From Chiloscyllium plagiosum (lineage: Eukaryota), in contig NC_057738.1 of NCBI RefSeq assembly GCF_004010195.1, positions 18,555,622 through 18,619,621 of the forward strand: a DNA stretch of 64,000 nucleotides. The letters run 5' to 3'. The notes below the pieces were generated by a model. It saw only the letters and a list, made by a program, of their open reading frames with translations, was not told where the DNA came from and searched no databases. This document shows, piece after piece, positions 1-64,000 of this stretch (the stretch's first letter is position 1; the number at the start of each line of letters is the position of its first letter). A program made the position numbers and the translations under genes.

Positions 1-572
1 TTTAGGTCTTTCCTGGCTACCTTGTAACCCTCAAGAGCCCTAACTGAGCCTCCACATCTCATCCTAACATAAGCCTTCTTCTTCCTCTTGACCAGAGATT
101 CCACTTCCTTCGTAAACCACAGCTCCCGTGCTCTACAGCTTCCTTCCTGCTTGACAGGTACATACCTATCTAGGACACACAGGAGCTTTTCCTTGAATAA
201 GCTCCAGATTTCTAATGTGGCCATCCCCTGCAGTTTCCTTCCCCATCCTATGCTTCCTAAATCTTGCCTAATCGCATCATAATTGCCTTTCCCCCAGCTG
301 TAACTCTTGCCCAGTGATATACACCTATCCCTTTCTATCACTAAAGTAAACATAACAGAATTGTGATCGCTATCACCAAAGTGCTCAATTATTTCCAAGT
401 CTAACACCTGGCTGGGCTCATTACCCAGTACCAAATCTAATGTGGCTTCGCCTCTTGTTGGCCTGTCTACATACTGTGTCAGGAAGCCCTCCTGCACACA
501 CTGGACAAAAACTGACCCATCTATAGTACTCGTACTATAGTGTTCCCAGTCAATATTTGGAAAGTTGAAGCC
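1..572 (-). mobile_element. CR1-clade LINE ORF2 fragment (endonuclease/linker region)
   Basis: Bases 1-126 are the reverse complement of 577-702, which encodes the CR1-type linker peptide (PWFTKEVESLAKRKKK...YKLARKDLK); the rest resembles upstream CR1 endonuclease sequence. Confidence 0.8.
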
Positions 573-576
573 CCCT

Positions 577-785
577 GGAGCCATGGTTTACGAAGGAAGT
601 GGAATCTCTGGCCAAGAGGAAGAAGAAGCCTTATGTTAGGATGAGATGTGAAGGCTCAGTTAGGGCTCTTGAGGGTTACAAGTTAGCCAGGAAAGACCTA
701 AAGAGAGAGCTCAGAAGAGCCAGAAGGAGACATGAGAAGTTGTTGGCGGATAGGATCAGGGTAAACCCAAAGGCTTTCTATCGGG
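577..785 (+). mobile_element. CR1 ORF2 linker fragment, inverted relative to neighbour
   Basis: ORF 599-892 begins ESLAKRKKK...RRARRRHEKLLADRIRVNPKAFY, a typical CR1 linker motif (NPKxFY). Confidence 0.85.
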
Positions 786-809
786 CTCAATGTGAAAAAA
801 AAAACAAAA

Positions 810-1110
810 ATCCCAAATTCACTATCCTTTATGACTCCAAGTTTGGTACCATTCACAAACTTACTGTCCAATCTTCCAAATTGTTTATATAAATGAAAAA
901 CAACAGTGGACCCAGCACCAATCCTTACAGAACACCGCTGCTCACAGGCCTCCAGTCTGAACAACAACCACCCTCTGTCTCCTCCTGTCAGGCCAATTTT
1001 TATCCAGTTGGCCAGCTCTCCCTGGATCCCACGTGATCTAACCTTTCTAGTCAGTCTACCATGCAGAACCTTGTTGAAGGCCTTGCTAAAGTCCTTGCTA
1101 AATCTAAACA
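810..1110 (-). mobile_element. CR1 RT fragment, internally deleted
   Basis: ORF 698-1111 (-) contains DFSKAFNKVLHGRL...GIQGELANWI and SKFVNGTKLG. Confidence 0.85.
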
Positions 1111-1145
1111 TCTACTGCCAGAGGGATAATGCATATATGAAATAA

Positions 1146-1335
1146 ACTGCCCGAGGAAGCGGTAGAGGTGGATATATTTACAACATTTAAATGACATTTA
1201 GACTGGTAAATGGATAGGAAAGATGCAAAGAGATATGGGCCAAATGCCAGCTAATGGGACTCATTCAGTGTAGAAAACCTGGTCGGCATGGACAAATTAG
1301 GTCGAAGGGTCTACTTCTAAGCTGTATGACTCTAT
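1146..1335 (+). mobile_element. CR1 3' end
   Basis: Matches the 3' end of the 19841-20851 copy; ends in GTATGACTCTA. Confidence 0.75.
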
Positions 1336-1336
1336 A

Positions 1337-1500
1337 ACTGCAGATACTGGAAATCAGAAGGTAATAAAGAATTTCTGGAGAAACGCAGCCAGTCTGGCAA
1401 CACCGATGGAAAAACAACAGAATTAACATTTTGGGTCCAGTTCTGAAGCAGGGTCACTGCCTTTCTGAGATCTTTGCTTTCTAATATAATTGTGTTTTTT
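1337..1500. mobile_element. Decayed PLE-end/hammerhead-related short element
   Basis: ACTGCAGATACTGGAAATC terminus plus TTAACATTTTGGGTCCAG-TTCTGAAGCAGGGTCACT, similar to the 13270-13400 element. Confidence 0.45.
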
Positions 1501-1559
1501 ACCAGTATTGCTTTTCCTTTCCACATTTGCGTGTCCTCTACACAACTGGAACTGACAGC

Positions 1560-1830
1560 CCCCAAAGTTGGAAGATTCAAGAATAAGGGTTCCTAGAATT
1601 AGGATCTGGACATTCAGTGCTTGTAAAAATCAGGATCCCTAACCAAGAGCTATTGACGTTATGTCAATTAAATATTTAATAACTGAGGTTAATAGACTTC
1701 TGTTTGGCAATAGTTTTAAGGAATCATCCTGGGTAAATGAAGTTAGGTTCAATTCTACAATCTTTTGGCCGACAGAGAAAACAAGTTTGACAATCTGAAT
1801 GATCTATTCCTACAACCTGAACTTTATCAT
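1560..1830 (+). mobile_element. Old CR1 3' fragment
   Basis: Degenerate similarity to the CR1 3' region (ATTTAATAACTGAGGTTAATAGACTT...AAGGAATC). Confidence 0.4.
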
Positions 1831-3139
1831 GTGCTTCATGATCCTGATGTTGGGACCAGATAGGAGTGTGACAGCAGCATTTTCTGTGCAACAGATTAAT
1901 GGAGCTATTGTGTTGGAAGTGGCCTCCTAACAGGCTGACTTTGAGCTTCCCATTTCCCTTCACGTGTCCCCTGCTCAGCCAGAGGGTCACCTCCGCAGTC
2001 CCACCGGAGAGCTCCTGGCAGCAGTTTGTCAATAGTTTGAGAAGATGCTTTGACAGACTCAGAAGCATAAAGTTAAAAGGATACGTTCGGAGTTGTCAAG
2101 GGGAAATCTCTCCAGGTGACCTTTTGGGACAATGAGGGGTTTGCAGACCCCCCCCCATTTGCAGACCTCCTCTTTCAGGGATGTGCCTCTGATACTGATT
2201 GCTTTCCTCAAGCTGCTGCTGAGAAACTGCTCCATGTTGCTGTGGTGATGAGGAAGTGCTTGACCATCAGCAAAGAAACATCAAGTGCAGGAAATGACTC
2301 CTAATTGGGGGCCTTAAGTACTTGACTTGGTTTCCCTCCTCCAATGAGACTGCAGATCCACATTCCATCCTGGATTTTTCTATTGTCCAGAATGTGTGGG
2401 GAGCTATTCCAACTGCACTCGCCACTATTTTCCCAGCACAGTACCTTCAAATCTACTATTCTGGGACTGGGAACATCTGCCCTTCATCTTTATGTTCCTC
2501 AAGCTCAAATGCTGACAGTCAGATGCTGCTTGAGTCGACTGCAAGCTGGCTTTTCAATCTTAATATCAGTGGAAAATCATGCTGCTCCTCATGTAAACCG
2601 CCCATTATTCTTGAACAGTAATTCATTTTAAATTCTGCCAGTTATTGTAAGCCATTGCACTACATCACTGGGTCAGGTCATTTGTCAAATACCATGCCGA
2701 TATCCAATTAATTAGTATGTTAAAGGATGCATGAGCCTTATTTTGGTACGTAAAAAAGAAAGTTTTCATTTTTAAGTTCATCAGTTGTTAGAAAAATCAA
2801 TATGTAATATTTAATAAAATGCCTTCTGCACTATTTAATATAAAAGATTTTGCCTACATCGTTATATTGTGGAAAGTTGTCTAGCATGTTTATTGGTTTA
2901 TATTGATTTTTTAAAAATGGATTTCTGCAGCAACTGCTAAATAATTTGTTTTATTTAACCCAAAACCAGCTTATCCGAAGAATGATTAATGGTTGGCATA
3001 CAAATTTGAGTGCATAACTTACAACAGTGCAGTCAAGAAACAGTCTTTCATTAAGTAAACGACCAGGCCTCTTTAACCTATCACTGGTACATGTGGTCAG
3101 TACACACCGAAAAATGGCAATGAGTGTTCTTTATAATTT

Positions 3140-3470
3140 AAGGAGGCAATGGCCTCGTGTTATTATCACTGAGCTGTTAATCCAAAGATCCAGGCAATGT
3201 TCTGGGGACCACAGCAGACTGTAGAATTTGAATCCAATAAATATCCAGAGTTAAGAGTCTAATGATGACCATGAATCCATTGTCAATTGTCAGGAAAAAA
3301 CCCTTCTGATTCACAGATGTCCTTTAGGGAAGGAAACTGCATCCTTACTTGATCTGTCCTACATGTGACTTCAGATCCACAGCATTACATTCGACTCTTA
3401 ACAGCCCCCTGGGCAATAAATGCTGTCATATCCTGTGACACCCACATCCTGTGAATGAATAAAAAGAAAA
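3140..3470 (+). mobile_element. LF-SINE-like tRNA-headed SINE
   Basis: A-box-like head (TGGCCTCGTG), body motif GTCCTTTAGGGAAGGAAACTGC...CCTACATGTGACT, and tail GGGCAATAAATGCT...CCCACATCC...GAATGAATAAAAA shared with LINE ends at ~7790-7845 and ~35985-36050. Family name is from recall. Confidence 0.6.
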
Positions 3471-3538
3471 TTACGAGAGGCCTATTATCTGAAACACTGA
3501 GGTTCTTTGGACTGGCAACAGTATATGCTTTTCAAAAT

Positions 3539-4190
3539 CAGCTGATAGCCAAGTTCGTTACCCATGAGGAATTCCTCAACTGGGACCTCAGGTTCATATC
3601 ACACTACAGGTGACCCCACTGCACCAAACACTCTCTCTCTGTCTCTCCCTCTCTCACTCACACACGCACACACATTAATCTATGGGAGAATTAGCATTTG
3701 TAAAATTTGTTTGCAGATACATTCTATTTTGCTCAAAAAGCACACAATCTACAGGCAGTCAATGCAGGCAGTCAATCCATGTGACATTTTATAAATTCCT
3801 ATTTTGGAAATAGAACCAGTCTGACTCAAGATTGGGATACAGATAGACTCTAACCTCACAATATTAATGCATTGTCTGAGCTGAGATGTTACTTTTTTTT
3901 ATATAAAACCTTAAGTTATCTCAAGAATGTGACTTAAAAGAAGTTCTGGGATTTAGATATTAATGAACTGAAACTTGCAACCCATTCTAAAAGATGAAAG
4001 ACTTAACAGCAATCTAGGTTTGTTCAATATATCATTTCAGTTGCATGACATTATGATCTTTTGCGATAAATTCTGTGTCTTATGATCCTGCTCCACAGCT
4101 ACCTGATGAAGGAGCAGAGCTCTGAAAGCTAGTATTTCCAAATAAACCTGTTGGACTATAACCTGGTGTTGTGTGATCTTTAACCTTTGA
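3539..4190 (+). mobile_element. Penelope-like element 3' fragment (GIY-YIG C-terminus, 3' region, hammerhead)
   Basis: 3542-3613 reads LIAKFVTHEEFLNWDLRFISHYR*, like the PLE ORF end (FxT..GLN.D.GF), followed by a CT/CA microsatellite and a terminal hammerhead motif with AATAAA. Confidence 0.75.
4100..4134 (+). ncRNA. Minimal type I hammerhead ribozyme motif (family A)
   Basis: TAC-CTGATGA-AGGAGCAGAGCTCT-GAAA-GCTA-GTA: both core boxes intact, stem II GAGC/GCTC, palindromic AGCT helix III, stem I TAC/GTA. Confidence 0.75.
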
Positions 4191-5264
4191 AAATTGAGAT
4201 GACTGGTTTTCTGAGGTGGATAATATTACTGATCCATTTTTGAGGCAATTATCGTCACTCTGTTTGTGACTTCTGAAATCCATAGAAATTTGACACTTAC
4301 ATTTGCAAAGAAAGGATACACTTAGAACCTTAATCAAAGTAGCTACAGGTTAGAACAAAGTGTCACAGAAGATGGAAGGTCACGAAGAGATGGAAAATGT
4401 TTGTGTGAAATATATCGATTCACTACTTAAAATAGTTTGACACTAACAGGCTCCCCATTGTCCATCAATTATGTAAAAGAACGAGGAAAAGTAGTGCAAC
4501 TGAGTGATGGAGAGTAGAAATAAATAATCATAGTGTCTTGCAGTGTGCATATAATGGACACTTGGTCAGGAAATATAGAGTGCTAACACTTACTGCTCCC
4601 ATTTCAATGTCTTATCATCCCAATCTTATTCATGTTTTTGTCAGTTACTCTGCTGTAAATCATGCCAAATATCAAATCAAGGAACATAGAAGGAAAGCTT
4701 GCTTTTATGTAGGGCCCTCCACATCCTCATAATGCGAGAAAGAGAATCACAACTAATAAATTAATTTTTAAATACAATCATTGCTGTTGTATTTATGCAG
4801 CATCTTGAACATAGTAGAAACATTCCAAGATACATCATAGGGCATTTTCAGACTGAATTCGACAAGTGAGTTAGGTGAGATATTTGCCTAGTTCTTGGTT
4901 AAAATGGGACATGAGTGCCATTTAAAAACAACATACTCATCGTAATTCCCAGTGTCCTGACCTCATTTCTGAGATTTCCACTTTTCAAGAGTACCTTTTA
5001 TGATGGAATGGTCTGGTTTAGGCCATAAGCCAACATTCTGCACTGCTGAACAGACCAGGCCTGTAATATGGTTCAGCATGTCCTAGTCTTCTGCAAAAGT
5101 CTTGGAATTAAACCAGCTTACCAAGAACTCATCTGCATGAAGGACATCTTGAAAAGTATGTTCATGAGTTGCTCTTCTTGTCCCATCGGACCAAGCTATG
5201 GGATTGACAGAGTGGACAAGAGAGGCAGAGCTGTAAATCAGCCAATTTGATTCATTGCATGTGA

Positions 5265-5830
5265 TACCACACCTGAAGTATTGTGCACAGTTTTGGTCCT
5301 CTTATTTGAGAAAAAATGTAGTGGCATTGGAGGCAGTTCAGACAAGTTTTACTTGATTGTTCCCTGAGATGAGAGGTTTGTCATATGAAGTGAGATTGAA
5401 CAGTGTAGGACTATTCTCTCTGGAATTTAGAAGAATGAAGGGAGATCAAATTGAGGTATTCAAGATGTTAAAAGGTAGGGATAAAATAGATGTGGAGCAG
5501 ATGCTTCCTCTGGTGGGCCACTCTAGGCTGAGTGGTTATAGTCTTAGGATAAGGGGAGCAAATTTCAAACAGAGTTGAGGAGAAACTATCTCTCTCAAAG
5601 GGTTGTGAATCTGTGGAATTTGCTATCCCAAAGTGCAGTGGAAGCTTGGACAGTGAGTAAATTAAAGAGGAGTTAGACAGATTTTTAATTGTTAATGGGT
5701 TGAAAGGATATGGAGAAAAGGCAGTAAACTGGGGTGAGGAACATATCAGCCATGATTGAATGGTGGTGCAGACCTGATAGGTCAAAAGGCCTAATTCTGC
5801 TCCTATTTCTTATGAACTTATGAACTTATA
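5265..5830 (+). mobile_element. CR1 3' fragment
   Basis: Peptide FPEMRGLSYEVRLNSVGLFSLEFRRMKGDQIEVFKML; (TTATGAAC)n tail. Confidence 0.9.
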
Positions 5831-5834
5831 TCAA

Positions 5835-6436
5835 GAAATATCTGAAGGCATTGGATACTCCAAAACCTATGAGCCTGGGCAATATTCCAGCAATAGTACT
5901 GAAGGCCTGTGCTCTATAACTAACTTCATCCAAAAGAAATTATTTCAATTCTGCTGCAAAACTAGTATTTTCCCAGCGATGTTGAAAATTGCCCAGGTAT
6001 GAAATGTCCACAAAGACCAATAGAAATCCAACCTATCTAATTACTATCCTTTCAATCTACTCTTGATCGTCAGCAAAGTGATGGAAATGGGCAAATAAGC
6101 TGAATTCCAGGGACGAAGTGAGAGTGACTACCCCTGACATCAAGTCAGCACTTCACTGAATATGATATCAATGGGGTTTACTAAAACTGATGTCATTGAG
6201 GAATAAGTGGGAAAACTATCCATTGGTTGGAGTTCTACTTTGCGCAGATGAGGATGGACATGGTTGTCGCAGGTCTATCATCTCAGTGCTGAAATCCTTC
6301 AGGTAGTGTCCTGGGCTCAAGTACCTTCAGCTGCTGCATCGAAACACATTGCATTAACGCATCAAAGATGCTTCAACAGCAACTTCCAAACCTGCTCCTC
6401 TATGACGAAGAAAGACAAGAGCAACAGATGCACAGG
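5835..6436 (+). mobile_element. Old CR1/L2-group LINE RT remnant (5' part, split by LTR-like insertion)
   Basis: Frameshifted motifs LFQFCCKTSIFPAMLKIAQV, KSNxSNYYPFNLLLIVSKVME; the sequence resumes at 7658. Confidence 0.65.
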
Positions 6437-7657
6437 TGTTATGGACTGACTTTGGGCAAGTTTCTCCAAGTTGTTGCGGTTCCAGACAGATGTCTCAAAG
6501 CACTAAACTACCAGAAGAGGAGGGATGAACAGGTTCCCCTTCTGTATTCACCCACCCCCTTCTATTGGTCAAACAAAGTTAATTTGAAAAGCGGTCCTCG
6601 CTAATGGATACCTTTCTCACAGAACAAATTAATTTCTATTTTAGCAAGGAACACACTCTTGAGTTATCAGATGAAGTCTATTTGTTACTAAATGCAAAAA
6701 TAAATAATGATACAACACACATGCACACAGAAATAAGAATTGAGTCCAAAAAAGGATGATAGAAATTAAAAGATGTATGTATTAAATTCTCTGAGTGGAT
6801 TGTGAAGAGTCAATAGCAGATCATTAATAGTAGAAAAATCAATTTCAAGATTTTTGGTTTTGCAGTTAATTAAAATTCTTTTGCCCTATGTACTTTTTGT
6901 GATTGTTGTCAGGCAGCATTCAAAGTGAGAGAGGGCTTTGTGTTGCCCTGTTGCCTTTTCAATGGATTGATATAAGTTGGCTTCTTGCATTCAGAATGAG
7001 AAAGCCCTTTTGCCTGCAGTGTCTGGGTGACTAGTGGATGATTCTTCAACTGTGACATTCACAAAACATTAGTGTTCAAACCCATACTAGTACACACAAA
7101 TGCCTTCATTCACCAGAATGCCTTTTTCCATTAATACATTTCCTTCTCTTACCATACACTCAACAGATTTGCTGTCAGTTTTAACCTTTTTTTGGACATT
7201 GGGAATGCAAATTGCAAAAAAAAATCCCTAACAGATAGCTTTCTGCTAGGGAAGAAAATCAGACAGTTATGATCTCTTCCTGTCATGTCTTAGTCTCTGT
7301 TTGAACTTTACTGAAAAATGTGTTGCTGGAAATGCGCAGCAGGTCAGGCAGCATCAAAGGAGATGAAGGGCTTATGCCCGAAATGTTGATTCTCCTGCTC
7401 CTTTGATGCTGCCTGACCTGCTGCGCTTTCGCTTTTCCAGCAACACATTTTTAAGCTCTGATCTCCAGCATCTGCAGTCCTCACTTTTTCCTCTGTTTGA
7501 ACTTTCCCTAATACACTACAGGTGTGACATTCCTGACAGCATTGAATTTACATACGTAGTCTTTTCTTTGTCTGGAACAGTCCCCTTTAAAAAACAAATT
7601 TTGGAATTAAAAGTTAATGTCCATCCTACTTTAGGGCTCTGATCATTCATTGTGGCA
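6437..7657. mobile_element. Candidate solo LTR
   Basis: Starts TGTTATGG and ends GTGGCA; cleanly interrupts the LINE (GATGCACAGG | ATAAGAACACC); TSD only degenerate. Confidence 0.5.
7310..7490. mobile_element. PLE-derived fold-back element (family B) with 15-bp TSD
   Basis: Inverted arms ~7315-7362 / ~7398-7451 around GATGAAGGGCTTATGCCCGAAATGTTG; exact direct repeat CTCTGTTTGAACTTT at 7295-7309 and 7491-7505. Confidence 0.85.
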
Positions 7658-7845
7658 ATAAGAACACCATAACCTGCAGCGCCCTCCCCTTCAAGGTACT
7701 CTCCTGCCCTAATAATAGAGGTTGGCTCTCGACCCCAAGAGCTGCAGTAGTTCAAGGAGGCTTTTTTTCTACAGTTCAATGAGGGGTGGGCAATGAATTC
7801 TAGCCTAGCCAGAGATGCCCACATTCCGTAGAAATAATAAAAAAG
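7658..7845 (+). mobile_element. LINE 3' end (tail shared with LF-SINE-like element)
   Basis: GGGCAATGAATTCTAGCCTAGCCAGAGATGCCCACATTCC...AATAAAAAA. Confidence 0.6.
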
Positions 7846-7919
7846 TATTTTCCTTTGGACACAGAAGGTTCATCACTCTAGTCGATGCCTTGGCTCGCTT
7901 CCATACTGAGGCTTGGTTT

Positions 7920-8040
7920 GGAGGAGCCAGTTTTGGACTGGGGTGGACAATGTTAAATATCACACAACACCAGGTGACAGTCCAACAGGTTTATTTGGAA
8001 GCACTGGCTTTTGGAGCACTGCTCCTTCATTAGGTGGTTT
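7920..8040 (-). mobile_element. PLE end (family A) with decayed hammerhead
   Basis: Reverse complement reads CAC-CTAATGA-AGGAGCAGTGCTCC-AAAAGCCAGTG...AATAAACCTGTTGGAC, homologous to 4100-4190. Confidence 0.75.
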
Positions 8041-9149
8041 CTTGGCTGACAGCCCAGAAATTTATTAGTCTGCAGAAGCAGCTGACTCTCAGGGAAAACG
8101 TAGCTGAATTGGCAGCTCTGGCTCTCTTATATTGGTTACACTATGTTTAGTTACACTAGTGCAAGAAGTTCCATGTGCTTGTGGTTTCTGCTATTGATAT
8201 TTTAAAAGGTGTGGATGATTGACATTTTGTTAACAGAATTGTTACAGTGAAAAATATTTCCTTTTAAGGAAGTGAAAAGTCATGCATTAATCAATTTTCT
8301 ATACTTTTACTATATCCTCTTGTCATGACAGGATTCATTGCTTCTGTACAGTGTATGGTTGGTGAAATGGCATATAAGTGGCTTAGCCAGATATGGTGAC
8401 CGTGAAAGATCACAGAGGATGGTTGAAACAGAAGGAGGTAGCATGGATGGGACATGGGAAATGTGAGGGGTGAAGGCCAAATGAATGTTTTCCATTATAA
8501 CTGGGACAAGGGCCCACATACCCTTTTAAACAGTTACCTTGCCATTCAGTAGATTCTGTTGCTTCTTCAGACATCCTTTATTGGTCGGCTGGCCTGAGTG
8601 AAGCCCACACCTGGGGTATTATGTATGATGCCCAGTGCTCATACTGTATTTTAGTGAGTGTGACTGGTGGCTTGTGTTACCACTAATCTTCCTTTCTTTG
8701 TTAGCCTTATTAGAGTAATTATAATTGCTGTTTAATATTATTATTATTTAATATTAATTATTGTAGTTCAATAGTCTGTGGTGGATGGTTGACCATGAAT
8801 AAGAGTCTACAAAAGGGGGGCTTGTCTTAGCTAATAAGATATAATTTATGAAATCTCACTAACTATGTACATGCTACATTAACTCACTGGCATATGAACT
8901 ATTCCTAGCAAGGGGTAGGTAAGGCACGTCTGCCTCCATTAGGAAAACTTGCCAGAGTTCACAAAGAACATGTGGCATCATTAGACTGGCCAGAGCTCAG
9001 CAGAGCTCAAACATTAACTCGTTCAGATCCATTGTCTTATACAACAACATAAGTCTTTGTGCCAATGGTATTTACACCCCTGGAGATACTATCGCCTGAG
9101 GCCGATGGTTTGGGCTGAAAATGTTCTCGACTCTCATTAGTCACCTCGA

Positions 9150-9470
9150 CATTAGGATAGACATCCAAATGTTTGGTCAATGAGATAGGTTTTAACGAGT
9201 GACTTAAAGCTTGAGCGAGATAGAGAGGTTTAAGGAGGGAATTTAAGAGTTCAGGACCTAAGCTGAAGACTCAACCACCAATGGCACAAAGATGAAAATT
9301 GGGGATACCTAAAAGGCCAGAATTGTAGGATACAGAGAACCCAGAGGGAGCTGTAGGAGGTCACAGAAATAGGGAGAGGTTTTGCCAGGGAAGAAATCGA
9401 TTCTCGAGGTAGTATGAGCATGGATGAGGCTTCAGCATCTGAGACAGAATTGGAGGTAGGCAATATTATG
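9150..9470 (-). mobile_element. Old L2-type LINE 3' region
   Basis: Similar to 12855-13030 and 13800-13960 (AGCTGAAGxCxCAxCCAxCAATGG, AGAGAGGTTTAAGGAGGGAATT). Confidence 0.5.
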
Positions 9471-9764
9471 TAAATTATCTTTGTGAGGGTATGGAATCCA
9501 AAGCTGAGCTCTGAATCAGATAGATGCTGAAGTAAATTTAGCAGTCAATTGTGTACAGCAAATTCCTAGAAAAAGTAAATGTAATAAATAATGAATCAAT
9601 CTGTTCTGGTTGAGGGCTAAGTGTTGTCCAGACATCAGAAAAAATCTTGTGGATTTATTGAAACTGCGGCTTGAATTTTTTACATCCAACTGAACATACA
9701 CAGGTGACCACATTTGACACAACCTCAAAAATTACAGCATTTTGATTCTTCCTTGTTGAACTAA

Positions 9765-10335
9765 GGCCATAAGATGTAAGAGCAGATGTAGGCCATTCAG
9801 CCCAATGAATCTATTCCACCATCCAATAGTTAATGTGATAATCCTCAAATCCACTTTCCTGCCTTTTTCCCTAAAACACTTGATTCTCTTCCTGATTGAA
9901 AATCTGTCTATCTCACCCTTGAATATACTTAATAACAGAACCATGACAGGCCTCTGTGGTAAAGCATTCCACAGATTCATAACCCTCTGAGAGAAGAAAT
10001 TTCTCCTCAACTCTGTCTTAAAAGTGTGACCCCTATTCTGACTTTATGCCAACTGATCCTAGATTCTACCACCAGGCAAAACAACCTTTCCATGTCTATT
10101 CTGTCAAATCCCTCTAAGAATCTCATATTTTCCTATAAGATTGTGTCTTGGTCCTCTACATTCTAATGAGTGTATGTCCAAACATTTTGACCTCTCCTTA
10201 TATGACAATCCCTCCATACCTGGGATTAGCCTAGTGAATACCTATTCCATCTGTGGTCTGACAAGTGCCTTGTGTAGTTTTAGCAAAAACCTCCCTAATT
10301 TTATACTCCTTTCCCTTTAACATTAAGGCTAACAG
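9765..10335 (-). mobile_element. CR1 3' fragment
   Basis: ORF 9732-10010 (-): RRNFFSQRVMNLWNALPQ...IFKGEIDRF. Confidence 0.9.
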
Positions 10336-10589
10336 TCCTGATGAGCATGGATGCTGTTCACAACTCTTCCAAACTGCTACTTCCTCATCAACCACACTAC
10401 TCCATTCCCAAACTGTGGGGCTGGAGGTTACATGTTTTCGGTGGGAGTGGCACATTAAATAGTTTGGTTGCCCAGACCTTGCCACCCATTCTCAAACCAA
10501 ACTCCCTCACTCAAAGTCAGCAGCCCACCCACCTTATTTAAAGAAGTCAATAAATAAAGGTCAAGGGACCACGTTACAAGCTCAATTAA

Positions 10590-10812
10590 TCCTAATATTA
10601 TCTGTCCATGCCAGAATCCTGACGTCCAGTATTTATCCCACAACTGATGTTACTGAGAAAGAAATGATCTGGTTAATGCTTCATTGCTGCTTACAATTTG
10701 ACTGCCTTTTGTTCCAATTTTAAAACAGTTAAAACATGTCAAACATACTTCAATAGCTACGAATCAAATTGGAATGTCATGAAAGGCACTACAAAAATGC
10801 AAGTCTTTCTTT
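10590..10812 (+). mobile_element. Ancient Deu-domain SINE (SacSINE1/AmnSINE1-like) 3' part
   Basis: CCAGTATTTATCCC...GATCTGGTTAAT...CATTGCTG...TGAAAGGCACTACAAAAATGCAAGTCTTT; reverse-homologous to 16015-16300 and 56340-56670. Confidence 0.5.
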
Positions 10813-10957
10813 TGAATAATTACACAGGAGGTCTGAGTGCAAACTCTGCAAGGACCAACATTATTTTTTGTGGCAGCCTGTTACAATATAAAGATAAAGT
10901 TGTCGAGGTATAAATTTTTATAGTCCCCTGCAAAACACTTCTAAACCACAAATTAAT

Positions 10958-11303
10958 CACGGAATCCCTACAGTGTGGAAGTAGACCATTGAATCCATAA
11001 CGACCCTCTGAAGAGCATCCCATCCAGACCTACATCCCTAACCTATCCCTGTATCCCTCCGTTTCCCATGGTTAATCCATATAACCTAAGCATCCTGGAC
11101 ACTGTGGTCAATTTAGCATCACCAATCCACCTGACCTGCACATCTTTGGACTGTGAGAGGAAACCGGAGCACCCGGAGGAAACCTATGTAGACATGGGGA
11201 GAATGTGCAAACTCCACACAGACAGTCGCCCGAAGCTGGAATCAAACCCGGATCCCTAATGCTGTGAAGCAGCAGTGCTAACCACTGAGCCACAATACTG
11301 CTC
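10958..11303 (-). mobile_element. HE1-type SINE
   Basis: tRNA-like head (GTGGCTCAGTGGTTAGCACTGCTG...GGTTTGATTCC), body GTCTGTGTGGAGTTTGCACATTCTCCCC, CR1-like tail. Confidence 0.9.
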
Positions 11304-11344
11304 CGGCCCACTCCCCTATATATACCAACTCGAACCATTTATAT

Positions 11345-11536
11345 CAATCCAAAGATGTGCAAGTTAGGTGAATTGGCCATGCTAAATTGCCCATAGTGTT
11401 CAGGGATGTGTAGGTTAGATGCGTTAGTCAGGGGTAAATGTAGCAGAATGGGTTTAGGTGGGTGGGCGGGATACTCTTTGGAAGGTCGGTATGGACTTGT
11501 TGGGCCAAACAGCCTATTTCCATACTGGGGATTCTA
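11345..11536 (+). mobile_element. HE1-type SINE, 3' half
   Basis: CAATCCAAAGATGTGCAAGTTAGGTGAATTGGCCATGCTAAATTGCCC...GGATTCTA. Confidence 0.85.
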
Positions 11537-12028
11537 AGGATATCTTTCGAACTGTTAATCACTTATCCATATATATCAATAAATTATTCACTATTGCAAT
11601 TTAAATAATGAGAATGTCACATTAAAATCAGGGCAGTTAGGCTTCCTCCAATCAGGTTTGTGTTGTGCACTATATACTGTAAACTGGAGTAAATATAAAT
11701 CATCCCTTTAATAAATTCCTTAGCTGTTTTACAGTGGCTTATTTCATATCTACATGTATCAAGCTCTATAAAACTCACCAATTATCAAAATATTTCATCT
11801 GAAGACACATCCAAAACAATCCATTACCTGATACCAAATACCTGTTAATGCCATTGCTGTGCTTACAATAACTTGTGTTTTATACAGCTGTTAACATACC
11901 AAAACCCCTCATGGTGCTGCACAAGTATTATCAAATAAAATTTGACAAGGCTCACATTAAGAGCGATTATAGCAGAGGAAGTGATTTAGAGAGTTGCAGA
12001 GGCATTTGAAGGATATTCTAAAGTTTGG

Positions 12029-12855
12029 ACAATAGACAATAGACAATAGACAATAGGTGCAGGAATAGGCCATTCTGCCCTTCGAGCCTGCACCGCCATT
12101 CAATATGATCATGGCTGATCATTCCTAATCAGTATCCTGTTCCTGCCTTATCTCCATAACCCTTGATTCCACTATCTTTGAGAGGTCTATCCAACTCTTT
12201 CTTAAATGAATCCAGAGACTGGGCCTCCACTGCCCCCTGGGGCAGAGCATTCCACACAGCCACCACTCTCTGGGTGAAGAAGCTTCTNNNNNNNNNNNNN
12301 NNNNNNNNNNNNNNNNNNNNNNNNNNNNNNNNNNNNNNNNNNNNNNNNNNNNNNNNNNNNNNNNNNNNNNNNNNNNNNNNNNNNNNNNNNNNNNNNNNNN
12401 NNNNNNNNNNNNNNNNNNNNNNNNNNNNNNNNNNNNNNNNNNNNNNNNNNNNNNNNNNNNNNNNNNNNNNNNNNNNNNNNNNNNNNNNNNNNNNNNNNNN
12501 NNNNNNNNNNNNNNNNNNNNNNNNNNNNNNNNNNNNNNNNNNNNNNNNNNNNNNNNNNNNNNNNNNNNNNNNNNNNNNNNNNNNNNNNNNNNNNNNNNNN
12601 NNNNNNNNNNNNNNNNNNNNNNNNNNNGTCTCAATCAGGTCCCCTCTCAGTCTTCTAAACTCAAGGGTACACAAGCCCAGTCTTTCAGTGTAGGGTAATC
12701 CCGCCATTCCAGGAATTGACCTCGTGAACCTACGCTGCACTCCCTCAATAGCCAGAATGTCTTTCCTCAAATTTGGAGACCAGAACTGCACACAGTACTC
12801 CAGGTGTGGTCTCACCAAGGCCCTGTACAGCTGCAGAAGCACCTCTTTGCTTCTA
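12029..12855 (-). mobile_element. Young CR1 3' fragment containing an assembly gap
   Basis: ORF 12129-12842 (-): [19 protein letters not shown]...FFTQRVVAVWNALP; (CTATTGT)n tail at 12029-12056. Confidence 0.92.
12288..12627. other. Assembly gap
   Basis: Run of N. Confidence 0.99.
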
Positions 12856-13269
12856 AAGAGCCCAAGCAGCTGAAGGCACAGCCATCAATGGTGGAACAAT
12901 TAAAATAAGACAGCTCTCAAGACATCAGAATTAGCAGACAGCAGCTATCACAGAAGTTTGTGGGGCTGGAAGGGATTAACAGATGTATGGAAATGTAAGG
13001 CCAAGCAAGGATATCAATTCAGAGATTAAACACTTCCAGATCGAGATGTTGCATAAGCAGGAACAAACATATCATCAGCAAACATAGGGACAAATGGGGG
13101 AACAGAAATTGGAGTAAGTTCAGATTCTTGCAGCAGAGCATTGGATAATCTCAGGTTTATGAAAGATACAACATTGGAACTCAACCAGGAATGGACTGGA
13201 ATAATCAAATCTATACAGGAATGGATAAGTGCTTCAGCAGCAGAATTGAGGCAAGTTAAAGTTTGACCA

Positions 13270-13400
13270 TCAGAAATTGCTGGAAAAGCTCAGTGTCTGT
13301 CTCAATTCAAGTTCTGAGGAAGGGTCACTCAGTTTGAAATGTTAACTTTAACTTCTCTCCACAGATACTGTTTCTGATTTACAGTATCCGCAGTTCTTTT
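13270..13400 (+). mobile_element. Short PLE-end-like element with hammerhead-like core (family C)
   Basis: AGTT-CTGAGGA-AGGGTCACTCAGTTT-GAAA-TGTT-AACT at 13310-13347; ends GATTTACAGTATCCGCAGTT, like family B termini. Confidence 0.55.
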
Positions 13401-13717
13401 GTTTTTTATTTAGAATTGCATCATGCTGCAGAAGAGGGAATGGAACAGATGGAATCATGGAACAGATGTGTGGTCAGAGTTAGCCTCACTATTAAATTTG
13501 CATTAAAGTTGCATACCGTCTGGAATATTCAACAGGCAGCCAGGGTGATGGACGAAATGGCAAAGGAACAGAGCTGGGGCAGACGTGAAATGGAAAGATG
13601 TTATGATAAATTAAGGAAAGTGAATCAGACAAGGATCCTCGCTTCAGAATGATAGCATTGTATTCTCAAAATCTTCAACTTCCATGTCCTCACTGCCCTT
13701 TCCTGCAGGAATAATGC

Positions 13718-13970
13718 CATTCATTTATGTAGCACCTATATGTTAGTAAAATGTTCCAAGGCACTTCACAAAAGCGATTATCAAGCAAAATTTGACATTG
13801 AGTCACTTAAGGAGATATTCAGACACGTGACAAAAAGCTAAGTCGAAAAGCGATCTTTTTAAGGAGGAGAAAGTAGAGATGTTTGGGAGGAAATTACAGG
13901 GCATAAAAGATTGGGGATGCTCAAGAAGACAAAAGCAAAAAAAAATCAGAATTTTCAGAGGGTATAAAGT
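13718..13970 (-). mobile_element. Old L2-type LINE 3' end
   Basis: CATTTATGTAGCACC...AAGGCACTTCAC...ATTATCAAGCAAAATTTGACA, repeated at ~11870. Confidence 0.5.
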
Positions 13971-14444
13971 CAAAGAAAAACATGTTATACAGAGAGCTTT
14001 TCACCAACAACAAATGCAGCACAGTACTCATTATATTCCTGGTCTACAGCAACATTAATATTAATCAACAAATCTTTCAAGACACAGACTTTTCATGAAT
14101 CTTATTTCTAGGTTCATTTTCTATTAGTTTCACATCCCAATCTAATGTTGAATGAAATGGCACATTGTTCAGAATGATCTTATTCTCAGCTTGAATTCTG
14201 CATGATGTGTGATCTGCCAGAACAGAAATACCTGCCAAAACCAATCTTGACACAGATGATGCTTCAATGCATCAGTAATATCAAAAAAGCTATCTCTTAC
14301 CAAGATAGTTACAAAGCCATTAATGGCCCTGGGCATATTGGAGAATCTCAAGGAGGATATTCATTGAGTTACATTGAGCTGACTCTAGCCAGGATGCTCT
14401 TGATGGTGGAATGACAGGGAATGGTGGGTGGAAGATGCCCAAGA

Positions 14445-14770
14445 GTAATTGAGAAGCCAGAATGAGGGGATTCAGTTTAAAAAAAGGTGGTCTCCTTTTA
14501 ATACTGAGATTAAGAGAGTGCTTTTTTCTCTGAGAGTGTCACCACTCTGTGGAATTACTCGCCTCATACAAGAGTATAGGCTCGTCACTGAATACGTTCA
14601 AGGCTTTTGGTTAGACTTTTGGTTAACAAGGGATTCAAATGTTATGGGAAGGCAGATAGGAAGTAGGAGATAAGGCCACTATAGATTAGCTGTGAATCTA
14701 ATGAATAGTACAAGATGATGGAGGGGCTAAGCGGCCTGTTTATGTTCCTAATTCTTGTGTTCTTGTGTTT
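14445..14770 (+). mobile_element. Old CR1 3' end
   Basis: PFNTEIKRVLFSLRV-like peptide; (TTCTTGTG)n tail. Confidence 0.65.
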
Positions 14771-16014
14771 TATCTTTCACTGTATTGCCAATTCTACCTG
14801 CAAGTCCATAGATTCACCAAAATAATGCCAGAGATAGAAGCCAAAGGCATAAGGAGAGACCTGACATACTGGTACTATGTTCCTTGAAATGGAGAAGGCT
14901 CAATAGAACTTTAACAGAGTTTTTGCTCAAACCATGAACAGTTTTGGATAGAGTGATTAACAGAAGATCATGGGGTTACATTTAGGCCAACGTTCCCCTG
15001 GTAGTTCTGCCAAGTCCCCTAAACTGGGATCAGAACTGTATTTGAAATAAAACGGTGTGTACTGAAGCAGGAAGACTAATAGCTATCTCTCATTTTCTGA
15101 ATATAGTTTTACCTGAGATTTATGTCAAAAGAATAATAAGCGACATAACTTTGATGTAATATGTCTACCAATCATCTTAAACGCTCAATGGTTACCTTCT
15201 TCCATGGAAGATTAGCATAAACAATGGAAAACAGTCGAAACTTCTAGAAGATTAAAATTGTCACTGAGGACAAGGGGAGATATTAGGGGAGAATGAATCG
15301 TTTCACGGAGGTGTGGAATATGGAAAACTTTGCTAGTTGTGGTGGATTGGTGGAGGAAAATTTAAGGGAACTTTAGGTAACTTCTTGAAGCCAAGAAAGA
15401 TACAGATTATTGAAAAAGAGGCAGCATTGAGATATTTTTGGATTTTAAAGAACCAGCACAAGCATCATGTTCTGACTAGTCTCTTTCCATTCTGAAAACC
15501 TCTATGCTCTTGTGGGTGATTACTGTAATTTGTAGTTTGTATTGTTAATTTTACTATGTTTTACAGATAATAAAACACAAATTTTTGTCTTCCAGAGGAG
15601 TTTTATGACCTGCAGACTGTAATCTCGCAATTAATCTCCATCCCACATTACAGCAGCAGTACACATTGGTATTCTATTCATCAAAGAGTACCCAGCAGAA
15701 ATCTTTACAATAGCCCAATTTATCTATCATTGAAGGCAAATGACCTCTATGTTCAAGAAATCTGTTTATTTCAATCTCTTTTGCTCTGCTGAATGTAAAT
15801 TGAACCTCTCATAAATAGCTAATGAGAATTTAAGATGGTAGGGAGACATATTACATCAAAGTTACGTCGCGTATTATTCTTTCAGCATAAATTTGCAGGT
15901 AAAACTATTTTCAGAAAGTGGGAGATAACTATTAGTCTTCCTGCTTCAGTATCAACAGTGTTATTTCTAATATTGTCCCGAGTCTAGTTTAGAGGAGGCC
16001 AGAAAATGAAAAAA

Positions 16015-16300
16015 AGAGAACTTGTCTGTATAAGGGCATAACATAAGGACAAATCAACATGCTTTATAGCCAATTACATACTTTTGAACGATAGTCAATA
16101 TTGTAATATAGGAAATATGGCAGACAACATATGTAAAGTCAGGTTCACCCTACCACATCAAAGTAAATGTTCAAGAGCTCCTCTGCTCCTCTTTGACTAG
16201 TGCCAAGGAAGCTTTTCTGTCCACCTGGAAGGGATGAATGCTTGTACAGTTCAGAAAATGCCACCCCCAGCAGTGTGACGCTCCCTGAGTACTCCACTAT
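16015..16300 (-). mobile_element. Ancient Deu-domain SINE
   Basis: GCTTTATAGCCAATTACATACTTTTGAA...CTGCTCCTCTTTGACTAGTGCCAAGGAAGCTTTT...CTCCCTGAGTACT matches the recalled antisense Deu-SINE pattern. Confidence 0.55.
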
Positions 16301-16327
16301 GGCACAGTAGATAGCTGCGTTATGTAC

Positions 16328-16649
16328 TTAGATTAGATTAGATTCCCTACGGTCAGGAAACAAGCACTTTGGCCCAACAAGTCCACACCGACCTTCCAAA
16401 GAGCAACCTACCCAGACCCATTTCCCTCTGACTAATATCCCTGAACACAATAGGCAATTTAGAATGGCCAATTCACCTGGCCTGCACATTTTTGGACTGT
16501 GGGAGGAAACTGGAACACCTGGAGGAAACCCACGCAGACACGGGGAAAATGTGCAAACTCCACACAGACAGTCGCCCGAGGCTGGAATCGAACCTGGGAT
16601 CCTGGTGCTGTGAAGCAGTAGTGCTAACCACTGAGCCACCGCGCCGCCC
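16328..16649 (-). mobile_element. HE1-type SINE, well preserved
   Basis: Complete head GGGCGGCGCGGTGGCTCAGTGG, B-box GGTTCGATTCC, (TCTAA)n tail. Confidence 0.93.
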
Positions 16650-17039
16650 AATGGGTTCTACAATGGGACTCAGAAGTCTGGTGCCCATTGAGGCACAGTG
16701 GGCACCAAACACTCACAAAGATTTTGGCTGTAAAGAAAACAAAGCTCTTGACCTGGATCAAGGATAGAGGATGGATTTAGAAGCTGACTACAATCTGGGT
16801 GCAGACTGCAAGTAAGACTGAAGGTGTTTGCTACACTCTTTTTCCATTTTTCTGGCAAATTTCAAGATGCTGGAGGTGTTATTGCAGGACTCATGCAATC
16901 CAAAAATATTGTGCCAATTATTTGTTCTTTCCAAACCCAGAGAGCAGCAACACAAAAAAAAATGTTAGATTGGTGAGAACTGTACTCTTACAAGCTTCTC
17001 TGTATTCTCTTATTCACCCTGTGATAATCTGTGGATTTT

Positions 17040-17622
17040 TTGAGTGTAGGAGTTGGGAAGTCATGCTGAGGTTGTACAGGACATTGAGGAGGCCTTCTCT
17101 GGAACACTGCGCCCAGTTTAGGTTGCCCAAGAATATTAGGAAGGATATTATTAAGTGGAGAGGGAACAAAAGAGATTTACCAGGCTGTTGCCAAGTATGG
17201 AAGGTTTAAGTTATAAAAGAAAAGGCTGGATAACCTGGGGACCTTTTTCACTGTAGCACAGGAGGTTGAGAGGCAACCTGATAGAAGATAATAAAATAAT
17301 GAGGGGTCTAGATAGAGTTAACAGTGGTTGTCTTTTCCCTAGAATGGTGGATTTCAAGACTAGGGGGGCACATTTTTAAGGTGAGAGAGGTTTAACAAAG
17401 ACCTGGGGGCACATTCTTTGCACAGAGGGTGGTTCACTTGTGGAATAAACTTCCTGGGGAAGTGATAAATGTGGGTATAATTACAACTTTAAAAGGTATT
17501 TGGAATAGGAAAGATTTGGAAGGAGATGGGCCAGGAGTAGGCAGGTGGGACTACTTTAGTTTGGAATTATGTTCAGCAGGTTGGAGCGTAAGGTCTGTTT
17601 CCATGCCGTATGACTCTATGAC
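17040..17622 (+). mobile_element. CR1 3' fragment
   Basis: ECRSWEVMLRLYRTL...VHLWNKLPGEV; TATGACTCTATGAC tail. Confidence 0.9.
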
Positions 17623-18944
17623 AGTATGTCTAGTTCTATTTCACAGTCTGAAGATACTCAGACAGTATGGGAATTGCAAAATATTGGAATATGTATTTTT
17701 GTGTTGCTGTGGTCATTGGGAGTTGTACAAGAGAAGCTTTAGGATCAGGCCTCAGCTTCATAAGGTCTGATCCACATCTTTTAAATATCAAGAATGATGT
17801 ATCAGTGAATCTATTAGAAGTGATCCACTGAAAATGAACCAAGCCTTATTCAAATATTACAATGATCTATAAATTCCACCATGCAATTCTCTAACTTAAC
17901 AGGCCACAACTGTGCTCTTCACGATACTAGCAATGGATAGACAGAGCTATCCTGTATGCCTGAAGCGGGTATTTGATCTTTGGTATAAATCATAAGCTCT
18001 ATTGCCTGCTTGAGGTCCCTCTCCAACACTACATTGCTCAAAAAATGAACAACCATGAATTTGTCAGTCAATATAGTTAAACAAAGCCTTGTTTTGCTTG
18101 TAGTCTCACTCGATCCAGATCATGCTTGTCAGGGTTACATTTGAAATTCTCATAAATGTGAGAGTGCTTAAACAGTCAAAACCCATTAGCTATTATTTAT
18201 TCCAATTTTACAACATGGTATTTTTGGTGTTTAAGCTGTTGGTGTTTTAAAATATACTGATGTGGAATGTACACCAGCCAAACTGTTGGCTAATTTGTGG
18301 GAACGTAGCATGTTATTGGAACATTCTTTGAAACAGGAAGACCTGAACAGAATATAAGACTTGCCAGAGTGGTCTAATGCTACAAACTTGGACCAGTTTG
18401 GAAGCAACAAGACCTTTATATAAGGTGTCTAAGGGTGAGCAGTGAGTCATATTACAATTGATGATGTAGATCAAATGTGAATGTGAAATAAAAAAAACAA
18501 GGCAAAGTTTTCCCCTCCAAGGATGTGGTGAGAAAGAAATATGAGAAAGGAAAATAATTGAGTGATTTAGCTCTGGAGAGATCCTCACCCACTTTGCGCC
18601 ACCTCATCAATGAAGTGCTTGGTAAGGAGGCACTTTTGACACTCAGCTCACTAGCTATTAAAGTCCCTAAGTGGTCAATTAACAATTAGCTAAGAGCTTC
18701 AACTCACCACCATCCCAATCCTGGCAGGCAAAAAAAGTGACTGGTTCCCCCAATGGGTGACTGTCGTGTTACCGTTCATTGTCAGTATACCTTGAAGGAC
18801 CATGCCCATGATATCATTACTGTAACAAACCTTTAAAATCTCATTTAATATATTAACTGGAATAATTTGTAGCATAATGTGCTAATGGAAGAATCCTGCA
18901 TTTTGCAACCTAATAACTTTCTATGACCTCAAACACTCATGTGT

Positions 18945-19133
18945 CACAGTGCCATAAGATGTACAGCATGGAAACAGACCCTTCGGTCCAACCCGTCCAT
19001 GCCGACCAGATATCCCAACCCAGTCTAGTCCCACCTGCCAGCATCCAGCCCATATCTCTCCAAACCCTTCCTATTCATATACCCATCCAAATGACTCTTA
19101 AATGTTGCAATTGTACCAGCCTCCACCACATTC
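18945..19133 (-). mobile_element. CR1 3' end
   Basis: Near reverse complement of 20655-20840 (VVEAGTIATFK...GRWD). Confidence 0.9.
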
Positions 19134-19840
19134 TTTGGCTTGTGAATCTTTTGTTTGTATATTTCGTGAGCTGCCTTAAATGTTTGTTGGATTCTTAAAT
19201 ACCACATTATCCATGCTTAACTAAGACTCCATGCTAAGACTCCAAAATCTTTCTGGCAGATATTTAGAAAACTAATTGAAGACTAATTGGATGACAGCCA
19301 TCAATGAATTCAGACAACAGTAGCATTAGCTTCAATGCAGCCAGCCATACAGATCTCTAGATAGGCCTTTAACTAAACAGAAAGATGGCTAGATTTTAAA
19401 CAAAGGAAAAATTATAACTCCTGTAAGACGTAAGAAAGCTCTGAGTCCCTTTTTTATCAAATAAAAAGGCTGAAGTTACCAATACAATACCAGACAAATT
19501 TTTGTGTCTTTTTCTTTAGGAATGAGAGTCAGCAGATCTTGACATCATAGTTACAAAATACAGTTTTTAAATAACCAAAAAAAAAGTTTGCTACACTCAG
19601 AGGGCTTAGCTATTTCCTGGTATTTGTTAATGCCAACATTTTCTTTCTTTAAATTGGCAAAAAAATCAAAACAATGCCTCATGATGTCATCACTCCTTAT
19701 TTGGTGCAAATGCAATCGCGAAGCAGAAATCTGCAACTGTAAGCTTGCAATTCTTAAAGTACAAGTTGACAGTTCTTAAACTAACATCCTCAAAGGGCCC
19801 AAGACAGGAAAGGAATGGCAACAGGGAACAAAGGGAAACA

Positions 19841-20851
19841 GAAGGATTGGTGCTGGGCCCTCTACTTTTTGTCATTTACATAAATAATTTGGATGCGAGC
19901 ATAAGAGGTACAGTTAGTAAGTTTGCAGATAACACCAAAGTTGGAGGTGCAGTGGACAGCGAAGAGGGTTACCTCAGATAACAACAGGATCTGGACCAGA
20001 TGGGCCAATGGGCTGAGAAGTGGCAGATAGAGTTTAATTCAGATAAATATGAGGTGCTGCATTTTGGGAAAGCAAATCTTAGCAGAACTTATACACTTAA
20101 TGGTAAGGTCCTAGGGAGTGTTGCTGAACAAAGAAACCTTGGAATGCAGGTTCGTAGCTCCTTGAAAGTGGAGTCGCAGGTAGATAGGATAGTGAAGAAG
20201 GTGTTTGGTGTGCTTTCCTTTATTGGTCAGAGTATTGAGTACAGGAGTTGGGAAGTCATGTTGCGGATGTACAGGACATTGGTTAGGCCACTGTTGGAAT
20301 ATTGCATGCAATTCTGGTCTCCTTCCTATCGGAAAGATGTTGTGAAACTTGAAAGGGTTCAGAAAAGATTTACAAGGATGTTGCCAGGGTTGGAGGACCT
20401 GAGCTACAGGGAGAGGCAGAACAGGCTGGGGCTGTTTTCCCTGGAGCATTGGGGGCTGAGGGATGACCTTATAGAGGTTTACAAAATTATGAGGGACATG
20501 GATAGGATAAATAGACAAAGTATTTTCCCTGGGGTCGGGGAGTCCAGAACTAGAGGGCATAGGTTTAGGGTGAGAGGGAAAAGAGATAAAAGAGACCAAA
20601 GGGGCAACGTTTTCACCCAGAGGGTGGTACATGTATGGAATGAGCTGCCAGAGGATGTGGTCGAGGCTGGTACAATTGCAACATTTAAGAGGCATTTGGC
20701 TGGGTATATGAATAGGAAGAGTTTGGAGGGATATGGGCCGGGTGCTGACAGGTGGGACTAGATTGGGTTGGGATAACTGATCAGCATGGACGGGTTGGAC
20801 CGAAGGGTCTGTTTCCATGCTGTACATCTCTATGACTCTATAACTCTATGA
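19841..20851 (+). mobile_element. Young 5'-truncated CR1 LINE (RT C-terminal half plus 3' UTR)
   Basis: GLVLGPLLFVIYINNL...SKFADNTK, then a 253-aa ORF 20000-20761; one in-frame stop; (ATGACTCT)-type tail. Confidence 0.95.
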
Positions 20852-20951
20852 GAAGTAATGAAAATGATAAATGAAAGGAAAGAGAATCAAAACCATTGAA
20901 AAAGTAAAAACTGCACTGCACTCTACTTATAAAAATACTTATTAAAAAAAG

Positions 20952-21153
20952 TCATGATTCGGAGATGCTGGTGTTGGACTGGGGTGTACAAAGTTAAAAA
21001 TCACACAACACCAGGTTATAGTCCAACAGGTTTAATTGGAAGCACTAGTTTTCAGAGCGTTGCTCCTTCATCAGGTGGTTGTGACAACTGAAAGCGAGTG
21101 CTTCCAATTAAACCTGTTGGACTATAACCTGGTGTTGTGTGATTTTTAACTTT
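20952..21153. mobile_element. PLE-derived fold-back element (family A) with hammerhead
   Basis: Arms ~20990-21054 and ~21088-21153 are near-perfect inverted repeats; minus strand 21043-21077 reads CAC-CTGATGA-AGGAGCAACGCTCT-GAAA-ACTA-GTG. Confidence 0.85.
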
Positions 21154-21379
21154 ATTGCAAATAGAAGTGGAAAGCAAATGGTTAATTATGGACTGGGCAT
21201 TCATTGGCTGCAGGGAAAGTTTTTACATGGTGCAAAAATGGTCAACCAAGTAAAGGCAAAATTTTGGAGATGAACAAGCTTCCCATATTATTATCGATAT
21301 TGATAAGGTGAACAGAATGTTTGTTGACCATTAATAGTATGTGCTAACAGTGGAATGTGCTTGAATACCCACTGGAAGC

Positions 21380-21545
21380 ATTATGGCACTCCGCAAGGCT
21401 GAACATGACATGGAGAGCATATTCAGAGCTGTGGTTCCACCGCAGCTTAAAGCCTGGGGACAGAACATGAAGGGGTAACTGTCGGGCAGCCCAAGTAAAA
21501 CAGGCAGGTGGTTCAGGAATCCGCTGGGATCACACTCTGCATTAT
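21380..21545 (+). mobile_element. CR1 ORF1 remnant
   Basis: AGGCAGGTGGTTCAGGAATCC reads RQVVQES, resembling the CR1 ORF1 region upstream of the esterase. Confidence 0.4.
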
Positions 21546-22229
21546 TAGGCTAAAAAGGCCTAATGAGTTCTTTATCATCTGATCAAAATGAATACAAGAA
21601 GATACATGCACTTCAATATAAAATAAATTCATTGGTTTCATCTAATTTAGAAACAATTCAAACTAGTGAGTCAATCTATTAGCTTAAATAACTTTAGAAA
21701 TATTCAACAGAGACACTCACTACCTTCTGCCCACTGGAGACTCCTGGGTGAAGACTGGCACTTGGAATCTATCTCAGTTTCCACTGCAGCAGTCAGTGAA
21801 CTCCAGTCCAATAATATGTCTGAATTCATTGATGGCTGTCATCCAATTAGTCTTCAATTAGTTTTCTAAATATCTGACAGAAAGATTTTAGAGTCTTTTT
21901 TTAATAGATGTCCATTGCTGTTAATGTTGCCGATGGGCAAATGTGTCCTGAGCGGGGAAAAGTTCCCAATATTGAAACAGTTCTGAACCTGATGTTAAGT
22001 TCTGCATTTCCATCTCTGATTACCATTCCCAAGTGTTACTTTGTGCAAAAGCAAGTCCAGGTGTCTCTCTGTCTTTGTACAACAGTCTATTCCTATCTCA
22101 GTTGAGGCCATTGCTTCATCCTTCCAGTTTACACTACACCTGTTTTATCACAAACTTTCCTTCAATTGGAATCAACCTCAGGACTGTGCTGCTGAAGTAC
22201 CATCAAGCATGTCTCCTGTCCCAACAGAG

Positions 22230-24443
22230 GTCCAAACATGCTTGACCATTGCTGTACAACTAAAGATACCTACTGGTCCATCTCCCATCCGCATTTTGGA
22301 AAATCAGACCACAAATGCCATGCTCCTCCTCTCAGCTCGCAAGCAGAAATTGGAGTGTAAGAATTCACTACTGAATGTAGTGCAGTATTAATCTGAGGCA
22401 ACAGAAGGACGTCCATGTGATTGCTTCGAATTGGTGGGCTTGTTCATATTCAAGAACTCCGTAACCAACGTAACTGAGTTTGCCACTACAGTTATGGACT
22501 TTGTACATTTGTAGAAGGCAGCATGACAAAGACATTTATCTGAATGTTTCCCAACCGGAAACCATGGATGAACCGAGAGATCCGCTCTGCACTAAAGTCC
22601 AGGTCTGAGGCACTCAAAGCAGGCAACCGTGATCCATGTAGGAAATCCAGAAATAACCTTTGGAAGGCCTTCAGGGATGCAAAGAGGCAAAATCAAACTA
22701 AGCTTGAGACCCAGGCCAAGCACATGGACACCCATCATTTGTGGCAAGGCTTACCTAACAGGCTACTAAGCAAAGTGAATGGAATTTCTGGCAACAGTAC
22801 ATCCCTACCTAATGAGCTCATTGCATTCAATGCTCACTTTGAAGGGAAAGGCAGTGAGAAGATATCACCTGTCACATCAGTCTTGGATACACTTGTCTCC
22901 TTGGTCATCACCGCAGGTGTTAGATCGGCCTTCTTGAGGGTGAACCCACAGAAAGCAACTGGCCTGGATGGAATCCCCAACTGTACACTCAGATCCTCTG
23001 TGAAGCTGGGTGTAATCACAGACATCTTTAACCTCTCCTGACTACAATCTGAAGTCCGCATCTTCTTCAAGAAGACCACCATTGGCACAGTGCCAAAGAA
23101 AAATCATGCAGCATGTCTCAATGACTACTGCCCAGAGGCTCCGAACTCCATAATTATGAAGTGCTTCGAGAAATTTGTCATGGCTCATATCAACTCCAGC
23201 CTCCCAGATTGTCTTGATCCTTTGCAATCCGCCTACTGGCTCATCAGGTCCATGGTAGATGCTATGTCCCTGGCCCTATATTCATCCCGGGAACATCTGG
23301 ACAACAAGGATACATATGTCAGCCTCCTATTTATTGATCACAGCCGCACTTTTGACACCATCATTCCAAACAAGCTCATCTGCAAACTCTGTGACCCAGG
23401 AGTAACTGGATCCCTGAATTCCTGACCTACAGATCGCATATCAGTAAGGATAGACTGAATCATATCCACCATGATAATCTTCAACACCAGTGCCCCGCAA
23501 GGCTGTGTACTCAGCCCACTACTGTTCTCCTTATGCAGATACAACTGTGTGGCCAACTTCCGACTCAACTCCATTTACAAATTTACATAATTGCACAAGC
23601 GTTGTAGGGCGGATCTCAAACAACAATGAGACAGAATACAGGAAAGAGATTGAGTGTTTAATGGCACAGTGTAAAGACAACAATCTCTCCATCAATGTCA
23701 GCAAAACAAAGGAGCTGGCCATTGACTTCAGGAAGCAGAGTAGAGCGCGCATCTCTGTCTGCATCAATGGTGCTGAGTTGGAGATGGTCCAGTGTGTCAA
23801 GTTCCTGGGAGTGATGATCACCAACGATCTATCCTGGTCCACCCATGTTGATATGATGATCAAGAAATCACAACAATGTTTCTACTTCCTCAGGAGGCTA
23901 AGGAAATTCGGCATGCCCACAAAGACTCTTACCAATTATACAGATGCACCAGAGAAACCATTCTATCCGGATGCATCACTGTGTGGTTTGGCAACTGCTC
24001 TTCCTAAGATTTGCAAGAAACTACAGGGAGTTGTGAACACAGCTCAGTCCATCACACAAACAATCCTTCCATCCATTGACTCCATCTATACGCCCTGCCG
24101 GCTTGGGAAAGCAGCCAACATAATCAAAAGACCCCTCCCACCCAAGTTATACCCTCTCCCACCTTCTTTAATTGAGCAGGAGATATAAAAGTGTGAATAC
24201 ACATAAGAAAAGATTCAAGAACAGATTCTTCCCCATTGTTATCACAATGTTAAACAGATCTCTCAAATGTTAGTGTTGAGTTCTCTCTCTGCACCTTCTC
24301 TGTGGCTGTAACACTGTATTCTGCTCTCTGTTCCGCTACCCTGATGCACTTTGTATGGTACAATCTTCCTGTATGCCATGCAAAATAACGCTGTTCACTG
24401 TACCTTGGTATGTGAGACATCAATAAAACAAATCAAATCAAAT
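22230..24443 (+). mobile_element. Rex1/Babar-clade LINE, decayed ORF
   Basis: FPNRKPWMN, KATGLDGIP, LNDYCP, LDPLQSAY, PQG(C)VLSP, INVSKTKELAIDFRK, VKFLGV across frameshifted ORFs; AATAAA plus (CAAAT)n tail. Confidence 0.9.
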
Positions 24444-24802
24444 GAATGATTATTGCCATATCCAATTAACCCTCAACAATCTGGTTCAGAAATATCATTT
24501 TTAAGTCTAACACTACATGCTCACAAACAGTTTTTCCATTTTGGAATCTGATGAGGGCATAGCTTCATCAAAGAAGTGCAGTCAGAGTTTGCGGCATCAC
24601 AAGCAGCTCCATAGATCAGGAGGAGAGGAAGAAGAATGGGAGAACAATAGGAAGAAGGGATTTATTAATTAGGAGAACAGACAGGCATTTCTGGGCTGTA
24701 GACCTGATTCTACGTTAGAAATCTAGTGCTAGGGTCAAGGATGTCACAGTGTGGCTGCAGAGCATTCTTCTGGGGAAGGGTGAACAGCTAAAGGTCGTGA
24801 TT

Positions 24803-25100
24803 AGAGTGATGCTGGAAAGGCACAGCCGGTCAGGCAGCATCTGAGGAACAGGAAAATTGGCGTTTCCGGCAGGAGCCCTTCATCAGGAAGCTTTGTGGGT
24901 GGAGAGATAAATGGAAGGGGTGGGGCTGGGGAGAAGGTAGCTGGGAGTGCAATAGATGGATAGAGGAAGGGGGTAAAGGTGAAGCTCGGAGAGGAGGGTG
25001 GAGCGGATAAGTGGGAAGGAAGATTGACAGGTGAGACAGGTCATGAAGATGGTGCTGAGCTGAAAGTTTGGAACTGGGGTAAGGTCGGAGAGGGGAAATG
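24803..25100 (-). mobile_element. PLE 3' fragment (family B) with hammerhead motif
   Basis: Homologous to 62815-63125; minus strand reads CTGATGA-AGGGCTCCTGCCG-GAAA-CGCC (24859-24886). Confidence 0.8.
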
Positions 25101-26131
25101 GTCCATGGTCCATGTTGGCATCAATTCCTTAGGTAGGGAGAGGAATGTAGACCTACAATCAGACTTTAGGGACCTAAGTAGAAGATTAGCAAGCAGGAAT
25201 TCAAATGTAGTAATTCCAGATTACTCCTAGTGCCATTTCCAAAGTGTGTTCAGATATGAAAGGATACGGTACATGTGTCTGTAAAGATGATGCAGGAAGG
25301 GCAGGCTCTGTACAGGCAGACTGGTTGCTCTGAACTTGCACTGATTTCCTTGTGAGGCATTTTTCTAGAGCTCATGGGAAGGTTTTAAATTAACTTGGCA
25401 GGGTATGGGAGCCAAAAATGAATATTCAACAAGAATACCAGTGTTCACGAAATACCTGAAGAGACAGGTGACATTAACATACAAATAGCACATTAATAGA
25501 TGAAGTTGGACTAAGGGAAAAATTAATGAAGTTTCAAATCAAGGTTACCGTGCATGCTTGCAAGCACACAGGGCATTATATGTTCAGATTTCCATGTGGA
25601 AATATGATTTTGTGGCAAAAACAGAGACCTGGCTCAAGAAAGGTCAAGACTGGGGATTAATTATTCCTAGGTATAAAGTGTTGAAAATAAAAAGAATTGG
25701 AAGTGTTCGCTGGATGACAAAGGAGGTAGAAATTAGGATAAAGAAGTAAATATACATGCAGTACAAATGTCATGTAGAAACCCCAATTGAAAACAAAAAG
25801 CAATACAGAGGGAAGGTGGAAAAATATATTGGAGAAGGAATTGGAATTCTGAGACAAGACTGGCAGTTAACGCAAGGGGGAATCTCAATTCTTTGACAGG
25901 CAAAAAATAGTACATGAGTAGCGAAAGGAGGAATAGGATGAAGTAGGAAAGATAAGAGGGTATAGACAAAAAGACAAGAACATAGCTGAGAAATTAAATT
26001 AATATTTTGTATCTGTCTTTACCAAGGAGTCTTTACCCTGGCCACAGTGACAATGAAGGAAACTTTTCAGTAGCAGAGTTCAAAATTGATAAAGAAAAGG
26101 TATTGTATAGACTGTTAACATTTAAATTTAG

Positions 26132-26350
26132 CCATGATGTGGAGATGCCAGTGTTGGACTGGGATGGACAAAATCAGAAGTCACACAGCACAAGGTTTTA
26201 GCCCAACAGGTTTATTTGAAATCACAAGCTTTCGGAGTGCAGTCCCTTCATCAGGTGAAGTCACCTGACAAAGGGAGCAGCGCTCTAAAAGCTTGTGATT
26301 TCAAATAAACCTGTTGGACTAAAACCTGGTGTCATGTGACTTCTGATTGT
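26132..26350. mobile_element. PLE-derived fold-back element (family A) with two back-to-back hammerhead motifs
   Basis: Symmetry centre at 26259-26260; minus 26222-26258 TCAC-CTGATGA-AGGGACTGCACTCC-GAAA-GCTT-GTGA; plus 26261-26298 is a decayed copy. Confidence 0.85.
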
Positions 26351-26923
26351 GTTTAAAGTTAACAAGGCGTCAGGACTAGATCGGATGCATCCAAGGATTT
26401 TGGCGGAAGTAGACATTATAGGGACACTGATCATTATATTTCAGTTTTTCTGACCTTCAGGGGAGGTGCTAGAAGACTACACAATTGCAGACACCACACC
26501 CTTGTTCTGAACAATGTTGCAAGGTTAAGCCCAGTAATTACAGACCAGACAGTTTAACTTTAATGATGGGACCACCCTATAAAGAGTTATTCAGATGGTC
26601 TATAATCATGTCAAAAAGGTTGGGTTGAATAGGAAGTGCCAAAATAGATTTCTAAATAAGAATTCATGCTTGACTAATTTGCTGAATTTTTCGAACAAAA
26701 TAACTGGAAGGATGTATGAGGGCAATGCTATTGATGTGATAAACTTCCAATCAGCATCTGGTACAATGCCACACAATGGACATGTGAGAAAAAAACATAA
26801 TTTATGAATAAAAGGGTCAGTAGCAAAATGGATACAACATTGCTTGAGGGATAGGAAATGGGGATTAATTAGCAATAGATTTTTTTCGGGGGCTTGAGGA
26901 ATGTTTGTCATAGATTTCCCCAG

Positions 26924-27919
26924 TGTAAAAACTGCATTTATTTTCTATATTTTTGATTATGGACCAAATTGGAAATAGTTCTGTTTTAAAGCCAAAGACT
27001 GTGGAAAAAATTGCTGCACATTTGAAAACGTGTTACTGAAACTCATTGTGTGTGGTATTTACACTGTTGTTTTATTCAAGCCGTGGAAGAGAATGTTTGT
27101 CACTGAGATACGTGTGCAGAGTGAGGTTGATTGGGTAGGCAGCAAGTCGCTAATTGGTTTCTATAATTGTGACTAGTCATGGATGCCAAAAGTCATTGGT
27201 CTGGCTACATCTCTCTGATTGGTTCCTGGGTAACTACACAACATGTGGGTGTGAACAATAAGGTTCAGACTGCTTGAACCTCAGGTTGCGTGCATCTCCA
27301 ATACTTCCATAAAAATACCTGAAGCAGGAAGACAGTTAATTATTTTCTCCTTCCAGTTTTTGTAAAGCTGCTGCCTTTATCCAGTAACAATTAGACTTTG
27401 TAGTTACTGTACCAATTACTCTGTGCCTCCTGCAAAGAAGTAAAAGAATCAGGAGAAAGGAGACTGAAGAACAGAAAGTCCTGGAAAGCCAAAAGGAACA
27501 TCTCAGTGAACTCTATGGTTTGATGCTATGGAATTGTGTTGCCCAGTCTTTTTCACATTACTCATAAAACCAATTATCTTTATCTGTGTGCGCATATATG
27601 TGTGTGTGTTTATGCATTCGCGTGTGTGTGCCTGCATGTGTGTGTGTTTTGCGTGTTTGTGTATGTGTGTATGGCTTTTAAAAGAGGATTAAAGTTGTAG
27701 GGCAATGTGTTGATAGTTCACAGATGATTAGAATTTGCTTATTTATAATAAATAATAGTTTATGTTAAGTACAGGACCCAGATCAGTGTTTTCTGTTAAC
27801 TTGATTCCAACAATGAGGTAAATGGGTATATTGTATCCTTTTAAATCATTCACTGTTGTGGTGATCCCAGGTGTAATGGGACTTGAGAGTCAGTGCATTT
27901 ACTCCAGTGAATTGTAACG
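26924..27919. mobile_element. Solo LTR-like insertion with 4-bp TSD
   Basis: TGTAA...TAACG termini, CCAG at 26920-26923 and 27920-27923; splits the CR1 PQG/VLGP motif; contains a (TG)n tract. Confidence 0.75.
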
Positions 27920-28333
27920 CCAGAGTTCAGTATTGGGACCCTTGCTTTTCCCTGTATATATAAATAAATTTTCTAGTTCTTTAAACTTGTAGGTGTGAAT
28001 AATAAGGGGAGAGTCCTTCAGACTGCTTGAACCTCAGGTTTTATTCATCTCCAATATGTATGCAACCACACAGAGTAGAGCAAATAAGACTTGGATATTA
28101 CAGGCTTAGATTGCCATGGGGAAATATGATGTTGTGACAACACCGAAGACATGGCTTGGGATGATACAAAACTTTGAAGCATTGTAATCTATGAAGAGGA
28201 TAGTGTAAGACTTCAGTAGTACATAGACAAGCTGGTGGGATCAGCAGATTGTTGGCACATAAATTTAAATGTGAAGAAATGTGAGGGGATGCATTTTGAA
28301 AGAAAGATCAGGGACAGACAATAAAATAAGAGG

Positions 28334-28481
28334 AGTTCAGGCAGCATCCAAGGAGCTTCGAAATCGACATGCCCGAAACGTCGATTTCGAAGCTCCTTAG
28401 ATGCTGCCTGAACTGCTGTGCTCTTCCAGAACCACTAATCCAGGATCTGGTTTCCAGCATCTGCAGTCATTGTTTTTACCT
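28334..28481. mobile_element. PLE-derived fold-back element (family B) with 14-bp TSD
   Basis: Arms AGTTCAGGCAGCATCCAAGGAGCTTCGAAATCGAC / GTCGATTTCGAAGCTCCTTAGATGCTGCCTGAACT; AATAAAATAAGAGG at 28320-28333 and 28482-28495. Confidence 0.85.
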
Positions 28482-29214
28482 AATAAAATAAGAGGTGCAA
28501 TTCTAAAGGGGGTAGAGAAGCAAAGAGTCATGGACATGCATGTTCACAGATCATTGAATATGGCAAGAAAGATGGAGGGCATATTTCATAAAGCATATAG
28601 AATCCTGGACTTAACAGAGATATAGAGTTCAATAGCAAGAAAGTAATGTCAAACTTGTCCAACAAACCTTTTTAGACTTCAGCTGGATGTTTGTGTACAG
28701 TTCTGGGCACCAAACAAAAAGGATGTAAAGGCGTTGGAGTGAAAGCAGAAGAGATTTACAGGAGCGATTCCAGGGATGAGAGACTTCCGTTATGAGAATT
28801 GATTGGAAAAGTTGGAACTGTTCTCCTTGGAGAGAAGAAGGCAAACAGGAGATCTGATAGACATTTCCGAAAATCATGAGGAGGTTGGTTAGAATTGATA
28901 GGGATAGTTCCTGCTTTAAAAAAGATCAAGAATAAGAGGGCACTGATTTAAAGTGATTTGCACAAAAAGAAAACAGGTGAGAAAAATCATTTTCATACAG
29001 TGAGTGGTTCCAGTCTGGAATGTACTGGAATGTGGTTCAATCAAGGCATTCAAGAGAGAACTGGATAATTATTTAAAAATTTTGAAAATGTATAAGCATA
29101 TGTGAAAAGGCTGGAAAGTGGCACTAACTCATAATGTTAATGTGGAGTCAGACACGATGGGCCAAATAACCTCTTTCAACATTGCAACACTTCTGTATTA
29201 TACCATTTATTCAT

Positions 29215-29600
29215 CTTCCAAAGAAATGCAGCATGTCCCTTTGGAAAAGCTTCAAGCAGAACTGAATGAGTCAGAGCACAATGGAATAATTCAGAAGGTG
29301 TATGCAAAGACTACACCATTGCTCAAATGGTGAGTGTTATGTTCAGTTCAGTCATTGTCCCAGATTAGACAGTGTCTGACAGTTCTGGACTGCAGTTCAC
29401 TGGCAAACCACTTCAAAACATGTCAGCTAAATGTAAACAACCCATCTCTCATGGTCACCTCACTATCTATGCTCAAACAGCTAGCAGATTTTACTGAACC
29501 CACAATCAAATCAATGATCATTAAGTGTCAGACCACAAAACAAGATTTTTGCATTGTATTGCTGCAATCTTCCACAATACCATGAAGAAGGGATTATCAT
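29215..29600 (+). mobile_element. Heavily deleted Gypsy pol remnant
   Basis: VPLEKLQAELNESEHNGIIQKV (RT start) followed by a VSDSSGLQFT-like integrase motif. Confidence 0.5.
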
Positions 29601-29604
29601 CTGC

Positions 29605-29700
29605 AGCACTCAGAGTGAAGAGGATGTCTGATACTCCTGTTTACATCTGTCAGCCAGGACTCTCTGATTGGACCACATTAACAGCCCCAATCAGGGAACT
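29605..29700 (-). mobile_element. Gypsy LTR fragment
   Basis: Reverse complement of 33790-33890 (AGTTCCCTGATTGG.GCTGTTAAT.TGGTCCAATCAG). Confidence 0.75.
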
Positions 29701-30040
29701 GGGTGGCTCAGTGGTTAGCACTGCTGACTCAGAGTGGGACCCAGATTCAATTCAAGCCTTGGGCAACTGTCTGTGTGGATTTTGCTCATTCTCCCCGTAT
29801 CTGCGTAGGTTTTCTTCAGGTGCTCCGGTTTCCTCCCACAATCCAAAGATGTGCAGGTTAGGTGCATTGGCCATGCTAAATTGACCATAGTGTTCAGGGA
29901 CGTATAGGTTAGGTGCATTAGTGATGGGTAACTGTAGAGTAATAGGTTTGGGGAATACATCTGTGTGGGTTACTCTTCAGAGGGTTGGTGTGGACTTGTT
30001 GGGCCGAAGGACCTGTTACCATACTGTAGGGATTCTATGG
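29701..30040 (+). mobile_element. HE1-type SINE
   Basis: GGTGGCTCAGTGGTTAGCACTGCTG head to GGGATTCTATG tail. Confidence 0.9.
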
Positions 30041-30969
30041 ATTTATGTCAGAAAGTCAAGTAAATATGGCTTTGCCCAACAACCAAATTGTCTAACCATT
30101 CTGAGACTTAGGACATTCTTCTCCAAGATACAAAGATCATTTGGTTATTTTGAGCTGGGGACTTAGAAAATGGGAACATATACTGCTTTAAATCGAGGAA
30201 ACTGGAAGGGAATGTTGCAGTTTTAACAATAAGTTACTGCAACTCATTGTGACTTTTATCTACAATGTTGCCATATTTAAGCAGTGGGGGAGGATGTTAG
30301 ACAATTTGTCTGTGTCTATGTGTGTTCAGGGCAGTTTTGTACAGAGAATTTGTTTGGTTGTTGTAGGCTCAGCATAGTAACAGCCACTATTGGTTCCTGG
30401 GCAAGTGATTACAGCACTGCATGGGGCCAATTGGGCAGAAACATCTAGCCTGTGAAAAGAAAGTGCCCCAATCTCTCACTCTCCCTCCCCACCCCACCCC
30501 CCACCCCAAAAGTAACAGAAAATCCCCAGGTAATTTTTCCCACTCACCTTTTCCATGGGAACTGCATTTTCTGAAAATTGCAGTAATGATGGGAGGAAAG
30601 GGGTAAAAACACCTTCAGAGACCTTGAAAGGAGCAAATTCTTAACTAGTGAATGAAAATGAACATTGGTGTACAGAAAACCTTATCTCATCAGTAAAGAA
30701 CTGAGAAGAGGTGGAACTGAAAGACAACAACTCATCAATTCTTGTAGCTATAATTAGTGCTATCAAACTGTTCCTTCCTGTTTTATTTTTCTTTTCTCAT
30801 TTTTATGAGAAATTTTAAATTTTCTCATTTATTTTTGTTTTGTTTTGTTGTTTGTCTGTTTGCATTGTGTATGGGAATTTCAAATTTGCATTGTGTGTGG
30901 GTTTACATTACAGGATTACAACAGCAATTCATGTTCTTTCCTTGCATTGGCTTAAACAGCTTGATAACA

Positions 30970-31105
30970 ATAGAAACCTAGAAAATACGAGCAGGAGTAG
31001 GCCATTTAGCCCTTTGAGCCTGCTCCACCATTCAATGGTTGATTATACAGTTCAGTACCATGTTCTTGCTTTCACTCAGCATGGTTGACCCCTGTAATCC
31101 CCAAG
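30970..31105 (-). mobile_element. CR1 3' end
   Basis: GCAGGAGTAGGCCATTTAGCCCTTTGAGCCTGCTCCACCATTCAAT, like 47755-47805. Confidence 0.7.
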
Positions 31106-31157
31106 GACTTCAAAGAACAAATAATTATTTTCTTTTTAATGAAAAGACCCAGTTTGC

Positions 31158-32385
31158 ATTGTTGGAAGGAATCCTGAGGGACAGGATGTACATGTATTTG
31201 GAAAGGCAAGGACTGATTCGGGATAGTCAACATGGTTTTGTATGTGGGAATTCATGTCTCACAAACTTGATTGAGTTTTTTGAGGATGTAACGAAGAGGA
31301 TTGATGAGGGCAGAGCAATACAGGGAGAACTAGCCATTTGGATACAGAACTGGCTCAAAGGTAGAAGACAGAGGGTGGTGGTGGAGGGTTGTTTTTCAGA
31401 CTGGAGGCCTGTGACCAGTGGAGTGCCACAAGGATTGGTGCTGGGTCCTCTACTTTTTGTCATTTACGTAAATGATTTGGTTGCGAGCATAAGAGGTACA
31501 ATTAGTAAGTTTACAGATGATACCAAAATTGGAGGTGTAGTGGACAGCGAAGAGGGTTACCTCAGATTACACCAGGATCTGGACCAGATGGGCCAATGGG
31601 CTGAGAAGTGGCAGATGGAGTTTAATTCAGAAAAATGTGAGGTGCTGCATTTTGGGAAAGCAAATCTTATTAGGACTTATACACTTAGTGGTAAGGTCCT
31701 AGGGAGTGTTGCTGAACTAAGAGACCTTGGAGTGCTGGTTCATAGCTCCTTGAAAGTGGGTAGATAGGATAGAGAAGAAGGTGTTTGGTATGCTTTTGTT
31801 TATTGGTCAGAGTATTGAGTACAGGAGTTGGGAGGTCATGTTGCGGATGTGCAGGACATTGGTTAGGTCACTGTTGGAATACTGCGTGCAACTCCGGCCA
31901 CCTTCCTATTGGAAAGATGTTGTGAAACTTGAAAGGGTTTAGAAAAGATTTACAAGGCTGTTGCCAGGGTTGGAGGATTTGAGCTATAGGGAGAGGCTGA
32001 ACAGGCTGGGGCTGTTTTCCCTGGAGCGTCGGAGGCTGAAGGATGACCTTATAGGGGTTTACAAAATTATGAGGGTCTTTTCCCTGGGGTTGGGGAGGGC
32101 ATAGGTTTATGGTGAGAGAGGTAAGATATAAAAGAGACCTATGGGGCAACTTTATCACACAGAGGGTGGTACATGTATGGAATGAGCTGCCAGAAGATGT
32201 GCTGGAGGCTGGTACAATTGCAACATTTAAGAGGCATCTGGATGAGTATATGAATAGGAAGGGTTTAGAGGGATATGGGCCGGGTGCTGGCAGGTGGGAC
32301 TAGATTGGGTTGGGATAACTGGTCAGCATGGGCGGGTTGGACCGAAGGGTCTGTTTCCATGCTGTACATCTCTATGACTCTATGC
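31158..32385 (+). mobile_element. Young CR1 LINE RT region with internal deletions
   Basis: SQHGFVCGNSCLTNLIEFF...SGVPQGLVLGPLLFVIYVND...KFTDDTK; near-identical to 19841-20851. Confidence 0.95.
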
Positions 32386-32485
32386 ATAATATTTTAACCT
32401 GAGTTAGATAGCTATGTAGGATAGCTATGTAAAATTGTGCAATTTGGTGGTTTAATCAAATTTTCACATTTGTAACCACTCTGGG

Positions 32486-33972
32486 TGTAGTGATTGTAAC
32501 AAGGTCAACGAGGTGGACCTCACAGAATATGAGTTTCCTGATTGGATGATGAATGGCATGGGGCTGTTCTTATATGTCAAAGGCTATTTGTCTTCAGGAA
32601 ATACTCAAATTCCCTGCTGGTCAATGATGGCCCGATGTCTGTGACCAACACTTCCAGGAGTCCATGTATTACAAAAGATACTCACAGCTTTTCTATCGTC
32701 GTCCCTATGTTTGACAAATGAATTCTATGCACATCCAACCACTTTGAGCAGGCATCCACAATGACTAACAACATTGAGCCCATCAACAGGCTGGCATCGT
32801 TGACGTGTAATCAAATCTAGGGTTTACCTGGCCATTCCCATGAATGTGATGGATGTACTACCTGAACTCCACCAGGGTCATCCTGGGCTTTCCAAAATGG
32901 AGATGTTGGTGAGAAGTTATGTCTGATAGCCAGGATTAGATGCTGACACTGCTGCTTTGGTGGAGCAGTGCCCACAATGCCAACAAAGTTCAATGGCATT
33001 AAGCATACAAGGGCAGCTCCATACCATGCATTGTTGATTGCTTGAAGGCAGGCTTAAAGAAACACTCAATATCAAACTGTCCCAGTTTTTGTTTGATTAT
33101 CAGACCAACCCTCATGCAGCTACAGGGATAGCTCCAGCAGAGTTGCTGATGGGGAGAAGATGCCACATCAGGTTAACGCTGACCTTCCTGGACCTGGAGG
33201 GGAGGGTGAAAGAGCGTCAGGAATGCCAATGCTGACGCAAGATTCTTCTAAGTGAGAGAGACAGTTTAGTTCAGGAGACAATGTTTGGTGCCAAAATGAT
33301 GAAAATGGCACTGCATGGGTGAGAGGCGTGGTCGACACTAGGTCAAGTCCCGTGACATACAAAGTTTGGGTAGGTGAAGCGGTCCTGAACAAGCACACGG
33401 ACCACATGAAAGCTGCAAACTCGCAAACGGAGTAGGGGCAAAACATACTTGGCCCGTCAAAATACAGTCAAGGCTGTCAGAACCTGTGGGCTTTCCCTCT
33501 TTATCTGGAGTCGAAGAAACCTCAGACTCTGAGATGGATGCAGCCTCGTTGCCTTTACTGACTGAAAAAGAGAATGAATATCTCATGAGATGCTCTGGGT
33601 GCAAGAGGGCTGGTACAGCCCAGGACACGCTCCTTCTGTCTGAGGCTGGGTCAGAGGAACCAGACCTGGTGCAAAAACAGACCAGGAGAGGCTACAAGAG
33701 AAAAACCAGGCCTACATTCCTGGACTTAGAAGGGGAGGGATGTAGTGATTGTAACCAGGTCCATCAGCTAGGTGCACCTCATAAAATCTGAGTTCCCTGA
33801 TTGGAGCTGTTAATCTGGTCCAATCAGGGAGCGCTGGCTGACAGTTATAAACAAGAGTGTCAAAGGTTCTGGTCACTCTGAGAGCTGGCAGTGAGGGAGC
33901 TGGAACAGCATCAAGTACGTTGCATGTGTAAATAAAGGGTGACAAAATCCCATCCTCTGTGGAGTTATTTCA
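32486..33972 (+). mobile_element. Internally deleted, rearranged Gypsy LTR retrotransposon with 5-bp TSD
   Basis: 5' LTR stub 32486-32545, integrase remnants (FLFDYQTNPHAATGIAPAELLMGR), PPT AGAAGGGGAGGGA, 3' LTR 33741-33972 (TG..CA), CTGGG at 32481-32485 and 33973-33977. Confidence 0.88.
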
Positions 33973-34587
33973 CTGGGAATAGTGGCACTTAATTTCCAGC
34001 ACATTTCCTCAATGAGTCAGACCAATTGTCAGAGGAGGATGAAGAGATAGACAATGAGAAAGCAAGAGAATTCCCAAAACACAAGGTGGCAGCAGAGTAG
34101 GAGTGCTGAGCCTGGCGTCCATCTGCTCCCATCTGCGTTCTTTCATTTTTTTCTACTTTTCACTTTGGCTTTTCTTTCTTTATTTTCTTGTTTCTTTGTT
34201 TCCTTCCATTTAGAGTCTGGAGAGTGGTGGGTGAATGAGAAGACACCCGATGGCAGCAAAACCAACTCTAGGATAAGCCAGTCACTGCTCCACCCCAGCC
34301 TGGGTTCTTCCAATGGGCAAGGAGCAGATCTGAGGCTCATTCCACGGCCCAGACTCACAGGCTGGGCCAAGGCTGCAGGTCTGCAGCTAGGCCCGGGTCC
34401 CTGAAGATGCAGAAGCATCAGTATAGGGATGGGTGCTGGACTGGTAGCAGTGTCTGGAGGAGCATCGGATGGGGAACAGGATGAACAGAGCCCGCGCATC
34501 TCCAGGCACACAGCTGCGGCTCAGACACAGCTGTCACGGGAGTGGTGGTGGAGGAGGCCAGTAACTGAGACACCGACAGAATCGTGT

Positions 34588-34925
34588 GGCGGCACAGTGG
34601 CTCAGTGGTTAGCACTGCTGCCTCACAATGCTAGGGACCCGGGTTCAATTCCAACCTCAAGCAAATGTCTGTGTGGAGTTTGCATATTCTCCATGTGTTT
34701 GCGTGGGTTTCCTCCGGGTGCTCCAGTTTCCTCTCACAATCCAAAGATGTGCAGGCCAGGTGAATTGGCCATGCTAAATTGCCTATTGTGTTCATGGATA
34801 TGTAGGTTAGGTACATTAATCAGGGGTAAGTATAGGGAATGGGAATGGGGGCGTTATTCTTCGGTGGGTCGGTGTGAACTTGTTGGGCCGAAGGTCCTGT
34901 TTCCACACTGTAGGGATGCTATGAT
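34588..34925 (+). mobile_element. HE1-type SINE
   Basis: Complete head GGCGGCACAGTGGCTCAGTGG, B-box GGTTCAATTCC. Confidence 0.92.
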
Positions 34926-35164
34926 GAATCTATTGCAGACATCCAGGAGCCTGTTTCAGAAACTCCAGCTGATGTCAAGCAGCAACTGGAAGCGCAGAGA
35001 AGGAGGACCAAGATGCAGAGAGAAAGATGAACTCTACTGCAGTAAAATCTTGCATTATATTCAGTGTTTCAAGATGACACCAGAGCGTGGTGACACTTTG
35101 CATACAACATGCAAAAAAACACTTCTCACTGTATCTGTTTGTACATGTGATAGTAAATCTAAGT

Positions 35165-35510
35165 CAGAGAATAAATCCAGTGTGGAAACAGGCCATTCTG
35201 CCCTACGGTCCCACACCAATCCTCCAAACAACATCCCACCAAGAACCATCCTCCTACCGTATCCCTGTAACCCTGCATTTCCCAGGGCTAACCCACCCAG
35301 CCTGCACAGCCCTGAACACTATGAGCAATTTAGCATGTCCAATCCACCTGACCTGCACATCTTTGGACTGTGGGAGGAAACCAGAGCACCCGGAGGAAAC
35401 CCACACAGACATGGGGAGAATGTAAAAACTGCACACAGACAGTCACCTGAAGGTGGATTCAAACCTGGGTCCCTGGCACTGTGAGGCAGCAGTGCTAACT
35501 AATGAGCCAC
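35165..35510 (-). mobile_element. HE1-type SINE
   Basis: Reverse copy of the same SINE, inserted into a (TAAATC)n tail. Confidence 0.9.
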
Positions 35511-35982
35511 TAAATCTAAATCTAAATTGATGCATTGGGCAGAGAGTTCAAGTTAGAGGAAAAAGACCCTTGGACACCAGGTTATATAAAGTCGTTCATG
35601 ATAATTATACTACATTGAAAAGGAACAGAAGAGACCTCAGACCAATGTACAACACACCAATCATGTTTGTGAAGAGAGTGAGGAAAGTGATATTTGTTGG
35701 GGGCGATGCTGAATGACAGCAACTAGCAACAAGACAACCTAGTCAAACAAGTGCAGTACTGAACAACTCAAATCTGTCCAAACAGGCATCAATCTCCAGG
35801 TCAGGAATGGGGAAGGGGGCGGGGAACCTCTGAAACCCACTTGGGGAAGGCTAGAATATTGTAACAGAACACAGCAGAATGGATGTTCAATCAGGTTTGG
35901 ATTTTCCAACATGGCAGGAGGCCAACAGCCTTTGATATTGCGAAAAAGGTAACCCAGCAATGAAATTTCCAAACCAAAGCAA

Positions 35983-37560
35983 TTTCTTTATTTGTTCATG
36001 AGATGTGAGCATCACAGGTTGGGCTAGCATTTAGTTCCCATTCCTAGTTGCCTTTGAGAAGGTAGTCATGATCTGCCTTCATGAACGATTGTGGTATACC
36101 CACAAGGTCTTAAGTTTTGACTCAGTGACTGTAAAAGGATGGTGATATATTTCCAAGTCAGGATGATGAGTGACTATGAGGGGAGTTGGCAGGTGTTAGT
36201 GTTCTATGTATCTGCTGCCCTTGTCCTAGTGGTCATGGGTTGGAAGGTGCTGTCTAAGGAACCTTGGTGCAGTTCTTGCAGATTCTACTGAGTGCTAGTG
36301 GTGAAGGGAATGGATGTTTCTAGATGTGGTTCCAATCAAGCAGGTGTTTTCTTCTGGATGGTGTCATGCTTCATGTTTAAGAATTGCACCCATCTAGGAG
36401 ATGCAGACGTTGTTGAATTTTTTTGGGATGTGCGTTGAAAATGTGGGTCTTCAGAACCTTAGTAGGTATGTGGAAGCAGCAAGCAATGCAGAGCTGATTC
36501 CCTGATTCAATCAGCAAGTATTGGGTGCACCACTATAGCTCGGGAGTGAAGGTGGAGCATTGTGAGCAGCAAATAACACAGTTAGGAGCTGGGGCTAAGA
36601 TGTCAGGATTGAGCATGGCATCTTCAAGAGTGCCTCCTGGGAACTGACACTTTTGTGAATGAAACAGAATTGGAGGGGTCAGGTTGGGTTGGTGAAGGAA
36701 CCCTTTTAGCCTTAAGCTCTGAAATCTGACAGTGTCTACCTGTAATGAGCATCATGCACTCAGGAGGTGAGACCTTTCTGGAGGAGGATGGCAGGGTGTT
36801 GATTGTAGCTACAAACAGAGGGACAGCTATAATCTCTTGGCCAACAACAGTGCCAGGCTCAAGGAGTGGTCCAGCAAAGGGGAATTCGAGCAGTCTCCAC
36901 ACTGTGGAACAATGTACTTTGCAGCAAAGTGTGGATTGACCTTCAGAATTCCAAGCAGCAGTACTGCTCTCCAGGGAGTATGTCACCAGATCCATGTGCC
37001 TTGATGGCTGATGAGCTGAAGTTCATGTTGGTCATGGTTCCTCCAAACATCACCACAATGCTAAACCTCTCCACCTCCAGCTCTTTCTTAGTGGAAGCAT
37101 ACAGAATCTCCAGGTTTGTGGCAAGTCAACACATCAAGATACTGACTGGTACCCTCTACCAAGTCAGTCAATAAATTCATTCTCACACCACTTTGAAGAG
37201 TCAGGATGAGAGAATCTTTGGATTCACGGTCATTGCTGGAAGATCTCATGTACTTGATTGTATGGATATGGCCAAGAAGGTTAGATTCCCAGGGGGTACC
37301 AATAGAAAAGGATTCCACTCGATTCATGTACAATCATACTCATTAATGAGTGATTGTCTCCAAGGACTGAAAGACAAGAAATATCCAATGATGAGATGTT
37401 TGTCTATCTGAGAACACCAAGCACAGACACAGAGGAGAGATTGGTCTCCTGAAGTTGTGATTCACATACCTATATTGATCCAGTGGCACTCTTGAATATG
37501 CCTTAGTAAGGCTTCATATTGTGAAGGCAGCATGTTCTTCAAACTACCTGCTGCTGTAAT
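35983..37560 (-). mobile_element. Old CR1/L2-group LINE (same tail family as 7658-7845)
   Basis: Tail at 35983-36060 is antisense to 7790-7845; upstream frameshifted RT-like peptides. Confidence 0.6.
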
Positions 37561-37604
37561 AGAGTATGGATCAATGAGGATGGGAGTGTGAAAAATGTCA
37601 CAGC

Positions 37605-37830
37605 CACACTTACCAACCGGATTCATTCCTCCTATTAACCAATCAGATCATATCCTCTACCTGGCTTCACCTATCCCTACTTCACCACCCTCCCTCCCCC
37701 ATCCCCTTTATCTGCACCTCCCTTTACAACCACCCCCAATCCTGAAGGAAGGTCCCAAAATGTTGACTTCTCTACCTCCTGATACTGTCTGGCTTGCATG
37801 TTCTTCCAGCCTCCTCTGTATATTGTTGTT
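37605..37830 (+). mobile_element. Decayed PLE 3' end
   Basis: Pyrimidine-rich tract similar to the antisense of 24900-25050, then eroded core CCTGAAGGAAGGTCCCAAAATGTTGAC and TTCTTCCAGC terminus. Confidence 0.55.
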
Positions 37831-38479
37831 CTGTATATTACAACATGTTTGCACTTCAGAAAACCCAACACACTGTCAGCTGTAAGTTTGAGAATCCTGA
37901 GGATGTGGAAGAGGTTATATAAAGGCACCTTTGTTTTTCAAGGGATTGCTCATGACTGTTAGTGCCAAGACAGTTTATGAGTAGCTTCGTGTTTGAAAAC
38001 ATTGACAGTGTTAATTCTGTTCTGACATGACTGTATTCAATATTATTTTTACACCAGCATACAAGTAAAGAATATGATGGTAATGTGAAATTGTATTGGC
38101 TGTAACATTAAAATAAACACACCAGTTTAAACAGGAATATAGGTTAATGCTGTTCAGGGTAATTTCTGTCATCTGTAAATATAGGTTTTTGCTGATGAAT
38201 AGGCTAATAGAATGTTGGCTGAAAAACTGGTCTCTATAATGAAAGCATCCACTCTATTTGTTATAGCCTCAGTTAATCTTGTCAGAACTCAATTTGCATT
38301 TCAACCTTAACAGCGTGCTTAGCACTTCTGCCCTAAAATGAGTAATAAAGTTAATCCTAATCAGTAGCCGAGGTCATTTGCTGCCTGATGGTCTTTACAT
38401 CTTTCTCACTGTTGTAATTCTGAATTTTACAGTCATGAAGATAAGGGCTGTTGGAGCTGGTGAATGCAATATTTTCTCT

Positions 38480-38720
38480 CTTTGTAAAGTCATGAATCAT
38501 CCAGCATAAAGGAGGCCATTTGGCCCAACATGTTTCTGCAGAACCCACTGAAAATGTTACCTTTTTTTGTAGCCTTGCAGATGTTTCCTCTTTGGACAAA
38601 ATTTGCAAATTTACTGTTGAGTCTCTTTCTACCATCTTCACAGGCAGCCCATTCCAAATCATAACACACTGTGTTAAAAAGAACACCATCTCCTCATCTT
38701 CATCTTGAAATTTTGTTGCC
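38480..38720 (-). mobile_element. Old CR1 3' end
   Basis: FFLTQCVMIWNGLP peptide; GGAGGCCATTTGGCCCA tail motif. Confidence 0.65.
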
Positions 38721-40349
38721 AAATTTTACCAGGTACTCATTCACAAATGACAGCACATCTGTAACCGTTGGCAGATGTATCTTCCGTGTAGCAATATCCA
38801 CAATATTTAAATGTTGTGGCATTTCCAAGAGGAGTTATTAAAACCTTTGGAATTTTGCCCCACACTGTTTGTATTTTTAATTAACAGATTTTCAACTTTG
38901 AGGTTCGTCTGAATGACAGGTTGCCAGATAAGAAATGACGCAGAAGGTATCATGGCCTAGGACCAGGCAAATTCAGAGCTCCTTGAACTGGAGCACAGCA
39001 AGGATGTGGGGTGGAGTGGGGACAGGTGAGTGGTTTAGGAAGGGAGAGTTGGAGGACTGGGGAAAGATCAGAGAGATAGAGATTGGGGGTGTCAGGAGTA
39101 GGAACAGCACAGGAACAATCGTGGAATGTTGGAGAGCAATCAACAACAGAGATGAAGACCTGTGGAGAGATCAAAATGAGAGATAGGGGTATTCGGGGAA
39201 GATATTGGAGGAAGGAATGAGGGGCTGGTGAGTTGTTGAGGAGAGAGAGAGATGTGGGCTAATTGGAAGGATTAATAGGATGGTGAAGAAATATCAGAAG
39301 GAGAGGTGGGGAAGTTCAGAGAGAGTTGATGATTTTGGAGAGGAAATCAGTGATAATGGTGGCATGCTCATGAGGGAATTAGTGATCAGAGATGTTGGTG
39401 ATTGTTAGGGAGGGGTTGGTGGGGGCATTTGAGAAACAGAAACCACAGACTGGAGTCAATAATCATGGGGTGCAGTCAGGTATCACATGAGGAGGGATTA
39501 TTACTAGCAAGGGGTTTGTTGGTCCCAAGAGGAGAGGATTGTTGATCTCTGAGGAAGTGTGTTATTGAACAATGGGAAGTGAGTTATGGAACATAGGCTC
39601 AGTGAGTTCTGGATCACAAGGGGAGTGGGTTATGGATCACTGTGGTGTGGCTACCCAGATTGTTTGGAAGGTTAATAGATTTATTTGGATGTCCAAGAGA
39701 AACAGTCCTGTTCCAAACAACAATGCTAGGAAAGAGATTAGTTTTCCACACAGCAGTCTGCACCTCCCTTTAGCTACTGGAAAACAGATACAGAAACATG
39801 TTGTACCATTAAAATAGTTAATTGAACCACCCACTTCCTGAAAACAGAGCTACTTTCCTTGTATCATGTCTCTGTTAAAATTCAAGGAGGTTCCCATTCA
39901 GTTTGGAAACGTTTAACCTTTGAACATCCCATTAGTGGCAGCTGTCCACTAAAAATGAAAGAAATGTGATTGCTGAGCATCTGAAATTTAAAACAGGAAA
40001 ATGATGAAACTAGATGGCATCCTAATGAAAAGAAAAGAAACTGTTGACCTTTTGAGTGTAAACTGTTTGTCAGAAATATTGTTTCATCAGCATTTTAAGT
40101 TTGTATTTCAGTGCATCCTTTCTGTTCTCTACAGCTGCTGTGCTGCACCATGTATTACTCACTCAATTCTGAATGAGATGTTGTTTCAACATGATCCCAT
40201 AAGTTTGGGAATTATTACCTTCCATTAAGCGTTTCAACAACTACGACTATCCTTCTGTCTGTAAGCTCAAATCTGTTTCTGTACACCAGGTCCTTCTAGT
40301 AATTGTGTTAGATATTGACTGACGTTGCATGATGCGAGCAAATCTTTCC

Positions 40350-40420
40350 CCAGAGTCTGATGAAAGGTCTGAACCTGAAATATTAGCCTGTCCTTTTCTG
40401 CTTTTAAATACTGCCATTGG
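40350..40420 (+). ncRNA. Isolated hammerhead-like core in a short decayed element
   Basis: CTGATGA-A-AGGT-CTGA-ACCT-GAAA-TATT at 40357-40384; perfect 4-bp stem II. Confidence 0.45.
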
Positions 40421-41309
40421 CTGTCCACGTCACCCTTTCGTTTCTGCATAATCACCCGTTTCATTTTCAAATTCTCAAAATGTCTTTAACAATGAATTGG
40501 TGAATCATTTTCATGCCTGATCTCCTATTTGAAAGAATCCTTTCACATATTATGACATGGAGGCTAAATTAAAGCAGAACAAATCAAAATGCCTAACCTG
40601 GTACTCTTTTCTTTTTACCTTGTGTGAGAGGCAGCAAAAAGAAACAGATGAAAAATTCCATGGAGAAGAATAGGGCATGTTTTCTATTCTGTGACATATA
40701 CCAGTGGATATCATAGTAGTCTTAATAAATGAGAGCAGTTTATTCTTAGGCAGAACTATTATCAGGCAACAGATGCTCAACATCATCTCCTTAACCAATG
40801 CAAACTAGCTGTAATATTACAACTACAGTTGATATCTGCAGCATTCATCTTGAGAATGAAAGCTACTGAACAGGTTTTGGTACTTCTATTGTTCTTGTAC
40901 ATGTTCATTTTAAATCTCAAATTACAACCCCTACAACTACTTTATACATTAACTATCTAATAGCAATCTGAGAACAAGTTATACAAAAAAGAAAGTGAGC
41001 ATCTTTCTGCAATTATCAGTAAAGATTAGCCTTTTATTTCTCATTCAATGCAATCCTGCCTGAGAAGGGTTTGAAATCCTTTAATGGGAGAAAGCACAAA
41101 GCATAGCTGTCTTGATATTGACCGACTGAGAGGATGATACATCAATATCCTGTAGATTCAACCTTTATTACAAGTGTTTGTGTGTTTTTGTGCACCAGGT
41201 CTTTCAAGCAATGATACATTAGGGTATTAGCTTGTTACTTGCTCATTAGTATTAAGCACAGTGTTTGGTGTTACAGCCGATTTTCAGTATATACATACAT
41301 CAGTTGTGC

Positions 41310-41805
41310 GTGGTTGAGGTTACCACACTGTAGGAGGGGTGTGGAGTCTGTAGAGAGGGTGCAGGGGAGGTTTACCAGGATGCTGCCTGTATTGGAGTGT
41401 ATTAGTTATAAGGAGAGGTTCGACAAATTTGGATTGATTTTACCAGAGTGGCAGAGGCTGAGGGTGTGACCTGATGGAAGTGCATAAAATTGTGAGAAGC
41501 ATGAATAGAGTGGAAATGTCAGATACTAGGATGCATGGGTTTAGGATGGGAGTGTCAAAGTTTAAAAAAGATGTGCAAGGTAAGTTTTTACATAGGGTGG
41601 TAGGTGCCTGGAACACGGTGCCAAGGGAAGTGGTAGAAGCAGATATGATAGCAATATCTAAGAGGCAGTTATGTAAACAGGCAGAGAATAGAATGATATG
41701 TACCACATGCAGGCAAATGGGTACAGTTAAGAATGGCATCATGGTTGGCATAGACATAGTGGGTTGAAGGGCCTGTTCCTGTGCTGTACTCTTCTATGCT
41801 CTATC
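41310..41805 (+). mobile_element. CR1 3' fragment
   Basis: VERVQGRFTRMLP...HRVVGAWNTVPREVVEA. Confidence 0.88.
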
Positions 41806-41877
41806 AGTCTGGGAAAGATAGAAGCTGTCTAGGGACTGATTGTTTTATTTGAGCAGGAGATGATTTTGTTTATTTAT

Positions 41878-42470
41878 AGAGTTGTAGAGTTGTACAGAAC
41901 AGAAACAGACCCTTCAATCCAACTCATCCACCCCAACCAGATATCCTAAACTGATCCAGTCCCATTTGCCAGCATTTGCCCCATATCCCTCTAAACCCTT
42001 CCTATTCATGTACTCATTTAGATGCCTTTTAAATGTTGTAAATGTATTCACCTTCACCACCTACTCTGGCAGCTCATTCCATAAATACACCACCATTTGT
42101 GTGAGAAAGTTGCTCCTCAAGGTCTTTTTAATCTTTTTCCTCTCACCTTAAACCCATGCCCCGTAGTTTTGGACTTTTCTACCTATGAGAAGGACCTTGC
42201 ATATTCACCCTATCCATGCCCCTCATGATTTTATACATGGTCAGCCCTCAGCCTCCAACACTCCAGGGAAAAACACCCCAGGCTATTCAGGCTCTTTCTA
42301 TACTCAAACCCTTCAATTCCGACAATATCCTTATGAATCTTTTCAGAAATGTTTCAAGTTTAACAACCATCTTTCCTATAGCTGGGAGACCAGAATTGAA
42401 TGAAGTATATTAAATACGGTCTCACCAATGTCCTCTACAGCGACAACACCTATACTCGATGCACTGACCA
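41878..42470 (-). mobile_element. CR1 3' fragment
   Basis: Antisense to 20240-20840 with more divergence. Confidence 0.85.
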
Positions 42471-42544
42471 ATGGTTTTCTGAAGAGAGGTTAAGACAGGA
42501 GAGTTTTGTCATAGCTGTGTTTTAAATGCAAGGTATGAGGATTC

Positions 42545-43063
42545 ACAGAGTCATAGAGATGTACAGCATGGAAACAGACTCTTCGGTCCAACTTGTCCAT
42601 GCTAACCAGGTATCCCAACTCAGTGTAGTCCCACCTGCTAGCACCTGTCCCATATCCCTCCAAACCCTTCCTGTTCATATGCCCATCCAGATGCTTTTTA
42701 AATGTTGAAACTGTACTAATTTCAACTACTTCCTCTAGCAGCTCATTCTATACACGTACCATCCTCAGCGTGAAATAGTTGCCCTTAGGTCTCTTTTATA
42801 TCTTTCCTGTCTCACCCTAAACCTATGCCCTCTAGTGTTGGACCCCCCCTCCACACCAGGGAAAAGACTTTGTCTATTTATCCTATCCATGCCCCTCCGG
42901 ATTTTATAAACCTCTATAAGGTCACCCCTCTGCCTCCGACACTACAGGGAGAACAGCCCCAGCCTGTTCAACCTCTCCCTATATCTCAAATTCTCCAACC
43001 CTGACAACATCCTTGTAAATCTTTTCTGAACTCTTTCAAGTTTCACAACATCTTTCTGATAGG
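42545..43063 (-). mobile_element. CR1 3' fragment
   Basis: YQKDVVKLERVQKRFTRMLSGL...GRWD; antisense to 20325-20840. Confidence 0.92.
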
Positions 43064-43614
43064 ATTCAAAACAATTATATCTGAAAACCTGAAGCAACAA
43101 ACAAGTTTGATTGAAATTGCAAGGGGGCTTCCTCGATTGTCTTGTTTCTAACTCATCTATACTAAAATAGGTATACAGGCAGATATTTTCTCCCCAATTA
43201 CATATGAACATGCAAACCACCGTTGAAAAAGGATTCAATGAATTTACAGAAACTAATTCACAAAAACTATTTCCTCTGATGACTTAGTACAGAGGAAAGG
43301 GAATTGGCATTAATATTTGATGGAGACCATATATGACAGACATCATGAAGCATGTTTCCATACAAACTATACAATGGAAAGCAGAAACTCTCAGTCCAGA
43401 AAATGATGTGGGTTTAGAGACAGTTGAACTTTTCATAACTGAGTTTGATAGATTATTTTCCAGACGAGTTGGGGAGGGGAGGATATCAACGGCTACGGTG
43501 ATTGGAGTAAAGACATGGATCAAACTGAATGAACAAACCCAAAGGATGAAAAACCTTCGCTTGTCCCAATGTTTATACATTACCTGTTCGAAGCATTTAT
43601 CAAGTCAGTTAAAT

Positions 43615-43686
43615 CAGAGAGTGTGTGAGAGTGTGAGTGTGTGTCTGTGTATGTGTCTGCATGTGTGTCTGCATGTGTGTCTGTGG
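43615..43686. repeat. Imperfect (TG)n microsatellite
   Basis: GTGTGTGAGAGTGTGAGTGTGTGTCTGTGTATGTGTCTGCATG... Confidence 0.85.
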
Positions 43687-44259
43687 TACAGGGGGCATGT
43701 ATCAGCCACTGCTGTTTTCTGCATTGAGTTAATTATTTCATAAATTTTGGCTGACCAATCACAAAATATGCTGACAGATGCACATGTATTGTGTAATATA
43801 TTAAGGAATGTTAAACCAACTCTGACAATATGCCTCCCTCAAAAATAGCTGACAGAATGTGCCTAAATAATGAAAACACTGGAAAAATATTTCAATCTAT
43901 TCATTTAAAAAGCAATGTCATTCTCCTTTCCAAATCTAGAATGTGTTGGGGTGATGTGATGTGATTTCATATATTATTTCTCACAGAAGACTGTTAGTTG
44001 AGCCCTCAGATAATCTCTGCAGCCCTGGCTACTCAAAACTGTGCCCCTTCACTTGTAAGGAAAGACAGCACAGATGTAAAGTTTTACATTTAAAACTAAG
44101 TTTGACAGTAAAAGCATCTCTACATTTTTGGCTTTCATACATTGTAAACTTAATTAGATGTGTTTTCAACTGCTACCTCACTTTAAGAAATAAACGTGAG
44201 TTTAAAATGTAATCGCCAGTTATTCCTCCAATAAAAATCTTTTGTTTTGTGACTTCCAT

Positions 44260-44927
44260 TGTTATGAACCAGGGCAGACCCGTTCAAAATATATTAAGAA
44301 GGTAGCCTATTCTTATTTCAAAGGTAAATGCAAGGTGCTGTGTTCCAGATACAATTCGATTGATCAGAGCACTTTTCACTATATCTCTCAACAAATAAAT
44401 CATTCATCATTCAAACTAATTGATGTTAAGCAAAACATAATTTATTCACATACTATTGTTAAAATACAACAAAAGTAAGAGGAACTTGGAGTAACTTAAC
44501 TCTATTGGAAAACTTAACAGAATAATAGTTTATTTTACTACAAAATAGTAACTGTTACAATTTAGTAACATCCCATAAACATACCCCTTGGCTAAAAGGC
44601 TAATTTAGAAATCAGGTTTTCTCACATGCAATGCCTGCAATAGGAAAATAAACCCCAGCTTTTAGCTGTAACTGAGAGAGGGGGAAATACTTTCTACTTC
44701 TTCAACACTAGCAGCTTCTGCTGAATCTAAAGTGGTTAAAAAAAAACTAGAAATCCTGGATTGTAAGAGATGGCCACGTCCACCCAGACTGCTTCTATTG
44801 TTTCAATATTTTTAAAAGAATCCAAGGCCTCACAAGCTGTTTATGTTACTGGAGACTTCTCATTCAGCTTGGCTCTTAAAAAGAAACCAGGTCAAAATAC
44901 ATCTCTTTAAGCTAAAGCATCATCACA
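44260..44927. mobile_element. Candidate solo LTR
   Basis: TGTTATGA...CATCACA termini, non-coding; no clean TSD. Confidence 0.45.
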
Positions 44928-47024
44928 ATTGAGAATGGGTTACCAGTTGATAGTGAGGCCAAGTGCTGATTAAAATCCTTGGTCTTCTAATGAGGAAGAC
45001 CTTTGAAAGTAGGTTTTAGATGCCCACGCTGTCCATTTTCTTTTGTTATAGAATAAATCTAACATATCTAAAAAATTGACTCTCTGTGATTCTAGGGATT
45101 AATAAATAAAATAATTGTTGAAGGATTCTCTTGAGCTCCTAGTTTATCTGCAGTGGATGACTGGTAGAACCCCGAGTGACACAGTGTAACTGAAACATCT
45201 TTTCTTGAAGTTATTTTTGCCTTTCTCTGTGTGAGTTATGCTGATCTTCTGCTGAATTTATGGCAATGAAGTGAGAGAACCCGTCAGAAAATTTACACCA
45301 TGTGTTTAAAAAAAATGTCAGGTCTTTTAATTGCTTCGAGCTGTAGAAGCTGTCGCTAATGGTAACACCTTGGAATCACATTTCTGACTTAGCCAATTAG
45401 GGCAGTCCATCTCATGATTAAATGTCTAATTTCAGCATAAAGCTTTGCGAGTTGCACAAGATGAATTAAGTGTCAAAAAACATGCTGATTAAGGCTCAGG
45501 AACTGGCACAGTGACCAGACGGGTCTTGATCCTATGCTGACCTTGGCAGACTACTGTCACATCTACTATGATAAACCATGAGGTAGGAAAAGCCTGTACT
45601 ATCTTCTATGCAATTTAAAAAAAAATTAAATTGCAGAGTATTCTGAAAAATAGTTAATACTTTTTGTGATCATGACGTTAAGAGATGCCCATGTGATCTG
45701 AAGTTGTCACAGGATGAATAGCTAAGAAGGAATGGGTAAATAGAAATCTAACTGCCATGGGGTTGGATCAGCCAATGTTTTCTGCTTGGCAATTCAGAAC
45801 AAACTGAGGCAAAAATCTCAGAGCATATGCCATTCATCCGAAAGTAGAGGCAGAACTGATGAGATTGTAAATACCCGTGTATTCGAACCGTGAACAGCCA
45901 GTGACTGGGCCACCCCAATCTTACCCATTTTAAAATATGACAGATTGATCCAAATCTGTGGTGTCTTCAAAGTTACTGTTAATCCAGTGCGATGTGCCAA
46001 CAAATACCCATTGTCTTCATCAAAGGTCTGTTTAGTAGCCTGGCATAAAGGTGAATCTTTTGCAGATGAGAGTGGCTGCTGGATCCTTACACCACATTGT
46101 AATTTTGTAATTTCATCAGGGCTTTTCTCACAATTTAAGGCTCCACTTTGGGATCACGTTCAACCTGAGCCTCATATCAGAGAGATATAGACCAAATCCT
46201 AAGTGGACTAAAAAGGTTACAATGCTATCTCAATGATATTTTAATCAATGGGTCCACAGAGGAAGAGCATTTGAGGAATCTGGAAGAGTCTCTGTAATGG
46301 TTGCAAACACATCGGTTACAAGTGAAAAAAGAAAAATGGGATTTCTTCCAGAATTCGATTGAATGCTTAGGGTCCATCATTGACAGCAAGAGGCTTCTCA
46401 AGGCACCAAAGAAAATGAAGACAATCATGGAGGCTGCTCAGCCTATTAATGTGATTCAATTAATATCTTTACTGGGTCTCGTGAATCATTATGCCAAACC
46501 TATTCCAAATTTCATGAACGTTTGAAACCACTGTACAGTATTTTACTTGGAAATGCATCCTGGACCACGTGAAAGTGAACCCACCTTGTTGTCAAGCAGG
46601 TATTCCAGAAATTAGACTTTTGGGTCCACTTCAACCCTAGGTTGCTCTTGCAATTGACATATGATGCCACATCCTATGGACTTGGTGTAGAGGTGTGTTG
46701 CATTCAATGGATAGGTTAGGTGAATGGTTTCGCTTTGTGCTCTCTCACTAATGGAGAGCTGAGATATACCCAATTGGAAAAGGAGCCCCTCCGCAGCATT
46801 TTCATGTGAGAAACTTTTACCACAACTTATACCATTACTTCATTCCACTAACAGATCATCAGGCCCTCATGTCAACTTTCAGCCTATACGCAGGGATTCC
46901 ATCAATGGCGGTCAGTCAACTACAGGGGTGGGCATTACTCTTCTCAGTGTACTCATACAATATAAAACACAGGCAGTTGGAGTGAGACTTAAATACAGAT
47001 GCATTGTCCAGGCTGTCTTGCCTC

Positions 47025-47210
47025 TCTGAATGGACTATTGAATGGACTCTCAAACTCTTAATATTCACCTGTGTTCTTACATTTGCTGCTATTTACCTAT
47101 TATTTATATCTATGCTACTTAACTATATGATCTGCCTGTACTGCTCGCAAGCCAAAGCTTTTCACTGTGACTTGGTACACGTGACAATAAATTCAATTCA
47201 ATTCAATTCT
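47025..47210 (+). mobile_element. Rex1/Babar-type 3' end
   Basis: TTTTCACTGT...GGTACACGTGACAATAAA(TTCAA)n, like 24390-24443. Confidence 0.7.
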
Positions 47211-48933
47211 CTCAAGTGGAGGAAATGAGTTGGTGGTTGTCCACTTCTCCCAATCAGAAAATATGCCAGAGACAGCTGCACAAGAGCGGAAAGATACCAG
47301 AAATGACCCTGTTTGAAACCAGATGATGGACCTCGCTCTAAAAGAGAAGGCTCACAGGTGTCACTCAAGCCATCCACATCCCAGAGTTGGGAGTGGTCAG
47401 TTAAGAGTGGCTGTCCACACTGGAGAGTGAGGGTTATCATCCCTCTGAAGTTATGATACAGGGTGATGGAGCATTTGCACCAGGGCCATCCAGGGGTGGT
47501 GAGGATGAGATGTTTAGTGGCTTCGCACAATGATGGATCTTTTGCACACCTACCTGCAAATGTGAGTGGTTATTGGATCATACCTGCTGATATAGTGATT
47601 CATTGGGGCTTTTCTCACTATTTCTCACCATCTCTTTGGGATCACATCAGCCTGGGCCTCATATCAGAGGCTTATGGACCAAAGTTCTAAGCGGACTATA
47701 AAGGTTACAACACTACCTCAAAGATATCCTGATACATAAGAATATAAGAACTAGAAGCAGGAGTAGGCTGTCCAGCCCTTTGAGCCTGCTCCACCATTCA
47801 ATAAGATCATGACTGATCTTTTCATGGACTCAGATCCACATACCTGCACTCTCACTGCATCCCTTAACTCCTTTATATTCAAAATAAAATCTATCTTACC
47901 TTTTAGAATGTTTACTGAAGTAGCGTCAACTACTTTACTGGGCCGGGAATTTCATAGATTAACAACTCTCTGGGTGAAAAGTTCTGCTCAATTCAGTCCT
48001 AAATCTACTCCCTCTAATCTTGAGGCTGTGCCCACTTGTCCTCGTTTCACTTGCCTCATCGCTAATTCTATCTAAAGATATTTATATAACATGTAAACTT
48101 CATAATATCATATGTTTCTATAAGATCCCACCTCAATCTCTGAATTCCAATGTATATAATCCCAGTCTGCTCATACTTTTCTCATAAGCCAACCCCCTCA
48201 ACTCCAGAATCAACCTAGTGAACGACCTCTCCACCCCCTCCAATGGCAATACATCCTTTCTCAAGTAAGAAGACCAAAACTGCACACAGTACTCCAGGTG
48301 TGGCCTCACCAGCACCTTGGACAGCTGCAACATGACCTCCCTGCTTTTAATCTCAATCCCTTTAGTAATGAAGGACAAAATTCCATTTGCCTTCCTAACT
48401 ACTTGTTGTACCTGCAGACCAACCTTCTGTGATTCATGCACCAGGACACCCAGGTCCCTCTGCATAGCAGCATGCTGCAACTTTTTATCATTCAAGTAAT
48501 AATCCTTTTTATTATTACTCTTTCCAAAATTTATGACTTCACAATTACTAACATTGTATTCCATCTGCCAGACCTTTGCCCACTCACTCAACGTATCTAT
48601 GTTCCTTTGCAAAGTTTCACAGTCCTCTGCACACCTTGCTCTGCCACTCATTTTAGTGCTATCTGCAAACTTTGACACTGTACATGTGGTCCCCAACTCC
48701 AAATCATCCACATAAATTGTGAATAATGGTGGTCCCAACACCAATCCCTAAAGCACATCACTAGTCACTGATTGCCAGCCAGAATATCACCCATTTATCC
48801 ACACTCTTTGCTTCCTGTTAGTCAACCAATCCTCTATCCATGCTAATACTTTACCCCTAATCCCATGCATCCTTATCTTATGCAGCAGCATCTTGTGTGT
48901 CATCTCTTCAAAAGGCTTTTGGAAATCTACGTA

Positions 48934-49100
48934 GGGGAACCTCGATTATCCAAACGACACATGTGGGGAGTATAAATAATCGAATGTTTGGATCATCAAA
49001 TGCTAGATAACACAGCTCAGCCAAGCATTGGGACCTTACGATCTTGTCCGGATAATCCAAAATTCAGATAATTGAATGCCGCATAAGCGAGGTTCCTCTG
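48934..49100. mobile_element. Tc1/mariner-pogo (Tigger-like) MITE
   Basis: TIRs GGGGAACCTCGATTATC / CATAAGCGAGGTTCCTCTG, flanked by TA at 48932-48933 and 49101-49102; internal GGATAATC repeats; splits the CR1 YxDFQK motif. Confidence 0.8.
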
Positions 49101-49301
49101 TACACCATCCATTGGGTCCCCATTGTTCACCTTGTTCATAATGTCTCCAAAAGATTTGTCAAGCGTGACCTGCCCTTCACACTGTGCGTTGTCAAGCATG
49201 ACCTCCCCATCAGGACACTTTCAATCAAGTTGTCTTGCTATTTCTTCCTTGATAATAGACTCATGCATCTTCCCCACTAAAAAGGTTAAGCTCACTGGTC
49301 T

Positions 49302-49605
49302 ATAGATTAGATTACCTACAATGTTATCTAGCATTCGGCCCAACCAGTCTACACTGACCCTCCAAAGAGAAACCCACTTCCCTCTGACTGATGCACCTAA
49401 TACTACAGGCAATTTAGCATGGCCAATTCACCTGACCTGCACATCTTTGGACTGTGGGAGGAAACCGGAGCACCCGGAGAAAAACCATGCAGACACAGGG
49501 AGAATGTGCAAACTCTACACAGAGGGTTGCCCAAGGCTGGAATTGAACCTGGGACTTTGATGCTGTGAGGCAGCAGTGCGAACCATTAGGTCACCGTGCC
49601 ACCCC
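49302..49605 (-). mobile_element. HE1-type SINE nested in CR1
   Basis: SINE body between the CR1 GNY and YRPVSLT codons. Confidence 0.9.
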
Positions 49606-51764
49606 AATAATTTCCCATCTTCTGTCTACCTCCTTTTTTAAACAGCAGCATCACATTTGCTGTTTTCCAATCTGCTGGAACTGCCCAGAGGCCAGTGAAT
49701 TTTGGGAAATTACCACCAGTCACCTGCTATTTCTCCTGCCATCTCTTTTAGTACTCTGGGATGCATTCCATCAGGTCCAGGCGACTTATCAATCCTTAGC
49801 TCCATTAGCATGCCCAACTCTACTTCTTCCGTAATACTGATTATTTCCACGTCCTCACCTACCTTTGTCTCTTTGTCAATTACTGGCATATTATTATCAT
49901 CCTCCACTGTGAAGACCGATGCAAAATACCTGTTCAATGCCTCAGCCATTTCATCATATCCCATAACTAAATTCCTCTTCTCATCCTCTAAAGGGCCAAT
50001 GTTTACTTCAGCCACTCTTTTCTGTTTTATATATTTATAGAAACTTTTGCTATCTGTCTTTATATCTGTCTATCTGTCTAAGCTAGTTTTTTCTCGTGTT
50101 CTATCTTACTTTGCTTTATAGCTCTTTTAGTGGCTTTCTGTTGACCTTTAAAGTTTTCCCAATCTTCCAGTTTCACACTGTTTTTGGCCACTTTATATGC
50201 CTTCTCTTTCAGTTTGATAGCTTCCATTATTTCCTTAGACACCCATGGCAGATTACCCCTTTTCTTACAGTCCTTCCTTTTCACTGGAATATACTTTTGC
50301 TGAACACTTTGAAAAATTGCTTTGAAAGTCCTCCACAGTTCATCAATTGTTCCACCATAAATCTTTGTTTCACCAAGTCCTCCCTCATTCTATTGTAGTC
50401 TCCCTTGTTTAAGCACAGGTCTCTGGAATTGGATTTTATCTTCACACTCTGCAGCTGTATTCTAAATTCAACCATACTGTGATCACTCCTTCCAAGAGGA
50501 TCCCTAACTATGAGGTCATTAATTATTCCTGTCTCGTTACACAGGACCAGATCTAGGATAGCTTGCTCCCTCGCCGTTTCCATTACATACTGTTCAAGAA
50601 AACTATCACGGATACACTCAACGAACTCCTCCTCAAGGCTACCCTGACTGAGCTGGTTTGATGAATCTACATGTAAATTAAAATCCCCAATGACAATTGC
50701 TGTACCATTTTTACCAATTAGTCATTTCTTTGCTTATTGCCTGCCCAGCGTGGTGTTATTATTTGGTAGCCTATAGACTGCACTTATTAGTGACCTTTTC
50801 CTTTTTGAATTCATAATCTTCATCCAAATGGATTCAACCTCATTCTCCATAGAACCTATATCATCTCTCAGCACTGCCCTGATGTTGTCCTTGAACATCA
50901 GAACTACACCACCTCCCTTACCTTACTGTCTGTCCTTCCGAATAGTCCAATATCCCGGATATTTAACTCCTAGTCATGATCATTCTGTAACTATATCTCA
51001 GTAATGGTTACTAAATCATATTCATTCACAATGATTTGTGCTATTAACTCATCAACCTTGTTATGAACACTACGAGCATTCAGGTAAAGTGCCTTTACAT
51101 GAACTTTCTTGCCATCATGATTTACAACATCTCTAATAATATCTCCTGAGTTATCCTTCCTTTTTGCCTCTTTCATTGTCTGCTTTGAACTTAAATCCCC
51201 CCCTGCACGCATGCTAACCTGCTGTTTACCTTTTTATTTACCATCATGCTTCCTGTCACTTCCCCTTTCCCTTCCACCCGACTCACTGGAACACCAGGTC
51301 TACAGAGGAAGAGCATTTGAGGAACCTGGAAGAAATTCTATAATGGCTGCAAGCACATAAGTTATGAGTAAAAAAGGAAAAATTGAATTTTTGTTCCAGA
51401 ACTGGCCTGAATATTTATGATCCATCATTGACAGCAAGTGGCTTCACAAGGCACCAAAGAAAATAAAGAGAATCATGGGATTGTCAGGTCTATTTTTGGT
51501 TACAGACTTTGGATGCCCACATCTAAGAGCCAAAATAAAAAAAATTGTCACTGTTACACACCTGGGGGATGACCCAAGACACCATGGCAACCTGTCCAGG
51601 TTGTTGTACCAGATGCTCTGAGGGTCAAATTCTGCTGGTGGTAGTTGATGCTCATCCTGAGTGACTTCAGGTAGCAGAAATGAGCACCAAGAAACGAGAG
51701 AAGATATTTCTAAGGTTCAGTAACCTTGAGCAGGTTGTCCATGACAACAGTTCCCAGTTATCCA

Positions 51765-52440
51765 CTTTGGTAGCAAGAACAGGAAGGCAGACTACTACCT
51801 CAATGGCATCAATTTATGTAAAGGGGCAGTACAGAGGGATCTGGGTGTTCTTGTACACCAGTCAATGAAGGCAAGCATGCAGGTACAGCAGGTAGTGAAG
51901 AAGGCTAATAGCATGCTGGCCTTCATAACAAGAGGAATTGAGTATACAAGGTCAATTCCTGGAATGGCAGGATTACCTTACACTAAAAGACTGAAGCGAC
52001 TGGGCTTGTACACCCTTGAGTTTTGAAGATTGAGAGGGGATCTGATTGAGACGTATAAGATTATGAAAGATTGGACACTCTGGCAGTAGGAAACATATTT
52101 CCACTGATGGGTGAGTGCCGAACCAGAGGACACAGCTTAAAAATACGGGGTAGACCATTTAGGACAGAGCTCAGCAGAAACTTCTTCACCCAGAGAGTGG
52201 CGACTGAGTGGAATGCTCTGCCACAGGGGGCAGTGGAGGCCCACTCTCTGGATTCATTTAAGAAGGAGTTGGATAGAGCTCTCAAAGACAGTGGAATCAA
52301 GCGTTATGGAGATAAGGCAGGAACAGGATACTGATTAGGAATGATCAGCCATGATTATATTGAATGGCAGTGCAGGCTCGAAGGGCTGAATGGCCTACTC
52401 CTGCACCTATTGTCTATTGTCTATTGTCTATTGTCTATTT
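51765..52440 (+). mobile_element. CR1 3' fragment with internal deletions
   Basis: RTRGHSLKIRGRPFRTE...GDKAGTGY; (CTATTGT)n tail; same subfamily as 12029-12855. Confidence 0.92.
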
Positions 52441-54199
52441 CTGACGCAGACACTGACTAATTGGAATGTATCAGCAGTCGGTGCACCAAGTTGGTGCTCT
52501 ATTGTCCCTCGGTCAATGGTCTTAATGAAAGATTTGTATGAGAGCACTCATTGAAAGGATCAAAGAGTGAGGGGTCACTAGTTTGCTGAGTCCACTGTTT
52601 TCTAGCCATGTCCCGAATCACAGCTCATGCCACTATCTTTGGCAAAAGTTCTGTTTAAAAGGAAGTTACAAACCACATTTGACCTGCTGTTTCCTGAAGA
52701 AATGCACAAAATTGTTGAGAAGAATCATTTAGCCCAGCCATCCAGAAGGAAAATGGAATCCAAGAGGTGTTCTTTTTGTCAGGTGACCAAATACTGGCCT
52801 GGAGTTAAACCAGGACTAATGAGTATGTACCTACCACAGTCCTGGCGTAGACAGGACCTTTATCCTACACAGTCCACACCCAGAATGGGATTATGTGCCG
52901 ACAGCATGCTGATGAGTTGTTAGTGACACAGCCCAATGTTTAGGAGCTGCCATCACCAGAGGGCCTCAGAAAGAGGCTTCTGCACAGTGTCCCTGGAGTA
53001 GTGAAGTTGCTGACCCTGGGGAAGAGACTGTCTGCAAGCCCCTTAGGAATAAGGCCACTTTATCTGACATTCCCAAGATCCCAAAGGTGAATCCTGCACC
53101 AGAAGTAAGAAGACCACCAGCAGAAAGTAGATGCCCACTGAAGTGACTCTTTCATTAGATGATGCCTGCTGTTTGTCATGTCTAATCAAACTGTGTATCA
53201 CATCCTTGCAAACAGTTTTGCTGATTGTCCATATATGCTATGTTTGAAACAATGGTCACACTAAAGGGGATATTTGGAGGTAAAGGGGTAGAGTTGTTAT
53301 GTATTATAGTTGTTTTTAAGGTTAGAACAGTGTCCCTATAAGAAGTGAGTCACATAGCCCTGGTGAATGTTCAGCCAGTGCTCACCAGCTTGTTTTGACT
53401 TGATTAAGCTTTTTCAGAGTGCACAGCATCAGAATAAAAAAAGTCCCTCCTACAAGGTTTGTATGTTCTTAGGTCTGACTGGAGCCTAGTAACTGTGCAG
53501 GACAGAATAATTATCACCAACATTTAAATTGTTAAACTTTTAAAAGATTATTGTTTATTTTGTTTTGGAGAGTTTAAAGGAGTTGGAGAAGGCATTCTGT
53601 GCCATATCATGACACAAGTGTGAGATTGTTCATGGATGTACACCGTGTCAGTGTTAACTAGCTCCAGGATGCAATACAGTGTACTGTACTGCTAGTGAGT
53701 GTGACTTGAACCAAAATCATTTGATGGGAGGTGAGAAATCCTACAAAACAAAGACTAAGTTGGAAAACCTTTGAGACTGCGTATGAAATGTCTTATTTAA
53801 AATTAACTGTTAAATATTATCTTTTATTTGAAATATCCTTCCTATTAATTAATGTTGAAATTATATTGATTTTAATTAGAGTTCCAGGCAGTGTTTTAGA
53901 AAATGAAATCTTGTCCATCAGGTATTTTTCCCTTGGCTTTTTGAATATTCATTTCTTTTACAAGTCTCTATGGTGATCATAAAAATATTGTATTGAAGTA
54001 TCTTTTAAACTATTAGCTAACATGTCACTCCTTTACAACTCTTGACCTATGTTTTAACTTTTAAAGTGAATCATATACATTATTGACATTTAGGGAATAT
54101 TAATCATTTAATGACAATTCTAGCTGCATTGCAATGAGTTGAAATCTGAGTTGGAATGTATGTATACTTTCACAGACAAGAATTAAAATTAAATGATAA

Positions 54200-54365
54200 G
54201 TGATTTGTATTTATGTAGTACCTTTTGAGACTAGAGAACATCAAGGACTTCACAGGCAATTAATTGCTGTTGAAGTGTAATTTTTGTAATGTCAGGGGAA
54301 ATGAAACCCACACAAACTGGGTCCCACAAAGAGAATTGTGAAATCACCAGATAAAGGGATAGAAA
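54200..54365 (-). mobile_element. Ancient Deu-type SINE 3' part
   Basis: TTGTATTTATGTAGTACCTTT...TTGAAGTGTAA...TCCCACAAA...ACCAGATAA. Confidence 0.5.
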
Positions 54366-55499
54366 TTTGATCTTATTGTTTTCTTAAATCGGATGCTACA
54401 AAGCTCAACTTTAATGACTAGTTTGAAGTAGGTTGCACAAAATTTACTTCAAATTGAATGAGCTGTCCTTGGAGGTGCAACAGGCTCCATTAACCATACT
54501 TAGCTTTCAAACATACACTTTTATTGTGCAAGTCCCCAGATAGCAATCAGGCAGACATTTTCCCTCCTGTGTTGCGAGAACACTACGTTCATTTGTGGAG
54601 CCTTTACCTCTGGTCCCTTCTGTGTTCTGTTAACATAGTCTTCACCAGTAACTGAACCAAGGATCAGACTGTTTGGTAACACATGATAGCTAACAAAATA
54701 AATTCACTGAGCCTCAGGGGGAGCACTTGTATTTATCTTAATCCCTAAATATTTGATACACCTCCTAGCTATTTGAAAGAATTAACCTAATAAAGAATGA
54801 GGGAAAACATCATTTTCTTACCCAAGAGCTTTGGTCTTTCTCCAATTAATTTTACAATCTGCCAACGGCCTGAAGTTAATCATTATCTCCGAGTGATAGT
54901 GATTTAAACTGTAATTGATTGCAAATGAAGAAGAGAGTATCACATAGATTACGTTGCCAACATATTATGACATTGCACCACTCTCGTTCTATAGACTAAT
55001 ACTAATCATTGCTTCAAAAGCAACTCTGAGAAACATGGGAAATCAATACAAATGACCCTGTCCTATTTAATAAAAAAACTTCGACAGAATCCCATCGGCC
55101 ATGAACTTTTCTGGAAGGGTAATCAGTTACGTGACTGCACTTTAGTTTGAGTGCATTATGCAAAAAGACCCATGCTCAAATGTATCCATAATCATCTGAA
55201 GATAGTTTCTACTCTACCATTTTAAGGTATTCTCTGCAGGCCATCCCACAAGACATCATAGAGAGATACATTATTATTGTACATACTCTGCAAATATTAA
55301 ATAGTAAATCTCACTTAATCTTAATTCACAATTATCCAGTTGAGCTCTTCATCTCTGAAAAAAGGTCTCCACTAAGATTTCTCAACCTATTTATTTATTT
55401 GGATGCATTTGTAACTTCTGAGATAGTTTTGCTTCTTTAATAAAATTATATTTATCATTCTTTTCTGAAAAGGTGCACCAAGAATGAAATCCCCAGTTT

Positions 55500-55825
55500 C
55501 ATAGAATCCCAACAGTTTGGAAGCAGACCATTTGGCCCACATTGATGTCTGAAGAGCATCCCACCCAGACCCACCTCCCTACTCTACCTCTGCAACCCTA
55601 CATTCCCCACAGCTAATCCATCTTGTCTGGTCATCCCTGAACACTATGGGAAATTTAGCAATAATAATCCACCTGCACATCTTTAGAGTGTGGGAGGAAA
55701 CCAGAGCAAACCCACACAGACAGAGGGAAAGCATACAAACTCAACACAGACAGTTGCCCAAGGATAAAATCGAACCTGGGTCCTTGGTGCTGTGAGGTAG
55801 CAGTGCTGAGCCACTGTGCTGCCCC
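55500..55825 (-). mobile_element. HE1-type SINE
   Basis: Diverged reverse copy with head and tail. Confidence 0.88.
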
Positions 55826-56339
55826 AAACCATACCCGCCACAATTGTGTCTGTAATTCTATGGATTTTGTAAAGGGTAAATACAGTTTTATCTGTAACAC
55901 TGGGAACTCCCAAGCACCTGTAACTTCAATTCAAAATGGATCAAACCATGCACCTGATCAAAAGTTACCCACTCACAGAAGCAGACTCCCCGGGGAGACC
56001 AGGGCAAGATTGTACCCTGGACACCCTGGTCCACTCTCTCAAACATTTAGAAAAATGTTTTCAACATACAGGTCTGGGAGTCTGTGGATTCTGAGATTGA
56101 CATTTCCACGTTATTCTTAGGGAAGAGCTGCAGGGTTGGTAATGATGTTCCTAAAAAAAGCATATCCTTGCATTCAGACAGGGATATTCTGCAAATAACT
56201 ACAATCTGGAGAAAGAATACAAGTCACTGGTCACCCCTTAACATGTATCGCTGGTCTTCTTCCTTTCATAATATAATATTTTCTTCTAACTTATGACTTA
56301 TTCATTGGAAAGGAAAGAAGGGAGAACGGAAATAAAAAG

Positions 56340-56670
56340 AAATACTTAATACTGCAACACCTTTCATGAGCTCAGGATGTCCCATTGCATTTTCCAACTG
56401 TTAAAATACATTTTAAAATCCAGTCACTGTTTTGTAAGAAACACAGCAACTAATGTTTACACAGGAAATCTTCATATAGCAATTTGATAATGACCAGATT
56501 GACTGTTTCTGTTTATTGGCTTGGGAATGCATATTGGGTCAATATTTCCCTACGCATCTTTGCACTAACACCATTAAATCTTTTATGAGTTTCTAAAAGG
56601 GCAGATGGAATTTTTATTTAATATTCTAATTGAAAGGTAATCCATCCAGTCAGGCATTGTAGATATCCCT
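56340..56670 (-). mobile_element. Ancient Deu-domain SINE
   Basis: CCTTTCATGAGCTCAGGATGTCCCA...GTCACTGTT...GATAATGACCAGAT...AAAAGGGCAGATGG. Confidence 0.55.
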
Positions 56671-58010
56671 GTCTGGTCAATGCGATCTGTTTCATTAATG
56701 AATGTGCAAGCCAAATGGGTGAAATTGTGATATGCATATTTCGCACTTGACACTGAACAAAGATAGAGTGTCGGACCTCAGCGTATGAGTGGAGATCCCA
56801 GACAGTGACCGGAGTGTTGGATCATGAGATGTAAATGGTACTCAAATAATTTGGAACCTGAGTTCTTGAAGCTGAACATGCCATGACCTTGACTTTAAGT
56901 AACGCAATTCCACCACTTCCTCGATTCACTCGTGCTATAACTTTCAATCAATGGTGTGTCTCAAAACATTTGCCTCAGTCAATTTACCCAGGCATGAAGG
57001 AATGTTCCAGCTGGCTACTTTAACAACTGCCTGTGACTTAAGCTCCTGCTCTACTTCTCAGTGCAAACAATTAATAATGGTGCTCGTGAGCTAAGTCCTT
57101 CCCTCTTGTGCAGTCAGCTGTTACAGTAACCAGCTGGAAATTCCCTTCAATGTGCAATGGACTCTGAGACTAGAACACAGATATCATAAAACATGCGGTT
57201 GATTAAAATTAAATGTCATTGTGGAGGAAAGAATTACCATAAGGACACAAGTTGTGGCTGAGCTGCTAATTGGCACAGTGCCGAAATAAAGGCCAGACCA
57301 GAAGATACGATGGTGAGCTAATGCAGTAAGCTGCAACCGATAGGAGGCACACAGGTGGCAATAGAAAAGGGGAGAAGTAGATTTGAGAATGTTAACAGAG
57401 TAATGGTGGTGTGAACAATCTTGACTGTGTGGCTGGCAGTAATGGTGGTGAGACGGAAGCAGAACCCAGCAGAACTACACATTGGGCTTGAGAGATCTGG
57501 AGGGAGGATGACAGCAGGTCTGGTGAGTTGAGTCTGAAACCTTTGCATCCTGAGAACATTAAAATAATTGGTGGAGTGGGGTGTCACGACAGCATGTCGG
57601 CAGTTAGGAAAGGAAAAGAATAAGCCATTCTGTCCTAATTCTTTCATTGTATATCATGGTGATGGCTATGGTTATGAGTGTAGTCAATTAAACCCATTGT
57701 CATCAGCATCCTTCCATTTACAGAAGTTAAATTATTGACACAGCTTCGTATCTACTGCAGAATCAAACTAATTTCATCAAATTTAACTGCTTCTTGCTAT
57801 CTGCCAGGTGAATTTAAAAGAGAAAGTTATTTTATTGCAGAATTGTATTGTTTATTCATTCCTCAATGGTGAACAATGATTAACTCAAACTACTTTTAAT
57901 TGTTTCAGATTTAGCCAAACAAATGTTTATTTGATGTATGTATTGGCAAATGAATGACTTTTTTTTGTCCTGCAAACATTTGACACTGTGGGGTATGACA
58001 TTCTGAAGTA

Positions 58011-58583
58011 CATGATGTGGAAGTGCCAGTGTTGGACTGGGGTGAGCAAAGTTAAAAATCACACAAACGCCAGGTTATAGTCCAACAGGCTTAACTGGAA
58101 GCACTAGCTTTCAGAGCGCTGCTCCTTCATCAGTTAGCTAGTGGGGCAGGATCACAGGACAATTGTGTGTCCACTAGTTACCTGACAAAGGAGCAGTGCT
58201 CCAAGGGCTTGTACTTCCAAATAAACCTGTTGGACTATAATCTGGTGTCGTGTGATTTTAACTTTGGTATAGAATGTCATTGGAAAGAGGGCCTCTTAAT
58301 CCTCAGCTGGCTTTCCTTCATGGTGCCAATCAAGGTCAAATGGATCACATTTTGATAATCTGATGAGTTAATGAAGTTCAGTCTTAAAAACCTCTCTGCC
58401 AAGGAATGTTTTACCACATCAGCAGGACAAATGAGCTGGTATGGAGAGGAACCTGGAGTGTCACTGGTGGGAACCTGAGATGCCAGTGAAGGAATTACAG
58501 GCATACCAGGTGGGCTGGAGATGAGTCCATTCCAAATAAACCTGTTGGGCTCTAACCTGGTGTTGTGTAATTTTTAACTTTAT
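58011..58583. mobile_element. PLE-derived fold-back element (family A) with extra arm copy
   Basis: Arms ~58048-58145 / ~58171-58265; minus 58102-58136 has an intact core CTGATGA-AGGAGCAGCGCTCT-GAAA-GCTA-GTG; third arm 58530-58581. Confidence 0.8.
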
Positions 58584-58689
58584 CCTGAAGTATGACACTC
58601 TTGAAGTGTTAAATTTGAAAGCTATCATGAAATCAGCTTTAACTCACCTAAATAAGTTGATTAACAATGTCTACAATCAGAGAGAATAT

Positions 58690-59220
58690 GGGCAGAATTT
58701 TAATGCCCTCCTTGTTAGCAGATTCGGGGAGTGGTTGGGCACCCAGCTATCTTTCCACCTCACTCTGATTCAGTCTTAGTGGGAAGCCCTGGATGGTTAC
58801 CCAATTTAGTTGAGAGCCTTAAACATGCAGTTAATGTCCACTTGAAGGCCTAAACCTACTGCTGTGGGCATTAGACCAATGGGCAGGTGAAGAGGCTTCA
58901 CCATGCAAGAAGTAGGATAAACAAACCATGCAAGATTGCTTGTGATGTGGGTTAGTGAGGGCAATAGAAAGGGATGCCTCTTCAGAGGCACTCAGTGCCT
59001 GACGATGGGACCTAACTTCAGAAAGGTGGAAGCTCAAGGACAGCCACATTTTATGAGCTTTTATTTTCTGACTCCCCCTCCCCGACAAATCACACTCCAC
59101 AACCCACCTTACACTATATCTCACCTATTATCTGGAAGATGGCAACCGCCTGGGTTACATACTGTCATCAGCTGCTCCCTCCCTCATGGCATTGCCATTG
59201 AATAGCAGTGCTACTACCCG
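58690..59220. mobile_element. Candidate old non-autonomous DNA transposon (Harbinger-like terminus)
   Basis: Begins GGGCAGAATTTT; the same word occurs inverted at ~2629-2639; quasi-palindromic core GCCTTAAA..TTAAT..CTTGAAGGC, also seen near 18660-18700. Confidence 0.3.
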
Positions 59221-59425
59221 ATTAGTCAAGGGTGGAGACCCCACCCATCTTAAAAGAAATGTATTTGCTATCGGGACAACATTTCCCAAATTGATACCAG
59301 AATAGCCAATAACATCATCCACCCGAGCCACTAGAAGATCTAAATTTAAAGACTGTGTATGCAATGCAATGCGTATGCAGAGAGACTGATGACAGTGTGA
59401 TGAGCTAGATTTAATGCATGGTTTT

Positions 59426-59779
59426 CATAGAATTCCTGTAGTGTGGAAAGAGGCCATTCAGCCCATCAAGTCCACACTGACCATCCAACAGCATCCCACT
59501 CAGATCTAGCCCCTAACCTATCTGTGTAACCCTGCAATTACCATGGCTAACTCACCTAGCCTGCACATCCCTGGACACTACAGACAATTTAGGATGGCCA
59601 ATCTACCTAACTTGCACATCTTTGGACCCTGGGAGGAAACCAGAGCACCCAGAGGAAACACATGTAGACGCAGGGTGAACTTGCAAACTCCGCACAGACA
59701 GTCCACTTGAGAGTGGAATTGAATCAGAATCCCTGGTGCTATGAGGCAACAGTGCTAACCACTGAGCCATCATGTCACT
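59426..59779 (-). mobile_element. HE1-type SINE
   Basis: Full-length reverse copy. Confidence 0.9.
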
Positions 59780-61284
59780 CCTTTGTTCATTAACAAATTT
59801 TGTTATTGACCATACACATATTCAATAATCTGAAACTGGAAATGCAAACATTTTGTTTTCTTGTTTTGCATAAAAGGAGGGATGTTAGAAGAAATGCATT
59901 TGTATTTTGTATCCTCTAATGTCATCCCTGTAGTCATTTTCATTTTAAACAGTAGCCAATGAACCCATCAAGAGAAACAGCTATCTGCCGTTCACACATA
60001 AAACTAGGTATGGGCAATAAAATTGACTTGCCAGTAGTGGTTATGCTACATTTCTAGAAAAATAAACAAAACAAAGTTACAGTAACTGAAATCTATTGCC
60101 TAAGTCTTGATTTATTGATCTTGGTTCAAAAGAATTCTCTTGACACCATTTTGGTTCATTCATCTATAAACAGTAAGGATGTCATCAAAAGACAGCTCCA
60201 TACTTCCAAGTCTATTGACACAAGACATAACATTCTTCTCTCAAAGCATTTTGCTCAACTCTCAGGAAGAATAACCCAGCTTTATCAGAAAGAAAAGAAA
60301 TTCAAATTAATTCAAGGATCAACCAAATATCCGAATACACCATTTGTTCAGTTCTTCAGACACCTCAGTCAAATGAACGTTTCTATCAAGGTCAGCACTT
60401 TGCTAATGATTCTCCTCCTTTCAAGCAGAAATGAACAAAATATGACCTCGTAAATTGCTTTTACAGACCTCCATAATAAAATGGGAGAGATATTAGGAGT
60501 GAAATTATTATTCATAAATTCCTGTTCAAAAAAAAAGAGGAATTTATCATCCTATTCCAAAGCTGAGTTAAAACAGTTTCAGCAATGAATCTTATTTATG
60601 ACGAGAGTTACTAAAGAAATGACCAATGGAGCATCATCCAGAATTAATATGTGACTAATCTGGATATCTCTTATATTTGGAATCAAAGATTGGAAAATAA
60701 AAATATGCATCACTGAGCAACAAGCAAATTCACAGGGAGTAATCTAGATATTTGTCAGACCCATCTCTTTAATAACTTACAGTTTAAATGACTTTGCAAT
60801 ATCAAGCATGTCAGCAAGCTATACAGCCAAAATGGGATCCAAAATTTTATGAAATCCTTTGATTATTAAACAATTGTTAAACTTGAGATAAGAGCAAAAA
60901 ACAAATGTCAGTTAATAATTGAATTAGAATTGAGGAATCCATATTGACTGTTTTTATGTATGTTCAAAGAGAGACACCACAAAGGTGATAGACAAGTAGG
61001 TTGTTTTTAAACCTTTTGGTTTGTGTTATGATGTTATTACTGGAACTTACAAGTTGGTCCCAGACTTGATAGATCATATGTTGTTCTGTTTTTGTTTTAA
61101 CAAAGTTGTCTCTCACTGAAACACAAATATGAAATGCTGCAGATTTTGTTCTAACAATAAAAGGAAGTTTATTAGCATAAGAAATGAAGATAAAATAGAA
61201 TAAACCAAACTATATTTTTATAATACAAATTCAAAAGACTTTAAAGCACACAGTAAAAGTAAAATTTTGTTAATTTCATTCATT

Positions 61285-62078
61285 TATCACAGAATCTCAG
61301 TTATTATCATGTAAAAAGAGGACATTCCTTCCATTATGACCACATTGGCCCTACTACCTAGTACCAATCTTCTACTTTATCCCCACATCCCTGAACATCA
61401 TTACCATCCAAATAACAATCCAATGTGCACTTGAATACCTCAATTGGAATCTGGATCCATCACAGTTTCAAGCAATGCATTTCACACATTAATAATGCAC
61501 GGCATTAAAACGTTTTTTTTTCACATCGCCTCTGCTTTCTTTGCACATCATTTCAAATCTGTGGTCTCTTCTTCATGTTTCACCTGATCTACTTTGTCTA
61601 GCTTCCACATAATTTTGAAAACTTTAGTCAGATCGGTACAGTTGCTCAGTGGTTAGCACTGCCGCCTCACAGCACCAGGAGCTGTGTTTGATTCCAGCGT
61701 CAGGCAACTGTCTGTATGGAGTTTATACATTCTCCCCGCATCTGCGTGAGTTTCCTCCGGGTGCTCTGGTTTCCTCCCACAATCCAAAGATGTGCAGATT
61801 AGGTGAATTGGCCAAGCTAAATTGCCCATAGTGTTCAGGGATGTGTTGGTTAGGTGCATTAATCACAGAAATTGTAGAGTAATAGGATAGGGAATGGGTC
61901 TGGGTGGGATAGTCTTCGCAGAGCCAGTGTGGACTTGTTGGGCCAAATGGCCTGTTTCCACACTGAAGTGATTCTATGATCTCCTCTCAGCCTTCTTCGC
62001 TCCAGGGAAAACAGCCCCAACTTCTTTCATCTATCCTCATAAATAAAGTTTCTCATACTTTCAACCATTCTAGTAAAT
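61285..62078 (-). mobile_element. Old CR1 3' fragment split by a SINE
   Basis: CR1 antisense motifs (CAGCCTTCTTCGCTCCAGGGAAAACAGCCCCAA; TTTTTTCACATCGCC) on both sides of the SINE. Confidence 0.7.
61635..61980 (+). mobile_element. HE1-type SINE
   Basis: Head GTTGCTCAGTGGTTAGCACTGCCGCCTCACAG; tail GATTCTATGAT. Confidence 0.9.
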
Positions 62079-62644
62079 TGAAAAAAAAAATCCCAAAACA
62101 AATCCCTGGTACAGTGTCCAAAACAGAGTAGAGTACCCAAAACACCATTTCTACACTAATCACCCCAAGTTTCTGTATCTAACACCTTGCTAGGTTTAAG
62201 TCATTTGTCACTTTAGTTTATGAACTGTGTAGAGCTGTTTCCTGAAGCTACTAGGCACCCAAGTATAAATGTACACAGCTTTAAGTATTCTCTTCAGCGT
62301 TCATACCAACACTTCTGATCTGGGATTAACATTAACTCTTTACTCCAAGGTAAACTAGTTTCTCTATAACCTTCTCTTCCCAGGTGTATACAGTCAACTT
62401 TATCCAAGGACTTCACAGGACTGCTCAAAATTCAAAGTAAGACCAAATTTAAAAGAAAACGCTCAAAGCTGTCAGTGTTTCCTTTAATCTTTAAAGAAGT
62501 GTTCTAGAAATCCCTAAAGTAAAACTCTGACACCCCGTTATTTAACTTTATGATCACAAAACAATAAAGTAAAAATAAATCCAGAAGTGGTTCACAAAAA
62601 CTCAGAAATTCTAAAGCTAAGCCTTAAAAACTGTTTTAAAGGAT

Positions 62645-62803
62645 ACATCTTTGTATCCTCTTTGACCATAGGTGATGTCCCAGGGGACTGGAGAATAACC
62701 AATGCTGTCCCATCACTTAAGAAGGGTAGCAGGGGTTGTCCAGGAAATTACAGGCCTGTGAGCCTCATGTCAGTGATAGGGAAATTATTGGACAAGATTC
62801 TCA
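62645..62803 (+). mobile_element. CR1 RT N-terminal fragment
   Basis: GDVPGDWRITNAVPSLKKG...PGNYRPVSLMSVIGKLLDKIL. Confidence 0.9.
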
Positions 62804-64000
62804 GGTTCTGGATTAGTGGTGCTGGAAGAGCACAGCAGTTCAGGCAGCATTCCAGAAGCAGTAAAATTGATGTTTCGGGCAAAAGCCCTTCATCAGGAAT
62901 ACAGGCAGAGTGCCTGAAGCGTGGAGAGATAAATGAGAGGAGGTGGGGCTTGGGAGAAAGTAGCATAGAGTACAATAGATGAGTGGGTGAGGGGATGAAG
63001 GTGATAGGTCAGGGAGGAGGATGCAGTGGATAGGTGGAAAAGAAGATAGGCAGGTAGGACAAGTCATGGGGACAGTGCTGAGCTGGAAGTTTGGAACTGG
63101 GGTGAGGTGGGGGAAGGGGAAATGAGGAAACTGTTGAAGTCCACATTGATGCCCTGGGGTTGAAGCCACACCGACCTGTGGCCCAACATTTCAATTCCCC
63201 CTCCCACTCTGCCGAGGACATGGAGATCCTGGGCCTCCTTCACNNNNNNNNNNNNNNNNNNNNNNNNNNNNNNNNNNNNNNNNNNNNNNNNNNNNNNNNN
63301 NNNNNNNNNNNNNNNNNNNNNNNNNNNNNNNNNNNNNNNNNNNNNNNNNNNNNNNNNNNNNNNNGTTCCTGCGGTGGCAGGGGAAAGTGCCAGGATGGGA
63401 GGGTGGGTGGTAGGGGCGCGTGGACCTGACCAGGTAGTCATGGAGGGAAGGGTCTTTGCAGAAGGCGGAAAGGGGTGGGGAGGGAAATATATCCCTGGTG
63501 GTGGGGTCTGTTTGGAGGTGGTGGAAATGTCGGTGGATGATTTGGTTTATGCTAAGGTTGGTAGGGTGGAAGGTGAGCACCAGGGGCGTTCAGTCCTTGT
63601 TACGATTGGAGGGGTTGGGTCTGAGGGCAGAGGTGCGGGATGTGGATGAGATGCGTTGGAGGGTATCTTTAACCACGTGAGAAGGGAAATTACAGTCTCT
63701 AAAGAAGGAGGCCATCTAGTGTGTTCTGTGGTGGAACTGGTCCGCCTGGGAGCCGATACGGCGGAGGCATAAGAATTGGGAATACGGGATGGCATTTTTG
63801 CAGGAGGTAACGTGGGAAGAGGTGCAATCCAGGTAGCTGTGGGAGTCAGTGGATTTGTAAAAAATGTCAGTGTCAAGTCGGTCGTCATTAATGGAGATGG
63901 AGAGGTCCAGGAAGGGGAGGGAGGTGTCAGAGATGCTCCAGGTAAATTTAAGGTCAGGGTGGAATGTATTGGTGAAGTTGATGAATTGCTCAACCTCCTT
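62804..64000 (-). mobile_element. Penelope-like retroelement (RT C-terminus, GIY-YIG, 3' end with family B hammerhead)
   Basis: LTFHPTNL...PPLSAF.KD.SL.DYLVRS...PGTFPCHRRN, LQPQGINVDF, HFNSPSHS; hammerhead CTGATGA-AGGGCTTTTGCCC-GAAA-CATC on the minus strand at 62869-62896; runs off the window end. Confidence 0.9.
63244..63363. other. Assembly gap
   Basis: Run of N. Confidence 0.99.

Follow-up and report, generated by a model that had tools for sequence, protein, structure and literature searches.

Minimal hammerhead motifs in Penelope-like element end repeats of Chiloscyllium plagiosum and a putative LTR-like layout

Minimal hammerhead ribozymes of the kind analysed here were already described in Penelope-like elements (PLEs) in 2014, so that the finding of such motifs is in itself ordinary. 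In the published descriptions, these ribozymes are of type I, have an extra base between positions 9 and 10.1, a G10.1–C11.1 pair and a palindromic 15.2–16.2, occur mostly as single dispersed copies with close pairs on opposite strands, and include a U3–A8 variant. The motifs that we analysed in a 64,000-nucleotide stretch of C. plagiosum DNA (the window) share these features and differ from the published cases compared in their shark host. Helix II has 4–5 bp and helix I 2–4 bp here, whereas the values given for Schistosoma are longer (7–8 and 4–5 bp).

The elements that carry the motifs resemble the EN+ PLEs of PMC8557442 in the order of RT and GIY-YIG. Families A and B also have the CX4CxxC linker, and further shared traits are truncation at the 5′ end, partial tandems, an adjacent inverted copy and a tail of 30–40 bp that only one arm carries. 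In the passages compared, that account has neither a poly(A) site in use just past the ribozyme nor a class of sharply defined 5′ ends. As in Anolis Poseidon PAc (PMC11167929), two candidate RT start sites bound the tail near the ORF start and the ribozyme is found uncut in RNA-seq. The PAc ORF starts within the ribozyme, however, whereas family A has its ATG behind the tail and the entire ribozyme inside the 5′ UTR. Non-LTR retrozymes (bioRxiv 10.64898/2026.07.22.740005) are likewise PLE-derived hammerhead repeats, and one 334-bp family B tandem elsewhere in the genome resembles them, but the window copies are not tandem repeats. In the Clec2 3′ UTR hammerhead, too, the ribozyme lies upstream of a poly(A) signal (PMC6765202).

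What is new here is a poly(A) site past the ribozyme in family A, seen in one RNA library, sharp 5′ starts of copies of families A, B and C after a TATA-like box, and an ORF start behind the tail, an arrangement that suggests a putative U3–R–U5. Retroviral LTRs have this U3–R–U5 order and give rise to strong-stop DNA. Like them, the PLE repeat combines a TATA-like element, a candidate start, a structured leader, a poly(A) signal and a GU-rich tract; unlike retroviruses, PLEs are not known to have a tRNA primer, integrase or gag, and prime on target DNA.

Identity of the motifs

Judged by their sequence, the window motifs are real: they are type I hammerheads of the minimal form and belong to the terminal repeats (pLTRs) of several PLE families. 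A sequence-only reading of this DNA had placed the motif at 15 sites in at least three families, and we inspected all 15 coordinates. Thirteen are clear pLTR pieces and one more is backed by BLAST; the site at 40357 is weak, and only three sites (4103+, 26254− and 58133−) have the core, the CG/GC palindrome and the NUH triplet all whole. In the remaining 12, the core, palindrome or helix I is altered, or the 5′ half is absent. Profile HMMs built from genomic copies matched 13 of the 15 sites at E < 0.01 and nothing in reversed DNA. In a window-only profile search, the best E value in the reversed control was 0.56, against E = 0.015 for an eroded pLTR at 37739..37811 (+) and E = 0.033 for a possible old B/C-like stub at 40356..40415 (+). 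The former had been called family C-like and is instead B-like, with BLAST matches to other loci (E = 4e-15); the latter has a core, a helix II of 4 bp, an ATAT palindrome and a helix I of 1 bp, and no BLAST support. The profile search also found pieces absent from the earlier list, at 21088+ and 58530+ and in the reverse arms 7320–7362, 13267–13301 and 28331–28370.

The reading of these motifs as minimal hammerheads of type I on PLE ends, their helix III being a palindrome, was borne out by a strict descriptor, by covariation and by the links to ORFs described below. The descriptor scan, proposed beforehand as a check, picked out two sites in the window (cores 4103+ and 26254−), whereas 200 dinucleotide-shuffled versions of the window yielded 0.03 on average and never more than 1; on 384 kb it gave 18 matches against 0–1 in 20 shuffles. 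The Rfam scan, also proposed as a check, did not reproduce the motif: covariance models run over the window returned no hammerhead family at E ≤ 5. The motif has no full helix III. Chance matches to a short consensus might be read from this Rfam result, from the 17 matches of a loose core pattern that also hits unrelated sites, and from the weakness of 40357. The shuffled and reversed controls, the fixed place of the motif in PLE ends and the covariation of its helices speak against chance, which we give practically no credence and rule out for all listed sites except 40357.

Comparison between families shows covariation in helices I and II. The set comprised 181 natural motifs chosen by their core only, and since these copies are related, the counts are not independent. 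In helix I, pair 2.1–1.1 was kept in 163/181 copies and pair 2.2–1.2 in 167/181, each with several pair types, while the third pair was kept in only 93/181; in helix II, the pairs 10.1–11.1 to 10.4–11.4 were kept in 172, 167, 165 and 158 of the 181, again with several pair types each. The extra base after A9 and the G10.1–C11.1 pair are present, and the helix III palindrome is AGCT in family A and ACGT in B, C and D. A U3–A8 core swap occurs in all six copies of subfamily C2 (genome-wide, 1,877 versus 8). In energy folding of monomers and dimers, the hammerhead fold was not the best structure for most copies. Conservation at non-CpG columns within families (core 0.88–1.00, flank 0.83–0.98) is biased, and we did not count it because the copies had been selected by their core.

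Element families and window sites

That families A and B are attached to PLE coding remnants was confirmed. At 3533..3613 (+) lies what is left of the C-terminal GIY-YIG region encoded by the ORF in family A, closed by a stop; in tblastn, 3533–3610 matches the C-terminal end of the endonuclease in other family A copies at 61–71% identity (E to 9e-9). The stretch 63424–64000 (−) is 87% identical to the family B ORF. The family B ORF (locus L184) encodes 725 aa with RT followed by GIY-YIG (RVT_1, E = 2.8e-6; GIY-YIG, E = 6.5e-4; both below the curated Pfam cut-offs), stands together with its pLTR, and has 2,213 relatives at E ≤ 1e-20, the best named ones in sharks and rays. Coding pieces in the window match it. 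In Pfam searches of seven short ORF pieces, RVT_1 was found in two and GIY-YIG in none; tblastn against a phage collection gave no match. A CX4CxxC linker lies between RT and EN in L184 and in the family A locus L032, and a CX2-5CxxC linker is a Neptune trait also present in Nematis (PMC8557442). Families A, B and C are probably Neptune-type and family D probably Poseidon-type EN+ PLEs, the criterion in A and B being the linker. Among 20 long-frame candidates, all contained N gaps and none was an intact full-length element. The pLTR stands in partial tandem at locus L182, inverted 5′-truncated pairs carry the tail on one arm, and the tail end of the family A 5′ pLTR directly abuts an ATG, the ORF start following the tail.

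Family A has a 5′-truncated Neptune-type PLE at 3541..4187 (+), which runs from the ORF end through the 3′ UTR and pLTR to a short 3′ end at 4187 (84.6% identity over 564 nt to L032). Its minimal hammerhead at 4100..4134 (+; core start 4103) passed the strict descriptor, with a helix II of 5 bp, helix III AGCT, a CUA triplet, a helix I of 3 bp and a predicted cut at 4131/4132. At 4141..4161 (+) follow AATAAA (4141–4146) and, at 4161, the position that corresponds to the poly(A) site of RNA reads on L032 and L182; a GU-rich tract comes next. Head-to-head family A pairs lie at 20955..21156 (minus core 21074 whole, its palindrome broken, with tail and ATTAAA; half motif in the plus arm), 26134..26355 (minus core 26254 passing the strict descriptor with a CUU triplet; plus core 26265 with G8A and G12A) and 58012..58270 (minus core 58133 whole, first helix I pair broken; plus core 58182 dead). 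A solo family A stub at 7918..8037 (−) starts a few nucleotides before the core (8033) and has three core changes, and an extra family A piece at 58530..58597 (+) starts just past the predicted cut site and has no hammerhead.

Family B forms head-to-head pairs at 7320..7483 (plus arm without C3/U4, palindrome decayed, tail present) and 28331..28477 (half motif only, by profile search). It also left a 3′ UTR with pLTR at 24796..25100 (−; core 24886, C11.1 and U16.1 changed) and a Neptune-type PLE at 62798..64000 (−), composed of the RT thumb region, an N gap, the 3′ UTR and a pLTR with core 62896, in which the palindrome and first helix I pair are decayed; this element continues beyond the window end, where a second copy follows in inverted orientation. 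Family C is represented by an eroded head-to-head pair at 1344..1459 (minus arm E = 3.7e-9, plus arm E = 0.03), with no whole hammerhead in either arm, and by a stub with a short inverted arm at 13267..13396 (core 13314+, helix II and palindrome damaged). Close pairs in the window are divergent head-to-head inversions on opposite strands, not tandem dimers, and the window holds no tandem units each with a hammerhead, as in a non-LTR retrozyme array.

Abundance, decay and activity of dispersed copies

Core-intact matches numbered 224,917 genome-wide, one per 16 kb, against 6,007 in the control, a surplus of about 219,000; the published counts, obtained with a different descriptor, are about 4,000 in coelacanth and 9,000 in Xenopus. 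In a sample of 100 arbitrary stretches totalling 961 kb, we found 205 remnants covering the core (1 per 4.7 kb) and 64 intact motifs (1 per 15 kb); an earlier estimate of roughly one motif per 5 kb therefore fits the remnants but not the intact motifs. Neighbouring pieces within 600 nt were divergent in 75 cases, convergent in 15 and on the same strand in 29. The CpG-type decay attributed to many copies was evident, with C11.1/G12 and the loop CG decaying like other CpG sites and 118 of 187 scored copies having lost the core, palindrome or NUH.

The sequence-only reading also implied a genome in which potentially self-cleaving RNA recurs at intervals of roughly 5 kb, many copies being probably dead. 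The motif identity holds, but this picture is overstated, as only 69/187 copies keep core, palindrome and NUH, and the window pairs stand on opposite strands. By their sequence, these inverted pairs would fold as long hairpins, not as double hammerheads. One could suppose that the dispersed motifs give the host a layer of active self-cleaving RNA, by which introns and UTRs are cut wherever they are transcribed. The surplus of core-intact motifs favours this, as do the palindromes of B, C and D, which are identical, so that any two such copies could pair. The 961-kb sample held 12 pairs of intact motifs on the same strand at most 4 kb apart, so that some dispersed copies could dimerise, and one 334-bp family B tandem (L110). 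Against it stand the losses and CpG decay just given, the inversion of the window pairs, and polyadenylated reads that span the site uncut with no end pile-up listed, in a 3′-end library blind to cleaved products. Published minimal hammerheads, moreover, showed no cleavage as monomers and weak cleavage as dimers (PMC4209133), and eight of nine Xenopus dimers did not cleave (bioRxiv 10.64898/2026.07.22.740005). We consider a host-level layer quite improbable. In PMC11167929, cleavage needed the element's own protein. The motif is likely to function only in RNA from an active element, as a dimer or with protein, and the scattered copies are accordingly likely to be inert passengers.

Poly(A) site, 5′ ends and the origin of short copies

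A used poly(A) site lies inside the end repeat of family A only, as seen in one 3′-end single-cell library, blind to cleaved products, with reads on L032 and L182. Family A RNA in this library is polyadenylated about 30 nt past the uncut predicted cut site, behind AATAAA or ATTAAA, and 1,457/3,516 and 650/2,944 placed reads have loose poly(A) ends. No genomic copy has an A-run at the poly(A) position; in 39,217 copies the native sequence continues there. One of the two hexamers is present in 33/40 family A copies; in families B, C and D, reading of the sequences found no AATAAA after the ribozyme.

The 5′ ends of short copies fall at most 10 nt before C3 in 15/23 copies of A, 47/90 of B and 10/13 of C (72/126 in total), and 11–45 nt before it in 2, 4 and 3 of these, respectively. 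Long copies of A, B and C have a TATA-like hexamer at −33 to −40, about 30 nt before this peak; in family B it is TTTATC or CTTATC, not a canonical TATA box. Family D, with a TATA box at −53, has no clear cluster (3/44 ends at 0–5 nt, 3 at 19–23 nt, the rest spread). By eye, a 3′-splice-site-like tract was present ahead of the core in C, C2 and old A but not in B or young A, and the stubs shared no upstream exon; we rejected splice sites as the general cause of the 5′ ends.

The window sites are very probably 5′-truncated, often head-to-head PLE end repeats whose minimal hammerheads likely work only on active-element RNA, with a promoter and an RT run-off as the presumed origin of the short copies. 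The pLTR would hold a TATA-type promoter from which RNA starts a few bases before the ribozyme. RT may start inside this RNA at two tail positions beside the start codon and copy about 100–130 nt to the RNA 5′ end, and the product may often be integrated, once to give solo stubs or on both target strands to give head-to-head pairs. For longer copies, either the template would have to be a read-through RNA or RT would have to jump to the matching 3′ end. Cleavage, if any, would take the poly(A) tail off the 3′ copy and release unit-length RNA. Published support for this scheme is drawn from PMC4209133, PMC11167929, PMC8557442 and PMC3846280.

The layout suggests a putative LTR-like U3–R–U5 order with strong-stop insertions. 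More specifically, and only tentatively, the pLTR may act like a retroviral LTR, with a TATA-containing U3, an R of about 65 nt from the start before the hammerhead to the poly(A) site 30 nt past the cut, and a GU-rich U5 reaching to the tail and start codon. RT would start at the tail, run off the 5′ end and jump to the 3′ R; failed jumps would leave strong-stop stubs, removal of the poly(A) tail by the ribozyme would work as a switch, and stubs of family A could provide host transcripts with mobile poly(A) sites. The published PLE model of cutting, circularising and reverse-transcribing round the circle leads to another account, which we regard as possible though doubtful: the ribozyme cuts a tandem precursor at both pLTRs, the unit is copied as a circle, and stalling or fold-back at helix I, or antisense self-priming, accounts for the sharp 5′ ends in place of a transcription start. 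The catalytic core kept in all families, with its compensatory 3–8 swap, is consistent with this, and so is the peak of 5′ ends, which in A, B and C coincides with the edge of helix I; antisense self-priming has been proposed (PMC3846280). Of the 27 family A copies holding the ORF start, moreover, no more than 4 have their end between −7 and +5, and 4 extend 98–315 nt upstream, across an intact ribozyme and on into the UTR before it. A transcription start better fits the TATA-like box ahead of the peak in A, B and C, and the same peak in solo stubs without an inverted arm (6/12 A, 23/65 B, 18/22 C). Nor do 5′ ends peak at the cut site (3/42 A, 5/144 B and 4/48 C at +26 to +37), and ribozyme mutations had no effect on insertion in vitro (PMC11167929).

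The rebuilding of PLE end repeats and the role of the hammerhead are under discussion (PMC2377424, PMC8557442), and this genome has the largest motif count among the published ones compared, with natural variants for testing. The mapped poly(A) site, the candidate start and the sharp class of short insertions make strand transfer through an R region directly testable. If the LTR-like reading is true, it would explain both hundreds of thousands of hammerhead-headed insertions and the regeneration of the pLTR.

Hammerhead motifs as end repeats of Penelope-like elements

With family HMMs built from genomic copies, we found 18 pieces of pLTR, the Penelope-like element (PLE) end repeat that carries a minimal type I hammerhead, in the window (nine of family A, six of B and three of C), while the same HMMs gave no piece in reversed window DNA. 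The pieces account for 13 of the 15 sites listed by the sequence-only reading. The site near 37741 is also a genuine, eroded copy, although B-like and not C-like as had been proposed, whereas support for the site at 40357 is weak. A strict hammerhead descriptor was satisfied at two window sites, 4103+ and 26254−, compared with 0.03 matches per shuffle, and core, palindrome and NUH are all whole at three listed sites. An Rfam search of the window, which that reading had suggested as a check, returned no hammerhead match.

The proposed attachment of families A and B to PLE coding remnants was borne out. Window 3533–3610 resembles the ORF end of other family A copies and continues through the UTR to the motif, and 63424–64000 is an 87% match to the family B ORF of another locus, L184, extending past the window into an inverted copy. 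The L184 ORF encodes 725 amino acids that include RT and GIY-YIG, joined by a CX4CxxC linker, both Pfam scores being below the cut-off; the family B protein has its closest named relatives among sharks and rays, and we accordingly regard the host as a cartilaginous fish. Family A copies have a sharp 3′ end in common and differ in where the 5′ end falls, and in the family A copy L182 the tail (the short 3′ end segment) of the 5′ pLTR stops at the ATG of the ORF. PLE coding remnants also lie upstream in long family C copies, and a Poseidon-type family D is present elsewhere in the genome. Young family D copies (L031:4916–6090, L284–L313) have end repeats that are 97–99% identical; copies of this family are far less truncated than those of A–C, and many have an opposite-strand partner 0.1–1.4 kb off. 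A short GIY-YIG-region piece in reverse orientation (window 63165–63243) adjoins an N gap (63244–63364) and represents an inversion or an assembly artefact.

The host assembly is 3.56 Gb, and LINE remnants are plentiful. Many in the window, which we take to be CR1-like, have RT and endonuclease matches (1–1340, 17040–17630, 18940–20850, 31000–32390, 41360–43060, 48130–48750 and 49700–50720). A presumably SINE-like repeat of ~340 bp occurs in at least nine places (10956–11540, 16334–16650, 29703–30040, 34585–34925, 35164–35511, 49303–49606, 55497–55826, 59423–59769 and 61634–61980), and a broken LINE-type RT of another family (22544–24188) has an RVT_1 match, with an ALKBH8_N match at its end.

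Anatomy, decay and pairing of the copies

Each motif consists, in order, of CUGANGA, one extra base, a helix II of 3–5 bp, GAAA, a two-base insert, the cleavage base and, after it, a helix I of 2–4 bp. The insert turns A15.1-N-N-U16.1 into a palindrome, AGCT in A and ACGT in B, C and D. Among 181 distinct natural motifs chosen by core alone, pairs 1 and 2 of helix I are kept in 163 and 167 and pairs 1–4 of helix II in 172, 167, 165 and 158. Several pair types occur at each of these positions, and the third helix I pair is kept in just 93; since the copies are related and were partly fetched by similarity, these counts reflect covariation at the family level, not independent events. All six copies of subfamily C2 carry a U3-A8 core swap, a pattern with 1,877 matches genome-wide versus 8 in the control; PMC4209133 describes this swap in Schistosoma too. 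The helix I and II covariation across families, together with this compensatory change, argues against the core being no better conserved across families than its flanks, the outcome named beforehand as damaging to the ribozyme reading. Cores of the C2 hammerheads (for example, L100:4825+ and L109:7016) lie 4–18 nt apart in six inverted pairs among the matches listed.

Genome-wide, the core pattern has 224,917 matches, whereas its reversed form has 6,007. A sample of 100 arbitrary stretches of 10 kb each, with 961,247 non-N bases in all, yielded 307 pLTR pieces, and none when its DNA was reversed. The core is included in 205 of them (1 per 4.7 kb) and the intact pattern in 64 (1 per 15 kb), so that the suggested density of about one motif per 5 kb stands for core-covering remnants but not for intact motifs. 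The CpG-type decay attributed to many copies was also seen: it falls on C11.1/G12 and the loop CG, and 69 of 187 scored copies retain core, palindrome and NUH.

Neighbouring pieces less than 600 nt apart in the same sample were divergent in 75 cases, convergent in 15 and on the same strand in 29. All close pairs in the window are divergent, and five of six give predicted hairpins of −79 to −139 kcal/mol and would be unable to make a double hammerhead in cis. Twelve same-strand pairs of intact motifs less than 4 kb apart, and a 334-bp family B tandem (L110:2145–2660), speak against full inertness of the copies. The tandem looks like a non-LTR retrozyme seed. It runs from a pLTR and tail through an ORF start fused to the 3′ UTR and on to a second pLTR, with both motifs intact.

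Copy ends and family A polyadenylation

We mapped 5′ ends in unbiased copies that retain the 5′ core half and for which a close long reference was available. Ends lay at most 10 nt before C3 in 15/23 A, 47/90 B and 10/13 C copies, 11–45 nt before it in 2, 4 and 3, and still further out in 6, 39 and 0, respectively; few lay near the predicted cut site. Long copies have TATA-like boxes: TATAAA at −38 to −40 in 28/49 of family A, TTTATC or CTTATC at −35 to −37 in 76/97 of B, TATAAA or CATAAA at −33 to −37 in 6/6 of C, and TATAAA at −53 in 6/8 of D. Rotifer element pLTRs reportedly have TATA and Inr motifs (PMC3846280), and the Penelope pLTR is reported to act as a promoter (PMC2377424). A start-site model is not favoured by family D, whose 5′ ends are scattered (3/44 at 0–5 nt and 3/44 at 19–23 nt), nor by family A ORF-start loci, where a boundary was found in 27/30, four within −7 to +5, four at −98 to −315 and most downstream (an N gap disturbed one boundary, a contig end another, and a third was misregistered). 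At L075, L196, L100 and L243, C/C2 sequence upstream of the core looks like a 3′ splice site, with a branch-like motif, a pyrimidine tract and an AG 2–4 nt before C3, reminiscent of the Drosophila Penelope intron; no such tract precedes the core in B or young A.

For RNA we used about 2% of a single-cell poly(A) run, X16. On the family A locus L032, loose poly(A) ends fell at 8059 (596/3,516 reads) and 8062 (861/3,516), 12–15 nt past AATAAA and 27–30 nt past the predicted cut. The younger L182 gave the same ends in 277 and 373 of 2,944 reads, from a read set that probably overlaps that of L032; its depth in the poly(A)-end orientation was 1,023–1,081 across the ribozyme, ~450 past the site and ~12 in the ORF. 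Many positions vary among the reads, which therefore come from several loci or subfamilies. None of the genomic copies searched had an A-run at this position, in a search that may skip simple repeats, and 39,217 have the native continuation. Of 40 family A copies, 23 carry the signal as AATAAA and 10 as ATTAAA. The X16 listing had no pile-up of read ends, a profile that is no test of cleavage because products of cleavage would either lack a tail or be of insufficient length; X17, from the same sample, gave 0 reads.

Models for copy formation

PLE RNA would begin just upstream of the ribozyme, and RT would run off that 5′ end, giving a product that would insert as a stub, either solo or head-to-head. 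Longer copies would come from read-through templates or from an RT jump to the 3′ repeat. A full LTR-like strand-transfer model, for which the retrovirus serves as comparison, seems to us rather unlikely. According to PMC11167929, PLE RT begins within the RNA at both tail ends, insertion involves extension of both target strands, and the ribozyme is helped by protein and not needed for insertion in vitro; PMC4209133 reports that minimal hammerhead monomers did not cleave. The genomes of a retrozyme study include one chondrichthyan (bioRxiv 10.64898/2026.07.22.740005). Among the search listings and text passages covered, mostly of freely available papers, we found no statement on a hammerhead in a shark PLE, a poly(A) signal within a pLTR or a model of the strong-stop type; supplements may contain chondrichthyan counts and more minimal hammerhead alignments. 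It is highly probable that the motifs are PLE end repeats with mostly inert copies, and we conclude that those in the window are a genuine feature, of an already known kind.

Follow-up and report, generated by a model that had tools for sequence, protein, structure and literature searches.

A 181-bp hairpin with a broken hammerhead as a small example of the published insertion pattern of Penelope-like elements

What kind of event leaves a strong hairpin, with part of a hammerhead ribozyme inside it, between two identical copies of a short target sequence? The locus that raises this question lies at 7310-7490 of a 64-kb stretch of DNA, the whole of which was analysed and is referred to here as the window. 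The 181 nt are bracketed by the exact direct repeat CTCTGTTTGAACTTT (15 bp, 33% G+C), present on the plus strand at 7295-7309 and again at 7491-7505, just as the sequence-only reading had described it. Exact repeats of at least 15 nt at a spacing of 60-400 nt were found twice in the window, this pair included, and the other case lies inside two copies of a repeat. Among random flank pairs, 1 of 2975 scored as high as the 7295/7491 duplication. In public contigs the DNA on either side of the insert has single-copy depth (about 8-16).

The overall layout is that of a 128-nt end of a Penelope-like element (PLE) which carries, on its 5' side, a 52-nt inverted copy of a part of itself. The predicted fold of the 181 nt has an energy of -96.8 kcal/mol (z -11.1), and 0 of 200 shuffled sequences were as stable. 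The hairpin proposed earlier is thus real, but its arms are not about 48 bp long: the left arm measures 52 nt (7311-7362) and the right arm 58 nt (7398-7455), and the latter is not terminal. The left arm is the reverse complement of the right one with 50 of 52 aligned bases identical, and constitutes a tail-less copy of the PLE end lying on the minus strand, head-to-head with the rest and with its 3' end outward. The right arm, which the alignment identifies as sense pLTR on the plus strand, additionally contains a 6-nt tandem duplication at about 7424-7429; these letters are absent in 134 of 414 family RNA reads, and the duplication is copy-specific. Outside the right arm, and on this side only, follow 35 nt (7456-7490, plus strand) that represent the PLE 'tail' and the fixed 3' end of the family. 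In all four runs the loose ends of public contigs concentrate at two places, 7491-7493 and 7456, and these pile-ups mark the fixed 3' end and a tail common to the subfamilies. Since family members reach 7491-7493, the first 1-3 bases of the right duplication copy are family sequence too and the strict length of the duplication is 12-15 bp, which fits priming on a short match.

Between the left duplication and the left arm there is a single plus-strand base, 7310, which does not belong to the family, as judged from the sequence and from the family continuation at the loose ends at 7315; it is either non-templated or mutated. The inner junction falls at 7362/7363, where comparison with the intact family sequence upstream reveals one common base (G) and no local fold-back stem. 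A stretch of 31 nt at 6908-6938, in single-copy DNA 435 nt upstream, is 77% like the junction region 7343-7373, probably by chance.

The insert is almost certainly an extremely 5'-truncated, dead-on-arrival insertion of an endonuclease-bearing PLE. Positions 7362-7427 are about 80% identical to the minus-strand segments 62894-62829 and 24884-24817, the first of which belongs to a longer PLE remnant (62806-64000, minus strand) where sequence comparison recognises a hammerhead-bearing end together with the reverse transcriptase (RT) thumb, the linker and the GIY-YIG C-terminus. Ahead of this end, 63165-63079 matches the last residues of the homologous protein P0007, that is, the C-terminus of its GIY-YIG domain, at 72%, and 64000-63365 matches the RT thumb and linker of the same protein at 66% (E 1e-80). 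The remnant is itself broken, comprising a tail-less end, an N gap and an inverted endonuclease piece on the plus strand (63169-63243), and its host is a LINE-like repeat. The earlier proposal of a minimal PLE retro-insertion therefore gains support from the 80% identity to an end that follows a GIY-YIG C-terminus, and from the inverted truncated copy.

The two short PLE peptides of the window matched no Pfam family, and the link came through their homologues. P0007 contains RVT_1 (E 9e-5, below the Pfam cut-off) and GIY-YIG (above the cut-off), and the RVT_1 cut-off is passed by P0001, P0002 and P0057. The best relatives are shark and ray proteins, the top one at 87% identity, which makes the host shark-like. 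An RT followed by GIY-YIG is described as the defining order of canonical PLEs (PMC8557442). A Cys motif is present in the linker of P0007 and P0052, and its start is seen in the window before the N gap. A Cys-rich motif between RT and endonuclease is reported for Neptune and Nematis (PMC8557442), so that the linker points to one of these two clades, with Neptune as the probable clade of the element. The 7310-7490 copy itself contains no ORF and, being without a gene and with a broken ribozyme, has no likely function, although its read-through RNA would form a 50-bp hairpin. A decayed RT gene of another sort lies in pieces at 22544-24188, and Pfam matches ALKBH8_N close to the end of the gene (E 6e-9); we take the gene to be a LINE of a kind other than the window's many CR1-like pieces.

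A truncated hammerhead core had also been claimed for the hairpin, and motif comparison upholds this. When aligned to copies with an intact core, 7363-7391 (plus strand) appears as the remnant of a minimal type I hammerhead that keeps A6-A9, an extra A, helix II (GGGC/GCCC) and GAAA, while the inverted arm has taken the place of C3, U4 and the helix I 5' strand; the core numbering (C3, U4, A6-A9) is the one we take to apply to the family copies. The CpGs of the helix III and cleavage region have both decayed in this copy (7384, 7387), and most family contigs read C there. Intact cores occur in the window at 24863-24886 and 62873-62896 and also in family contigs; the intact copies combine the core, the extra base after position 9, a 4-bp helix II (G10.1-C11.1), GAAA and a palindromic helix III region, and in a partial check of helix I three of four pairs were found. 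Rfam returned nothing at gathering score across the 64-kb window and, at E values up to 10, no hammerhead family for the 7310-7490 copy or for an intact one, so the hammerhead identity rests on the motif comparison. In a PLE hammerhead the change C3G is reported to abolish cleavage, and insertion does not need cleavage (PMC11167929). The loss of C3, U4 and the helix I 5' strand at the junction, together with the decay of two CpGs, leads us to infer that the ribozyme of the 7310-7490 copy is dead. The agreement among public contigs that start near 7362 extends upstream of that point for only about 8-10 bases, a hint that numerous short family copies start just before the ribozyme. A microRNA gene was considered for the hairpin and rejected, the Rfam matches at E up to 10 being confined to hairpin-shaped microRNA models and lying far below the cut-offs of these.

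The insertion can be followed in independent public data. Contigs from two organism-A samples and from organism B (X1, X5, X10) carry the right flank on into the tail, and in X1 and X10 the left flank is joined to 30 and 23 letters of the arm, respectively, which is under the 31-letter bridging rule. The flanks differ between the two species at 16 of 433 bases; being present in both, the insertion is older than their split. An empty allele of the locus was not seen in three DNA-type runs (among the 15 joints listed out of 131), and the flanks have no long match elsewhere in the 64-kb window, which therefore holds no paralogous empty site. The family is very abundant, with 56,879 (X1), 33,319 and 48,518 public contigs in three runs, nearly all of them lying on the element. 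It is present in RNA: one RNA run, sampled at about 2 in 100, gave 1853 reads on repeats and none on the single-copy flanks. Matches to a 19-nt family pattern at one viral and 77 metagenome loci are due to chance, with 0 of 78 aligned over at least 35 nt.

The 7310-7490 copy is one of five short hairpins in the window, which represent two families of PLE ends: family A at 7310-7490 and 28334-28481, and family B at 20950-21153, 26133-26352 and 58011-58266. Their inner junctions are all distinct, none of them more than about 40 nt away from the hammerhead core, and the tail is found on the sense side only in every one of them. In four hairpins the two arms are each other's best match (50/52, 33/34, 63/65 and 73/84), and in the fifth, at 58011-58266, the arms (69/84) are no more alike than unrelated copies. 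Between the two hairpins of family A, which are of different subfamilies, 36 of 43 positions are identical. In four of the five cases the end of the inverted arm coincides with the tail boundary or nearly so, to within a few bases; the exception is the 28334 copy, whose arm ends about 30 nt short. The same boundary also terminates stand-alone tail-less copies at 4076-4187, 58530-58583, 24800-25100 and 62806-63165.

Exact duplications flank two of the five hairpins, namely the 15 bp around the 7310 copy and 14 bp around the 28334 copy. Two others have weak duplications (10/13 and 9/12) that are equalled by 3% and 6% of random pairs, and the flanks of the remaining one (58011-58266) contain no direct duplication. 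The 14-bp case (28320-28495 with its duplications, plus strand) has its own subfamily and its own junction and sits in a LINE-like host repeat. Its flanks fit another copy of that repeat at 19928-20758, on which the two 14-mers fall 2 nt apart in register, and this is as expected if the empty site held a single 14-mer, the match being a distant one of about 60% identity. For the 26133 copy, a search within the window did not confirm a host-repeat register. The earlier interpretation of the flanking repeat as a long duplication of variable length, and not that of a DNA transposon, agrees with these two exact duplications of 15 and 14 bp and unrelated sequence, and with the one-sided tail.

Several further features of the window concern the same kinds of sequence. 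A few bases beyond either end of the 58011 hairpin, its flanks match each other exactly over 10 bp in inverted orientation (57990-58285), which could be due to chance, to two separate insertions or to an inverted target duplication. At 26258-26275 and 58178-58195 both inverted arms have CA where the sense copies have TG, at the same position of the core (n = 2), a pattern that would result if one ancestral CpG had decayed in the two arms of each element, always on the same genomic strand. Single short PLE ends devoid of arms occur at 7914-8039, which keeps the tail, at 4076-4187 and 58530-58583, which end at the tail boundary, and at 1337-1435, which is a distant family-A-like copy. Other local inverted repeats (1-126 with 577-702, 11062-11437 and 41676-42006) are apparently neighbouring LINE- or SINE-like copies in opposite orientation.

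The difference of the junctions in all five hairpins, the mutual best match of the arms in four of them and the existence of one more hairpin with an exact duplication of 14 bp favour the view that the inverted arm is produced during each insertion rather than by a hairpin family that copies itself. Unique breakpoints had been named beforehand as the sign of de novo formation, and indeed no junction is shared among the five window hairpins. In public contigs 131 joints were counted, and the 15 listed each rest on 1-4 contigs per run; among these, joints from arm to sense part are many, with none dominant; because contigs break at repeats, this diversity of joints supports the same view and does not decide it.

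The mechanism to which we assign a probability of roughly 0.6 is one in which both nicked strands act as primers, each at a start site of its own. The outer ends look like the result of primed reverse transcription on a sense RNA, both parts being antisense cDNA that grew inward. The GIY-YIG endonuclease would nick an A/T-rich target on both strands, with about 15 nt between the nicks. Following the in vitro findings of PMC11167929, the end of the bottom strand would then prime at the far end of the tail and copy 128 nt before stopping in the hammerhead core, while the end of the top strand would prime at the near end of the tail and copy 52 nt from the same or a sister RNA. The two cDNA ends would finally be joined with a 1-base overlap, and the fill-in would duplicate the target. 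Such a sequence of two nicks, two starts, joining and fill-in would give rise to head-to-head arms, a one-sided tail, fixed outer ends, a variable junction and a long target-site duplication. The two start sites are supported within the window by the arms of four of the five hairpins and by the four stand-alone tail-less copies, all of which end at or near the tail boundary, and outside it by the protein PAc (Poseidon, from Anolis), which in vitro nicks and extends both A/T-rich strands and has two RT starts that bracket the tail (PMC11167929). The in vitro data come from an element of the Poseidon clade, a family other than that of the 7310 copy, and the window sample amounts to five copies. 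Against double priming stand the arm of the 28334 copy, with its end about 30 nt from the boundary, the limitation of exact duplications to two of the five hairpins, and the stems at the family-B junctions, which are what fold-back predicts.

Fold-back is the alternative that has to be taken most seriously, and as the origin of the 7310 copy it seems possible but doubtful. It supposes that the first cDNA stops in the hammerhead, re-primes on itself or on an antisense template and copies as far as the tail boundary, and is joined to the target thereafter. Near-identical arms fit this as well as they fit double priming, and two observations speak for it: the arms share subfamily-specific letters in four of the five copies, and in all five the stretch covered by the arm is wholly or almost wholly covered by the sense part too; palindromes at inverted junctions have been read as self-priming (PMC3846280). 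The three family-B junctions (20950, 26133 and 58011) have fold-back stems of 5, 8 and 5 bp, to be compared with a background in which stems of at least 5 bp occur in 486 and of at least 8 bp in 7 of 2979 random windows, while the family-A junctions have none. The arms of the 58011 copy, which are no closer to each other than unrelated copies are, speak against this mechanism, and fold-back gives no reason for a stop at the tail boundary. A further hint comes from joints such as 7341 to 7449, seen in one contig of one run, which unite an arm with a sense part that does not contain it. At 7362/7363 the single shared base, the lack of a stem and the coincidence of the arm end with the end of the stand-alone tail-less copies do not favour fold-back, and the other family-A junction likewise has one shared base and no stem. 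Of the earlier suggestion of an abortive fold-back product, formation at each insertion is supported, and the fold-back itself is not favoured for the 7310 copy; for family B it is possible. Double priming and fold-back may both operate.

It is improbable that the copy belongs to a non-autonomous hairpin family, in which PLE proteins would re-insert the whole transcribed 181-nt hairpin as a unit. The tail and the 3' end needed for priming are intact, the contigs are as numerous as stated above, and non-autonomous PLE derivatives are known to exist (PMC8557442; bioRxiv 10.64898/2026.07.22.740005). If such a family were real, it would be a non-autonomous retroelement of MITE-like appearance that moves as double-stranded hairpin RNA and can do without an active ribozyme, and some of its junctions might have spread through the genome. 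The 7362/7363 junction, however, has no second copy in the window. Among 24 of about 142,000 public pieces listed none crosses it and most start exactly there, which is a weak argument because contigs break at repeats. In addition, the ribozyme core is broken and the 50-bp hairpin would bury the template. The hairpin RNA family envisaged in the sequence-only reading thus finds no counterpart in the window, where all five junctions differ and the two family-A hairpins are of different subfamilies. A MITE or another TIR DNA transposon is very unlikely in spite of the short non-coding sequence, the inverted arms and the flanking duplication, since the tail outside the right arm makes the layout unlike that of the MITE-looking palindrome first perceived, the duplications differ in length and sequence, the copies are not uniform in their junctions and what has been inserted is the 3' end of an element that encodes RT and GIY-YIG. 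Equally unlikely is an assembly artefact or a chance flanking repeat: the window has N gaps, one of them beside another PLE copy, and none of the contigs listed spans the whole hairpin, but both outer junctions are found in independent public contigs, including those of a second species, a repeat of this quality would arise by chance in about 1 in 3000 cases or less, and a second hairpin has an exact duplication of its own.

The copy at 7310-7490 is a real and clean small example of a published PLE insertion pattern. An inverted pLTR, an optional tail and a target-site duplication constitute the typical Penelope structure (PMC3846280; PMC8557442; curation guide PMC8969392) and, since these features are already in print, the copy is ordinary as an insertion type. 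The single locus matters little, since the repeat is very abundant and this copy of it is inert. Its kind may be of more use, because both outer ends, the inner junction and the duplication are contained in about 200 bp, so that thousands of such stubs could test whether PLE inversions originate from two-strand priming at two starts or from fold-back self-priming. Such stubs also risk being misfiled as MITEs or as microRNA hairpins, the 7310 copy itself giving microRNA-model matches below threshold.

We found no description of shark mini-hairpins of this kind in a literature search that extended to few subscription journals and to neither Repbase nor Dfam. Very short PLE insertions are reported from Chlamydomonas, with a median of 128 bp (PMC9977147). 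The non-LTR retrozymes (bioRxiv 10.64898/2026.07.22.740005) resemble the 7310 copy in being short, non-coding and pLTR-derived and in having a type I hammerhead, but they are described as head-to-tail tandem units with complete hammerheads, whereas the 7310 copy is one head-to-head unit with a broken one. The assignment of 7310-7490 to the retrozymes was accordingly rejected on account of its single head-to-head unit and the loss of C3, U4 and helix I. The minimal hammerheads of metazoan PLEs, for which opposite-strand pairs 100-700 bp apart are reported (PMC4209133), share with the intact family copies the extra base after position 9, G10.1-C11.1 and the palindromic 15.2-16.2, and scattered single motifs derived from truncated PLEs occur in both. 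Unlike these, the 7310 copy has one broken motif, and helix II of its family measures 4 bp as compared with 7-8 bp in Schistosoma (PMC4209133).

The insertion pattern has in common with the in vitro activity of PAc (PMC11167929) the nicking and extension of both strands, the starts that bracket the tail and the A/T-rich targets. PAc belongs to another clade, and where its two starts are treated in that report the authors tie them to the tail, the inverted copy not being spelled out there. The canonical EN+ PLE unit (PMC3846280; PMC8557442) is similar to the 7310 copy in its head-to-head inverted copy, its hammerhead in the pLTR and its A/T-rich target. The tail of 35 nt on one side compares with a published 30-40 bp (PMC8557442), and the target-site duplication varies in length in both, with 15 bp here and 8-10 bp in the rotifer examples (PMC3846280). 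In contrast to the canonical unit, the 7310 copy is only 181 bp long and non-coding, and its junction lies inside the hammerhead core. In the twin priming of L1 elements, priming from both nicks leaves an inverted 5' segment inside one target-site duplication, and the inverted part represents sequence upstream of the sense part. The 7310 copy is likewise inverted inside one duplication, yet in it the same 52 nt have been copied twice.
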